From assembly GCA_002269645.1 (NCBI GenBank), contig NIVC01000414.1, positions 496,001 through 560,000 of the forward strand: a stretch of 64,000 nt of DNA. Direction: 5' to 3'. Shown in pieces: positions 1-64,000 of this stretch (position 1 is its first letter; each line of letters opens with the position of its first letter). The stretch comes from Macrostomum lignano (Eukaryota). A program made the translations under genes and the position numbers. The notes under the pieces are model-generated. The model was given only the letters and a program-made list of their open reading frames with translations, searched no databases and was not told the origin of the DNA.

Positions 1-483
1 ATGCAAAAGATTCCCGATACCCAGTGAAAAATGCATTTGCTGTGGGAAGCAGAGCACTAAAAGCGATTCGAATTGAGCGACATTGAAGACGAGAGTGAGA
101 GACAGCTCTCGGCCAATGAGTCACTGTTGGAGGCCTCTTTCACAAAAGTTAGAAAATACTCACAAGGATTTATTTTTGTAAATTTGCTGGTACTTCGTAT
201 TTCTACACTTTCTGGCTGGGCATCAAAAAGATTTAATTTAGGACAGATCTTTATTTTCTACGTGGTGGACATTTGAAAATACAGCAGATTAAAAATCGGA
301 TCGAACATTTTCACCATGCACACTTTGCATATTAATTATAGATTTGAGTTGTGCGAAAGTGGAGCAGCTCTAATCGCTGGCGTCTGGAATGCAAAATTCT
401 GAGAGTGTCTTGAATAAATATTTGGGTCAAGAACTTTTAACAAGAAACTACTTCACGAGCTAATTCACTAAATCATGACTTAG

Positions 484-1177
484 TATCGCTTTTGACGCTC
501 TAGATAAGACTTTAGACATTCAAAATAAGACTGCATAGGATCGCAAGCAAGGCCAGGCTAGCCACGGCCAGAGCATGCCCAGTCTTGGCTGCAGGAATGG
601 CTTGGCCATAGACTAAAAAATGGAATATCAAAATGAGAATAAGACGCTCAATATGAGACTGAGTGTGAAAGCCTTCAGATATCGCTCTAACCCTCTGACC
701 CTCAGCCAGCTCTCCTTCTTCACCCCTTGGGTTGCATCTGACCCCTTGGATTTCACTGTGATGGCACCATCGATTCCTGCAGCAGACCGTCAGCGTCTGA
801 TCGACGCAGTAAACAATGGATCAACCATCCAAGCTGCCGCTCAAATTCTCAAGATCAAGAGAGCGTCCGCCTTTAGGATCGCTGCGGACTAAATGGACTA
901 AACATTTCGATATGCTATTCTGCTTCTTGTTTATTGCCTAATTTCTCCTTAGCTGTTTGTATGGTGACTGCCAAAAAGCAAATAAATTACGTTCACTCCC
1001 GGTCTCATATTGAGCGTCTTATTCACATTTTGATATTCCATTTTTTAGTCTATGGCCAAGCCATTCCTGCAGCCAAGACTGGGCTTGCTCTGGCCGTGGC
1101 TAGCCTGGCCTTGCTTGCGATCCTATGCAGTCTTATTTTGAATGCCTAAAGTCTTATCTAGAGCGTCAAAAGCGATA
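484..1177 (+). mobile_element. Internally deleted Tc1/IS630/mariner-like DNA transposon (long-TIR MITE-like derivative)
   Basis: 176-bp near-perfect inverted repeats at 484-659 and 1002-1177, with an outermost TA at both ends (likely TA target duplication). The interior has ATG 761-892 encoding MAPSIPAADRQRLIDAVNNGSTIQAAAQILKIKRASAFRIAAD, which resembles the first helix-turn-helix of IS630/Tc1 transposases. No DDE domain is present. Confidence 0.75.
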
Positions 1178-1376
1178 TTTGTTAAAGTGTTTGAATTGAA
1201 GTTCTGCTTGTTTCTTTTGAACAAGACTTTGTTCAAAATAGGAGGTAAAATGGTGTATACAATCTACCATTGTTTAGCAATTTGACGATCATTATTCACA
1301 TTTTTAATGCAGAACAATCCATTACTACAAACAATGCATTGTCTGTAGGATCGTTAAACAGAAAAACAATGCAAAG

Positions 1377-1475
1377 AATCAGCGGTCCCAGTGCGTGACA
1401 ACGATTGTCTGGCGAGCGCTCCGGCGATTCCGGCGCTCGCCAGACAATCGTTGTCACGCACTGGGACCGCTGATT
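1377..1475. other. Perfect 43-bp inverted repeat (hairpin/cruciform) with a 13-nt loop
   Basis: 1377-1419 AATCAGCGGTCCCAGTGCGTGACAACGATTGTCTGGCGAGCGC is the exact reverse complement of 1433-1475. Confidence 0.9.
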
Positions 1476-2106
1476 ATTTATCCATTGTTAGTATCGGCTT
1501 GTGTGTGCGTCGGTATGCTGTCTTTTGCCAAACCCATAGAGTTGTAATGAGCAAAGGCAGCGTTAAAGAATAAATAAAAAAGAACGAAAGAAGGCAAAGT
1601 AAGCCCGCGAGAGCATGCAGCTTGATTGTCAAGTGAAAGTGATTCAATAATCGACTCCGAGCTAACATGCATGCTTTCAACTTGCAAGCCTATTTCTATT
1701 ACACTAATTTAATAAGTAGCAATTTACTGGGACAATACTATAGCTAATACGTACAATAGTCACTGTTTTAACACTTGGAAAACCATTGATTTGTATCTGG
1801 AGACATGGCTCAGTTCCTTCAGGCGTGTCAACAGGCAGTAGCTGTTCAATGAATGCATTATCTCAGAGGCAGCCAACTAAACCATCTCTTCATCGACACA
1901 TTGCGCTAATTGTATCGACTTTGGAAGCCATTCTATTCAGACCAGCAAACTCACCTTTCTGCTTCTGCATGTAAGTGACAATATAGTAACTGATGCTTTG
2001 TCGAATTTTAAGGACTGCTGAGGCACGGAGTAATTGGAACTGCAAATGATCAGCATAAATTGTTATAGGATATGTTTTGCCATGGTCTTTGTCCACATTC
2101 CATTTC

Positions 2107-2160
<54 letters not shown>

Positions 2161-2490
2161 AGAATACGCAGTTAGCGTCACAGGGTGCGCTTCAAGGCCA
2201 GGCCGCGAATGAACGCCACGCAGCCGGCCGAATCTGGGGCGCCGGCGCCAGCCAGCAGGCAGTTGATGAAATGCCGAGTGCGCGACTGCCCCCGCCGGTA
2301 GGGTGCCTGCAGCGTTAGCAGCAGCACCTCCTGCTCCGGCTCTGGGCAGTGCGACTCGGCGCGGATGATGTGGCCTGCCAGCTGGAGTCGCCGACGGCGC
2401 AGCAGGTCGCTTGGACGGACCAGGCCGGCGCGGCGATACAAAGCCGCGTTGGTCACTCGATCGTAGCCGATCTTGAAGGCGGCGCGTAGC
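2107..2490 (-). mobile_element. 5'-truncated RTE-like non-LTR retrotransposon 3' end with (TTG)n tail
   Basis: ORF 2178-2492(-) LRAAFKIGYDRVTNAALYRRAG...RRRRLQLAGHIIR resembles the C-terminal post-RT region of RTE-type LINEs. It is followed by a (TTG)n tail, seen as (CAA)n at 2107-2158 on +. Homologous to 57395-58020. Confidence 0.75.
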
Positions 2491-2502
2491 ACTCTACTTC
2501 AC

Positions 2503-2903
2503 TCCATTTCATTTCATTCCATTCCATTTCATTTCATTCCATTCCATTTCATTTCATTCCATTCCATTTCATTTCATTCCATTCCATTTCATTTCATTCC
2601 ATTCCATTTCATTTCATTCCATTCCATTTCATTTCATTCCATTCCATTTCATTTCATTCCATTCCATTTCATTTCATTCCATTCCATTTCATTTCATTCC
2701 ATTCCATTTCATTCTATTCCATTCCGTTCCATTCCATTCCGCTCCATTCCATTCCATTCCATTCCATTTCATTCCATTCCGCTCCATTCCATTCCATTCC
2801 ATTCCATTTCATTCCATTCCGCTCCATTCCATTCCATTCCGCTCCATTCCATTCCATTCCGCTCCATTCCATTCCATTCCGCTCCATTCCATTCCATTCC
2901 ATT
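2503..2903 (+). repeat. (CATTC/CATTT)n pentamer satellite with 20-bp higher-order units
   Basis: About 10 copies of ATTCCATTTCATTTCATTCC (2501-2710), then a switch to ATTCC/GCTCC variants. Confidence 0.95.
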
Positions 2904-3736
2904 AAACATTCAGCTAGCAAAATTCTGTTTGGCTCAAAGCCCCCTTCTCGAGAGTGGGCTCAGCATCCCTTTTATCATTCCATTTCTGAAATTCTTAACT
3001 TCCTCAATAATGAACAAGAAACAAAACTTATAATAAGTGTTGAGCCCGACAAAGAGCATCAGAATTTTTAGTTTGTTGATTTTACTGTAAAATAGACATA
3101 CTCGCACGTGTCAGTGTCAAGTTTTCTTACCTTAAATTAGCATATTTTCTAAGAATTACAATATACGAGCGTACAATACAAAATATGTATTGTTAAAATG
3201 GTCACTCTATGGGCATGGGTGAACAGGATGGTGTCTGAGCAATGTGTCTGTTGCTTAGATGTCCCTGGCAGGAATATATCAACTTTTGAAAGTTAAAAGC
3301 GCATCACCTGCAGGAATCTGACTGAATGTTAAATAGCCTTGGCAGACAAACTTCAACTCAGAAAAACAAATCAACCGAGCAAGATTTACTTTATGCTTGC
3401 ATTTCGATTCGAAAACATGGCATTTCACAACGTGGAAAGAATAGTCCTATTGTTAAACAGACAATGACTTATTGTTTCTGGTCGCATTGAATCTTCAGGG
3501 CGGATGCGAGCTCTGTGAAAGCGTAGACGTCTCAGGGTAGAATGAAAATCGTGCAGTGAAGGTCACCCTGGGCCCAGAAAACTGCATCCGGGTGCCCATT
3601 AGCTAAACACATTCATCAAATTAGGCGTGAAAAGAAGACGAAGACAAAAGCTTACAGTCTCTGTAGACGCCCTATGGCGTGACAGGGAAGTTAAGCTTCC
3701 GTCAGAGGCAGTGACTGACTACCGTAGAATTGCGAT

Positions 3737-3774
3737 GGGGCGGGGTTTGATTTCCTATTTGTTTATGTATAAAT
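3737..3774 (+). promoter_or_regulatory. Putative core promoter (GC box + TATA) of the 3888-4934 gene
   Basis: GGGGCGGGG at 3737-3745 and TATAAAT at 3768-3774, ~115 bp upstream of the ATG. An AATAAA overlaps the stop codon (4934-4939). Confidence 0.35.
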
Positions 3775-3887
3775 TTGCATAATTTTTCGCCCTAGAAGAA
3801 TAAATTTTCTCTCACATAGGCTTATGGTCTCTAAACTTTCATTATCGACAGAAGTTAGCTACTAGACATCAGCTTCATAGCTAAAAA

Positions 3888-4934
3888 ATGAAGAATCAAC
3901 CTATGGTGTTTGCGTTGCTACTCTTGGCATCGGCAGGATCTGTCAGCGCAGAAAGTATCAAGGTCAACTTCACCAGAAGCCCCATTTGCCCTTCCAACTC
4001 AAGTTTAAGTCGGCTGCTTGTACTGGAAGGTGCCCTGGACCCGAGAACCTGCTTCGTTGAGTGCGCGCTGTCGCAGAACTGCTCCGTGCTCTATCCATAC
4101 TCGCGTAGAGGCAGCTCGTACCTGTGCTACTTTGGTGACTCACAACAGCTACTCAACCTATTTTCATTCACCAATACATCTGGGTGCGTAAGTTACGTGA
4201 CGACCTTGCAATGGTCAAACGTCAGTGAGGACTCAACAGCTTCTGATCCAACGCCACCACCACCACCACCACCACCACCACCGGATCTTAGCCAAAGCAT
4301 TCTCTCGAAGCTGGTTATCTTCTACGACTTTCGAAAGAGCTACTTTAATCTCATGAACTCGTCAAAATACCTGACGACTTCTCATGGATCTTTGACTCGA
4401 GACGGCAACGGCGTAAATTTTCCTGGAAACAGCGATCAAGACTTTATCGAGGTGGACACCAATGGAAACACTCTCGCCTCGACTTACCTTGTCGAATCAA
4501 AGAAGTTTACTATATACACCAGAGCTACTCGCAAAAAAAGCCATCAAACGTACCACTACTTCTATGACTGCTCGAGCACAATCAACCGAGGTGAATTCTT
4601 TGAGGATGCCGAGGGAATTAAATTTGAGCACAACTTCTCGAACTCGTTTAGGTTTTACCAATCCTCTCATGGTGTTTCCAATCCTAGGGACTATCAGTTT
4701 GCCTCGGTTGGTGTTATTTTTAATGGCTCAATTGTAACCAACTTTTACGATTACGAAAACTTCAAGCCTGCCAATGGTGAGAGCTCAACTCTATCTGGTT
4801 CGCCGCTATGTTTGAGACTTGGATACAACAGTAATCCTCTGCATTCACTGAGTGGCCGGTTCATTTGCTATGCGATTGCCAATGACACCCTCACTGAGTC
4901 TGAGATCGGAGAAATCGGATTGTACTGTCGATAA
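3888..4934 (+). CDS. Secreted protein, 348 aa, intronless: signal peptide + PAN/Apple-like Cys domain + poly-Pro linker + LamG/ConA-like (pentraxin-like) domain
   Basis: Hydrophobic N-terminus (VFALLLLASAGSVSA). Cys pattern C..CFVECALSQNC..C..C. The C-terminal domain has LVIFYDF..GVNFPG..DFIEV..FTI..VGVIFNG..LRLGY..GRF..AIANDTLTESEI, matching the Laminin_G_3-type pattern by eye. A paralogue at 55433-56497 supports coding status. Confidence 0.85.
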   Translation: MKNQPMVFALLLLASAGSVSAESIKVNFTRSPICPSNSSLSRLLVLEGALDPRTCFVECALSQNCSVLYPYSRRGSSYLCYFGDSQQLLNLFSFTNTSGCVSYVTTLQWSNVSEDSTASDPTPPPPPPPPPPDLSQSILSKLVIFYDFRKSYFNLMNSSKYLTTSHGSLTRDGNGVNFPGNSDQDFIEVDTNGNTLASTYLVESKKFTIYTRATRKKSHQTYHYFYDCSSTINRGEFFEDAEGIKFEHNFSNSFRFYQSSHGVSNPRDYQFASVGVIFNGSIVTNFYDYENFKPANGESSTLSGSPLCLRLGYNSNPLHSLSGRFICYAIANDTLTESEIGEIGLYCR

Positions 4935-5560
4935 ATAAAATTCATTCCATCTGCTTGTACCCAGAGCGCTTGAAAAATTAAAGTTCTACAATCTAAAATA
5001 ACTATTAGAGCTCATGGAAGTTAAAAAAGACTAAAAAGTAATAACAAGTAATAAGTAATAAGTAATAAGTAACTAATAAGTAAGAATATGTAAAAGTCTA
5101 GAAACGGCTTTATGTTAAGGACTTTAAGGATTTTAGAAAGCACTGTCTGTCGGACTTTTAGCTTTCGTTTTATTTTACATGGCTTCAACACTTAACACTC
5201 TGAAGATTACTCGTATAATGCACAAAACACAAATGACTCAAAACTCAATCATCTATATAACTACTCTGTCTAAATTATAACCGATCGGTAATGGATGAAT
5301 GAAGACTTTTTTGTTAAACGCTAAAGTAAGTATACTGACTAGCAATCTACGCCCCCCGTTGGGGAGCCAAAGAAATGCAATACACGTTTTTTTAATAAGC
5401 TACATGTATCCTTGAAATCTTAAAAAAATCTCCTGTCAAACCTTGTAAGCCTTGACATGTCAGTAATTCCCCCCCACAAGCTTTAACATATCAACTTCCC
5501 CCCTTGACATCACAGCAATGCCCCCAATAAGCCTTGGAAATCTAAAAACTGTCAACCTTC

Positions 5561-5628
5561 TAACCCTAACCCTAGCCTAACCCTAGCCCTAACCCTAGCC
5601 CTAACCCTAACCCTAACCCTAACCTAAC
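5561..5628 (+). repeat. Interstitial telomere-like (CCCTAA/CCCTAG)n tract
   Basis: Direct reading. The paralogous tract is at 11756-11812. Confidence 0.9.
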
Positions 5629-6464
5629 ATTGAAATTTCAGTAATTCTCTCTAAGAGTCATTATAGCACTACTACAGCATTATAGCGATTCCCTGCAAGC
5701 CTCGACATCGTAGGGATTCCCAAATGAATCTCTTAACTTCGACATGAAGCTTCTTTTATTTTTTACATTACGCTTTTTTTATCAGCGATCCCTCCCCTGA
5801 GGAGGCATCAAATAATGTAATAAAAAGTTTTCAATAAACTACATGTAGCTTCTGACTTTAGCCTTGAAATCTCATTTATACCCCCGTGAGCCTTGACATC
5901 TCAGCTATTCCCCCCGTAAGCCTTGACATGTCAGCGATGGCCCCCATAAACCTTGAAATCTAAAAAATCCCCTGTTATTCTGTTAACCTTGAAACCCGAT
6001 AAAATATAACCCTCAACCCACACCTGACCTAAACCTAACTTTAACCCAACCTAAAGCCTTGAAATCTCAGCAATTCTTCTCCCCTAAGCCTTGACATTTT
6101 AGTGATTCCTTCTTTAAGAATCACAGCACTATAACGATTTCCACCAAGCTTTGACATCGTAGCAATTCCCAAATGAATCTTTTAACTTCGACATGACTTT
6201 TATTTTATGTATACATAGTGCTCCTTTTATTTTTTACATGACTCTTCTTTTATCAGCGACCCCCCCCGTGGCGAGCCAACAAAGAATGCAATAAAAAAAT
6301 TGAGTAAAGTACATGAACTTTAAAGTAGCTTATGACTTTTGCTTTGACATCTCAGAACCCCCCCCCGTAATCTCAGTTATTCTCTGAGAGCCTTTACGTC
6401 TCAGTTTTTCTCCCCAGCACAGCATTATAGCTGCATTTAATTTTTACATGACACCCTTCATGTC

Positions 6465-7430
6465 TGACATGACGCTTCTTTTATTCTACCATGATGCTTC
6501 TTAATTTTTTAAATGACACTTTCATTAGTTTTTAAATGAGGCTTCTATGATTTTTTCTTGACGCTTCTATGATTTTTATATGACGCTTCTATGATTGTTT
6601 ACATGACGCTTCTATGATTGTTTACATGACGCTTCTATGATTGTTTACATGACGCTTCTATGATTTTTTACATGACGCTTCTATGATTTTTATATGACGC
6701 TTCTATGATTGTTGAAATGACGCATCAATGATTTTTATATGACGCTTCTATGATTTTTTAAATGACGCTTTTATGATTGTTTACATGACGCTTCTTTGAT
6801 TTTTTACATGACGCTTCTATGATTGTTTACATGACACTTCTATGATTGTTTACATGACGCTTCTATGATTGTTACATGACGCTTTTATGATTGCTTACAT
6901 GACGCTTCTCTGATTTTTTAAATGACACTTCTATGATTGTTTACATGACGCTTCTATGATTGTTTACATGACGCTTCTATGATTTTTTAAATGACGCTTC
7001 TATGATTGTTTACATGACGCTTCTCTGATTGTTTACATGACGCTTCTATGATTGTTTACATGACGCTTTTATGATTGTTTACATGACGCTTCTATGATTG
7101 TTTACATGACGCTCCTATGATTTTTTACATGACGCTACTATGATTTTTTAAATGACGCTTCCATGATTTTTTAGATGACGCTTCTATGATTGTTTACATG
7201 GCGCTTCTATGATTGTTTACATGACGCTTCTATGATTGTTTACATGACGCTTCTATGATTTTTTAAATGACGCTTCCATGATTTTAAAATGACGCTTCTA
7301 CGATTTTTCACATGACGCATCTATGATTTTTATATGACGCTTCCATGATTTTTTAAATGACGCTTCTATGATTTTTTAAATGACGCTTCCATGATTTTTT
7401 ACATGACGCTTCTATGATTTTTACATGACG
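6465..7430 (+). repeat. 21-23-bp minisatellite (ATGACGCTTCTATGATTGTTTAC), array 1
   Basis: About 40 tandem variants. Boundaries are approximate. Confidence 0.95.
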
Positions 7431-8149
7431 TTTTTTTTAAAAAGTCTTTTAGTTTTCCTGACTTTGAAAAGCTTTAATTAAAAAAATTATACTCTATGAA
7501 AATTCGAACTATCGTCGCTGCATTTAGCAGTTCAGTTTGTTCACCTCTAGGCTAGCTCTCATCGTTTTGATAACATCAAATTTTGCACTTATATATAATT
7601 CAACAGTTTAAAATCCAAGCATAGAGTAAATCACACGAAGCAGTTATGACATAATCAGTTTCTCAGTCAGTCAGTATCAGTTAACAATATGGTTACGCAA
7701 TTTAAATCAAGTCTGGTGCTACGCTTCCACACTGCATTTTCAATTCAAGTCGGAGTTACAATTCAGTTATGATGCAATCTATTTCAGAATCAGAATTCAA
7801 CCAGTCAGTTTTTTCTCTAGCATTCTTACAATGCATTTCAAGTCAAAAAGTTTGCTTGACCTTTGCAAAAAAGCATGTTTTTCGAATATTTAATGCCTTT
7901 AGCATCGAGCAATTTCTTAGCCACGATGCATGTACAGTCACGGAAAAATTTCAGATCGAACAGTGCAAGCTCGAACAAAATCGGTCCAACCATAATTACC
8001 ATTTCCATTAATCAAAAATTACTTTTTCTTATTTTTGCAGAAACAAAAACTTATCGGCCAAAAGTTTCCATCAGCCCAAAACCTTTTTTTAATTAGCACA
8101 AGGTGCTTATCTTTTGAAGCACAAACTCAGCACCACTAACCTTAACAAC

Positions 8150-8725
8150 ACTTTTCCAAGATTAGCACCGCTGCTCAGATTAGCAACGCTCCTCAGATTA
8201 GCACTATTTACCTCCCCCCCCAGATTAGCACCGCTCCTCAGATTAGCACTACTTCCCCCCAGATTAGCACCGCTCCTCAGATTAGCAACGCTCCTCAGAT
8301 TAGCACTATTCCCCCCAGATTAGCACCGCTCCTCAGATTAGCACTACTTCCCCCCAGCTTAGCACCGCTCCTCAGATTAGCAATGCTCCTCAGATTAGCA
8401 CTACTTCCTCCCAGATTAGCACCGCTTCTCAGATTAGCAACGCTCCTCAAATTAGCACTACTTCCCCCCAGATTAGCACCGCTCCTCAGATTAGCACTAC
8501 TTCCCTCTAGATTAGCACCCCTACCCCTAAATTAGCACTCCAGATTAGCAACGCTCCTCAGATTAGCAACGCTCCTCAGATTAGCACTACTTCCCCCAAG
8601 ATTAGCACTACTTCCCCCCCAGATTTGCACTTCTCCCCCCAGATTAGCATCGCTCCTCAGATTAGCACTACTCCCGCCCAGATTAGCACCCCTACCCCTA
8701 AATTAGCACTCCACTCAGATTAGCA
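8150..8725 (+). repeat. CAGATTAGCAC-based 17-22-bp minisatellite
   Basis: Tandem CAGATTAGCA(C/A)CGCTCCT and CAGATTAGCACTACTTCCCCC variants. A related array is at ~9220-9620 and a short copy at ~53385-53460. Confidence 0.9.
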
Positions 8726-9219
8726 ACACTTTGCCAAGACTTTGTCAGTAATGGTTTCTGAAAATTAGCGCATACAATAGACTTGCACTGCTGTAGAAGA
8801 TTAATGCAGTCCCAGAATAATATAATTAAATGAACATTTCGAAAAATCTGCGTCAATCTGCATTGGAGGTGACATCAATGTTGTCACAAGTTTTGGGGAT
8901 AAATTTTCTACTTCAATGCAGACTCGAATTGCCCACCATCTGCTTTGCCTCTACAACGCGGCTATTTTCGAAGAGAAGCCTTTACTGCTCCCTTGAGAAT
9001 TCTCATTCATCCCCCAGCATTCTGCAGTTCTCCAAGCAAATATTTGAATTTTTTAAGGTAAAATCCAAGGTCACTAAAATTTTAAGGTGAAGAATTTTGC
9101 AAGTTTAAAAAAAACGCGATCAAATTTGATTGAGGCATTCAGTATTAAATGCGTCATTCACAAACAGACAAACAAAGGTAGGACTTTTAGTATATTAGAA
9201 AATTATATATTAGCACTAT

Positions 9220-9620
9220 TTCCCCAGATTAGCACCACTCCCCGGATTAGCACCATTCCCCCAAAAGTAGCACCACTTCCTTAGATTAGCACCACTCCCC
9301 AAAAATTACCACCACTTCCCCAGATCAGCACCACCCCCAGATTAGCACCACTCCCCAGATTAGCACTATTAGCACTCCCCAAAAATTACTTCCCAGCAAA
9401 ATTAGCACCAGTTCCCAAAAATTAGCACAGTTTTATACAAAATTAGCATCGCTCTCCCAGATTAGCACCGCTCCTCAGATTAGCATTACTGAGCCCCCAG
9501 ACTTCCCCCCCCAGATTAGCACCACTACCCCGAATAATTAGCACTCCGCCGCCCAGATTAGCAACACTTTGCCAAGATTAGCACTACTCCTCCAGATTAG
9601 CACCACTCTTCCAGATTAGT
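9220..9620 (+). repeat. Second, more degenerate CAGATTAGCAC minisatellite (part of a local duplication of ~8150-9030)
   Basis: Same core motif. The downstream spacer matches 8720-8830, and 10515-10640 matches 8905-9030. Confidence 0.85.
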
Positions 9621-9695
9621 AATGCTCTCTGCAAATTAGCACATACTCACAATAGATTGGCACTGATCTAAAATATTAATGCAGTCCCAGAATAA

Positions 9696-10468
9696 TATAG
9701 CCTTTTGCAGCTTATTTGGGCTTACACGCATTTTTAATTTAATCCAAGATACGTTTGCCAATGTAACAGAGCTTATTGTCTATGGTAGAAAGGCTGCCAC
9801 AGCGGCACTTAATTTAGTCCAACAAGCATCAATTTGGTCCAAATGCTTGTGAGCCAATGGCAAACTCTTGCCTTCTCGCAACCGCCTAAGGTTTGTTGCG
9901 CACCGCTGGAATGTCAGCGTCTGTACCAGCTAGCAATTTTCAGTCGCTTTTCCAGAGCTCTGCTGATAGTCCAAATCTGATAACCAACTGGAACTTTTCC
10001 TTCAACTTCTGCTGCATTTTCTGCTCCGTCAACAAAGGGTTCGTCTTAATTGCATTAAGTAGCAGTTGGAACTGAGTCTCTAGCAACTTGCCTTGGCGAT
10101 TGCCACCTTTCACAGGCGACCTATGCCAGAAGTGGTTTCAACACGCTGATGGATGCTGTAAATCATCTTTCTTCTACAATATATTCAGCAACCTTGCAAT
10201 GTCCTTTGGGTATTCACCTCTGTTGATTGCTTTGACCACAAGCCAGTGGCATTCGTTCGACGACCTAGCATGGTTCACAATTATGGAGCTGATCTGCTCC
10301 TCCGCAACAGTTGCAAATGAAGCTATGGACCAAATTGATGCTTGTTGGACTAAATTAAGTGCCGCTGTGGCAGCCTTTCTACCATAGACAATAAGCTCAT
10401 TTACTTTGGCAAATCAATTTGGATTAAATTAAATGCACGTAAGCCCGAATGGGCTGCAAAAAGCTATA
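9696..10468 (-). mobile_element. Second internally deleted Tc1/IS630-like element with a transposase HTH remnant
   Basis: ~145-bp inverted repeats at ~9695-9841 and ~10326-10469. The minus-strand interior translates, with a stop and frameshifts, to VVKAINRGEYPKDIARLLNI / RKMIYSI / KGGNRQGKLLETQFQLLLNAIKTNPLLT..KLKEKFQLVI / WTISRAL, a typical bipartite HTH. The paralogous empty TA site is at ~8815-8830. Confidence 0.8.
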
Positions 10469-11051
10469 TCATTCAATGAAAATTTCAAAATTTCAAAGTT
10501 ATAGGGATACTTTTCAGCTTCAATGCAGACTCCAATTGCCGACCATCTGCTTTGCCTCTACAACGCGGCTATTTTCGAAGAGAAGCCTATACTATTCCCT
10601 CAAGAATTCTCATTCATCCCCAAGCATTTTGCAGTTCTCTCGGCTGGCTCCTCAGTCTCAGCAAACTTGCAATGATCCTTTCAACAATTTAAAACATTTC
10701 TCAGCATTTAGTACGACTCATTAATCAGTGTTCGATACATATCGGCGGACTTTTGCACAACTCAGGATTTAGCTGTGCCTATGCCTTCAGCAGTTTAGCA
10801 GCATTGTCTGCATTTTAGCAATTTCATACTTTAAATGGAGCTAGGCAACACCCATTGATGAGATAAGCCAGACTTGAAGCAGTTTTACATATCAAATTTG
10901 CTTAGTGGCTTGTGCCGATTAGCAAAAATAATTAATTGCTTTACTTAATAAAAAATTTCAATCGCTATTAATCAATATTAATCGAAAGATGTTCTAATTA
11001 GTCCATGCATAAGTTACAAATAAATATAAATGAATTCAAATTTAATTGTTC

Positions 11052-11124
11052 GCAGTGAGGTGGACTCGAACCTGGGACCTTACGCCTAGCCTAAACCTAG
11101 TGCCTACATGCGGCTACTCCGCCT
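11052..11124 (-). pseudogene. tRNA-derived (SINE head or tRNA pseudogene) remnant
   Basis: Minus strand GGCGGAGTAGCCGCATGTAGG...CCCAGGTTCGAGTCCACC has an A-box-like and a clear B-box (GGTTCGAGTCC) motif. No convincing cloverleaf could be drawn. Confidence 0.4.
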
Positions 11125-11755
11125 ATTGATGGAAAGGCGAGAAAATCAGCCATATAAGCTTCGACACTGCTGTCAAATGCATAGCAGTGATGGGCTGCTC
11201 AGTGCGCAGGCAGAGCCAATGCACAGTTGAGTGAAATCTATAAATAGCAATTGTCTATGCAGTCCGCCATTCAGCTAGGGTCAGAGGAATGTACACACAG
11301 CCACTGAGCATTTTTTCTCTCCCTTGCACACTGTAGCCAGTATTGAAACTTAGAGAAAAAAGTTATGGCGCAATCTCAATTGGAGTTTCAATTCAGTCAG
11401 TCGAGATTTTGACCTTGCGCCCCCCTTCGGGGTGGCCAATAAGCAAGGGACGAATCCTTTAAAATGAAAAAAAATTCTTAGGGAGGGGGGCTAGGAATCG
11501 AATTCTCATTTTAATTCCAGGCTTATGTACCAATAAAACATGTTTGTGCAGAATTTTATAACAGACATTGAAATTCAACCATACTTGCCTTCTTTCAGAG
11601 CTACTTCTACCAGTATGCTTCAGTACGCTACCAGTACCCGTGTAAGCCTTGACATGTCAGCAATCCCCCCACAAGCCTTAACATATCAACTCCCCCCTTG
11701 ACATCTCAGCGATGCTCCCATAAGCCTTGAAATCTTAAAAAATCTGTCTACTTTC

Positions 11756-11812
11756 TAACCCTAACCCTAACCCTAACCCTAACCCTAACCCTAACCCTAA
11801 CCCTAACCCTAA
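11756..11812 (+). repeat. Interstitial (CCCTAA)9 tract
   Basis: Nine perfect CCCTAA copies at 11759-11812. Confidence 0.95.
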
Positions 11813-12654
11813 AGCATTGAAATTTCAGTAATTCTCTCTAAGAGTCTATAGCACTACTACAGCATTAAAGCGATTCCCTGCAAGCCTCGACATCGTAGGG
11901 ATTCCCAAATGAATCTCTTAACTTCGACATGAAGCTTCTTTTTTTTACATTACGCTTTTTCTATCAGCGATCCCTCCCGTGAGGAGCCAACAAATAATGT
12001 AATAACTTTTTTCCAATAAACTACATGTACCTTCTGACATTAGCCTTGACATCTCATTTATTCCCCCGTGAGCCTTGACATCTCAGCTATAGATAGATAG
12101 ATAGATAGATTCCCCTCGTAAGCCTTGACATGTCAGCGATGCCCCCATAAACCTTGAAATCTAAAAAATCCCCTGTTAACCTTGAAACGCGCTAAAATCT
12201 AACCCTCAACCCAAACCTGACGTAAACCTAACTTTTACCCAACCTAAAGCCTTGAAATCACAGCAATTCTTCTTCCCTAAGCCTTGGCATTTAAGTGATT
12301 CCTTCTTTAAGAATCACAGCACTATAACGATTCCCTCCAAGCTTTGACATCGTAGCAATTCCCAAATGAATCTTTTAACTTTGACATGACTTTTATTTTA
12401 TGTATACATAGTGCTCCTTTTATTTTTACATGACTCTTCTTCTATCAGCGCCCCCCCCACCGTGGCAAGCCAACAAAGAATGCAATAAAAAACTTAAGTA
12501 AAGTACATGTACTTTGAAGTAGCTTCTGACTTTTGCTTTAACATCTCAGAAACCCCCCTGTAATCTCAGTTATTCTCTGTGAGCCTTGACGTCTCAGTGA
12601 TTCTCCCCAGCACAGCACTATAGCTTCATTTAATTTTTATGACACTTGTTTCAT

Positions 12655-13938
12655 GTCTGACATGACGCTTCTTTTGATTTTTACGTTACGCTTCTTTTAT
12701 TCTTCCATGATGCTTCTTAATTTTTTAAATGACACACTTTCATTAGTTTTTATATGAGGCTTCTATGATTTTTTCATGACGCTTCTATGTTAACATGACG
12801 CTTCTATGCTTGTTTACATGACGCTTTTATGATTGTTTACATGACGCTTTTATGATTGTTTACATGACGCTTCTATGATTGTTTACATGACGCTTGTATG
12901 ATTGTTTACATGACGCTTCTATGATTTTTTTACATGACGCTTCTATGATTTTTACATGACGCTACTATGATTTTTACATGACGCTTCTATGATTTTTTCA
13001 TGACGCTTCTATGATTTTTACATGACGCTTTTATGATTGTTTACATGACGCTTCTATGATTTTTACATGACGCTTCTATGATTTTTTACATGACGCTTCT
13101 ATGATTGTTTACATGACGCTTGTATGATTTTAACATGACGCTTCTATGATTTTTTACATGACGCTTCTATGATTGTTTACATGACGCTTGTATGATTGTT
13201 TACATGACGCTTCTATGATTTTAACATGACGCTTCTATGATTGTTTACATGACGCTTCTATGATTTTTACATGACGCTTCTATGATTTTTACATGACGCT
13301 TCTATGATTTTTACATGACGCTTCTATGATTTTTACATGACGCTTCTATGATTGTTTACATGACGCTTCTATGATTGTTTACATGACGCTTCTATGATTG
13401 TTTACATGACGCTTCTATGATTGTTTACATGACGCTTCTATGATTGTTTACATGACGCTTTATGATTGTTTACATGACGCTTCTATGATTTTTACATGAC
13501 GCTTCTATGATTGTTTACATGACGCTTGTATGATTGTTTACATGACGCTTCTATGATTTTTTATGACGCTTTTATGATTTTAACATGACGCTTCTATGAT
13601 TTTTTACATGACGCTTCTATGATTGTTTACATGACGCTTGTATGATTGTTTACATGACGCTTGTATGATTTTAACATGACGCTTCTATGATTGTTTGCAT
13701 GACGCTTCTATGATTTTTTTATGACGCTTTTATGATTTTAACATGACGCTTCTATGATTTTTTTACATGACGCTTCTATGATTGTTTACATGACGCTTGT
13801 ATGATTGTTTACATGACGCTTTTATGATTTTAACATGACGCTTCTATGATTGTTTACATGACGCTTCTATGATTTTTACATGACGCTTCTATGATTGTTT
13901 ACATGACGCTTGTATGATTGTTTACATGACGCTTCCAT
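12655..13938 (+). repeat. 21-23-bp minisatellite (ATGACGCTTCTATGATTGTTTAC), array 2
   Basis: More than 50 tandem variants. Longer and more homogeneous than array 1. Confidence 0.95.
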
Positions 13939-14094
13939 AATTTTTTTTGTCTTAGCGTTAAAAAGCTTTAATTAAAAAAACTCTACTCTCTAAAAATTCG
14001 AACCATCGTCCCTGCATTTAGCAGTTTAGTCTGTTTACCTCTAGGCTAGCTCTCATGAATTTTAGTCATTACCCCTAAATAGAAAATATTCCCA

Positions 14095-14330
14095 AGACAG
14101 CAAGCATCCCCCAGTAGCAAGCATCCCCTAATACTCCTAGCAAGCATCCACCCAGATAGCAAGCATCTGCAGATAGCAAGCATCTGCAGATAGCAAGCAT
14201 CTTGCAGATAGCAAGCATCTTGCAGATAGCAAGCATACCCCAAATAATGTAGAAGCATCCTTCCAGATAGCAAGCATCCTGCACATAGCAAGAATCCCTA
14301 AATAGCAAGCATCCCTGGATAGAAATAATC
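14095..14330 (+). repeat. AGATAGCAAGCATC-based short minisatellite
   Basis: About 10 degenerate copies of 16-20 bp. Confidence 0.8.
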
Positions 14331-14359
14331 CTATACATGTAGCCAAGCTTATCAAGCGC

Positions 14360-15478
14360 AGTAATCCTTGGCTATCGAGTGCAGTAATCCTTGGTTTATT
14401 AATAGCAATAATCCATGGCTTATCGAGTGCAGTAATTCTTGGTTTGCCAAGTGCAGTAAGTAATCCTTGGTTTATTAATAGCAATAATCCATGGCTTATG
14501 AGTGCAGTAATCCTTGGTTTATTAATAGCAATAATCCTTGGCTTATCGAGTGCAGTAATCCTTGGTTTATTAATAGCAATAATCCTTGGCTTATCGAGTG
14601 CAGTAATCCTTGGTTTAAAGCAATAATCCTTGGCTTATCGAGTGCAGTAATCCTTGGTTTAAATAGCAATAATCCTTGGCTTATCGAGTGCAGTAATCCT
14701 TGGTTTATTAATAGCAATAATCCTTGGCTTATCGAGTGCAGTAATCCTTGGTTTGCCAAGAGCAATAGTCATAGTGCAGTAATCCTTGGTTTATTAATAG
14801 CAATAATCCTTGGCTTATCGAGTGCAGTAATCCTTGGTTTGCCAAGTGCATAATCCTTGGTTTATTAATAGCAATAATCCTTGGCTTATCGAGTGCAGTA
14901 ATCCTTGGTTTATTAATAGCAATAATCCTTGGCTTATCGAGTGCAGTAATCCTTGGTTTATTAATAGCAATAATCCATGGCTTATCGAGTGCAGTAATCC
15001 TTGGTTTGCCAAGAGCAATAGTCCTTGGCTTATCGAGTGCAGTAATCCTTGGTTTGCCAAGAGCAATAGTCCTTGGTTTATTGAGTGCAGTAATCCTTGG
15101 TTTATTAATAGCAATAGTCCTTGGTTTATTGAGTGCAGTAATCCTTGGTTTATTAATAGCAATAATCCTTGGCTTATCGAGTGCAGTAATCCTTGGTTTA
15201 TTAATAGCAATAATCCTTGATTAATCAAGTGCAGTAATCCTTGGTTTGCCAAGAGCAATAGTCCTTGGTTTATTGAGTGCAGTAATCCTTGGTTTATTAA
15301 TAGCAATAATCCTTGGCTTATCGAGTGCAGTAATCCTTGGTTTATTAATAGCAATAATCCTTGATTAATCAAGTGCAGTAATCCTTGGTTTGCCAAGAGC
15401 AATAGTCCTTGGTTTATTGAGTGCAGTAATCCTTGGTTTATTAATAGCAATAATCCTTAGCTTATCGAGTGCAGTAAT
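14360..15478 (+). repeat. 48-bp minisatellite built from two related 24-bp halves
   Basis: GAGTGCAGTAATCCTTGGTTTATT + AATAGCAATAATCCTTGGCTTATC, with roughly 20+ dimers. Confidence 0.95.
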
Positions 15479-15552
15479 CTAAGTGTTTTTATTTAGTCCT
15501 TTAATAAAAGCTTTTAATAAAAAATTTTACACTACTACTTTTAAACTACTTA

Positions 15553-15610
15553 GATTCGAACCCAGGTCGCTGCATTAGCAGTCTGGTCTGCTTAGCTCTA
15601 GGCTAGCTCT
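15553..15610 (-). pseudogene. Degenerate tRNA-derived motif (related copies at ~7500-7560 and ~13995-14055)
   Basis: Minus strand TAGCCTAGAGCTAAG...CCTGGGTTCGAATC has A/B-box-like spacing. Confidence 0.3.
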
Positions 15611-18600
15611 CATCGAAGTTATCAGTGAATTTGTACCACTTATATAATTCAACACTCACACCAAGTCAGGTAGAGTAAAAAGTCACGCGAAGCAGTTATG
15701 ACATAATCAATTTCTTAGGCAAGTCAGTACCAGTGTCTATGAAAGCTAACAATATGGTTACGTAATATAAATTCAGTACTGCACTATACTTTCACACTCA
15801 AAGCTGTGACGCAATTCAATTGAGTGTCAAATTCAGCCAGTACACAGACGATAAATAAAGTGTATTGTGATGCAATCTATTTCAGAATCAGAATTCAACC
15901 AGTCAGTTTTTTCTCTAGCATTTTTACAGTGCGTTTCAAGTCGAAATAGCTGCTTGACCTTTGCAAAAAAGCATGTTTTTCGAATATTTAATCCCTTTAG
16001 CATCGAGCAATTTCTTAGCCACGATGCATGTACCGTCACGGAAAAATTTCTGATCGAATGGTGCAAGTTTGAACAAAATCGGTTGAGCCATTTTTGCTAA
16101 AATCGATCACACACACATATACCGACAGACCATTTTTAGTATATGGACGAGGCCAACTCCTCCTCTGGAGGAGAAAGGGGAAGAACTCCCATCACCGGAA
16201 TCCATTCCCTGAACTCCATCAGCTGAATCCCAAGACCCGAATCCCATCATCCAACTTTTCTCCAAATCTAAAGTTTCTCCAGAAACTGGACTCAATCGAA
16301 ATTTTCTTCGTGAAACTAAAATCCTCTCCGTGAAGCTGAACATCATCAAAATCCTCTCCGTGAAGCTGAACATCATCGAAATCCTCTCCACGAAACAGAA
16401 ATCCTCTCCGTAAAAATGAAAACATCGGAATCGTCTCCGTTTAAACTGGACTCCATCGAATTTTCTCCGTCCAACAACTCAACTCTCCAGATTCATTGGT
16501 TAGGGTTAGGGTTAGGGTTAGGGTTAGGGTTAGGGCTAGGGTTAGGGTTAGAACTACGCTCAGCTGCAAGTTAAAAGGCACCGATAAAAATATTGAATAA
16601 ATTGCATCAATTGATTGTGCAACCGATTTCACAGTCAGTCAGTATCAGTTGAAGTTGAAGTTAACAAAAAGATAGCGCAATCTAAATCAACCCTCCAATA
16701 CACAGCGATAGTAAGAATTTGAACCCTCCCCCTAACTTTGTCTATTATGTCTCGCAAAACTAAGTACAATCTTTGCAGGACCTTAAAAGTATGGAAACCA
16801 TTTTCGTAATTCTAAGCTTTCTGTTTCCATATTTAAAGCAAACAACTTACATCCCTGAACTCAGCATTAAAAGATCTTTCCAGCAATATAAGTCTCTCCT
16901 CTCAAAGTTTAAAACTCGAGGTACAGTTAGCGTTTGAAATTTACTGATTTCCCGACTGCTTGCTAGATAAGCTCGCAAGAATTTCACTGCCAAGCTAATG
17001 CACAGGGCTGCCTATGGAGAAAAAAAGGCGCCAATAATAAAACCAATTGAATCTCGGCAGTCCTATCTATCTGCTTACACTGTACAACTGCTACGTACAC
17101 TCAGCCCAAGCCCAAACCCCCATTCCGGGGAATCGTTAAATTTAATTGAACCCCCCAACACGCGGGGGGGTTTTGCATTGAACGCGGAACACGCGCACCC
17201 CCCCCCCAAAACACAGCGACCGCGGGCGGAGGTTGGGGTGGCTATTTTTACAAACAGACTGCAACCCCTCCACTGGAGAGGCAGAGTGGCCACAGAAGGG
17301 CCAAAGAAGGTTAGGAAATCAGTTTTCTGCTTTTTTAGGGATCTTAAAATATTAAAATGAAAGATTAAAATAGCTATAAACCCAATCCGGAAAATTTGCA
17401 GTTTTCCCATATAAGTTTCAACGCTGACTTGTCAGTAGTCTAGGAGAAAAATTGCAACACACATACAGACAAACAAACAACGCACCACTTTTAGTATTAA
17501 CGAGGCCAACTCCTCCGATGGAGGAGAAAGGGGAAGAACTCCCATCACCGGAATTCCATTCCCTGAACTCCATCAGCTGAATCCCAAGACCCGAATCCCA
17601 TTATCTAACTGTTCTCCAAATCCATCAAAATCCTCTCTGAGAAACTGAACACGATCGAAATCCTCTCCGCGAAACAGAAATCCTCTCCGTGAAACTGGAC
17701 TCAATCGAAAGTTTCTCCGTCAAACAACTAAACTCTCAGGATTCAGTGGTTAGGGTTAGGGTTAGGGTTGGAGCTGCACAGAGCTGCGTGTTGAAAAGGT
17801 CCGATAAAAAATGAGATAATTGAATCAAAAGATTGCGCAATTTACGCTCGTATTTCTAAGTCAGTCAGTATCAGTCTCAGTTAAAGTTAACAAAAATATT
17901 GCGCAATCTAAATCAACCCTCCATCCAATACACAGCGACCGACCCCCTTCCAATACGCAGTGGCAATTAGAAATTGAACCCCCCCCCCAACTGTTGGGGG
18001 TCAGTCGAACACCATTGAACTCCTAAAATGAGTACAATCTTTGCAATAAGTTAAAAGTATGGAAATAGTTTTTCCAATGCAGAGCATTTAGTTTTCATAT
18101 TTAAAGCAAACAATTTATATCCCCGAACTCAGCGTTGCAAGTTCTTTCCAGCAATATAAGTCTCTCCTCTCAAAGTTAAAAACTCGAGGAACAGTAAACG
18201 TTTGAAATTTCCCGATTTAAAGCATTGAGTTTACGTTCAGTGCGTGCTAAAGATGCTCGCAAGTTTATTCATTGAATTTACTGAATTACTGTCCAACAAA
18301 TACACAGGGCTGCCTATTGAAAATCAGAACATATTTTCTGATCAGAACATCGTTGCGCAATTTTCTATAGTCAGTCAGCCCGTGCGCCAAGGTAAAAGTG
18401 TACACACGCCGCCACTGAGAACGCGACCATCCCCCCACTGGAGAGAAAATACACTACAGAGATAGGAGAAAGTTGTGGCGCAATCGCTCAAAATCATGCA
18501 AATTTTCGGCTCCGAGCAGAAAAAGTGTCCAGAGAAGGTTAGGAAATCAGTTTTCTGCTTTTTTAGGGATCTTAAAATGTGAAAATAAAAAATTGAAATA

Positions 18601-21600
18601 GCCCACTGCAGTCCCCGGAAAATTTGCAGTTTCCCCATATAAGTTTCAACGCTGACTTGCAAGTATTCTAGGAGGAGTTATGCAACACACAAACAAACAG
18701 ACAAACAAACAAACAATCATCGCACCAACTTTAGTATTAACGAGGCCAACTCCTCCTTCGGAGAAGAAAGGGGAAGAACTCCAATCAGCGGAATTCCATT
18801 CCCTGAACTCCATCAGCGGAATCCCATTTTTCAACACCTCTCCGCGCAACAGAAATCGTCTCCGTGAAACTGAACACTATCGAAATCCTCTCCGTGAAAC
18901 TGAACACCATCGAAATATTCTCCGCGAAATAGAAATCCTCTCCGTGAAACTGGACTAAATCGAAATTTCTACGTCAAACGCCCAGCTCTCAGAATTCATT
19001 GGTTAAGGTTAGGGTTAGGGTTAGAGCTACACACAGCTGCGTGTTGATAGACGCCGTAAAAACATTGAACCAATTAAATTGCGCAACTTATTTCTCAGGC
19101 AGTCAGTATCAGCCTCAGTTAAAGTTAACAAAAAGATTGCGCAATCTAAATCAACCCTCAAATACACAGCAACCGACCCCCCTTCCAATACGCAGTGCAG
19201 CTAGAAATTGAACCCCCCCTCACCAACTATTGGGGGTCGGTCGAACCCCCATTGAACTCCAAAATGAGAACAATCTTTGCAGAAAGCTAAAAGTATGAAA
19301 ATCTTTTCTTGAATGCTGTGAATTTAATTTTCATATTTAAAGCAAAAAACTTATATCCCCGAACTCATCGCAGCAAGATCTTTCCAGCAATATAAGTCTC
19401 TCCTCTCTAAGTTCAAAACTCGAGCAACAGTTAGTGTTTGAAACTTTCTGATTTTAAGCATTGAAATATCGAGTGTACGTTCACTGCCTGCAACAGTGAA
19501 TTGCAATTGTCTATACAGTCAGCCCGTGCGCCAAGGTCCAAGTGCACACGAAATGATTGCGCAATCTAAATCAACCCTCCAATACACAGCGACTGACCCC
19601 CTTCCGCAGTGGCAATTAAAAGTTGAACCGCCCCCCCTCCCACCAACTGTTGGGGGTTGGTCGAACCCCATTGAACCCCAAAATGAGTACAATCTTTCCA
19701 GAAAGTAAAAAGTATGGAAGTTGTTTTCGATCGCTGTGTTTTTTCTTTTCACATTTAAAACAAACAACTTATATCCCCGAACTCAGTGTTGCAAGATCTT
19801 TCCAGCAATATAAGTCTATTCTTTTAAAGTTTAGAACTCGAGCAACAGTTAGCGTTTGAAATGTCCCGATTTAAAGCATTGAAGTATCGAGTGTACGTTC
19901 ACCTGCCTGCTAAAAAGGTCGCATGTTGATGCATTGAATTTCAGTGTGCAAAAAATACACCGGGCTGCCTAATTGAAAATCAGAGCACGTATCGTTGCGC
20001 AATTGTCTATACAGTCAGCCCGTGCGCCAAGGTCCAAGTGTACACACGCCGCCACTGAGAACGCGAGCACCCCCACTGGAGAGAAAATACACTGCAGAGA
20101 TAGGAGAAAGTTATGGCGCAATCGCTCAAAATTCATGCAAATTTTTAGCTCCAAGCAGAAAGAGGCGACAAATAAGATTATCAAAGGTCAAGATTGCAGT
20201 TTTTTGCTTTTTTCGGGATCTTAAAATGTAAAAATAAAAAATTGAAATAGCCCACTGCCATCCTCGGAAAATTTGCAGTTTTCCCATATAAGTTTCGACG
20301 CTGACTTGCAAGTCGTCTAGGAGGAGATATGTATCACACAGACAAACAACGCACCAGTTTTAGTATTAACGAGGCCAACTCCTCCTTCGGAGAAGAAAGG
20401 GGAAGAACTCCAATCAGCGGAATTCCATTCCCTGAACTCCATAAGCGGAATCCCATTTTCCAACACCTCTCCGCGCAACAGAAATCGTCTCCGTGAAACT
20501 GAACACTATCGAAATCCTCTCCGTGAAACTGAACACCATCGAAATATTCTCCGCGAAATAGAAATCCTCTCCGTGAAACTGGACTAAATCGAAATTTCTA
20601 CGTCAAATAGCCCAGCTCTCAGAATTCATTGGTTAGGGTTAGGGTTAGGGTTGACAGCTGCGTGTTGAAAGGCGCCGTAAAAACATTGAACCAATTAAAT
20701 TGCGCAACTTATTTCTCAGGCAGTCAGTATCAGCCTCAGTTAAAGTTAACAAAAAGATTGCGCAATCTAAATCAACCCTCAAATACACAGCAACCGACCC
20801 CCCTTCCAATACGCAGTGCAGCTAGAAATTGAACTCCCCCCACCAACTATTGGGGGTCGGTCGAACCCCCATTGAACTCCAAAATGAGCACAATCTTTGC
20901 AGAAAGCTAAAAGTATGAAAATCTTTTCTTGAATGCTGTGAATTTAATTTTCATATTTAAAGCAAAAAACTTATATCCCCGAACTCATTGCAGCAAGATC
21001 TTTCCAGCAATATAAGTCTCTCCTCTCTAAGTTCAAAACTCGAGCAACAGTTAGTGTTTGAAACTTTCTGATTTTAAGCATTGAAATATCGAGTGTACGT
21101 TCACTGCCTGCTAAAGATGCTCGCAAGTTTATGCATTAAAATGCACTGAATTTCACTGTGCAAAAAATACACAGGGCTTCCTGTTAAAAAACAGAACACA
21201 AATAGTTGCGCAATTGTCTATAAAGTCAGTCAGTGAGCCAGGGTTCAAGTGTACACACGCAGCCACTGAGAACGCGACCATCCCCCACTTGAGAGAAAAT
21301 ACACTGCCAAGATAGAAAAATTTTATGGCGCAATCACTAAAATTGATGCAAATTTTCAGCTCCAAGCAGAAAGAGGGGACAATTAAGATTATCAAAGGTC
21401 AAGACCGCCATTTTCTGCTTTTTTAGGGATCTTAAAATGTAAAAATAAAAGATTAAAATAGCCTAAAGCCATCCTCGGAAAATTTGCAGTTTTCCCACAT
21501 AAGTTTCAACGCTGACTTGCAAGTATTCTAGGAGGTACACAGGGCTTCCTGTTAAAAAACAGAACACAAATAGTTGCGCAATTGTCTATAAAGTCAGTCA

Positions 21601-22129
21601 GTGAGCCAGGGTTCAAGTGTACACACGCAGCCACTGAGAACGCGACCATCCCCCACTTGAGAGAAAATACACTGCCAAGATAGAAAAATTTTATGGCGCA
21701 ATCACTAAAATTGATGCAAATTTTCAGCTCCAAGCAGAAAGAGGGGACAATTAAGATTATCAAAGGTCAAGACCGCCATTTTCTGCTTTTTTAGGGATCT
21801 TAAAATGTAAAAATAAAAGATTAAAATAGCCTAAAGCCATCCTCGGAAAATTTGCAGTTTTCCCACATAAGTTTCAACGCTGACTTGCAAGTATTCTAGG
21901 AGGAGTTATCCAACAAACACACACACACACAGACAAACAACGCACCAACTTTAGTATTAAGAAGTGGAACTCCTCCTTCGGAGGAGAAAGGGGAAGAACT
22001 CCCATCACCGGAATTCTATTCCCTGAAATATCCATCAACTGAAATTCCATATCTTTAACCCTATCTTCCAAATCGTCTCCAAATTCTTTACAAAATCTTT
22101 CAAAGACCATAGCTCAAAGACTCTCAAGT

Positions 22130-25100
22130 CTCTCATATCTCCTCTCTCCTCTCTCTCATCTCATCTCTACCCCTGCTCCCTTATTTATCTCTTCTCCCTC
22201 GTCTTTCGTCTGTACCTTCTCCTGTCTTCTGTCTCCTCTCTTCACTCTTATCTCTCCCTCTTCTCTCCTCTCTCATATGTCATCTCTACTCACTTATCTA
22301 TCGTCTCTCTTAACCCTCTCTCTCTCTTCTCTTTTCTCTTCTCTCTGCTCTCATTTCTCATATTTCATATACGCTCTGACACTACTTTCTTGTCTCCCAT
22401 CTTTCTTCCTCCTTTTCACTATCCCCTGTCTCTTCTCTTCTCTCTTTTCTATTCTCTCCATTCTCTCTTTTCTCCTTTCCTTGCTCCTTTCATATCTCTC
22501 CTCTCTCCTCACTCTCTTCTCTTTCGCTTCTCTCTCTCTCTCTCCTCTCATCTTTACTACCTTATTTATATCTTCTCCCTAGTCTTTCGTCTGTACTCTC
22601 TCCTGTCTCCTCTCTCCCCTCCTCTCTCATCCTCATCTCCTCATCTCACTCTTTCTTTCTCCTCTACTCTCCCCTCTCTTCTATTGCCTCTGTACGCTCT
22701 TATCCCTCATCTATTCTCTCTCCTATCATCTCCAATCTGTCATGTCTAATCTCTCCACTCAATTATACTCTGTTTTCTATCATCTCTTCTCTCTTCTCTT
22801 TTCAGTCTTCTCTTTACTCTCTTCTCTGACTGATTGAAGATGCCAAATCCATCAAGATCCTCTCCGCGAAGCAAAAATCCTGTCTGTGCAACTAAAAACC
22901 ATCGAAATCCTCTCAGTGAAACTGGACTCCTTCGAAATCCTCTCCTTGAAACTTAAATCCATCAAAATTGTTTCCATAAAACAGAAATCAATCATAAATT
23001 ATCTCCGCGAAACAGAAAGCCTCTCCGTGAAGCTGAACATGATCGAAATCCTCTCCGTGAAACTGAACACCATGGAAATCCTTTCGTGAAACTGAACATC
23101 ATCGAAATCCTCTCACGAAACAGAAATCTTCTCCGTCAGAATTTAAACATTGAAATCGTCTCCGCTAAACTTGACTTAATCGAATTTTTTCCGTCAAACA
23201 ACTCAACTCGCCAGATTCATTAGGGTTAGGGTTAGGGTTAGGGTTAGGGTTAGAACTACGCACAGCTTCGTGTTAAAAGGCACAGATAAAAATATTGAAC
23301 TAATTGAATCAATTCATTGCGCAACCGATTTCACAGTCAGTCAGTATCAGCCTCAGGTAAAGTTAACAAAAACATTGCGCAATCTAAATCAACCCTCCAA
23401 TACACAGCAGCAGTGAGAAGTTGAACCCTCCCCCCAACAATCTTTGCAGATTAAAGTACAATCTTTGCAGAAAGTTAAAAGTATGGAAATAGTTTTTCAA
23501 ATGCTGTGCTTTTTCTTTTCATATTTAAAGCAAACAACTTATATCCCCGAACTCAGCGTTGCAAGATCTTGCCAGCAATATAAGTTTCTCCTCTCAAAGT
23601 TTAAAACTCGAGGAACAGTTAGCGTTTGAAACTGTCTGATTTATAGCATTGAAGTATCGAGTGTACGTTCACTGCCTGCTTGCAAGTTGATGCATTGAAT
23701 TTCAATGTCCAACAAATACACAGGACTGCCCATTGAAAGGCAGGAAAACTTATCAGTAGCCATATCATTGCGCAATTATCTATAAAGTCAGCCAGTGAGC
23801 CAGGGTCCAAGTGTACACACGCAGCCACTGAGAACGCTCCCACCCCCCACTGGAAAGAAAATACACTACAGAGATAGGGAAAAGTTGTGGCGCAATCACT
23901 AAAAATTCATGCATTTTTCAGCTCCAAGCAGAAAGAGGGGACAATTAAGATTATCAAAGGTCAAGATTCAAGTTTTCTGCTTTTTTGAGGATCTTAGAAA
24001 TTAAAATTTCAGAATTAAAATAGCCTATAGCCGACCTCGGATAATTTCCAATCTTCCCATATAAGTTTCAACGCTGAGTTGCCACTATTCAAGGAGGAGT
24101 TGTCGAAATGACAGACAGACAGACAGACAAACAACACGTCAACTTTAGTATATATAGACGAGTGGAACTCCTCCTTCGGAGGAGAAAGGGGAAGAACTCC
24201 CATCACCGGAATTCCATTCCCTGAAATATCCATCAACTGAAATTCCATGTCTTTCACCCTATCTTCCAAATCGTCTCCAAATTCTTTACAAACCTTTCAA
24301 AGACTATAGCTCAAAGACTCTTACGTCTCTCATATCTCCTCTCTCCTCTCTTCGCTATTATCTTGACTCTCTTCTCTCTCCTCTCTCTCTTCTCATCTCT
24401 ACTCCCTTTATCTATCTCTTCTCCCTCGTCTTTCGTCTCTACTTTCTCCTTTCTCCTCTTCTCTCTCATCTCTCATCTGTACTCTTTTTCTTTCTCCTCT
24501 ACTCTCTCCTCTTCTATTTCCTCTGTACGCTCTTATCCCTCCTCTCTTCTTTCTCCTCTTATCTCTCCTGTCTCCTCTTTGCTATCTTATATCTCCCTCT
24601 CATCTCCTCTCTTCTTTTCTCTTCTCTCTCCTTCGTTCCCGCCTTACTCCCCTCTTCTCTCCCATCTGGCATGTCTAATCTCTCCACTCATTTCTACTCT
24701 GTTTTCTATCATCTCATCTCTCTTCTCTTTTCATTCTTTTCCTTACTCTATTCTCTGACTGATTGAAGATGCCAAATACATCAAGATCCTCTCCGCGAAG
24801 CAGAAATCCTGTTCGTGCAACTGAAAACCATCGAAATCCTCTCCGTGAAACTGGACTCCTTCGAAATCCTCTCCTTGAAACCTGAATCCATCAAAATTGT
24901 TTCCATAAAACAGAAATCAATCATAAATTATCTCAGCGAAACAGAAAGCCTCTCCGTGAAGCTGAACATGATCGAAATCCTCTCCGTGAAACTGAAGACC
25001 ATGGAAATCCTTTCGTGAAACTGAACATCATCGAAATCCTCTCCACGAAACAGAAATCTTCTCCGTCAGAATTTAAACATTGAAATCGTCTCCGCTAAAC

Positions 25101-27650
25101 TTGACTTAATCGAATTTTTTCCGTCAAACAACTCAACTCGCCAGATTCATTAGGGCTAGGGTTAAGGTTAGGGTTAGGGTTAGGGTTAGAACTACGCACA
25201 GCTTCGTGTTAAAAGGCACTGATAAAAATATTGAATTAATTGAATCAAATCATTGCGCAACCGATTTCACAGTCAGTCAGTATCAGTCTCAGTTAAAGTT
25301 AACAAAAACATTGCGCAATCTAAATCAACCCTCCAATACACAGCAGCAGTGAGAAGTTGAACCCTCCCCCAACTTTATCTATTACGTCTCGCAAAACTGA
25401 GTACAATTTTTGCAGAAAGTTAAAAGTATGGAAATAGTTTTTTAAATGCGGTGCTTTTTCTTTTCATATTTAAAGCAAACAACTTATATCCCTAAACTCA
25501 GCGTTGCAAGATCTTTCCAGCAATATAAGTCTCTCCTCTCAAAGTTTAAAACTCAAGGAGCAGTTAGCGTTTGAAATTTACCGATTTCCCGACTGCTTGC
25601 CTGAGAGGCTCGCAATTTTGTACATTGAATTTCACTGCCAAGCTAATACACAGGGCCGATAATAAAAAAGCTAACCAATTGAATCAATTGATTGCGCAAT
25701 ATATTTCTGTGTTAGTCAGTATAAGTCTCAGTTAAAGTTAACAAAAAGTTTGCGCAATCTAATCAACCCTCCAATACAAAGCAACTGACCCCCTTCCTAT
25801 ACACAGCGCCAGTTAGAAGTCGAAACCCCCAACTTTATCTCTCACCTCTCGCCAAAATGAGTACAATATTTGCAGAAAGTTTAAAGTATGGAAATAGTTT
25901 TTGCAATGCAGAGCTTTTAGTTTTCATATTTGAAGCAAACAATTTATATCCCTGAAATCAGCTTTGCAAGTTCTTTCCAGCAATATAAATTTTTTCTCTC
26001 AAAGTTAAAAACTCGAGCAACAGTTTGCGTTTTTCTGATTTAAAGCATTGAAATATCGATTGTACGTTCACTGCCTGCTAAAGAGGCCCGCAAGTTTATG
26101 CATTGAATTTCAAGGTTCAACAAAATCACAGGGCTGCCTATTGAAAATTAGAACACAAATCTTTGCGCAATTGTCTATACAGTCAGCCAGTGAGCCAGGG
26201 TCCGATTGTACACAGGCAGCCATTTAGAACGCCCCATCCCCCCACTGGAGAGAAAATACACTGCAGAGATAGGGAAAAGTTGTGGCGCAATCACTTGAAA
26301 TTCATGCAAATTTTCAGCTCCAAGCAGAAAGAGGGGACAATTAAGATTATCAAAGGTCAAGACCGCCGTTTTCTGCTTTTTTGAGGATCTTAGAAATTAA
26401 AATTTCAGAATTAAAATAGCCTATAGCCGACCTCGGATAATTTCCAATCTTCCCATATAAGTTTCAACGCTGAGTTGCCACTATTCAAGGAGGAGTTGTC
26501 GAAATGACACACACACACACACACACACAGACAGACAGACAAACAACACGTCAACTTTAGTATATATAGAAGAGACGAGGCCAACTCCTCCTCTGGAGGA
26601 GAAAGGGGAAGAACTCCCATCACCGGAATACCATTTGCTGAAATATCTATCAACTGAAATTCCATGTCTTGAACCCTATCTTCCAAATCGTCTCCAAATT
26701 CTTTACAAAACCTTTCAAAGACCATAGCTCAAAGACTCTCACGTCTCTCATATCTCCTCTCTCCTCTCTTCGCTGTTATCGTGACTCTCTTCTCTCTCCT
26801 CTCTCTCATCTCATCTCTACCCCTACTCCCCTATTTATCTCTTCTCCCTCGTCTTTCGTCTGTACCCTCTCCTCTTGTCTCCTCTCTTCTCTCATATCTC
26901 TCCTCTTCACTTCTGTCTCCTGTCTCCTCTCTTCTCTCATATCTCTCCTCTTCACTTCTGTCTCCTGTCTCCTCTCTTCTCTCTTATCTCTCCCTCTTCT
27001 CTCCTCTCTCATATGTCATCTCTTCTTACTTATCTATCGTCTCTCTTAACCCTCTCTCTCTTCTCTTTTCTCTCCTATCTGCTTCTCATTTCTCATATCT
27101 CATATACGCTCTCACACTCTACTTTCTTGTCTCCCATCTTTCTTTCCTCCTTACCACTATCCCCTATCTCTTCTCTTCTCTCTTTTCTATCCTCTCCATT
27201 CTCTCTTCTCTCCTCTCCTTTCTCATTTCATCTTCTCCCCTCTCTTCTCTAATCTCTAATCTCTTCTCTCTTATGTTCTCACTCATCTCTTTTCTCATCG
27301 CATCTCTCATTTCTCCCCTCTTTTCTCCTCTCTTCTCTCTCCCCTCCTCTCTCATCTCTCATCCCTCATCTCACTCCTTCTTTCTCCTCTACTCTCCCCT
27401 CTTTTCTATTACCTCTGTACGCTCTTATCCCTCATCTCTATTCTCTCTCCTATCATCTCTATTGTCTCCCTCTGCTATCTCATATCTCCCCTCTCGTCTC
27501 CTCTCTCCTCTTCTCTTCTCTCTCCTTCGTTCCCGCCTTACTCCCCTCTTTTCTCCCATCTGTCATGTCTAATCTCTCGTCTCATTTCTACTCTGTTTTC
27601 TATCATCTCATCTCTCTTCTCTTTTCATTCTTCTCTTTACTCTCTTCTCT
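22130..27650 (+). repeat. Three polypyrimidine (CT-rich) low-complexity tracts inside array units
   Basis: ~22130-22830, ~24330-24760 and ~26750-27650. They are mutually homologous and account for the Ser/Leu-rich pseudo-ORFs. Confidence 0.9.
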
Positions 27651-30600
27651 GACTGACTGAAGATGCCAAATCCATCAAAATCCTCTCCGCAAAGCAGAAA
27701 TCCTGTCCGTTCAAATGAAAACCATCGAAATCCTCTCCATGAAACTGGACTCCTTCGAAATCCTCTCATTGAAACTTAAATCCATCAAAATCGTCTCGAT
27801 AAAACAGAAATCAATCATAAATTATTTCCGCGAAACAGAAATCCTCACTGTGAAGATGAACGTGATCGAAATCCTCTCCGTGAAACTGAACACCATCGAA
27901 ATCCTCTCCACGAAACAGAAATTCTCTCCGTCAAAATTAAAACATTGAAATCGTCTCCGCTAAACTGGACTCAATCGAATTTTTTCCGTCAAACAACTCA
28001 ACTCTCCGGATTCATTGGTTAGGGTTAGGGTTAGCTTTAGGGTTAGAACTACGCACAGCTTCGTGTTAAAAGGCACTGATAAAAATATTGAACTAATTGA
28101 ATCAATTCATTGCGCAACCGATTTCACAGTCAGTCAGTATCAGTCTCAGTTAAAGTTAACAAAAACATTGCGCAATCTAAATCAACCCTCCAATACACAG
28201 CAGCAGTGAGAAGTTGAACCCTCCCCCAACTTTATCTATTACGTCTCGCAAAACTGAGTACAATTTTTGCAGAAAGTTAAAAGTATGGAAATAGTTTTTC
28301 AAATGCTGTGCATTTTCTTTTCATATTTAAAGCAAACAACTTATATTCCCGAACTCAGCGTTGCAAGATCTTTCCAGCAATATAAGTTTCTTCTCTCAAA
28401 GTTTAAAACTCGAGGAACAGTTAGCGTTTGAAATTTACCGATTTCCTGACTGCTTGCTAGAGAAGCTCGCAAGTTTATTCATTGAATTTCACTGCCCAGC
28501 TAATACACAGGGCCGATAATAAAACCAATTGAATCTCGGCACAGTTCTATCTATCTTTTTACACTGTACAACAGCTATGTACACTCAGTCCAAGCCCAAC
28601 CCCCTCGTTCCGGGGAATCATTAAATTTAACTCAACCCCTCAACTAAAATCTTCCTACAATCTTTGCAGGAAGTTAAAAGTATGGAAATCGTTTTTTGAA
28701 TCCCGCGCTTTTAGTTTTCATATTTAAAGCAAACAATTTATATCCCCGAACTCAGCGTTGCAAGTTCTTTCCAGCAATATAAGTCTCTCCTCTCAAAGTT
28801 AAAAACTCCAGCAACAGTCTGAGTTTGAAATTTGCCGATTTATAGCATTGCAATATTGAGTGTACGTTCATACGTTCACTGCCTGCTAAAGAGGCCCGCA
28901 AGTTTATTCATTGAATTTCACTGTCTAACCAATGCACAGGGCAGTCAATTGAAAGGCGCTGATAATAAAACCAATTGAATCTCAGCACAATAGCCATATA
29001 ATTGCGCTTACTTACCCACCACCCCACGAAATACACACAGTTCAATTTTTCAGCCGGGGTCCGCTTGTACACACGCTGCCACTGAGAACGCGACCAACCC
29101 CCACTGGCGAGAAAATACACTACAGAGATAGGAGAAAGTTGTGGCGCAATCGCTCAAAATCATGCAAATTTTCGGCTCCGAGCAGAAAAAGTGTCCAGAG
29201 AAGGTTAGGAAATCAGTTTTCTGCTTTTTTAGGGATCTTAAAATGTGAAAATAAAAAATTGAAATAGCCCACTGCAGTCCCCGGAAAATTTGCAGTTTCC
29301 CCATATAAGTTTCAACGCTGACTTGCAAGTATTCTAGGAGGAGTTATGCAACACACAAACAAACAGACAAACAAACAAACAATCATCGCACCAACTTTAG
29401 TATTAGGACGAGACGAGGCCAACTCCTCCGCTGGAGGAGAAAGGGGAAGAACTCCCATCACCGGAATCCCATTTCCTGAACTCTCCGCGAAACAGAAATT
29501 GTCTCCGTGAAACTGAACACCATCAAAATCCTCTCCGCGAAAATCCTCTCCGTGTAACTGGACTCAATCGAAATTTCTCTGTCAAACAGAACCCAGCTCT
29601 CAGAATTCATTGGTTATGGTTAGGGTTAGGGTTAGAGCTACACAGCTGCATGTTGAAAGGCGCCGTTAAAACATTGAACCAATTAAATTGCGCAACTTAT
29701 TTCTCAGGCAGTCAGTATCAGCCTCGGTTAAAGTTAACAAAAAAATTGCGCAATCTAAATCAACCCTCCAATACACAGCGACTGAACCCCTTCGAATACG
29801 CAGTGCAGCTAGAAATTGAACCCCCCCACTGTTGGGAGTCTGTCAAACCCTCATTGAACCCCCGAAATGGAGTACAATCTTTGCAAAAAGTTAAAAGTAT
29901 GGAAATCACTTTTTGAATGCTGTGCTTTTAATTTTCACATTTAGAGCAAAAAACTTATATCCCCTAACTCAGCATTGCAACCTCTTTCCAGCAATATAAG
30001 TCTCTTCTCTTAAAGTTTAAAACTCAAGGAACAGTTTGGCTTTGAAATTTCCCGTTTTAAGGAATTGAACTATTAAGTGTACGTTCACTGCCTGCAGCAG
30101 TGGGAGGCTCGCAAGTTTATTCATTGAATTTTACTGTCCAACAAATACACAGGGCTGCCTATTGAAAATCAGAAAACATATCGTTGCGCAATTGTCTATA
30201 CAATCAGCCAGTGAGCTAGGGTCCGATTGTACACACGCAGCCACTGAGAATGCCCCCATTCCCCATTGGAGAGAAAATACACTGCCGAGATAGGAGAAAG
30301 TTGTGGCGTAATCACTAAAAATTGATGCCAACTGGCCCAGTTACACCCCTTCAGCTAAAAGAATACACTACACAGATAGGCCAGCTGTTGTGGCGCAATC
30401 ACTAAGAGTTGCGCAAGGTGGATCATATTCCCTATTGTTTTATTATTTCTGCTTTTTTAGGGATCTTAAAATATAAAAATGAAAGATTAAAATAGCTATA
30501 AACCCAACCCGGAAAATTTGCAGTTTACCCATATAAGTTTCAACGCTGAGTTGCAAGTAGTCTAGGAGAAAAATTGCAACATACAGACAGACAAACATCG

Positions 30601-33483
30601 CACCAACTTTAGTATTTACGAGGCCAACTCCTCCTCTGGAGGAGAAAGGGGAAGAATTCCCATCACCGGAACTCCATTCCCTGAAATGCCATTCCCTGAA
30701 TCCCATCATCCAACTCCTCTCCGCGAAACTGAACATCATCGAAATCCTCTCCGTAAAAGATAACTCCATCAAAAACCTCTCCGTGAAACTGACATTCATC
30801 AAAATCCTCTCCGAGAAACAGAAATCCTCTCCGTTAAACTGGACTTCATGGAAATCCTCTGCGTAAAACTGACATCCATCAAAATCGTCTCCGCGAAACA
30901 GAAATTCTCTCCTTAAAACTGGACTGAATCGAAATTTTCTCCGTCAAAAAGAATCAACTCTCAGGATTTAGTGGTTAGGGTTAGGGTTAGGGTTAGAGCT
31001 ACAACGCAGCAGCGTGTTGAAAGGCGCCGATAAAAAATTGAACCAATTAAATTCATTGAATGCGCAACCGATTTCACAGTCAGTCAGTATCAGTCTCGGT
31101 AAAAGTTAACAAAAAGATTGCGCAAACTAAATCAACCCTTCAATACACAGCGACTGACCCCCTTCCGCAGTGGCAATTAAAAGTTGAACCGCCCCTCCCC
31201 TCCCACCAACTGTTCGGGGGTTGGTCGAACCCCCATTGAACTCCAAAATGAGTAACACTGCAGAAAGTTAAAAGTATGGAAATCGTTTTTTAAATGCTGT
31301 GCTTTTTGTTTTCACATTTAAAGCAAACAACTTATATCCCCGAACTCAGCGTTGCAAGATCTTTCCAGCAATGTAAGTCTCTCCTCTGAAAGTGTAAAAC
31401 TTGAGGAACAGTTAGCGTTTGAAATTTCCTGATTTAAAGCATTGAAGTATCGAGTGTACGTTCACTGCCTGCTAAAGAGGCTCGCAAGTTTATTCAATGA
31501 ATTTTACTGCCCAGCAAATACACATGGCTGCCTATTGAATGGCGCCGATAATAAAACCAATTAAATCTCGACACAGTCCTAGCTATCTCCTTACACTGTA
31601 CAACTTCTATGTACACTCAGCCCAAGCCCAACCCCCATTCCGGGGGAATCGTTAAATTTAATTGAACCCCTAACACGCGGGGGGGTTTGCATTGAACGCG
31701 GAACACGCGCACTCACCCCCCCCCCAAAAACACAGCGACCCGCGGGCGGAGGTTGGGGTGGCTATTTTTACAAACTGGCTGCAGCCCCAGGCAGAGTGGC
31801 CAAAGAAGGTTATTGAGGGTTAAAAAAACAGTTTTCTGCTTTTTTAGGGATCTTAAAATGTAAAAATGAAAGAGTAAAATAGCTATAAACCCAATCCGGA
31901 AAATTTGCAGTTTTCCCATATAAGTTTCAACGCTGACTTGCCAGTAGTCTAGGAGAAAAATTGCAACACACAAACAAACATCGCACCACTTTTAGTATTA
32001 AGAGAGAAGAGAGAGAGGCCAACTCCTCCGATGGAGGAGAAAGGGGAAGAACTCCCATCACCGGAATTCCATTCCCTGAACTCCATCAGCTGAATCCCAA
32101 GACCCGAATCCCATTATCTAACTGTTCTCCAAATCCATCAAAATCCTCTCTGTGAAACTGAACACGATCGAAATCCTCTCCGCGAAACAGAAATCCTCTC
32201 CGTGAAACTGGACTCAATCGAAAGTTTCTCCGTCAAACAACTAAACTCTCAGGATTCAGTGGTTAGGGTTAGGGTTAGGGTTGGAGCTGCACAGAGCTGC
32301 GTGTTGAAAAGGTCCGATAAAAAATGAGATAATTGAATCAAAAGATTGCGCAATTTACGCTCGTATTTCTAAGTCAGTCAGTATCAGTCTCAGTTAAAGT
32401 TAACAAAAATATTGCGCAATCTAAATCAACCCTCCATCCAATACACAGCGACCGACCCCCTTCCAATACGCAGTGGCAATTAGAAATTGAACCCCCCCCC
32501 AACTGTTGGGGGGTCAGTCGAACACCATTGAACCCCTAAAATGAGTACAATCTTTGCAATAAGTTAAAAGTATGGAAATAGTTTTTCCAATGCAGAGCAT
32601 TTAGTTTTCATATTTAAAGCAAACAATTTATATCCCGAACTCAGCGTTGCAAGTTCTTTCCAGCAATATAAGTCTCTCCTCTCAAAGTTAAAAACTCCAG
32701 CAACAGTCTGAGTTTGAAATTTGCCGATTTATAGCATTGCAATATTGAGTGTACGTTCATACGTTCACTGCCTGCTAAAGAGGCCCGCAAGTTTATTCAT
32801 TGAATTTCACTGTCTAACCAATGCACAGGGCAGTCAATTGAAAGGCGCTGATAATAAAACCAATTGAATCTCAGCACAATAGCCATATAATTGCGCTTAC
32901 TTACCCACCACCCCACGAAATACACACAGTTCAATTTTTCAGCCGGGGTCCGCTTGTACACACGCTGCCACTGAGAACGCGACCAACCCCCACTGGCGAG
33001 AAAATACACTACAGAGATAGGAGAAAGTTGTGGCGCAATCGCTCAAAATCATGCAAATTTTCGGCTCCGAGCAGAAAAAGTGTCCAGAGAAGGTTAGGAA
33101 ATCAGTTTTCTGCTTTTTTAGGGATCTTAAAATGTGAAAATAAAAAATTGAAATAGCCCACTGCAGTCCCCGGAAAATTTGCAGTTTCCCCATATAAGTT
33201 TCAACGCTGACTTGCAAGTATTCTAGGAGGAGTTATGCAACACACAAACAAACAGACAAACAAACAAACAATCATCGCACCAACTTTAGTATTAGAGAGA
33301 GACGAGGCCAACTCCTCCTCTGGAGGAGAAAGGGGAAGAATTCCCATCACCGGTACTCCATTCCCTGAAATGCCATTCCCTGAATCCCATCATCCAACTC
33401 CTCTTAGCGAAACTGAACATCATCGAAATCTTCTCCGTAAAAGAGAACTCCATCAAACACCTCTCCGTGAAACTGACATTCAT

Positions 33484-33830
33484 CAAAATCCCCTCCGAGA
33501 AATAGAAATCCTCTCCGTGAAACTGGACTCCATGGAAATCCTCTCCGTGAAACTGGACTCCATGGAAATCCTCTCCGTGAAACTGGACTCCATGGAAATC
33601 CTCTCCGTGAAACTGACATCCATCAAAATCGTCTCCGCGAAACAGAAATTCTCTCCGTGAAACTGGACTCCATGGAAATCCTCTCCGTGAAACTGACATT
33701 CATCAAAATCCCCTCCGAGAAACAGAAATCCTCTCCGTGAAACTGGACTCCATGGAAATCCTCTCCGTGAAACTGACATCCATCAAAATCGTCTCCGCGA
33801 AACAGAAATTCTCTCCATTAAACTGGACTG
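33484..33830 (+). repeat. Expanded 30-bp minisatellite GAAATCCTCTCCGTGAAACTGGACTCCATG
   Basis: The motif is present in degenerate form between the hairpin and the TTAGGG tract in most units and is most homogeneous here. Confidence 0.85.
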
Positions 33831-35730
33831 AATCGAAATTTTCTCCGTAAAAAAGAATCAACTCTCAGGATTTAGTGGTTAGGGTTAGGGTTAGGGTTAG
33901 GGTTAGAGCTACAACGCAGCAGCGTGTTGAATTAATTGAATGCGCAACCGATTTCACAGTCAGTCAGTATCAGTCTCGGTAAAAGTTAACAAAAAGATTG
34001 CGCAAACTAAATCAACCCTCCAATACACAGCGACTGACCCCCTTCCAATACGCAGTGGCAATTAAAAGTTGAACCCCCCCCCTCCCACCAACTGTTGGGG
34101 GGTTGGTCGAACCATCATTGAACTCCAAAATGAGTACACTGCCGAAAGTTAAAAGTATGGAAATCGTTTTTTAAATGCTGTGCTTTTTGTTTTCACATTT
34201 AAAGCAAATAACTTATATCCCCGAACTCAGTATTGCAAGATCTTTCCAGTAATATAAGTCTCTCCTCTGAAAGTTTAAAACTCGAGGAACAGTTAGCGCT
34301 TGAAATTTCCTGATTTAAAGCATTAAAGTATCGAGTGTACGTTCACAGCCTGCTAAAGAGGCTCGCAAGTTTATTCATTAAATTTTACTGCCCAGCAAAT
34401 ACACATGGCTGCCTATTGAATGCCGCCGATAATAAAACCAATTAAATCTCGACACAGTCCTAGCTATCTCCTTACACTGTACAACTGCTATGTACACTCA
34501 GCCCAAGCCCAACCCCCTCCCATTCCGGGGGAATCGTTAAATTTAATTGAACCCCCCAACACGCGGGGGGGGGTTATTTGCATTGAACACGCGCACCCAC
34601 CACCCCTCAATACACGGCGGCCCGCGGGCGGAGGTTGGGGTGGCTATTTTTACAAACTGGCAGCAGCCCCAGGCAGAGTGGCCAAAGAAGGTTATTGAGG
34701 GTTAAAAAAACAGTTTTCTGCTTTTTTAGGGATCTTAAAATGTAAAAATGAAAGATTAAAATAGCTATAAACCCAATCCGGAAAATTTGCAGTTTTCCCA
34801 TATAAGTTTCAACGCTGACTTGCCAGTAGTTTAGGAGAAAAATTGCAACACACAAACAAACATCGCACCACTTTTAGTATTAAGATTTAGTATTAACGAG
34901 GCCAACTCCTCCGATGGAGGAGAAAGGGGAAGAAATCCCATCACCGGAATTCCATCACCGGTATTCCATTCCTGGAAATCCATCAGCTCAATCTCATGAG
35001 CTAAGTCAGTCAGAGTAAGAGTCACTAAAAGCAGTTACGCAGTTTTACGCAGTCAATTTATCAGGCAGTTAGTGTCAGTCTCATTATAAATTAACTATGG
35101 TTACGTCATCTTAGTCAACTCTCCAATGCACAGCAACGTACCCCTCAGTACAGAACGCGCAATTAGAAATCTAACTAACGCCCCCATTCATATCAGTACT
35201 TATACTTTTGTGTCTCCGTTGAATATATTAAAAAACAAATTCAAAGACATCATTGGGGGGTGCGCAGGAAACGACCAAATTAAAGGGATATTATAAGCAC
35301 AGGTCATTGGCTAAGTATTTCATAATGTTAGTGTAGAATTTATGTGCATTTTATATCTTTCCATTACTTATGCCGTTTATTAATAGCCTATGAATCGACC
35401 GGCTCGTTTGTATTCAGAATCCTGCGCACCCCGAGTACAGTACGGCATATATTTTTTATTAAAGCATTGCAATTGTATTTTAAGAGGGGTGTAAGCAAAG
35501 GTGAAAATTAAAAAAAGTGGAAAAAAGTGTAAGAAAACCTATTAACTTAACTGACAATACTAAATAAGCAAATTGGGTCAATATTAACACATGTAACAAA
35601 ATATAGAGCTTAACATGAATAATTACGAACGGCTATTCTGTACATTATTAAGAATCAGAAAAAATAAGTATGGCAATTGAATCTAAATTGCCAGGAGCCT
35701 GAGCATTCTTAGAAGCTCCCCTTATACGTT

Positions 35731-35874
35731 AGATTCACAATCTCACAGATTCACAATCTCACAGATTCACAATCTCACGGATTCACAATCTCACGGATTC
35801 ACAATCTCAAAGATTCACAATCTCAAAGATTCACAATCTCAAGGCTTCACAATCTCAAGGCTTCACAATCTCAA
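35731..35874 (+). repeat. 16-bp minisatellite, 9 copies
   Basis: AGATTCACAATCTCAC x3, GGATTCACAATCTCA(C/A) x2, AGATTCACAATCTCAA x2, GGCTTCACAATCTCAA x2. Confidence 0.95.
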
Positions 35875-35929
35875 TTCATTTAGCAACTCTATCAAGAAAC
35901 AGTTTTGCCACTACCTAATAGTTTACGTT

Positions 35930-36450
35930 AAAAAAATTATCACTCATAATTTGTCACTCATAATTTTTCACACTCCAACTTTGGCACTCTAATAAATCGC
36001 ATAACTCTCATTTTCCCTCGAGAATTTGTCACACTCATAATTTCTGACTCATAATTCATCACTCTCATAATTCGTCACACTCAATTTTACACCCTGAATT
36101 TTGCACCCTCATAATTATTATCCTTCTCAACATTTTTCACTTACTCAGAATTTGCTACACAGAATTTTTCACTTCATCACTCTCATAGTTTGTCAGTCTC
36201 ATAATTCGTCACACTCTGAATTTGGCACTCTTAAGTATTATCACTCTCTAATTTGTAACTTCTTTTCATAGTTCATCACTCACTCAAGATTTTTCACTCA
36301 CTCATTGTGTCACCCATTCTCATTATTTGTCACTATCATATTTTGTCACTGTGATAGTTTATCACTCGCATAATTTTCAATTCTCAGCTTTTCAGTCTCA
36401 TAATTTGTCGCTCTCATAAGTTATAACTCACTCTCAAAATCTGTCACACC
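35930..36450 (+). repeat. Degenerate CACTCTCATAATTTGT-type repeat in the Helitron 3' region
   Basis: Recurrent CACTC(T)CATAATT motif. Confidence 0.7.
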
Positions 36451-36511
36451 TATATATTTCTGCCATCTTGCCTATGCTATTATTCCTGCACTAATCCGTC
36501 ACTAATCAGTC

Positions 36512-39500
36512 CTACTTGCCGATAAGCTGGCGAAGCACGATGTTCCTCGTCCGTCCGCCTGGAGCCCGAACTTTAACGCCATCGGCACTCCGCGCACGAC
36601 TCAGAGCCACGTAGAGCTGGCCATGCTGAAAGCAAGCCGTCGTCAGGTCGACAGCGTAGGTGCCCAGCGACTGGCCCTGGCTCTTGTGGATAGTCATGGC
36701 GAAGCACGGCCGGATCGGGAACTGCAGACGGCGGAAAACAAACGGAACCTCGGTTGGGCTCGGCTCCTGCGGGATCCGCGGGATGAACACCTGCCGCGAA
36801 CGGTAGACGCCAGTGGTCACCTCCGCTAGCAGGACGTTGTCACGCAGTTCACGCAGCAGCAGCCGAGTCCCGTTGCACAGCAGCGGTGGGTCCAGATTCC
36901 TCATCATGACGACCGGCATGCCGACCTTCAGCTCCAGTCGGTGATGCGACATACCGCTGGGGTCCAGCCGGTTCAGCAGCTCCGGCGGAAAATTGGTGGC
37001 TGCCGTGTCGTCATTCGGAATCGAGTCGACCGACAGGTAGACTCGGCTCTCACCGGGGAAGAGCGCTAAGCAGGCGGCGTTGGCCTCGTCCACCGTCCTG
37101 TTGAGTGGCGCCAGGATGCTCCGCTCCGCGAACATCTGGTCACGCTGCGCACTCGGCTCAAAGGACGGGTAAACGTGCCGGATGAGCTGCTCAGTGGTTG
37201 TGTCCTCGGGCAGAAGGATCTCGCTAGGCAAGGAGACCATGCCCTCAACGTCCTCTGGCAGCTCCCCGTTGCCAACCTGACGGTGAAAAGTGGAATGAGT
37301 AGAAATTTTAATTTTTATTGAGTAGAAATTTTACAATTTTTTTCTTCAATTTTCATGCTTAATGAGAGCATAGAAGCTCCATAGATTCTCACCTGCATAA
37401 GAAAATCTGCGTAGCTTTGGAGAGCCGAGCCGCCCTCCAGCCGCAGATTCCTTGTGAGCTGGTGCTGCCGGAAGTGCCGCCACAGCACCGACCGATTCAG
37501 GCAGGCTTCGATCGTGTTGGCCTGCGTCCCTCCGGGCACAACAGCAAGCAACTGGCGAAAGTCGCCAGCCAGCACCAGCAGCGCTCCCCCGAATGGCTGC
37601 CCACCGTGCAGCAAATCACGCAGAGTTCGCTCGACGATCTCGAGGTCTTTGCGGTGCGTCATCGGGGCCTCGTCCCACACGATGAGGCGGGCGTTCCGCA
37701 GAATCTCCGCCAGTTTGCTCCGCCTGCCGATGGAGCAGAAGGCGCTGTCCTGCCGTACAGCGCAGACGGGGATCTTGAACCTGCAGGCAGGTATCGCGAG
37801 GATGGTCAGTTGTGAGGATAAATTAGACATAAGTTTCTGTTCTTAAAAATTAACAGTTTATAAAAATATTTATGCGGACACAAAACTCACATCGAGTGGG
37901 CGGTCCGACCTCCGGGTAGAATAGTCGCCGCGATGCCCGATGACGCGACGGCAACAGTTATTTGACGTCTTGCTCGAACCGACTTCAGCAGAAGTGTGAG
38001 CAGGAACGTCTTGCCTGTGCCTCCAGGAGCGTCAATGAAATGCAGCCCGCCGCCACCGGCCGTCAGATTGGACTGCACGGCCTCGAAGACAGCTCGCTGC
38101 TCGTCAGTCAGGGTAGCGACCAGCGCATCCACTTCGGACTGCAGCTCAGCAGCTTCATGGGGCGTCGGCAGGCAGTCAGAAAGAAGCCGAGTCTGGATAT
38201 TGAAAAGTGGCTGTCATCAGTTAGCTAATAAAGGTAAAAAATATTAACAGTCAGTGCATAGAAGTGATTTTATTTACCTGATCCGGCTCTGCCAGTGGTT
38301 GAGGAAGGCCGTAGGCAGACAGCTCGGATCCGCCCATCCGCTCCAGCCGCTTCTGCAGCGACCGCAGCACTTCGGCCATAGCAGCCTCGGCGCTCAAGCC
38401 CTGGTGCAGCAGGTCGCCAGCCATCTCGCGGGAAAACTCCTCCCAGAGCTTCACGGGGTCGCTTGGATCGCCGTGCGCCAAAATTGCGGCAAAAAGTCGG
38501 CGCAGAGCAGCAGGCATCCGCGTCTGGGCAGCTTCGGACAGACACAGCTGCCAGTGCCTGTCGTCTTCCAGCAGTCCGCGAGCCTGGCAGGCGGCCTTGA
38601 AGGTCGGCAGCAGGACTCCATCGACAGTGCGCAGAGCCTCGAACGAAGTCGGGCCGCGCACATTCACCAGCAGCAGGCGCAGGTAAAAACAGTCGCCCAT
38701 CCGTGGACTGACTGTGAAGATGCGGCCGATGTTGCTGGTCGTCAGAACATCGGCTGGCTGATCAGCAGCGACTCGGCCGCGACCTGCGCGATGCCACTGG
38801 TGCGCACTTCTGTCCCAGGTGAAGTGCCGGGGCACCTCCTGGTACAGCAGCCCTCGGGCGATATCGTCATGGCGACAAAGCTGGGCGGGTAAGAATAAGA
38901 ACAGGAATTAACAGGAAGGAGGAAAAAGTTGAAAAATTGCACTTTTTCTGCAAAACTCACATCGAAGAAGGCGGTCAAAGTCGTGGCCTTGGGCGTAGCA
39001 GCAACAGCCTGAGCCGTCTCGTCAGTGAAAAAAACCCGCTGCTCGTCCTTAAGATGAACCGCGAGCCTGATCACAGGGGGGTATCGGCTGTGCACCTCAA
39101 AGCCCAGGATGGTGTTGACCGCCTCCATTGGACCGATGAACCTGCCCAGTAGGTATTCGTCGATCTCATCGATCTTGTGTCGCTTTGCGGAAGTCGCAGC
39201 AGCAGCAGCAGCAGTCCCAGTCGACGTGGACGGACCGGCGATCGCCAGTGGTCCTTCAGTGGCCGAATCAGCGTTGGCATTCGCAGCAGCCGCCGACTCC
39301 TTACGGATCTGGTATGCTGCCATGTCGCTACCCTTGGTGATGTACTTCACCACGTACTTGATGGCCCGAACTGTCGCGCAGATCTCGACATTCAGGTGAC
39401 AGCGAAACTCGCGCAGCAGCGCTGGGCAGTACGGCACCACCCAGCGGTTGTCAAAGGTGAACATCGCCCTCTGACCGCCGCGCAGCTTTGCGAGCTTCGT

Positions 39501-42415
39501 CACCGTGAAGCCGCCCATCTCGACGGATCTGCGGCAGTAATGCGGGTAGCCATCCTCCTCGACCTTCGTGGCGGCCAGGAACTCCCTCGGGTAGCGCTTG
39601 CTGCACCTGCCTTTCTCCATGCACGCCGCGGCAGAGTTGAGCTGCTGTCCACAGGGACCGTGCAGCATGTTCTCCGCCACCAGCTGATGCAGGTCGGCGT
39701 CGGCGACAGGGTCCGGGATCTCCGCGCTGATGACGGCGTCGTACTGATCCGGCTTCAGCTTGTCTGCCAGCCACAGCAGCGCGTGCACGTGGGGAAGACC
39801 TGGATGTGGATAAAATTAAATTTTTATGAAATTAAAATAATTTTTGAGGCAACAGATAATGCTACAGCTTAAATCTTGAAAGTACACTTGCCTCGCTTCT
39901 GGTACTCCAGCGAGCAGACTCGAGCCAGAGTATCTCCAAACAGACTCTTCAGCCTGTTTAGGAAGGCCTTCTTCTTCAGCTCGAACACCCGGGCGGTGAT
40001 GTCCGGCCGATCGACGGCAGTCTGGCCTGGAAGCAGCTCGGCCAGAATTTCCGGCCACTTCGGGTTGCATGTCATCGTCAGAAACAGGTCTGGGCGGCCA
40101 AAGGCGTGAACATACGCCATGGCATCCTGCTGACGCTCCAGGCGGTACCGTGGACCTCCCACGTAGCTGGAAGTAAGAATGACACGCTTCCCGACTTCCT
40201 CCGGCCTGCCGTCGTCCTCGTGCAGCGCATCGCGGAGACCCCGAAGACTTTCAGACACCAGATCCGTTTGGTGCTGCCGGATGTACGTAAGTCGCTCGGA
40301 CTCGATCTTGGCAGCCTGGTCCACCAGGTACTGCTGGAAGAGCCGGCGACCGTACAGCAGGCCGTTGAACTGGCCTGGTCGCACCTGGATCAAGTAGGCG
40401 TAGTATTTCATCATGGTGATGCCTCGATCCTTCTTCAGCCCAATGTGCCAGCCGTCCTCGCCGTACGGAAGCAGCAGCACGTACTCCAACGGATCGTAGG
40501 AGCGATGGGTCTCAGAGATCTCCTGGAGGCCTGTGGATGCAGTTGTATAACTTAATTCTAACTACAGTTAGAATAATGTACTCCTGAATAGCCCAGAATA
40601 TTTCTATTATTTGAATTTCCATTGCAACCCAAATTTTAAGTCATTTACAGCGCTAAAGTACTTACCACCACCTCTCAGACGCAAAACCACGCTCCGCCAT
40701 TGCGCCTGAACTTCGCCATCTGCATCGCCAAGGTCCGTCAGGATGCCGACCTCACTGCACTCAGGCAAGTTGAAGCGTCGGACATGCTCCCCAGATGGGC
40801 GGGCATCGGGGTTAATGACTACCCTGGCGCTCTGCAGCTGCGGGTCGCTGCGCAGCAAGTCGACTGCGGACTTCAGGCTGCGCACGTAGCTGTTGCAGTC
40901 ATGCAGAACAGCTTGCAGCTCCTGCAGCAAAGCTTCGCTCAGACCAGCCGTCCATTGCAGTCTGTTCTGCAGCTCTTGGTCCAAAAAGAAGACCTGGCAG
41001 AACCTGGCCGCATCCCCCGGGTCCGGCAACAGGCTGCCGATCCGATGGTGCATCTGACCATGGAGGATGAAGCTCGGGTTCCACCCGGGCTGCTCACGCT
41101 GCCTGGAACCAAGCGAAGTCATATGGAGCGCGCCGTTATACTTTCTGATGTCCTTCAGGAACTGCGAGCTGAACGGATGCTCGCCAGTCATCAGCCGCTT
41201 CAGAACATCAGGCGGGTCTCGGCGCTGCTCCAAGACGGTCTGTCAGTGGGATGAAAAAATACTCTAGTAGCTTTATGTGGAGATGGGCTGCAGCCCTGGA
41301 GATGGGCTGTAGAAGTACACAATTGTCTATGAATCCATTAGTAGTGAAAGGCTTGATACAGTATTCATTATATACAGTGATTGGTATAAAATGCATAATA
41401 ATACAGTGATTGGTATAAAATGCATAATAGAGGCGGCAATTCAAATAAACTATAACAAAAATGAGCTCACCTTTCCTGAATGGCAGCAAATGCTAGCTGG
41501 CTCGTCCTTGAAGCGTAGCGCGCTGCAGTGAGGGCATTGGCGGTCCATGCGACCAAGGACATGTGGCTGGTGTGCCAGCTCCAGCAGTCTGTGGCAACGA
41601 AAAATGTGCATTTTAGTCATTACTCATAAATGGATTATAAAATCCAGTTGTACATTCATAAAGTTTATTAGTCTCAGAGAATGAGCAGCCGCACATAAGA
41701 GTAGAAGAATAAATAATCAAAAGCCATACCTGTCTCGGCGCCAGCCTGCCTGTGCATTTAGACGGCGGTCGCGGTCATCAGCGCACTCAGCCGCGCGATT
41801 CTGGTTCTGGCGCTGCCGCTGCGCCTCCAGGCGATGCACGTGGGCCGCCTCGCCTTCAGCCTCACGGCTTTCGGCTGTGCGCTGCCGCTGCACCTCCAGG
41901 CGAAGCTGATGGATTGCTTCGTCCTCGACTTTACGGCTGTCGGCTGTGCGCTGCCGCTGCGCCTCCAGGCGATGCACGTGGGCCACCTCGCCCTCAGCCT
42001 CACGGCTTTCGGCTGTGCGCTGCCGCTGCGCCTCCAGGCGAAGCTGATGGACTTTTTCGTCTTCGGCTTGACGGCGTTCGGCAGCACGCAGCCGGTCTTG
42101 GTCGAGCCGATGCTGGCGCTCCGCCTCGCCTTCAGCCTCACGGCTTTCGGCTGTTCGCAGGCGACTCGCCCCAAGGCGATGCTGATGCTCCAATTCGCCC
42201 TCAGCCTCACGGCTTTCGACTGTTCGAAGGCGACTCGCCTCAAGTCGATGTTGGCGCTCCACTTCGCCTTCAGCCCTACGGCTTTCGGCTGTTCGCAGGC
42301 GATTCGCCTCAAGACGATGCTGACGCTCGTCGGGTGTCTCTGACGCCCTTCGCTTCTTAGCTTCCGATGCCGATCGAGTGCAACGGGAAATATGTCCCCG
42401 ACCGCGTTTTGGCAT
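36512..42415 (-). CDS. Helitron Rep/helicase transposase (RepHel), 9 exons, 1637 aa
   Basis: Exons (minus): 42415-41730, 41588-41471, 41239-40666, 40530-39892, 39799-38961, 38880-38278, 38192-37891, 37780-37393, 37276-36512. Total 4914 nt with consistent phases and no internal stop. Zn motif GRMDRQCPHC..CCHSGK. Rep motifs DLFLTMTCNPKW, EYQKRGLPHVH, YVVKYITKG. PIF1 motifs DAPGGTGKT, VASSGIAA, GRTAHS, WDEAPM, GDFRQ, FAMTIHKSQGQSL, HGQLYVALSR. Confidence 0.93.
41730..42340 (-). repeat. 69-bp coding repeat: eight 23-aa STPR-like repeats plus a partial ninth at the RepHel N-terminus
   Basis: ETPDERQHRLEANRLRTAESRRA / EGEVERQHRLEASRLRTVESREA / ..., with an exact 23-aa period. Confidence 0.8.
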
Positions 42416-44897
42416 TTCGCAAACGCAACGCAAACAGCAAATGTTATAAATTAAAATTAAATGAAGAAAATAAGCAAATAACACCGTATGGAAATACGCA
42501 GATTGGAGATAAACTTATCAAACTTACTGTGATATGAAAGGAATGATATAATTAAATTGAAAATTCGCATCATTAAGTAAGGGCCTAGTGTAATGATCTT
42601 TCATCAATAAAAAAGAATTTAAATAATGTACATGCAGCTAATGAGCTACAGTAATAAAATATATCGATTTCTTCACCCAAAACTTTAAGCCCCACCAGTC
42701 TGTCTATACTGCCCAAGCCATTGCAAAGGTTGCGCAATCTGAATCAACCCTCCAATACACAGCGACCGACCCCCTCCAATACGCAGTGGCAGTTAGAAAT
42801 TCAACCCCCTCCCCACTGTTGGGGGTCGGTCAAACGTCATTGAACCCATAAAATGAGTACAATCTTTGCAGGAAGTTAAAAGTATGGAAATCGTTTTTTG
42901 AATCCCGCGCTTTTAGTTTTCATATTTAAAGCAAACAATTTATATCCCCGAACTCAGCGTTGCAAGTTCTTTCCAGCAATATAAGTCTCTCCTCTCAAAG
43001 TTGAACTCAGCGTTGCAAGTTCTTTCCAGCAATATAAGTCTCTCCTCTCAAAGTTAAAAACTCCAGCAACAGTCTGAGTTTGAAATTTGCCGATTTATAG
43101 CATTGCAATATTGAGTGTACGTTCATACGTTCACTGCCTGCTAAAGAGGCCCGCAAGTTTATTCATTGAATTTCACTGTCTAACCAATGCACAGGGCAGT
43201 CAATTGAAAGGCGCTGATAATAAAACCAATTGAATCTCAGCACAATAGCCATATAATTGCGCTTACTTACCCACCACCCCACGAAATACACACAGTTCAA
43301 TTTTTCAGCCGGGGTCCGCTTGTACACACGCTGCCACTGAGAATGCGACCAACCCCCACTGGCGAGAAAATACACTACAGAGATAGGAAAAAGTTGTGGC
43401 GCAATCGCTCAAAATCATGCAAATTTTCGGCTCCGAGCAGAAAAAGTGTCCAGAGAAGGTTAGGAAATCAGTTTTCTGCTTTTTTAGGGATCTTAAAATG
43501 TGAAAATAAAAAATTGAAATAGCCCACTGCAGTCCCCGGAAAATTTGCAGTTTCCCCATATAAGTTTCAACGCTGACTTGCAAGTATTCTAGGAGGAGTT
43601 ATGCAACACACAAACAAACAGACAAACAAACAAACAATCATCGCACCAACTTTAGTATTAGGACGAGGCCAACTCCTCCTCTGGAGGAGAAAGGGGAAGA
43701 ACTCCCATCACCGGAATTCCATTCCCTGAACTCCATCAGCTGAATCCCAAGACCCGAATCCCATTATCTAACTGTTCTCCAAATCCATCAAAATCCTCTC
43801 TGTGAAACTGAACACGATCGAAATCCTCTCCGCGAAACAAAAATCCTCTACGTGAAACTGGACCCAATCGAAAGTTTCTCCGTCAAACAACTAAACTCTC
43901 AGGATTCGGTGGTTAGGGTTAGGGTTAGGGTTGGAGCTGCACAGAGCTGCGTGTTGAAAAGGTCCGATAAAAAATGAGATATTTGAATCAAAAGATTTCG
44001 CAATTTACGCTCGTATTTCTAAGTCAGTCAGTATCAGTCTCAGTTAAAGTTAACAAAAATATTGCGCAATCTAAATCAACCCTCCAATACACAGCGACCG
44101 ACCCCCTTCCAATACGCAGTGGCAATTAGAAATTGAACCCCCCAACTGTTGGGGGTCAGTCGAACACCATTGAACTCCTAAAATGAGTACAATCTTTGCA
44201 AAAAGTTAAAAGTATGGAAATAGTTTTTCCAATGCAGAGCATTTAGTTTTCATATTTAAAGCAAACAATTTATATCCCCGAAATCAGCATTGAAAGATCT
44301 TTCCAGCAATATAAGTCTCTCCTCTCAAAGTTAAAAACTCGAGGAACAGTAAACGTTTGAAATTTCCCGATTTAAAGCATTGAGTTTACGTTCAGTGCGT
44401 GCTAAAGATGCTCGCAAGTTTATTCATTGAATTTACTGAATTACTGTCCAACAAATACACAGGGCTGCCTATTGAAAATCAGAACATATTTTCTGATCAG
44501 AACATCGTTGCGCAATTTTCTATAGTCAGTCAGCCCGTGCGCCAAGGTAAAAGTGTACACACGCCGCCACTGAGAACGCGACCATCCCCCCACTGGAGAG
44601 AAAATACACTACAGAGATAGGAGAAAGTTGTGGCGCAATCGCTCAAAATCATGCAAATTTTCGGCTCCGAGCAGAAAAAGTGTCCAGAGAAGGTTAGGAA
44701 ATCAGTTTTCTGCTTTTTTAGGGATCTTAAAATGTGAAAATAAAAAATTGAAATAGCCCACTGCAGTCCCCGGAAAATTTGCAGTTTCCCCATATAAGTT
44801 TCAACGCTGACTTGCAAGTATTCTAGGAGGAGTTATGCAACACACAAACAAACAGACAAACAAACAAACAATCATCGCACCAACTTTAGTATTAGGA

Positions 44898-47800
44898 CGA
44901 GGCCAACTCCTCCTTCGGAGGAGAAAGGGGAAGAACTCCCATCACCGGAATTCCATTCCCTGAAATATCCATCAACTGAAATTCCATGTCTTGAACCCTA
45001 TCTTCCAAACCGTCTCCAAATTCTTTACAAAATCTTTGAAAGACCATAGCTCAAAGACTCTCACGTCTCTCATATCTCCTCTCTCTTCTATTCGCTATTA
45101 TCGTGACTCTCTTCTCTCTCCTCTCTCTCATCTCATCTCTACCCCTACTCCCTTATTTATCTCTTCTCCCTCGTCTTTCGTTTGTACCCTCTCCTGTCTC
45201 TTGTCTCCTGTCTTCTCTAATATCTCTCCTCTTCACTTCTGTCTCCTGTCTCCTCTCTTCTCTCTTATCTCTCCCTCTTCTCTCCTCTCTCATATGTCAT
45301 CTCTCCTTACTTATTTATCGTCTCTCTTAACCCTCTCTCTCTTCTCTTTTCTCTCCTATCTGCTTCTCATTTCTCATATCTCATATACGCTCTCACACTC
45401 TACTTTCTTGTCTCCCATCTTTCTTTCCTCCTTACCACTATCCCCTATCTCTTCTCTTCTCTCTTTTCTATCCTCTCCATTCTCTCTTCTCTCCTCTCCT
45501 TTCTCATTTCATCTTCTCCCCTCTCTTCTCTAATCTCTAATCTCTTCTCTCTTATGTTCTCACTCATCTCTTTTCTCATCGCATCTCTCATTTCTCCCCT
45601 CTTTTCTCCTCTCTTCTCTCTCCCCTCCTCTCTCATCTCTCATCCCTCATCTCACTCCTTCTTTCTCCTCTACTCTCCCCTCTTTTCTATTACCTCTGTA
45701 CGCTCTTATCCCTCATCTCTATTCTCTCTCCTATCATCTCTCTTGTCTCCCTCTGCTATCTCATATCTCCCCTCTCGTCTCCTCTCTCCTCTTCTCTTCT
45801 CTCTCCTTCGTTCCCGCCTTACTCCCCTCTTTTCTCCCATCTGTCATGTCTAATCTCTCGTCTCATTTCTACTCTGTTTTCTATCATCTCATCTCTCTTC
45901 TCTTTTCATTCTTCTCTTTACTCTCTTCTCTGACTGACTGAAGATGCCAAATCCATCAAAATCCTCTCCGCAAAGCAGAAATCCTGTCCGTTCAAATGAA
46001 AACTATCGAAATCCTCTCCATGAAACTGGACTCCTTCGAAATCCTCTCATTGAAACTTAAATCCATCTAAATCGTCTCGATAAAACAGAAATCAATCATA
46101 AATTATCTCCGCGAAACAGAAATCCTCACTGTGAAGATGAACGTGATCGAAATCCTCTCCGTGAAACTGAACACCATCGAAATCCTCTCCACGAAACAGA
46201 AATTCTCTCCGTCAAAATTAAAACATTGAAATCGTCTCCGCTAAACTGGACTCAATCGAATTTTTTCCGTCAAACAACTCAACTCTCCGGATTCATTGGT
46301 TAGGGTTAGGGTTAGGGTTAGGGTTAGAACTATACGCACAGCTTCGTGTTAAAAGGCACTGATAAAAATATTGAACTAATTGAATCAATTCATTGCGCAA
46401 CCGATTTCACAGTCAGTCAGTATCAGTCTCAGTTAAAGTTAACAAAAACATTGCGCAATCTAAATCAACCCTCCAATACACAGCAGCAGTGAGAAGTTGA
46501 ACCCTCCCCCAACTTTATCTATTACGTCTCGCAAAACTGAGTACAATTTTTGCAGAAAGTTAAAAGTATGGAAATAGTTTTTCAAATGCTGTGCATTTTC
46601 TTTTCATATTTAAAGCAAACAACTTATATTCCCGAACTCAGCGTTGCAAGATCTTTCCAGCAATATAAGTTTCTCCTCTCAAAGTTTAAAACTCGAGGAA
46701 CAGTTAGCGTTTGAAATTTACCGATTTCCCGACTGCTTGCTAGAGAAGCTCGCAATTCATTGAATTTCACTGCCCAGCTAATACACAGGGCCGATAATAA
46801 AACCAATTGAATCTCGGCACAGTTCTATCTTTTTAAAACAGCTATGTACACTCAGTCCAAGCCCAACCCCCTCGTTCCGGGGAATCATTAAATTTAACTC
46901 AACCCCTCAACTAAAATCTTCCTACAATCTTTGCAGGAAGTTAAAAGTATGGAAATCGTTTTTTGAATCCCGCGCTTTTAGTTTTCATATTTAAAGCAAA
47001 CAATTTATATCCCCGAACTCAGCGTTGCAAGTTCTTTCCAGCAATATAAGTCTCTCCTCTCAAAGTTAAAAACTCCAGCAACAGTCTGAGTTTGAAATTT
47101 GCCGATTTATAGCATTGCAATATTGAGTGTACGTTCATACGTTCACTGCCTGCTAAAGAGGCCCGCAAGTTTATTCATTGAATTTCACTGTCTAACCAAT
47201 GCACAGGGCAGTCAATTGAAAGGCGCTGATAATAAAACCAATTGAATCTCAGCACAATAGCCATATAATTGCGCTTACTTACCCACCACCCCACGAAATA
47301 CACACAGTTCAATTTTTCAGCCGGGGTCCGCTTGTACACACGCTGCCACTGAGAACGCGACCAACCCCCACTGGCGAGAAAATACACTACAGAGATAGGA
47401 GAAAGTTGTGGCGCAATCGCTCAAAATCATGCAAATTTTCGGCTCCGAGCAGAAAAAGTGTCCAGAGAAGGTTAGGAAATCAGTTTTCTGCTTTTTTAGG
47501 GATCTTAAAATGTGAAAATAAAAAATTGAAATAGCCCACTGCAGTCCCCGGAAAATTTGCAGTTTACCCATATAAGTTTCAACGCTGACTTGCAAGTATT
47601 CTAGGAGGAGTTATGCAACACACAAACAAACAGACAAACAAACAAACAATCATCGCACCAACTTTAGTATTAGGACGAGTGGAACTCCTCCTTCGGAGGA
47701 GAAAGGGGAAGAACTCCCATCACCGGAATTCTATTCCCTGAAATATCCATCAACTGAAATTCCATGTCTTTAACCCTATCTTCCAAATCGTCTCCAAATT

Positions 47801-50800
47801 CTTTACAAAATCTTTCAAAGACCATAGCTCAAAGACTCTCAAGTCTCTCATATCTCCTCTCTCCTCTCTCTCATCTCATCTCTACCCCTGCTCCCTTATT
47901 TATCTCTTCTCCCTCGTCTTTCGTCTGTACCTTCTCCTGTCTTCTGTCTCCTCTCTTCACTCTTATCTCTCCCTCTTCTCTCCTCTCTCATATGTCATCT
48001 CTACTCACTTATCTATCGTCTCTCTTAACCCTCTCTCTCTCTTCTCTTTTCTCTTCTCTCTGCTCTCATTTCTCATATTTCATATACGCTCTGACACTAC
48101 TTTCTTGTCTCCCATCTTTCTTCCTCCTTTTCACTATCCCCTGTCTCTTCTCTTCTCTCTTTTCTATTCTCTCCATTCTCTCTTTTCTCATTTCCTTGCT
48201 CCTTTCATCTCTCTCCTCTCTCCTCACTCTCTTCTCCTTTCGCTTCTCTCTCCTCTCTCTCCTCTCATCTTTACTACCTTATTTATATCTTCTCCTTAGT
48301 CTTTCGTCTGTACTCTCTCCTGTCTCCTCTCTCCCCTGCTCTCTCATCCCTCATCTCCTCATCTCACTCTTTCTTTCTCCTCTACTCTCCCCTCTCTTAT
48401 ATTGCCTCTGTACGCTCTTATCCCTCATCTATTCTCTCTCCTATCATCTCCAATCTGTCATGTCTAATCTCTCGTCTCATTTCTACTCTGTTTTCTATCA
48501 TCTCTTCTCTCTTCTCTTTTCAGTCTTCTCTTTACTCTCTTCTCTGACTGATTGAAGATGCCAAATCCATCAAGATCCTCTCCGCGAAGCAAAAATCCTG
48601 TCTGTGCAACTAAAAACCATCGAAATCCTCTCAGTGAAACTGGACTCCTTCGAAATCCTCTCCTTGAAACTTAAATCCATCAAAATTGTTTCCATAAAAC
48701 AGAAATCAATGATAAATTATCTCCGCGAAACAGAAAGCCTCTCCGTGAAGCTGAACATCATCGAAATCCTCTCCACGAAACAGAAATCTTCTCCGTCAGA
48801 ATTTAAACATTGAAATCGTCTCCGTTAAACTTGACTTAATCGAATTTTTTCCGTCAAACAACTTAACTCGCCAGATTCATTAGGGTTAGGGTTAGGGTTA
48901 GGGTTAGGGTTAGGGTTAGAACTACGCACAGCTTCGTGTTAAAAGGCACAGATAAAAATATTGAACTAATTGAATCAATTCATTGCGCAACCGATTTCAC
49001 AGTCAGTATCAGTCTCAGTTAAATTTAACCAAAAGATTGCGCAATTTAAATCAACCCTCCAGTACACAGAGACCGACCCCTTTTCAATACGCTGTGGCAG
49101 TTAGAAATTGAACCCCCATCTGTTGGGGGCATTGAACCAAAAAATGAGTACAATCTTTGCAGAAAGCTAAAAGTATGGAAATAGTTTTTTTGATGCTGCT
49201 CTTTTAGTCTTTATATTGAAAGCTAACAATTTATATCCTCGAACTCAGCGTTGCAAGATCTTTTCAGCAGTATAAGTCTCTTCTCTTAAAGTTTAGAACT
49301 CGAAGAGCAGTTAGCGTTTGAAAGTTTCCGTTTTAAAGCATTAAAATATCGAGTGTACGTTCACTGCCTGCCAAAGAGGCTCGCAAGTTGATTCATTCAC
49401 TACACAGGCCGGCTATTACACAGGGCAGCGTATTGAAAGGCACAGATAATAAAACAAATTGATGGTGCAACCGATTTCACAGTCAGTCAGTATCAGTCTC
49501 AGTTAAAGTTAACAAAAACATTGCGCAATCTAAATCAACCCTCCAATACACAGCAGCAGTGAGAAGTTGAACCCTCCCCCCAACTTTATCTATTACGTCT
49601 CGCAAAACTGAGCACAATTTTTGCAGAAAGTTAAAAGCATGGAAATAGTTTTTTCAATGCTGTGCTTTTTCTTTTTATATTTAAAGCAAACAACTTATAT
49701 CCCCGAACTCAGCGTTGCAAGATCTTTCCAGCAATATAAGTTTCTCCTCTGAAAGTTTAAAACTCGAGGAACAGTTAGCGTTTGAATTTACCAATTTCCC
49801 GACTACTTGCTAGAGAAGCTCGCAAGTTTATTCATTGAATTTCACTGCCAAACTAATACACAGGGCCGATAATAAAAAATGAACCAATTGAATCAATTGA
49901 TTGTGCAATATATTTCTGTGTTAGTCAGTATCAGTCTCAGTTAAAGTTAACAAACAGATTGCGCAATCTAAATCAACCCTCAAATACACACCGACCGACC
50001 TCCTAACTGTTGGGGGTCGGTCGAACGCCATTGAAATCCTAAAATGAGTACAATCTTTGCAGAAAGTTTAAAGTATGGAAATAGTTTTTGCAATGCAGAG
50101 CTTTTAGTTTTCATATTTAAAGCAAACAATTTATATCCCTGAAATCAGCTTTGCAAGTTCTTTCCAGCAATATAAATTTTTTCTCTCAAAGTTAAAAACT
50201 CGAGCAACAGTTTGCGTTTGAAACTTTCTGATTTAAAGCATTGAAATATCGATTGTACGTTCACTGCCTGCTAAAGAGGCCCGCAAGTTTATGCATTGAA
50301 TTTCAAGGTTCAACAAAATCACAGGGCTGCCTATTGAAAATTAGAACACAAATCTTTGCGCAATTGTCTATACAGTCAGCCAGTGAGCCAGGGTCCGATT
50401 GTACACAGGCAGCCATTTAGAACGCCCCATCCCCCCACTGGAGAGAAAATACACTGCAGAGATAGGGAAAAGTTGTGGCGCAATCACTTGAAATTCATGC
50501 AAATTTTCAGCTCCAAGCAGAAAGAGGGGACAATTAAGATTATCAAAGGTCAAGACCGCCGTTTTCTGCTTTTTTGAGGATCTTAGAAATTAAAATTTCA
50601 GAATTAAAATAGCCTATAGCCGACCTCGGATAATTTCCAATCTTCCCATATAAGTTTCAACGCTGAGTTGGCACTATTCAAGGAGGAGTTGTCGAAATGA
50701 CAGACAGACAGACAGACAAACAACACGTCAACTTTAGTATATAGAGTGGAACTCCTCCTTCGGAGGAGAAAGGGGAAGAACTCCCATCACCGGAATTCTA

Positions 50801-51610
50801 TTCCCTGAAATATCCATCAACTGAAATTCCATGTCTTTAACCCTATCTTCCAAATCGTCTCCAAATTCTTTACAAAATCTTTCAAAGACCATAGCTCAAA
50901 GACTCTCAAGTCTCTCATATCTCCTCTCTCCTCTCTCTCATCTCATCTCTACCCATGCTCCCTTATTTATCTCTTCTCCCTCGTCTTTCGTCTGTACCTT
51001 CTCCTGTCTTCTGTCTCCTCTCTTCACTCTTATCTCTCCCTCTTCTCTCCTCTCTCATATGTCATCTCTACTCACTTATCTATCGTCTCTCTTAACCCTC
51101 TCTCTCTCTTCTCTTTTCTCTTCTCTCTGCTCTCATTTCTCATATTTCATATACGCTCTGACACTACTTTCTTGTCTCCCATCTTTCTTCCTCCTTTTCA
51201 CTATCCCCTGTCTCTTCTCTTCTCTCTTTTCTATTCTCTCCATTCTCTCTTTTCTCCTTTCCTTGCTCCTTTCATCTCTCTCCTCTCTCCTCACTCTCTT
51301 CTCCTTTCGCTTCTCTCTCCTCTCTCTCCTCTCATCTTTACTACCTTATTTATATCTTCTCCCTAGTCTTTCGTCTGTACTCTCTCCTGTCTCCTCTCTC
51401 CCCTCCTCTCTCATCCCTCATCTCCTCATCTCACTCTTTCTTTCTCCTCTACTCTCCCCTCTCTTCTATTGCCTCTGTACGCTCTTATCCCTCATCTATT
51501 CTCTCTCCTATCATCTCCAATCTGTCATGTCTAATCTCTCCACTCAATTATACTCTGTTTTCTATCATCTCTTCTCTCTTCTCTTTTCAGTCTTCTCTTT
51601 ACTCTCTTCT
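44898..51610 (+). repeat. Array units with three further CT-rich tracts
   Basis: ~45070-45930 is a near-copy of 26750-27650. ~47830-48550 and ~50900-51610 are near-copies of 22130-22830. Confidence 0.9.
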
Positions 51611-53222
51611 CTGACTGATTGAAGATGCCAAATCCATCAAGATCCTCTCCGCGAAGCAAAAATCCTGTCTGTGCAACTAAAAACCATCGAAATCCTCTCA
51701 GTGAAACTGGACTCCTTCGAAATCCTCTCCTTGAAACTTAAATCCATCAAAATTGTTTCCATAAAACAGAAATCAATCATAAATTATCTCCGCGAAACAG
51801 AAAGCCTCTCCGTGAAGCTGAACATGATCGAAATCCTCTCCGTGAAACTGAACACCATGGAAATCCTTTCGTGAAACTGAACATCATCGAAATCCTCTCC
51901 ACGAAACAGAAATCTTCTCCGTCAGAATTTAAACATTGAAATCGTCTCCGCTAAACTTGACTTAATCGAATTTTTTCCGTCAAACAACTCAACTCGCCAG
52001 ATTCATTAGGGTTAGGGTTAGGGTTAGGGTTAGGGTTAGAACTACGCACAGCTTCGTGTTAAAAGGCACAGATAAAAATATTGAACTAATTGAATCAATT
52101 CATTGCGCAACCGATTTCACAGTCAGTCAGTATCAGCCTCAGGTAAAGTTAACAAAAACATTGCGCAATCTAAATCGACCCTCCAATACACAGCAGCAGT
52201 GAGAAGTTGAACCCTCCCCCCAACAATCTTTGCAGATTAAAGTACAATCTTTGCAGAAAGTTAAAGCTGTGCTTTTTCTTTTCATATTTAAAGCAAACAA
52301 CTTATATCCCCGAACTCAGCGTTGCAAGATCTTGCCAGCAATATAAGTTTCTCCTCTCAAAGTTGAAAACTCGAGGAACAGTTAGCGTTTGAAACTGTCT
52401 GATTTATAGCATTGAAGTATCGAGTGTACGTTCACTGCCTGCTTGCAAGTTGATGCATTGAATTTCAATGTCCAACAAATACACAGGACTGCCCATTGAA
52501 AGGCAGGAAAACTTATCAGTAGCCATATCATTGCGCAATTATCTATAAAGTCAGCCAGTGAGCCAGGGTCCAAGTGTACACACGCAGCCACTGAGAACGC
52601 TCCCACCCCCCACTGGAAAGAAAATACACTACAGAGATAGGGAAAAGTTGTGGCGCAATCACTAAAAATTCATGCATTTTTCAGCTCCAAGCAGAAAGAG
52701 GGGACAATTAAGATTATCAAAGGTCAAGACCGCCGTTTTCTGCTTTTTTGAGGATCTTAGAAATTAAAATTTCAGAATTAAAATAGCCTATAGCCGACCT
52801 CGGATAATTTCCAATCTTCCCATATAAGTTTCAACGCTGAGTTGGCACTATTCAAGGAGGAGTTGTCGAAATGACAGACACACAGACAGACACACAGACA
52901 AACAACACGTCAACTTTAGTATATATAGAGAGAGAGAGGAGAGAGAAGTTGCAAGTAGTCTTGGAGAAAAATTGCAACATACAGACAGACAAACATCGCA
53001 CCAACTTTAGTATTAAGATTTACCCATATAAGTTTCAACGCTGAGTTGCAAGTAGTCTTGGAGAAAAATTGCAACATACAGACAGACAAACATCGCACCA
53101 ACTTTAGTATTAAGATTTAGTATTAAGATTAGAGATTTAGTATATTTAGATTGCAGTCTCTAGAGCGTTATGGACAAGCATACAAACAAACAAATATTAG
53201 AGATTTAGTATATTTAGAAGGA

Positions 53223-53460
53223 CTAGCCATTAGCCCCCCCCCCGCTGAGGGGCCTGAGAAATGACACCAAGTGGTTTTTATTTTGGTCCAATGGTAACCA
53301 TAATTACCATTTCCATTAATCAAAAATTACTTTTTCTCATTTTTGCAAAAACAAACTCAGCACCACTCACCTTAACAACACTTTTCCAAGATTAGCACCG
53401 CTGCTCAGATTAGCAACGCTCCTCAGATTAGCACTATTTACCCCCCCCCCCCAGATTATC
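53223..53460 (-). mobile_element. 3' end of another Helitron-like element (CAGATTAGCAC family)
   Basis: Minus strand GCCCC..GGGGC hairpin (53233-53253) + TAATGG + CTAG|T (53223-53226). 53295-53460 matches 7990-8225. Confidence 0.65.
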
Positions 53461-53969
53461 AATGCTTGAAAAGCGCTCTAAGTAAAACATAGTAAATGTA
53501 AAACGTTTGAAATTAAAATTAAAGTTGGTTGACGAGAATCAGAATCGGCATCGCTTCTTTTGAATTTTTTTATGTGATTTTTATCTACACGTAGACTCCT
53601 CGCAGAAGAATAGGAATCGTTGCAACTTAAAAAACCCTCTAAAACCCCTTAACTAGAAGAGCTTTGAACTTTAAACGCAGACTGACTTATTCGTACGCTA
53701 TTAATAAATCAAAACAAATTTTGGTATTGTTTCAGTTGTCACGAAAATGCATATTTAATAGCACGTTCATAAAGTTACATTCGAATGATTAGTGAATCAA
53801 TTGAGAACAAAGCAAACTACACGGCTAGTAGGGGCCAAATTGAACCCTGGAAAAATACGTGACCTACCTACCGCCTCTGCAATATGTATCTTACTTGAAT
53901 AATGGCAGGTACTCAACGTTTGTCCCCTCCTGAATAAGGCATCCACCGGCTTCCGCTTAAGAGACAGTA

Positions 53970-54670
53970 GGGGCGCCCACCATAAGAGACAGGGGGGGGG
54001 GCACCATAAGAGATAGGGGGGCCCACCATAAGAGACAGGGGCACCCATCAAAAGACAGGGGCGCCCACCAAAAGACAGGGGGAAGGGCCACCATAAGAGA
54101 CAGGGGCGACCATCAAGAGACAGGGGGCCCATCATAAGAGACAGGGACGTCCACCAAAAGACAGGGGGGCCCACCATAAGAGACAGGGGCGCCCACCATA
54201 AGAGACAAGGGTGCCCACCATAAGAGACAAGGGTGCCCACCATAAAAGACAGGGGCGCCCACCATAAGAGACAGGGGCGCCCACATAAGAGACAGGGGCG
54301 CCCACCAAAGGAGACAGGGGCGTCCACCATAAGATACAGGGGCGCCACCATAAGATACAGGGGCGCCACCATAAGATACAGGGGCGCCACCATAAGAGAC
54401 AGGGGCGCCCACCATAAGATACAGGGGCGCCACCATAAGATACAGGGGCGCCACCATAAGATACAGGGGCGCCCACCATAAGATACAGGGGCGCCGCCAT
54501 AAGATACAGGGGCGCCACCATAAGATACAGGGGCGCCCACCATAAGATACAGGGGCGCCACCATAAGATACAGGGGCGCCACCATAAGATACAGGGGCCC
54601 CCACCCTAAAGCACAGGGGTGCCCACCATAAGAGACAGGGGCACCCACCAAGAGACGGGGGCGCCAACTA
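53970..54670 (+). repeat. 21-22-bp GC-rich minisatellite CCACCATAAGA(G/T)ACAGGGGCG(C)
   Basis: About 30 tandem copies. Confidence 0.95.
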
Positions 54671-55323
54671 AGACACAAAAAATTGGCTTTTCCTTTTCCC
54701 AAAAATCCATTTAAAGTTGCGGATTCCCAAATGAAAAGCCTGCGTACGCCATTCAAGAACACTCTAAATTTTTTTCTACAATAGCTACTTTTCAATGCAG
54801 CTTGCTCCATTTTTACATAAATTAGCACAATTAGTATAATAAACACACGAATTACCTTAATAAATCTGACTATCTAGTACTCAACCGAGATAATGTATAT
54901 GGAGAGTTTCGTCGATTTAGAATCAATGCCCATGTACCGCAGATGTGATCACAGATCGGGTACGAGTCTCTTGCATTGAGTCCTAATTCATCTCACAAAA
55001 GCTTCTAAAGCAATAAAAAATTGATTTGGAACAGTTTCCATGGCTACCCATGGTTTCTCCCTCTTAAGTTTTTAAATTGAATCAGGATTTAGTTAAAGAC
55101 AATGGGTATATACCTGGTATGTGCGAATTATGCATAAATTGGAACTATTGCAGCGATAATAAGCGGTCTACCGTTGTCAATTAAGTGCTAATATTTAGGC
55201 TAGGAAGCCTATATGCTAAAGTACCGTCCATATCCTACACGCACATCAAGGTATACTGCCTCAATTGATACATGCCTGCTTAATTATAAGATTTCTCCCG
55301 GTTGCATTCAGCAGCTGATTGTT

Positions 55324-55357
55324 GATTGGTCATAAAGCTAAAGCAGACTTTATAAAA
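55324..55357 (+). promoter_or_regulatory. Putative core promoter (inverted CCAAT + TATAAAA) of the second PAN-LamG gene
   Basis: GATTGG at ~55324 and TATAAAA at 55351-55357, ~80 bp upstream of ATG 55433. Confidence 0.35.
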
Positions 55358-55432
55358 GAACTGTAGTTTGGTCACTGCCTTAGATCCTTGTTGCGATCGC
55401 ATAATCGAACAGGGCTCCATTCACTGCTTCTA

Positions 55433-56497
55433 ATGGACTGCAAGAAAATTTACTTAATTGTCCTGCTCTGGACTATTTTTAAGTCATCAAACTGTTGTGA
55501 AACTCAGAAGTTGAGGTTCTCTAAGACGCAAATTTGCCCCTCCAGTTCAAGTTTCGATCAACTTTCCAAGCTGGACCGCTCGCACGACTTGAAGACTTGC
55601 GTGTTTAAATGTGCCGTCAGTAGCACCTGCGCTGTCATATTCCAAAGCAGCTCAAAACTCTGCTACTTTGGAGACTCTGAGCAGCTTTCTACGCTTTTTT
55701 CCTCGACGAACACATCTGGAACTGAACAGTGCGAAAGCTACATCAAGGTTTGGAACGAGTCAAAAGATATGAGCTCCACGACAACTGCTCCAACGACTCA
55801 AAACTCCATGACAACTACCACTAAATCAACAGTACCACCGCCACCAAGTCTCTCTGATGGCATCCTGTCTAAGCTGGTAATCTTCTTTGACTTCCGAAAG
55901 AGCTACTTTAACCTCATAAACCCGTCAAAGTACATGGCTACTCCTCACGGATCTTTGACTCAAGATTCTGATGGTGTCCATTTTCCTGGAAACAGCGATC
56001 AAGACTTCATCGAGGTGGACACCGACGGGAACACTCTGGCCTCGACTTACCTTGCTGAGTCAAAGAAGTTCACGATTTACTCGCGAACGTATCGAGAAGG
56101 CAGCCACCAAACGTATCACTACTTCTACGACTGCTCGAGCACCGTCAACAGAGGCGAGTTCTTCGACGATGATGGTAAAATCAATGTGGTACACCCTCTT
56201 TCCGGCTCCGTTATTGCTAATAATTCCGGTACCGTTCTGTACTTCACGAGCATTAACCAAGTAGCTTCTGTTGGAGTGATTTTCAATGGCAGCACCGTGA
56301 CAAACTTCTACCATCTTGGGAGTCTGAAAGCCGTCAATAGTGGCTCAACAACAATATCGGGTACTCCTCTATGCCTGCGTCTCGGCTACAACAGCAATCC
56401 GTCGTACTCACTGAAGGGCAGATTTCTATGCTATGCCATTGCCAATGACACCCTTACTGAGTCCGAATTGACGGAGATTGGACTTTACTTTTCCTAA
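55433..56497 (+). CDS. Secreted protein, 354 aa, intronless: signal peptide + PAN/Apple-like domain + Thr/Pro mucin-like linker + LamG/ConA-like domain; paralogue of 3888-4934
   Basis: The first ATG in the ORF is at 55433 (the track starts at a TTG at 55388). 85/105 aa are identical to the paralogue over the first part of the C-terminal domain, and the Cys pattern is the same. Confidence 0.85.
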   Translation: MDCKKIYLIVLLWTIFKSSNCCETQKLRFSKTQICPSSSSFDQLSKLDRSHDLKTCVFKCAVSSTCAVIFQSSSKLCYFGDSEQLSTLFSSTNTSGTEQCESYIKVWNESKDMSSTTTAPTTQNSMTTTTKSTVPPPPSLSDGILSKLVIFFDFRKSYFNLINPSKYMATPHGSLTQDSDGVHFPGNSDQDFIEVDTDGNTLASTYLAESKKFTIYSRTYREGSHQTYHYFYDCSSTVNRGEFFDDDGKINVVHPLSGSVIANNSGTVLYFTSINQVASVGVIFNGSTVTNFYHLGSLKAVNSGSTTISGTPLCLRLGYNSNPSYSLKGRFLCYAIANDTLTESELTEIGLYFS

Positions 56498-57394
56498 CAT
56501 TTTATTTTTTGGACAGATTGGTTAGAATGTCCTATATTTTGGCTAGGAATCGAGTCGATGGAACGATTGATGTTTTAATGAACCGTTGACTAACTTCACG
56601 TGCAGTAACCGCTTTTTTACCTTCTCCCTCCTGACGCTTTTCTTTTTTTCACTCTTCTGTGTGTTAATTAGCAGTTCCCAGATTAGGTAAAGTCCCGCCT
56701 AAAAAGAACATAATACTGTCGATGGTGTCTGAATGTGTCGTACAGGGTTTCGGAGCTAATTTTATTACAAACCTGCAGCGAATTAAATAAGTATAGCTAG
56801 CAGTGAACATGGTCATGATAGAAATAGTACGCCAAACTAGCGAACGTGTTTCGGAAATCAATTAAAAATCCTTTAATTACTCGTAGTTTCGGTTGCGGCA
56901 TTACACACTACATTGGTATGCACAAATACAGAATGTCGGTATATGTACAACTATTTTAATCTTTGACTGCCGGCTCTCATGAAACAATAATGTGATATAT
57001 GAATGTGTTAATTTGGACTTTGGGTGAAACAAAATCAGTGAAATTGCAGAAAGCTCAGCTAAAAAAGAGATTTAACCCTGCACGATATCAACTGCATACT
57101 CTGAGATACATGTATCACCCCAGACTCTATGCTCTTTTATAGAGTCCCTTCGATTTCATCTGTTACTAGAATTAATGAGTAGCTAGCTAAGTACTGTCCC
57201 TATTTATACTGTTGGACTGAGCAATGAACGAGAGCGGACTGGAGTCCACAAAAACAGGTATAAGTTTGAGGTGTACAAGGCATGCAAAATTCGAGGGATA
57301 AGTTCGGGTTTTCTCTAATTTTGAAGCGATAGTATTTACCAGACATTTTATGACCTACTGTCTCTGTCAAACATTTTTCTTTTGCTTGACGTAG

Positions 57395-57980
57395 CCGCAT
57401 GTAGATCCTGAGGCTCTGGTTTCCGGCGTCCGCGAGGATTTGCGGCGTCGCCGCGGGCTTGCCTGGGCTACCTTTCGTTCTGTAAGGGCAGTCCTGCAGT
57501 CCGAGGCCTTACCTGATCGCCAGAGGGCGGCGTTGTTCCAGGCGGTGATCGAGACCGTCCTGCTGTACAATGCCGGGATCTAAACGCTGACGGAGTCGCT
57601 GGAGCAACAAGTTGACGCGGTGCACGCTGGCCTGCTTCAAACCGCCTTCAAGATCGGCTACGAGCGAGTGACAAACGCGGCTTTGTATCGCCGCGCCGGT
57701 CTGATCCGTCCAAGCGACCTGTTGCGCCGTCGGCCACTCCAGCTGGCAGTCCAGATCATCCGCGCCCAGTCGTACTGCCCAGAGCCGGTGCAGGAGGTGC
57801 TGCTGCTAACGCTGCAGGCCCCCTACCGGCAGGGGCAGGCGTGCACTCGGCGTTTCGTCGACTGCCTGCTGGCTGACGCCGGCGACCCAGATTCGGCCGG
57901 CGGCGTGGCGTTCATTCGCGACCTGGCCTTGAGGCGCGCCCTGTGAGCTGTGACGCTAACTGGGTATTGTTGTTGCTTTT

Positions 57981-58020
<40 letters not shown>
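57395..58020 (+). mobile_element. 5'-truncated RTE-like non-LTR retrotransposon with (TTG)n tail
   Basis: Reads DLRRRRGLAWATFRSV..LFQAVIETVLLYNAGI*TLT..AFKIGYERVTNAALYRRAG.., the post-RT region, with an in-frame TAA at 57581. The tail (TTG)n is at ~57982-58020. Confidence 0.8.
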
Positions 58021-58021
<1 letters not shown>

Positions 58022-59556
58022 ATGGAGATCGCGCGAGGGATGCATGAGCACGATTCGATATTCAATACGCCCCTAAACAGCGGCACTAAATGAAAAAATC
58101 CAGGAGAAAAATCAGACAATACCTGCATGAATTGAATGAATTGGCGGGTCCCTGAAAGGTCACGTGTGTTTTTCTACAGTTGTTGTGCTGAAATAGAAAA
58201 GAATATACAATAGCAGAAAAAGCTGAGCAAGAGAACTAAAAAACACTATATGACTCTTAAAATTATTTTTTTGCTCAACAGATTTGCACACACTACAGCT
58301 GTGTGTGTTTATTGTGTAAAAATCTTTTTTTTCATAACAATCCGTTACCTTGGAGTTGCAAATTTTTTTATTACCCCGCTTTTGTTTTGAGTTGTTTGCG
58401 AAAACTGTTTGTCGAGCTGTTTGGAAAAAAATCATTAATTCCCAAGCCAACTCCGACAAAGTCTCTTAGTTCTGAAAGAATTACTTTTAAACTGACAAGT
58501 AGAAGAAATACATGATGCGGTTCGATTTTTTAATAGCGCGGCGAAAAAAGTTTTCTCTTTAAAAAGCAAAAAGAATCATTTCAATAAAACAAAAAGCAAC
58601 AAACTCGCGCTGGCTGCAGGAAAAGCCGCTGTAAACCAGAAAAAGTCTGGAAAGCTTTCAATGGAAAGAGACGTCTAAATGTATTAGATGCATATATTAA
58701 TATACTCGGAAATCCTAAACATTGTATCAATGCTACTACTGCTACTGAAGCTTTATAATGATTAAATAATCGAGAGTCGTTTTTTGTCCCGTATTTGCCA
58801 TGCAGTTCTGCCAGAAGCACTTAAAAAGTCAAAATCAGTTCCTCAAATACTTTCGCATCTTCTAAACAAAATTTTCTGGATTACTTAAATTTTTTCTAAG
58901 CTCTGAAAGCCAGAAAACTTTTTCTAATTTGTTTGAATGGTGGAAAGAGACCAAAACAAAGGTTGCTTTCCGCTTCAGAAAGTTTCTGGCCTTGGTTAGT
59001 CAATACCCCAAGTTTGTCTACCTTGGTAACCTATATGGGGAATTCATAAAATCGATGCTTTTGGATTTTTACAGTAGAATTACAGTAGAATTTCTGTAGA
59101 AAAAAGTACAAAACTAGAAATATTACTGTAGAAGTATTGCTGCAAAAGTATTATTGCTACTGTCACTGTCAGAGTAAACTCAGATCGGCCTCATCTGCCC
59201 ATATCTGACAAAATGCGCTGTCAAATATGGTCTTAATAGTACCACGAACACCTAAAGTAGAAAGACGCTAAGAAATGAGCAGGAGGAACGTAATTAATTT
59301 TTCGTACCGCCAGTGCATTTAGTATCCTCTACAGAACGCTCTAAAGAAAAATCAAATTTCTCAAGACGATTCTCGCTCGAGGACAAGTAGTAGAAAGCCT
59401 GTTGCTTCAGTTAGCTGGGGGGAGTCACCGACGGTTGCAATTCAGGTCAATTTAGACAGACCAAGATGATAGAGTACTAGATTGATCGCGAAGGCCGCGC
59501 GCAGCTATCCAGCGTACGCTGCCAGGGTCTTTAGAAAGCAGGGTTTCAGCTGGTGC

Positions 59557-60140
59557 GCCTTTAGGCCGAACGAATTCAGCCAACAGGCAGTCGAGGAAGC
59601 GCCGAGTGTCTGTCTGTAGGGTGCTTGCAGCGTCACCAGCGGTGCCTCCTGCACCGGCTGTGCGCAGTACGACTCGGCGCAGACGATGTGGCCACGGACC
59701 AGACCGAGGCGGTGATAAAGTGCCGCTTTGGAAACTCAGTTGTCACCGATCTTGAGGTGGAACGCGGCAGGCCAGCGTGCCCCGCATCTACTACTTGCTT
59801 GAGCGAGTCCATCAGGGTCCAGATCTCAGCGTTGTAACAGCAGGACGGTCTCAACCACCGCCTAGAATAAAACGCCGCCCTCGGGAACCAGACCATCGAG
59901 AGAGACGAACTGCTGACGATGCGGATGATAGCACCCTGAAGAAAGCCGTCATCGTTGGTAAGAAGAACAATCCGCAGCACCCAGTCAAGCATCAGAACGA
60001 ACAGGAACGGTGCGAGCGTATCTCGCTGGAGCACTCTAAGGGATGCCTCGACTCAAAGTTCGATAGGACGTCCGTTCTTGCGACTGCAGCTTTCGTATCA
60101 CGGTATCACGGTGTGCATTGCCATGATGGCGGTAACAGGA
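59557..60140 (-). mobile_element. Older, internally deleted RTE-like fragment including part of the RT domain
   Basis: VLQRDTLAPFLFVLMLDWVLR corresponds to the RT QGDxLAPxLF motif. It joins, across a deletion, to sequence homologous to the other two RTE fragments. No tail is present. Confidence 0.7.
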
Positions 60141-60409
60141 TTTTAACTATATTTTCACACTGTTTCAAAACAATTAAAACTTGAATTCTACGAAAAAGTT
60201 TACTTATGCTTATCAAGTCGTATTTGATGCTTATAAGTGTGCTTATTGGCTTATAAAGACTTTGAAAATATTTTCAGTTAGGGCCTAAATTTTCTTAGTA
60301 AATTAGTCAAATAATTCTCCAGACCTTCAATGACAATGGAAATGGTCAATGCCACGATGGCTTGAATGGAGGTTTTTGGGTTCTGGCAATTTTAGGGCGA
60401 TCCTGAAGA

Positions 60410-60492
60410 TTCCCGCGTTTAATTATTTTACGGAATTATTTCGCCCTCTATTCAAGGGTGGTGGGGGGTGGGGTTATAATTAAACGCGGGAA
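60410..60492. repeat. 83-bp element with 17-bp perfect terminal inverted repeats
   Basis: TTCCCGCGTTTAATTAT (60410-60426) / ATAATTAAACGCGGGAA (60476-60492). No clear target duplication. Confidence 0.55.
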
Positions 60493-60504
60493 ACTAAGAA
60501 ATCG

Positions 60505-63500
60505 CCAATTTTAGTGCTGTTCAATTCAATATGACACCAAAATATGCCAATTAAGCTCAATAATAATTAATTAGGGACTTTTTAGCAATTTAATAATGTA
60601 CAAGTTACAGGCAGGTATAGGGCCTATGCCATGGAAGTATTAAATTTTGATAATAATACAAATTTTGAAATATATAATTTTTTTCACGCTTTAAAAAGAA
60701 CTAACTAGGCTTAGGGGCCTATATATTAAATATTTTTGCTAAAATCACAAGGCCATATGGCATTTATTTTTAGGTCTAAAACCCTAATAATGCCCAATTG
60801 AAAACTAATCTGCTAGGTGCCAAAAAGTATCAATAAAGTCCTTAATTATAAATTAAGTCTTTAAGAAAATTTATATATTTTTAACCTAGAACTTACCTTT
60901 ATAATATTTATGATCTGACTTGAGTCCCATTTATAATTATAGGCCTATTGCTATTTATTATCCATGTTTAAGAAGATGGCCTTTTTCATAGAAAATTCTA
61001 GCACAAAAGGAGGTTGGATGTGTGCTGTGCTGGTGCATTCCAATGCAAAAGTAGGCAAGATAAATCCAGTGCAGTATGGTGCAGGACAAAAAATTGGCAC
61101 AATTTGGTGCAAGAAAAAAACTTTTAATAAAACAATATTTTATCTAACAAAAATGTAGCATGTACAAGTATATAACTTCTTGTTATTAGCACTTTTTGTT
61201 TGCCAATATATTGATGGCTTTTAATTAATTTATGTTAACATTGCATTTTCTATGAAACAGGTTCAAATACAAGTTTTATTGATATTTTTCAAATGGAAAA
61301 TTATTGATTTTTGTTTTTTTTTAAAGTTGCAGTACACAGTACAAATAAACTTATTTGATAGGAATAGTTCAGGCGCATGGCACAAGCAACCTTTTTTGAT
61401 AGGATTCATTCCTATTTTACATACCTAAAGTTCAAGAATTCCCTAGTAATTTTTGTAATTGAATAAATTTTTGCTTTTGTTTTATAATATATTATTAGCT
61501 AATGACTTAGTAAGAATATCATTAAATAAAAAGTTGAGACCTCTTATTGCAATTGATAGTATTATATAGTATAAGCAATACAAAATATATCTATGGCATT
61601 TAATGTTTATTAATTTGATGTTGATCACCTTTTGATTGTTTTTCTTTGGAACTAATCAAAAAGGCAACAGATCAAAAGGGCAATAGCCAACAATTACAAG
61701 TTTATATATATATAGTCTTATATTTTTAAAAATGTACATTTATTAGAATGTAGGCCTATAAGTAGTTAAAATATACTTTTAGACTTGTATTGGTATTCTG
61801 CATACATGTCAATTACTGTAATGCACTAAGGACTACTAAGGCATCTCCTTGGAAATTTCCTTAGAGTTCTCCTTAGAACTCAAGTATCTTGTTTCCAATT
61901 ATTATTGCTTTCAATAGATGCCAGACTCAATGTTCATCATTTGCTATGTTCTGCCTTCTTTTTAGCTCTATTGATATTCATTAAGCTTTTTAACTAGTCA
62001 GCTAAGAATCATATAGTAGATCACACATTTAATATTGCTAGGCCTACTCATACATTTTAACACTAAAGTCTGATACATGTAGACTTGTAATTCTAATTAA
62101 TATATTATGACAGTTACCTTTTTGACTGTTACTTTTCTGATCTGCAGTTGCCTTTTTTAACAATTATATTTTTTCTTTCTTTTTTATATCTTCTTTTCCT
62201 TTTTCTTTTTTTCCTTTTTTGCTTTTCTCCCATTCCCTATCTCTTCTCATCCTTATTGTAGCCAAGGTCTAAATCATACTAGATTGCCCTTTCTTCTATC
62301 AGACTGCACCTGCCACTGCAAGGGCCAATCCATGCCAGATAATATTGCTATCTATGATAATGGCCATTGGCTATGATAGGAATTTTTCCCTTTTCTTTCT
62401 ATGATCCCCTTTTCTTTTTTTACTTTCCTTTTTCCTTCTTTTTTATTTCTTCTTCTTATTCTATCCCTTCATCTCTCATCTCTCCTATTTCCTCTTATTT
62501 TTCCCCTCTTTCCCTCTTTTCTCTTCCCTTTCACATCTATCTCTACTCTTATATTATCCCTTTCTTTTATATATAATCTTGTAATGTTTAAACAACTAAA
62601 GAAATAAATTTTCCAAATCTTAACAAGATCTGTGAGAGTGATGGCTTGCTTATCAGTTGGTTCCCAAGAAGATTGAAACAACAAAAGATTTCTATTTTTT
62701 ATAATTTAGCATTCTTTTATAGTGGCAAACACTAGGTAGTTTATTTGTTTGTTTTATTTATTTCAACTTTAGCCCTCATTATCCCAACTAGGTCTATAAG
62801 AATTACCTGCAGACAAATTGCCCACTAAGCTTTTCTAGTTGAGATTTGCCTATAAATGAATTGTTTGCCAAGTTTTTCTCACTAGGGTTTGCCTGCAATG
62901 CTTGCCATAGTGCATTTTTCCAGGAAGCAGATTTTGTTTATGTTGCCTCCTAATGCCTAAATAGGGCTAAATCTTTATAAGTAGATTTTTGGGACAAAGT
63001 AACATGACATATACTTTAATTAATAGCTTGCCAATATACTTTTGGATATATATAGAAATGAAAACTTACAAAAATGCATTGGATATGCTATTGTTATTAA
63101 TATGTTGTGATTGGACAAATCCCTTTTTTGAAGACTAGGCCCTAATTAAGCATAGGAGGGGCAATGCAGACAATATTTGTTATTTGGCTAAATCTTTTAC
63201 AAGAAAAAAGCATTGCAGGAAAACTTGGCAGGCATTTTGCTTCTAAACAAAATTCATCATAAGTAAATCTTGACAGAAAAAGCTAAATAAGAAATTTTTT
63301 AAGGCAATTCTCATGATCTCATCTTAACTACAATGGTTATATAGCATTAGAATCTCTTTTGTTAAAGCCCCAATCCTATGGACTTAAGAGCTCCCTTTGC
63401 ATTGAAAGTGAAAATATTAATCTTACTATAATTGAAGCCCCTATTATCCTAACAACAACATGTGACATCAAAAATCTTATTGCTTGAGTCCCTAACTAAC

Positions 63501-64000
63501 TAATCCTAGGCTGAGTCTGGGTTCCTCTTGCCCTTTGTGCCCTTCCCTAACCCATTGGCTTGGCCCTTATATCCAAAATTGTTTAGAGCTCTATAGTGAA
63601 AAAGCCTTGAGGCTTGCAGCCTTATAGGAAGGTTTCTATAGCATCTTTACCTCTTGATAAGCCCTATAGGAAAAAAGTTGTAAAACTGCAGATGGTGTCC
63701 AGTGCACTTTTGAAAATTTTCTAAAGTATAGCGCAAGCATAGGCATATAGCACCTACATGTGTACTGCATTGCCCATGTGCACTGGCATATACACTTGTA
63801 ATTTATAATGCTTAGACATATTCCAAAATTTGAATTTCAATTTTCCTAAATTAGGAATTTTTAAGAGCAAATTTTGATTTAAAAAATTAAAAGGTCAAAA
63901 TTTTGGAATTGTCTAAAAAGTGGCCAAAAATAAACTAATTTCTGCTACATATACATGTATTTCATTTTGCATTAGCAGTAAATCAAAAGTAAAAAAGTCA
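60505..64000. other. AT-rich, almost CpG-free block
   Basis: Only 3 CG dinucleotides (~60687, ~61374, ~63732) were found in ~3.5 kb by manual scan. Confidence 0.85.

Follow-up and report, generated by a model that had tools for sequence, protein, structure and literature searches.

How sixteen rolling-circle transposons came to lie end to end on one strand of a flatworm genome, and whether they arrived together or one at a time, are the questions raised by this locus. The preliminary description of the window, a stretch of 64,000 nucleotides from Macrostomum lignano, presented it as a 37-kb concatemer of non-coding Helitron units with an autonomous master embedded in register. Our search for paired 3' and 5' motifs identifies 16 complete Helitron units between 16148 and 53128, joined tail to head and all on the minus strand, numbered U01 to U16 from high to low coordinates. 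The 3' motif, CTCCTCC-NNN-GGAGGAGTT, has 16 minus-strand matches with 0-1 mismatch between 16155 and 50768, where shuffled sequences lead one to expect 0.4 (the 33 raw matches include the reverse reading of the palindrome and one weak site, with 3 mismatches, at 17263), and the 5' motif, ATACTAAAG, begins 9-30 nt after each of them. The main array therefore holds one 5' end for every 3' end, and self-comparison revealed no inverted matches of 100 bp or more inside it. The arrangement first described, 16 minus-strand units joined 3' to 5', thus stands. Fifteen of the units are non-coding and measure 1205-3067 bp; the coding unit, U05, measures 8767 bp.

The 3' ends of the units are built alike. 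All 16 carry a hairpin with a 7-bp stem (CTCCTCC pairing with GGAGGAG) and a 3-nt loop, ending 9 nt before the terminus; the loop sequence differs among units (AGA, GAA, ATC, AGC), that of the stem being conserved. The end of U04 (43664-43706, minus strand; GGGAGTTCTTCCCCTTTCTCCTCCAGAGGAGGAGTTGGCCTCG) is an example, and an equivalent module lies at the low end of every unit. The terminus is CTCG in 13 of the 16 main-family units, with CTTC, CTCT and CTC as variants; this departs from the canonical CTRR, a departure that we count against the explanation favored below. Within the array, 3' tails come in two forms (GGCCTCG and CCACTCG), as do 5' ends. No terminal inverted repeats stand out from chance: when the initial 60 nt are compared with the final 200 nt, the longest reverse-complement match spans 5-8 nt, a length also reached in shuffles.

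The junctions themselves are variations on one theme. Half of the 3' ends (8/16, at 16148, 24158, 26575, 29413, 33302, 43663, 44897 and 47675) show the exact CTCG/TC junction, the slash marking the boundary, that had been reported for many of them; four others read CTCG/TTAATAC, one reads CTCG/TAAATAC and three have degenerate or longer T/C filler (21960, 32013 and 50742). Junctions often contain 1-13 extra T/C nucleotides, and this leader before the conserved TAATAC or TATATAC differs even among near-identical units: U04, U15 and U07 have 5' ends that are 98-100% alike yet carry the leaders TCC, T and TCTCTCTC, respectively, so that the exact first 5' base cannot be fixed. Such leaders could reflect microsatellite slippage after insertion instead of scars of separate events.

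The coding unit has the anatomy of a complete autonomous element. U05 (34897-43663) is bounded by junctions equivalent to those of its neighbors, CTCG/TCCTAATAC at its 5' end and GGAGGAGTTGGCCTCG/TTAATAC at its 3' end, and has in common with other units 939 bp at the 5' end (42725-43663) and, at the 3' end, some 90 bp that take in the hairpin, much as the preliminary description had it. Its RepHel gene (36512-42415, minus strand) can be modeled as nine exons with canonical splice sites: 42415-41730, 41588-41471, 41239-40666, 40530-39892 (followed by a GC-AG intron), 39799-38961, 38880-38278, 38192-37891, 37780-37393 and 37276-36512. The 1637-aa product has no internal stop and retains the HUH motif (HVH), the two tyrosines (IKYVVKYITKG, YxxKY) and a Walker A motif (GGTGKT). 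Pfam recognizes Helitron_like_N (1.4e-56), PIF1 (1.7e-62) and Pif1_2B in this product and finds no endonuclease domain. In a single HSP the protein aligns end to end with complete RepHels from a hagfish, from a snail and from an environmental sequence, and its full-length identity to many animal RepHels is 40-44%. U05 thus encodes a fusion of an HUH nuclease and a Pif1-like helicase, and the copy named intact in the preliminary description is, judging by its reading frame and motifs, apparently functional; we infer that its protein would be active. The RepHel fusion, the subterminal 3' hairpin and the lack of terminal inverted repeats are features of canonical Helitrons (Helitron1/HLE1). Assignment to Helitron2/Helentron was considered and rejected, there being neither terminal inverted repeats beyond chance nor an endonuclease domain.

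Although the array lies where it was first placed, 16148-53128 are not the limits of the Helitron sequence, which extends on the same strand from 5339 to about 53460 (~48 kb). The right limit, 53128, falls inside a pile of six stuttered 5' ends (52922-53218, minus strand; 5' motif matches) whose ATACTAAA cores have their first, 5'-most bases at 53211, 53143, 53123, 53110, 53013 and 52922, a full unit beginning only at the last. Adjoining this pile is the 3' part of a unit of a second family (53223-53460, minus strand) with a canonical CTAG end (CCCCTCAGCGGGGGGGGGGCTAATGGCTAG/T), so the tract goes on rightward past 53128. On the left, the 3' end of U16 is joined directly to U17 (11640-16147, minus strand), a CTAG-type unit with the 5' end TCCATATACTAAAAATGG, 48-bp and 23-bp satellites and a truncated 3' side, and a second satellite-bearing CTAG-type unit (5339-8047, minus strand) ends in CCCCAACGGGGGGCGTAGATTGCTAG/T at 5339. 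Here the tract stops on the left, and of all the 3' ends in the window this one alone adjoins non-Helitron DNA. Junctions between families are present in two forms, CTAG/..ATACTAAA and CTCG/TCCATATACTAAAAATG.

Taken over the window, 17 of 18 3' ends adjoin a 5' end; only the final one, where the tract stops, does not. A T follows each complete 3' end, whether CTCG or CTAG, and this holds also at 5339, next to non-Helitron DNA. The same architecture recurs elsewhere in the genome. On two further M. lignano contigs, L001 and L002, all 8 of the 8 Helitron 3' ends seen adjoin a 5' end, beside two further RepHel copies, and in L002 the CTAG-type family of U17 again follows directly after a main-family 3' end; these three loci total about 107 kb and were all reached through RepHel genes, so that the sample may be biased to arrays.

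Do the units look like copies of one template? At the high end, U01 (50743-53128; subfamily A1) is a full unit from 52922, preceded by the 5'-end fragments 53110-53014 and 53013-52923, and is 97.9% identical to U12. U02 (47676-50742; A1, 3067 bp) matches the L001 autonomous copy at 93.6% over its 5' 872 nt. U03 (44898-47675; A2, 2778 bp) is 97% identical to U10 and is chimeric, its 5' 661 nt being 99.5% identical to U05 and its 3' 288 nt 94% identical to an L001-type element. U04 (43664-44897; 1234 bp), in subfamily B, is 98% identical to U15. Beyond the coding unit come U06 (33303-34896; subfamily C, 93-94% to U08), which has a 13-nt 5'-end stutter, TTAATACTAAATC, ahead of its 5' end; U07 (32014-33302; subfamily B), whose 5' 659 nt are 99.7% identical to U05; U08 (30619-32013; subfamily C), whose 5' junction contains 13 nt of T/C filler; and U09 (29414-30618; 1205 bp), the sole member of its subfamily. 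U10 (26576-29413; A2) has an extra TCTCG at its junction, U11 (24159-26575; A3) matches the L001 autonomous copy at 96.7% over its 5' 898 nt, and U12 (21961-24158; A1) is 98.5% identical to positions 2036-3902 of L002. The low end is formed by U13 (20370-21960; subfamily D, 91% to U14), U14 (18741-20369; subfamily D), U15 (17501-18740; subfamily B) and the C-like U16 (16148-17500), whose 3' end adjoins the 5' end of a different Helitron family. U13 contains an exact internal duplication (368 bp x2, 21168-21903), and U05 another (53 bp x2, 42950-43055).

Several smaller features of the window were set aside. Rfam gave no match at gathering score over its whole length, ARAGORN found no tRNA in the tRNA-like stretches at about 15550-15610 and 14000-14050, and three plus-strand ORFs of 263 aa (26781-27572, 47764-48555 and 50831-51622) have Ser/Leu-rich translations of CT-rich DNA with no Pfam match and are not genes.

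The simplest account of a one-strand array with joined ends is a single rolling-circle run on one circular template, integrated whole as a concatemer, as proposed for plant centromeric Helitrons. The units span 1205-8767 bp, belong to at least five subfamilies with 81-87% identity between subfamilies and between neighbors, and have two 3' tails and two 5' ends. Such heterogeneity makes a single template impossible and refutes this account, to which we assign next to no credence, and the label of concatemer, in its strict sense, goes with it. The array likewise differs from concatemers of truncated units made from one template with many 5' ends per 3' end (in the sense of Xiong et al. 2016), a pattern that only the pile at 52922-53218 fits.

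The designation of U05 as master goes too far. Its type of 5' end (98-99.7% identity) is found in five of the 15 non-coding units, U03, U04, U07, U10 and U15, four others (U01, U02, U11 and U12) instead match the L001 autonomous type at 87-97%, and the remaining six match neither lineage. The autonomous lineage whose ends these four units carry is absent from the array and present at L001.

A second alternative is satellite-like evolution, in which a small ancestral tandem cluster owed most of its growth to unequal crossing-over or segmental duplication, followed by divergence, with no transposition after its founding. Recombination does occur, as the 5'/3' chimeras U03 and U10 attest; U06 and U08 (93%) lie only one unit apart; and the members of two adjacent pairs, U01/U02 (94%) and U13/U14 (91%), belong to one subfamily. 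The other 13 of the 15 adjacent pairs join different subfamilies, however, and the closest relative of a unit usually lies well away from it (U01-U12, U03-U10 and U04-U15). We found no higher-order or multi-unit periodicity in the array, which thus lacks the homogeneous monomers or higher-order repeats, with neighbors most alike, that define satellite DNA. Moreover, closest relatives are 95-100% identical as far as their termini, and on both sides of single units the value drops to 60-88% immediately outside; close relatives of array units occur at other loci beside other partners; and four units have the ends of an autonomous lineage absent from the array. We regard this alternative as improbable. 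The two adjacent same-subfamily pairs are compatible with local duplication and in that respect count against growth by accretion.

A third possibility is that RepHel, having started at one 5' end, skips one or more 3' hairpins, so that blocks of units move or re-replicate together and the array is mainly composite. Bypass of the 3' end is the explanation given in the literature for the tandem clusters of Myotis and Bombyx and for gene capture, and the six 5' ends that precede any 3' end in the pile at 52922-53218 recall the plant arrays, where many 5' ends go with one 3' end. Against it, we see no run of two or more units recurring in the same order, either elsewhere in the window or at L001 or L002, all high-identity matches end at unit termini, and the main array has a single 3' end per 5' end. 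Block duplication was also tried and rejected, since the longest self-matches (3.8 kb and 2.6 kb) each consist of one high-identity unit with flanks at family-level identity. We therefore consider read-through an unlikely main source of the array, if the strongest of the rivals. Integration of circles by Campbell-type homologous recombination is similarly unsupported: it predicts adjacent reciprocal chimeras, and the neighbors of U03 and U10 are not reciprocal.

Could the assembler have produced the array by mis-joining or expanding repeats? The region is highly repetitive and contains the two exact internal duplications. Neighbors nevertheless differ by 13-19%, enough for unique anchoring of reads, and matching junction architecture is present at the two other loci of the public M. 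lignano assembly, GCA_002269645.1. An artefact of this kind seems to us very improbable.

Altogether, we favor a model, at a probability of roughly 0.6, in which the array grew by accretion of single units at resident Helitron ends, accompanied by recombination and a few local duplications. Heterogeneous units, steps in identity at their junctions and differing leaders point to separate unit-sized events and not to one rolling-circle run; together with the chimeras U03 and U10, they agree with the suspicion, already voiced in the preliminary description, that repeated unit-sized insertion and recombination were at work. We envision a scenario in which the donors are single units, probably circles with joined ends as known for Helitrons, that would integrate one at a time and exactly at a resident Helitron end. 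The target, ...CTCG/T, would be the very bond that RepHel itself cuts when terminating transposition, and each event would create a fresh junction, often with a short leader of T and C only. Recombination between lineages and a few local duplications would later have remodeled the result. Both the targeting of resident ends and the role of circles as donors are inferred from sequence. Among prokaryotic elements, members of the IS91 family are comparable: they use an HUH rolling-circle transposase, though without a fused helicase, have targets that resemble the element's own end, and show both tandem multimers and one-ended transposition.

Bats, moths, plants, cnidarians and nematodes are all known to have Helitron arrays, so the M. 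lignano locus adds a clean example to an established kind. Tandem arrays, adjacent unrelated Helitrons and arrays with autonomous copies have all been published. Tandem clusters of Helitrons in Myotis lucifugus and Bombyx mori, as well as unrelated Helitrons lying directly side by side in bat and maize, are summarized in PMC4067079 and PMC5148889. These clusters, as described there, share with ours complete or near-complete head-to-tail units, adjoining different families and a link to rolling-circle replication; the M. lignano array differs in its 16 consecutive units with flanking families, its intact autonomous copy and its flatworm host. Rolling-circle amplified arrays of truncated centromeric Helitrons have been described in plants (Xiong, Dooner & Du 2016, as cited in PMC12628747 and PMC11934779). 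They too are tandem, Helitron-derived and explained through circular intermediates, and the pile at 52922-53218 resembles their multiple 5' ends. By those accounts the units of the plant arrays are truncated, and a single 3' end serves many 5' ends, whereas the M. lignano units are nearly all complete, heterogeneous and equipped with their own hairpins.

The centromeric holo-clusters of Meloidogyne, large repeat clusters like the one described here, also hold non-autonomous units alongside RepHel-coding copies (PMC13404089). There, however, the units are interspersed with centromeric satellite arrays, with autonomous copies between array blocks (holo-units), whereas in M. lignano the units lie end to end (PMC13404089). 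Circles with joined ends are known for Helraiser and FoHeli1 (Grabundzija et al. 2016, via PMC5148889, and the PCR data of PMC5148889). The 16 junctions of 3' to 5' ends in M. lignano have the topology of these circle junctions, but those junctions are extrachromosomal, whereas ours are chromosomal and often carry 1-13 additional T/C nucleotides.

What the locus offers is an unusually legible record of Helitron array growth, with complete units, an intact enzyme gene, mixed lineages, fresh-looking junctions and recombinants, in a species already used in the laboratory as a transgenic model. Should insertions of the family prove to fall almost always at resident Helitron ends, M. lignano would let one study, in a tractable animal, how a eukaryotic rolling-circle transposase chooses its targets, and also how transposon arrays turn satellite-like. 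If instead the family inserts like any other Helitron, the locus is simply a well-preserved Helitron nest.

A last feature, which the preliminary description does not mention, connects the non-coding units to telomeres. Each of the 15 carries one (CCCTAA)2-6 tract on the element strand, and U05 has none. In U04, for example, it appears as (TTAGGG)n on the plus strand at 43913-43930; the others lie at 16500-16547, 17750-17767, 19003-19026, 20633-20650, 23220-23249, 25162-25185, 28019-28030, 29614-29637, 30975-30998, 32263-32280, 33879-33908, 46300-46323, 48880-48915 and 52006-52035. Our literature search turned up nothing specific on telomere-repeat tracts in non-autonomous Helitrons or on Helitrons in Macrostomum; what it returned ties Helitrons to subtelomeres in general terms and holds, equally generally, that mobile elements can move telomeric repeats. 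Subtelomeric Helitron-like arrays are described for Hydractinia and Nematostella (PMC11934779), and in Oscheius tipulae Helitrons are confined to subtelomeric extensions (PMC8022731). These cases share with M. lignano a local expansion of derivatives of one Helitron family into arrays and a link between Helitrons and chromosome ends. In M. lignano this link consists of a short (CCCTAA)n inside each non-coding unit; no such tract is mentioned in the passages searched of PMC11934779 and PMC8022731.

Since every non-autonomous unit carries a tract, end-targeting, if true, would make the arrays the main source of interstitial telomere repeats. We can thus speculate, tentatively and with more doubt than belief, that this lineage may integrate site-specifically at the 3' terminus of resident Helitrons through the RepHel termination cut (...CTCG/T or ...CTAG/T), almost never landing alone, and so build one-strand, mixed-family arrays that supply most of the genome's interstitial telomere repeats and might mark or serve (sub)telomeric or chromosome-healing regions. 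With a tract in every non-coding unit, the locus is in itself a tangible instance of interstitial telomeric sequences being spread by mobile elements.

The tract consists of Helitron units joined head to tail. At about 40% G+C and with numerous minisatellites the window has a eukaryotic look, and a motif scan found CTCCTCC-NNN-GGAGGAGTT 16 times at 0–1 mismatch between 16148 and 53128, all on the minus strand, versus 0.4 matches expected from shuffled sequence. Around each copy lies a conserved 43-nt 3' module, GGGAGTTCTTCCCCTTTCTCCTCC-NNN-GGAGGAGTT(GGCC/CCAC)TCG, that folds as single-stranded DNA into a hairpin (7-bp stem, 3-nt loop) ending 9 nt before the terminus. On the minus-strand reading, a conserved 5' module, (T)AATACTAAAGTTGGTGCG... 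or TATATACTAAAGTTGACG..., begins 0–13 nt after each 3' end, the exception being U06, where a 13-nt stutter of the 5' end intervenes. The pattern is that of Helitrons whose 3' ends adjoin the 5' ends of others. Cuts at the 3' termini define 16 units, U01 to U16 from the high end, of which 15 measure 1205–3067 bp and one, U05 (34897–43663), 8767 bp; self-comparison revealed no inverted matches of at least 100 bp within the array. The head-to-tail array of the preliminary description is thus confirmed, with 16 hairpin/CTCG ends each standing before a 5' module and the joined units in register with U05. It had also noted many exact CTCG|TC junctions, and the hexamer is exact at 8 of 16, the others reading CTCG|TT, CTCG|TA or carrying T/C fillers.

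The interior of U05, the autonomous RepHel-coding unit, is G+C-rich relative to the rest of the array. The gene region (36512–42415) reaches about 52–58% G+C in 2-kb windows, the exons forming the G+C-rich part, and the introns lie at about 40%, as does the rest of the array. Between the ORF fragments, which match Helitron_like_N, PIF1 and Pif1_2B, lie short AT-rich stretches bearing canonical splice signals, and the gene model comprises nine exons and eight introns (one GC-AG), with a 4914-nt frame free of internal stops. The 1637-aa product carries an N-terminal 23-residue repeat region, a Cys-rich motif, the HUH motif QKRGLPHVHALLW, two catalytic tyrosines in IKYVVKYITKG and the Walker A motif GGTGKT. 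Pfam detected Rep and Pif1-like helicase domains and no endonuclease domain in the whole product, which aligns in a single full-length HSP with full-length RepHels from hagfish, snail and an environmental sequence. The stop-free frame and end-to-end alignment support the proposal of an intact autonomous copy, intact as judged at the sequence level. The same junctions bound U05 as bound its neighbors, and its first 939 bp and roughly its last 90 bp also occur in other units, matching the sharing of about 940 bp and the hairpin reported earlier. Two perfectly identical tandem duplications, 53 bp x2 in the 5' region of U05 (42950–43055) and 368 bp x2 in U13 (21168–21903), arose either very recently or in the assembly.

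The RepHel, the 3' hairpin, the lack of inverted repeats and the lack of an endonuclease all agree with the definition of a Helitron. The element departs from it in its 3' tetranucleotide, CTCG rather than CTRR, and its first two 5' bases are ambiguous, junctions reading TC, TT or TA after CTCG. We class it among the Helitrons of canonical architecture, its 3' terminus being a variant, in a known type of arrangement. Published cases include tandem arrays in Myotis and Bombyx; Drosophila, rice and maize have tandem insertions, and in bat and maize unrelated Helitrons lie immediately next to each other (PMC4067079; PMC5148889). Plant centromeres contain arrays of truncated Helitrons explained by rolling-circle amplification (PMC12628747; PMC11934779), cnidarians have subtelomeric arrays derived from Helitrons (PMC11934779), and Helitron-derived tandem arrays have been published for Xenopus. 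The M. lignano array is of the same kind, a very clean example in a new phylum.

The limits of 16148 and 53128 first assigned to the array proved too narrow: minus-strand Helitron-derived units extend from 5339 as far as about 53460 or beyond, the stretch 8047–11640 being resolved in part. The last CTCG end, at 16148, runs straight into TCCATATACTAAAAATGG..., the 5' end of another family, which bears satellites of 48 and 23 bp; in L002, one of two other M. lignano contigs (L001 and L002) with RepHel copies, this family likewise comes after a 3' end of the main family. A second copy of the satellite-bearing family has its 3' terminus at 5339; it reads CCCCAACGGGGGGCGTAGATTGCTAG|T, the canonical Helitron CTAG, and no other 3' end in the window borders on non-Helitron DNA. 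On the right, six piled 5' ends (53211 down to 52922) directly follow a CTAG-type 3' end at 53223, and only the last of them, at 52922, begins a full unit. Over the whole window, 17 of the 18 3' ends stand next to a 5' end.

All-against-all comparison assigned the 16 units to subfamilies A1 (U01, U02 and U12; 92–98% identity within the subfamily), A2 (U03 and U10; 97%), A3 (U11 alone), B (U04, U07 and U15; 95–98%), C (U06 and U08, 93–94%; U16 is C-like at about 85%), D (U13 and U14; 91%) and E (U09 alone), with 81–87% identity across subfamilies. Adjacent units come from different subfamilies in 13 of 15 pairs, and closest relatives usually lie 18–29 kb apart. Such heterogeneity excludes a single rolling-circle run, and the term "concatemer" is not borne out. 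Satellite-type expansion was at most a minor contributor, perhaps accounting for the adjacent pairs U01/U02 and U13/U14. Multi-unit blocks were rejected as the source of the longest internal matches, as identity falls at unit termini: closest relatives are 95–100% identical up to both termini and 60–88% immediately outside, a step of the kind that classically marks a discrete mobile unit. U04, U15 and U07 are 98–100% identical over their first 250 nt and carry TCC, T and TCTCTCTC, respectively, between the preceding CTCG and TAATAC. All such leaders are 1–13 nt of T/C only (U09, with TA, excepted), and a duplicated TCTCG occurs once in addition. The simplest reading would be that each junction was made separately, though slippage after insertion could also have produced the T/C leaders.

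We consider accretion, in which unit-sized donors join a resident Helitron end and some recombination follows, the best-supported account (probability about 0.6). The donors would likely be joined-end circles, since Helitrons are known to form them (PMC5148889). The bond between CTCG (or CTAG) and T would be where RepHel has to cut for transposition to end, and the resident copy's end would serve as target for the incoming unit. Such targeting would explain the precise tail-to-head joints, the single orientation throughout, the mixed subfamily order, the joints between families and the fact that solo 3' ends are almost lacking. The main rival, in which 3' ends are bypassed and multi-unit composites move or re-replicate, is the published explanation of bat and silkworm clusters (PMC4067079; PMC5148889) and fits the 5'-end pile at the right edge, but we regard it as unlikely here because no multi-unit order recurs within the window or between it and L001 or L002. 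The earlier preference for repeated insertion and recombination of heterogeneous units over one run is upheld by the identity steps, the differing leaders and the chimeras U03 and U10; essentially, that interpretation was right except in the words "concatemer" and "master".

The second word bears on the enzyme lineages. The best two protein matches of the U05 RepHel are M. lignano proteins (85% and 79% identity), all others reaching at most 44%. The window and L001/L002 (GCA_002269645.1) have in common non-coding units, up to 98.5% identical over 1.9 kb, and the 23-bp satellite, which together with the protein matches assigns the window to M. lignano or a very close relative. RepHel copies in both contigs are flanked by hairpin-CTCG|T..ATACTAAAG junctions, and all eight of their Helitron 3' ends abut a 5' end; these joints argue against a local assembly artefact in the window, and the recurrence shows joined ends to be characteristic of this family. 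When the first 900 nt of each unit were compared with the three autonomous copies (U05, L001 and L002), U05 was the best match for U03, U07 and U10 (99.5–99.7%) and for U04 and U15 (98.2%). The L001 copy was best for U11 (96.7%, versus only 78% to U05), U02 (93.6%) and U01 and U12 (87–88%). U06, U08, U09, U13, U14 and U16 had no best match, at 82–86% to both U05 and L001 and with little or none to L002. The label "master" is therefore too broad, as five units rather than the whole array match the U05 5' end; U05 is a plausible partner for about one third of the array. U03 (44898–47675) and U10 (26576–29413) are 99.5–99.7% identical to U05 over their 5' 660 nt and 94% to the L001 copy over their 3' 288 nt, and are therefore recombinants.

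All 15 non-coding units (window 16500–52035) have a single (CCCTAA)2-6 tract, as read on the element strand; its position is homologous and its flanks are conserved among them, and a 30/80/110-bp minisatellite begins shortly downstream. U05 has none. The same tract occurs in units at the other loci (L001 14858, 16570 and 18191; L002 2593 and 5417). Two satellite-bearing CTAG-type units carry (TTAGGG)n of up to 9 copies (5587–5622 and 11759–11812, minus strand), in the opposite sense to the main-family tracts relative to the element. Our literature search found no published description of telomere-repeat tracts inside non-autonomous Helitrons; Helitron links with subtelomeres (PMC11934779; PMC8022731) and the general idea of mobile elements spreading interstitial telomeric repeats are already published.

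The 23-bp satellite (ACATGACGCTTCTATGATTTTTT) forms kilobase arrays in the window (6467–7430 and 12660–13945) and in L002 (17283–24008, a run of more than 6.7 kb), and these appear to be an internal part of the CTAG-ending family. In U17, the satellite-bearing CTAG-type unit at 11640–16147, related tRNA-like stretches at 15550–15610 and 14000–14050 (minus strand; ...GGTTCGAATC...), in which neither ARAGORN nor Rfam called anything, may be a SINE or captured-tRNA remnant. At 9178–9195 (minus strand), AGATTAGCAC-type repeats run directly up to a further Helitron-like 5' end (TATACTAAAAGTCCTACCTTTGTTTG), ahead of which no hairpin 3' end is recognizable. Short-period repeats in and around the tract (2503–2903, 8159–8725, 9209–9699, 14095–15479 and 53969–54665) include (TCCAT)80, 18-bp AGATTAGCAC-type, 48-bp and 22-bp AGGGGCGCCCACCATAAGAGAC repeats, and a 349-aa ORF at 53797–54846 is probably a mere translation of the last. 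Two long plus-strand ORFs, at 3888–4934 and 55388–56497, flank the tract and are 81% identical over about 310 bp, one of them with weak PAN_3 and Laminin_G_3 matches; further out lies an inverted pair (2099–2482 versus 58026–57642, 90%). The Helitron tract may be situated between duplicated host genes.
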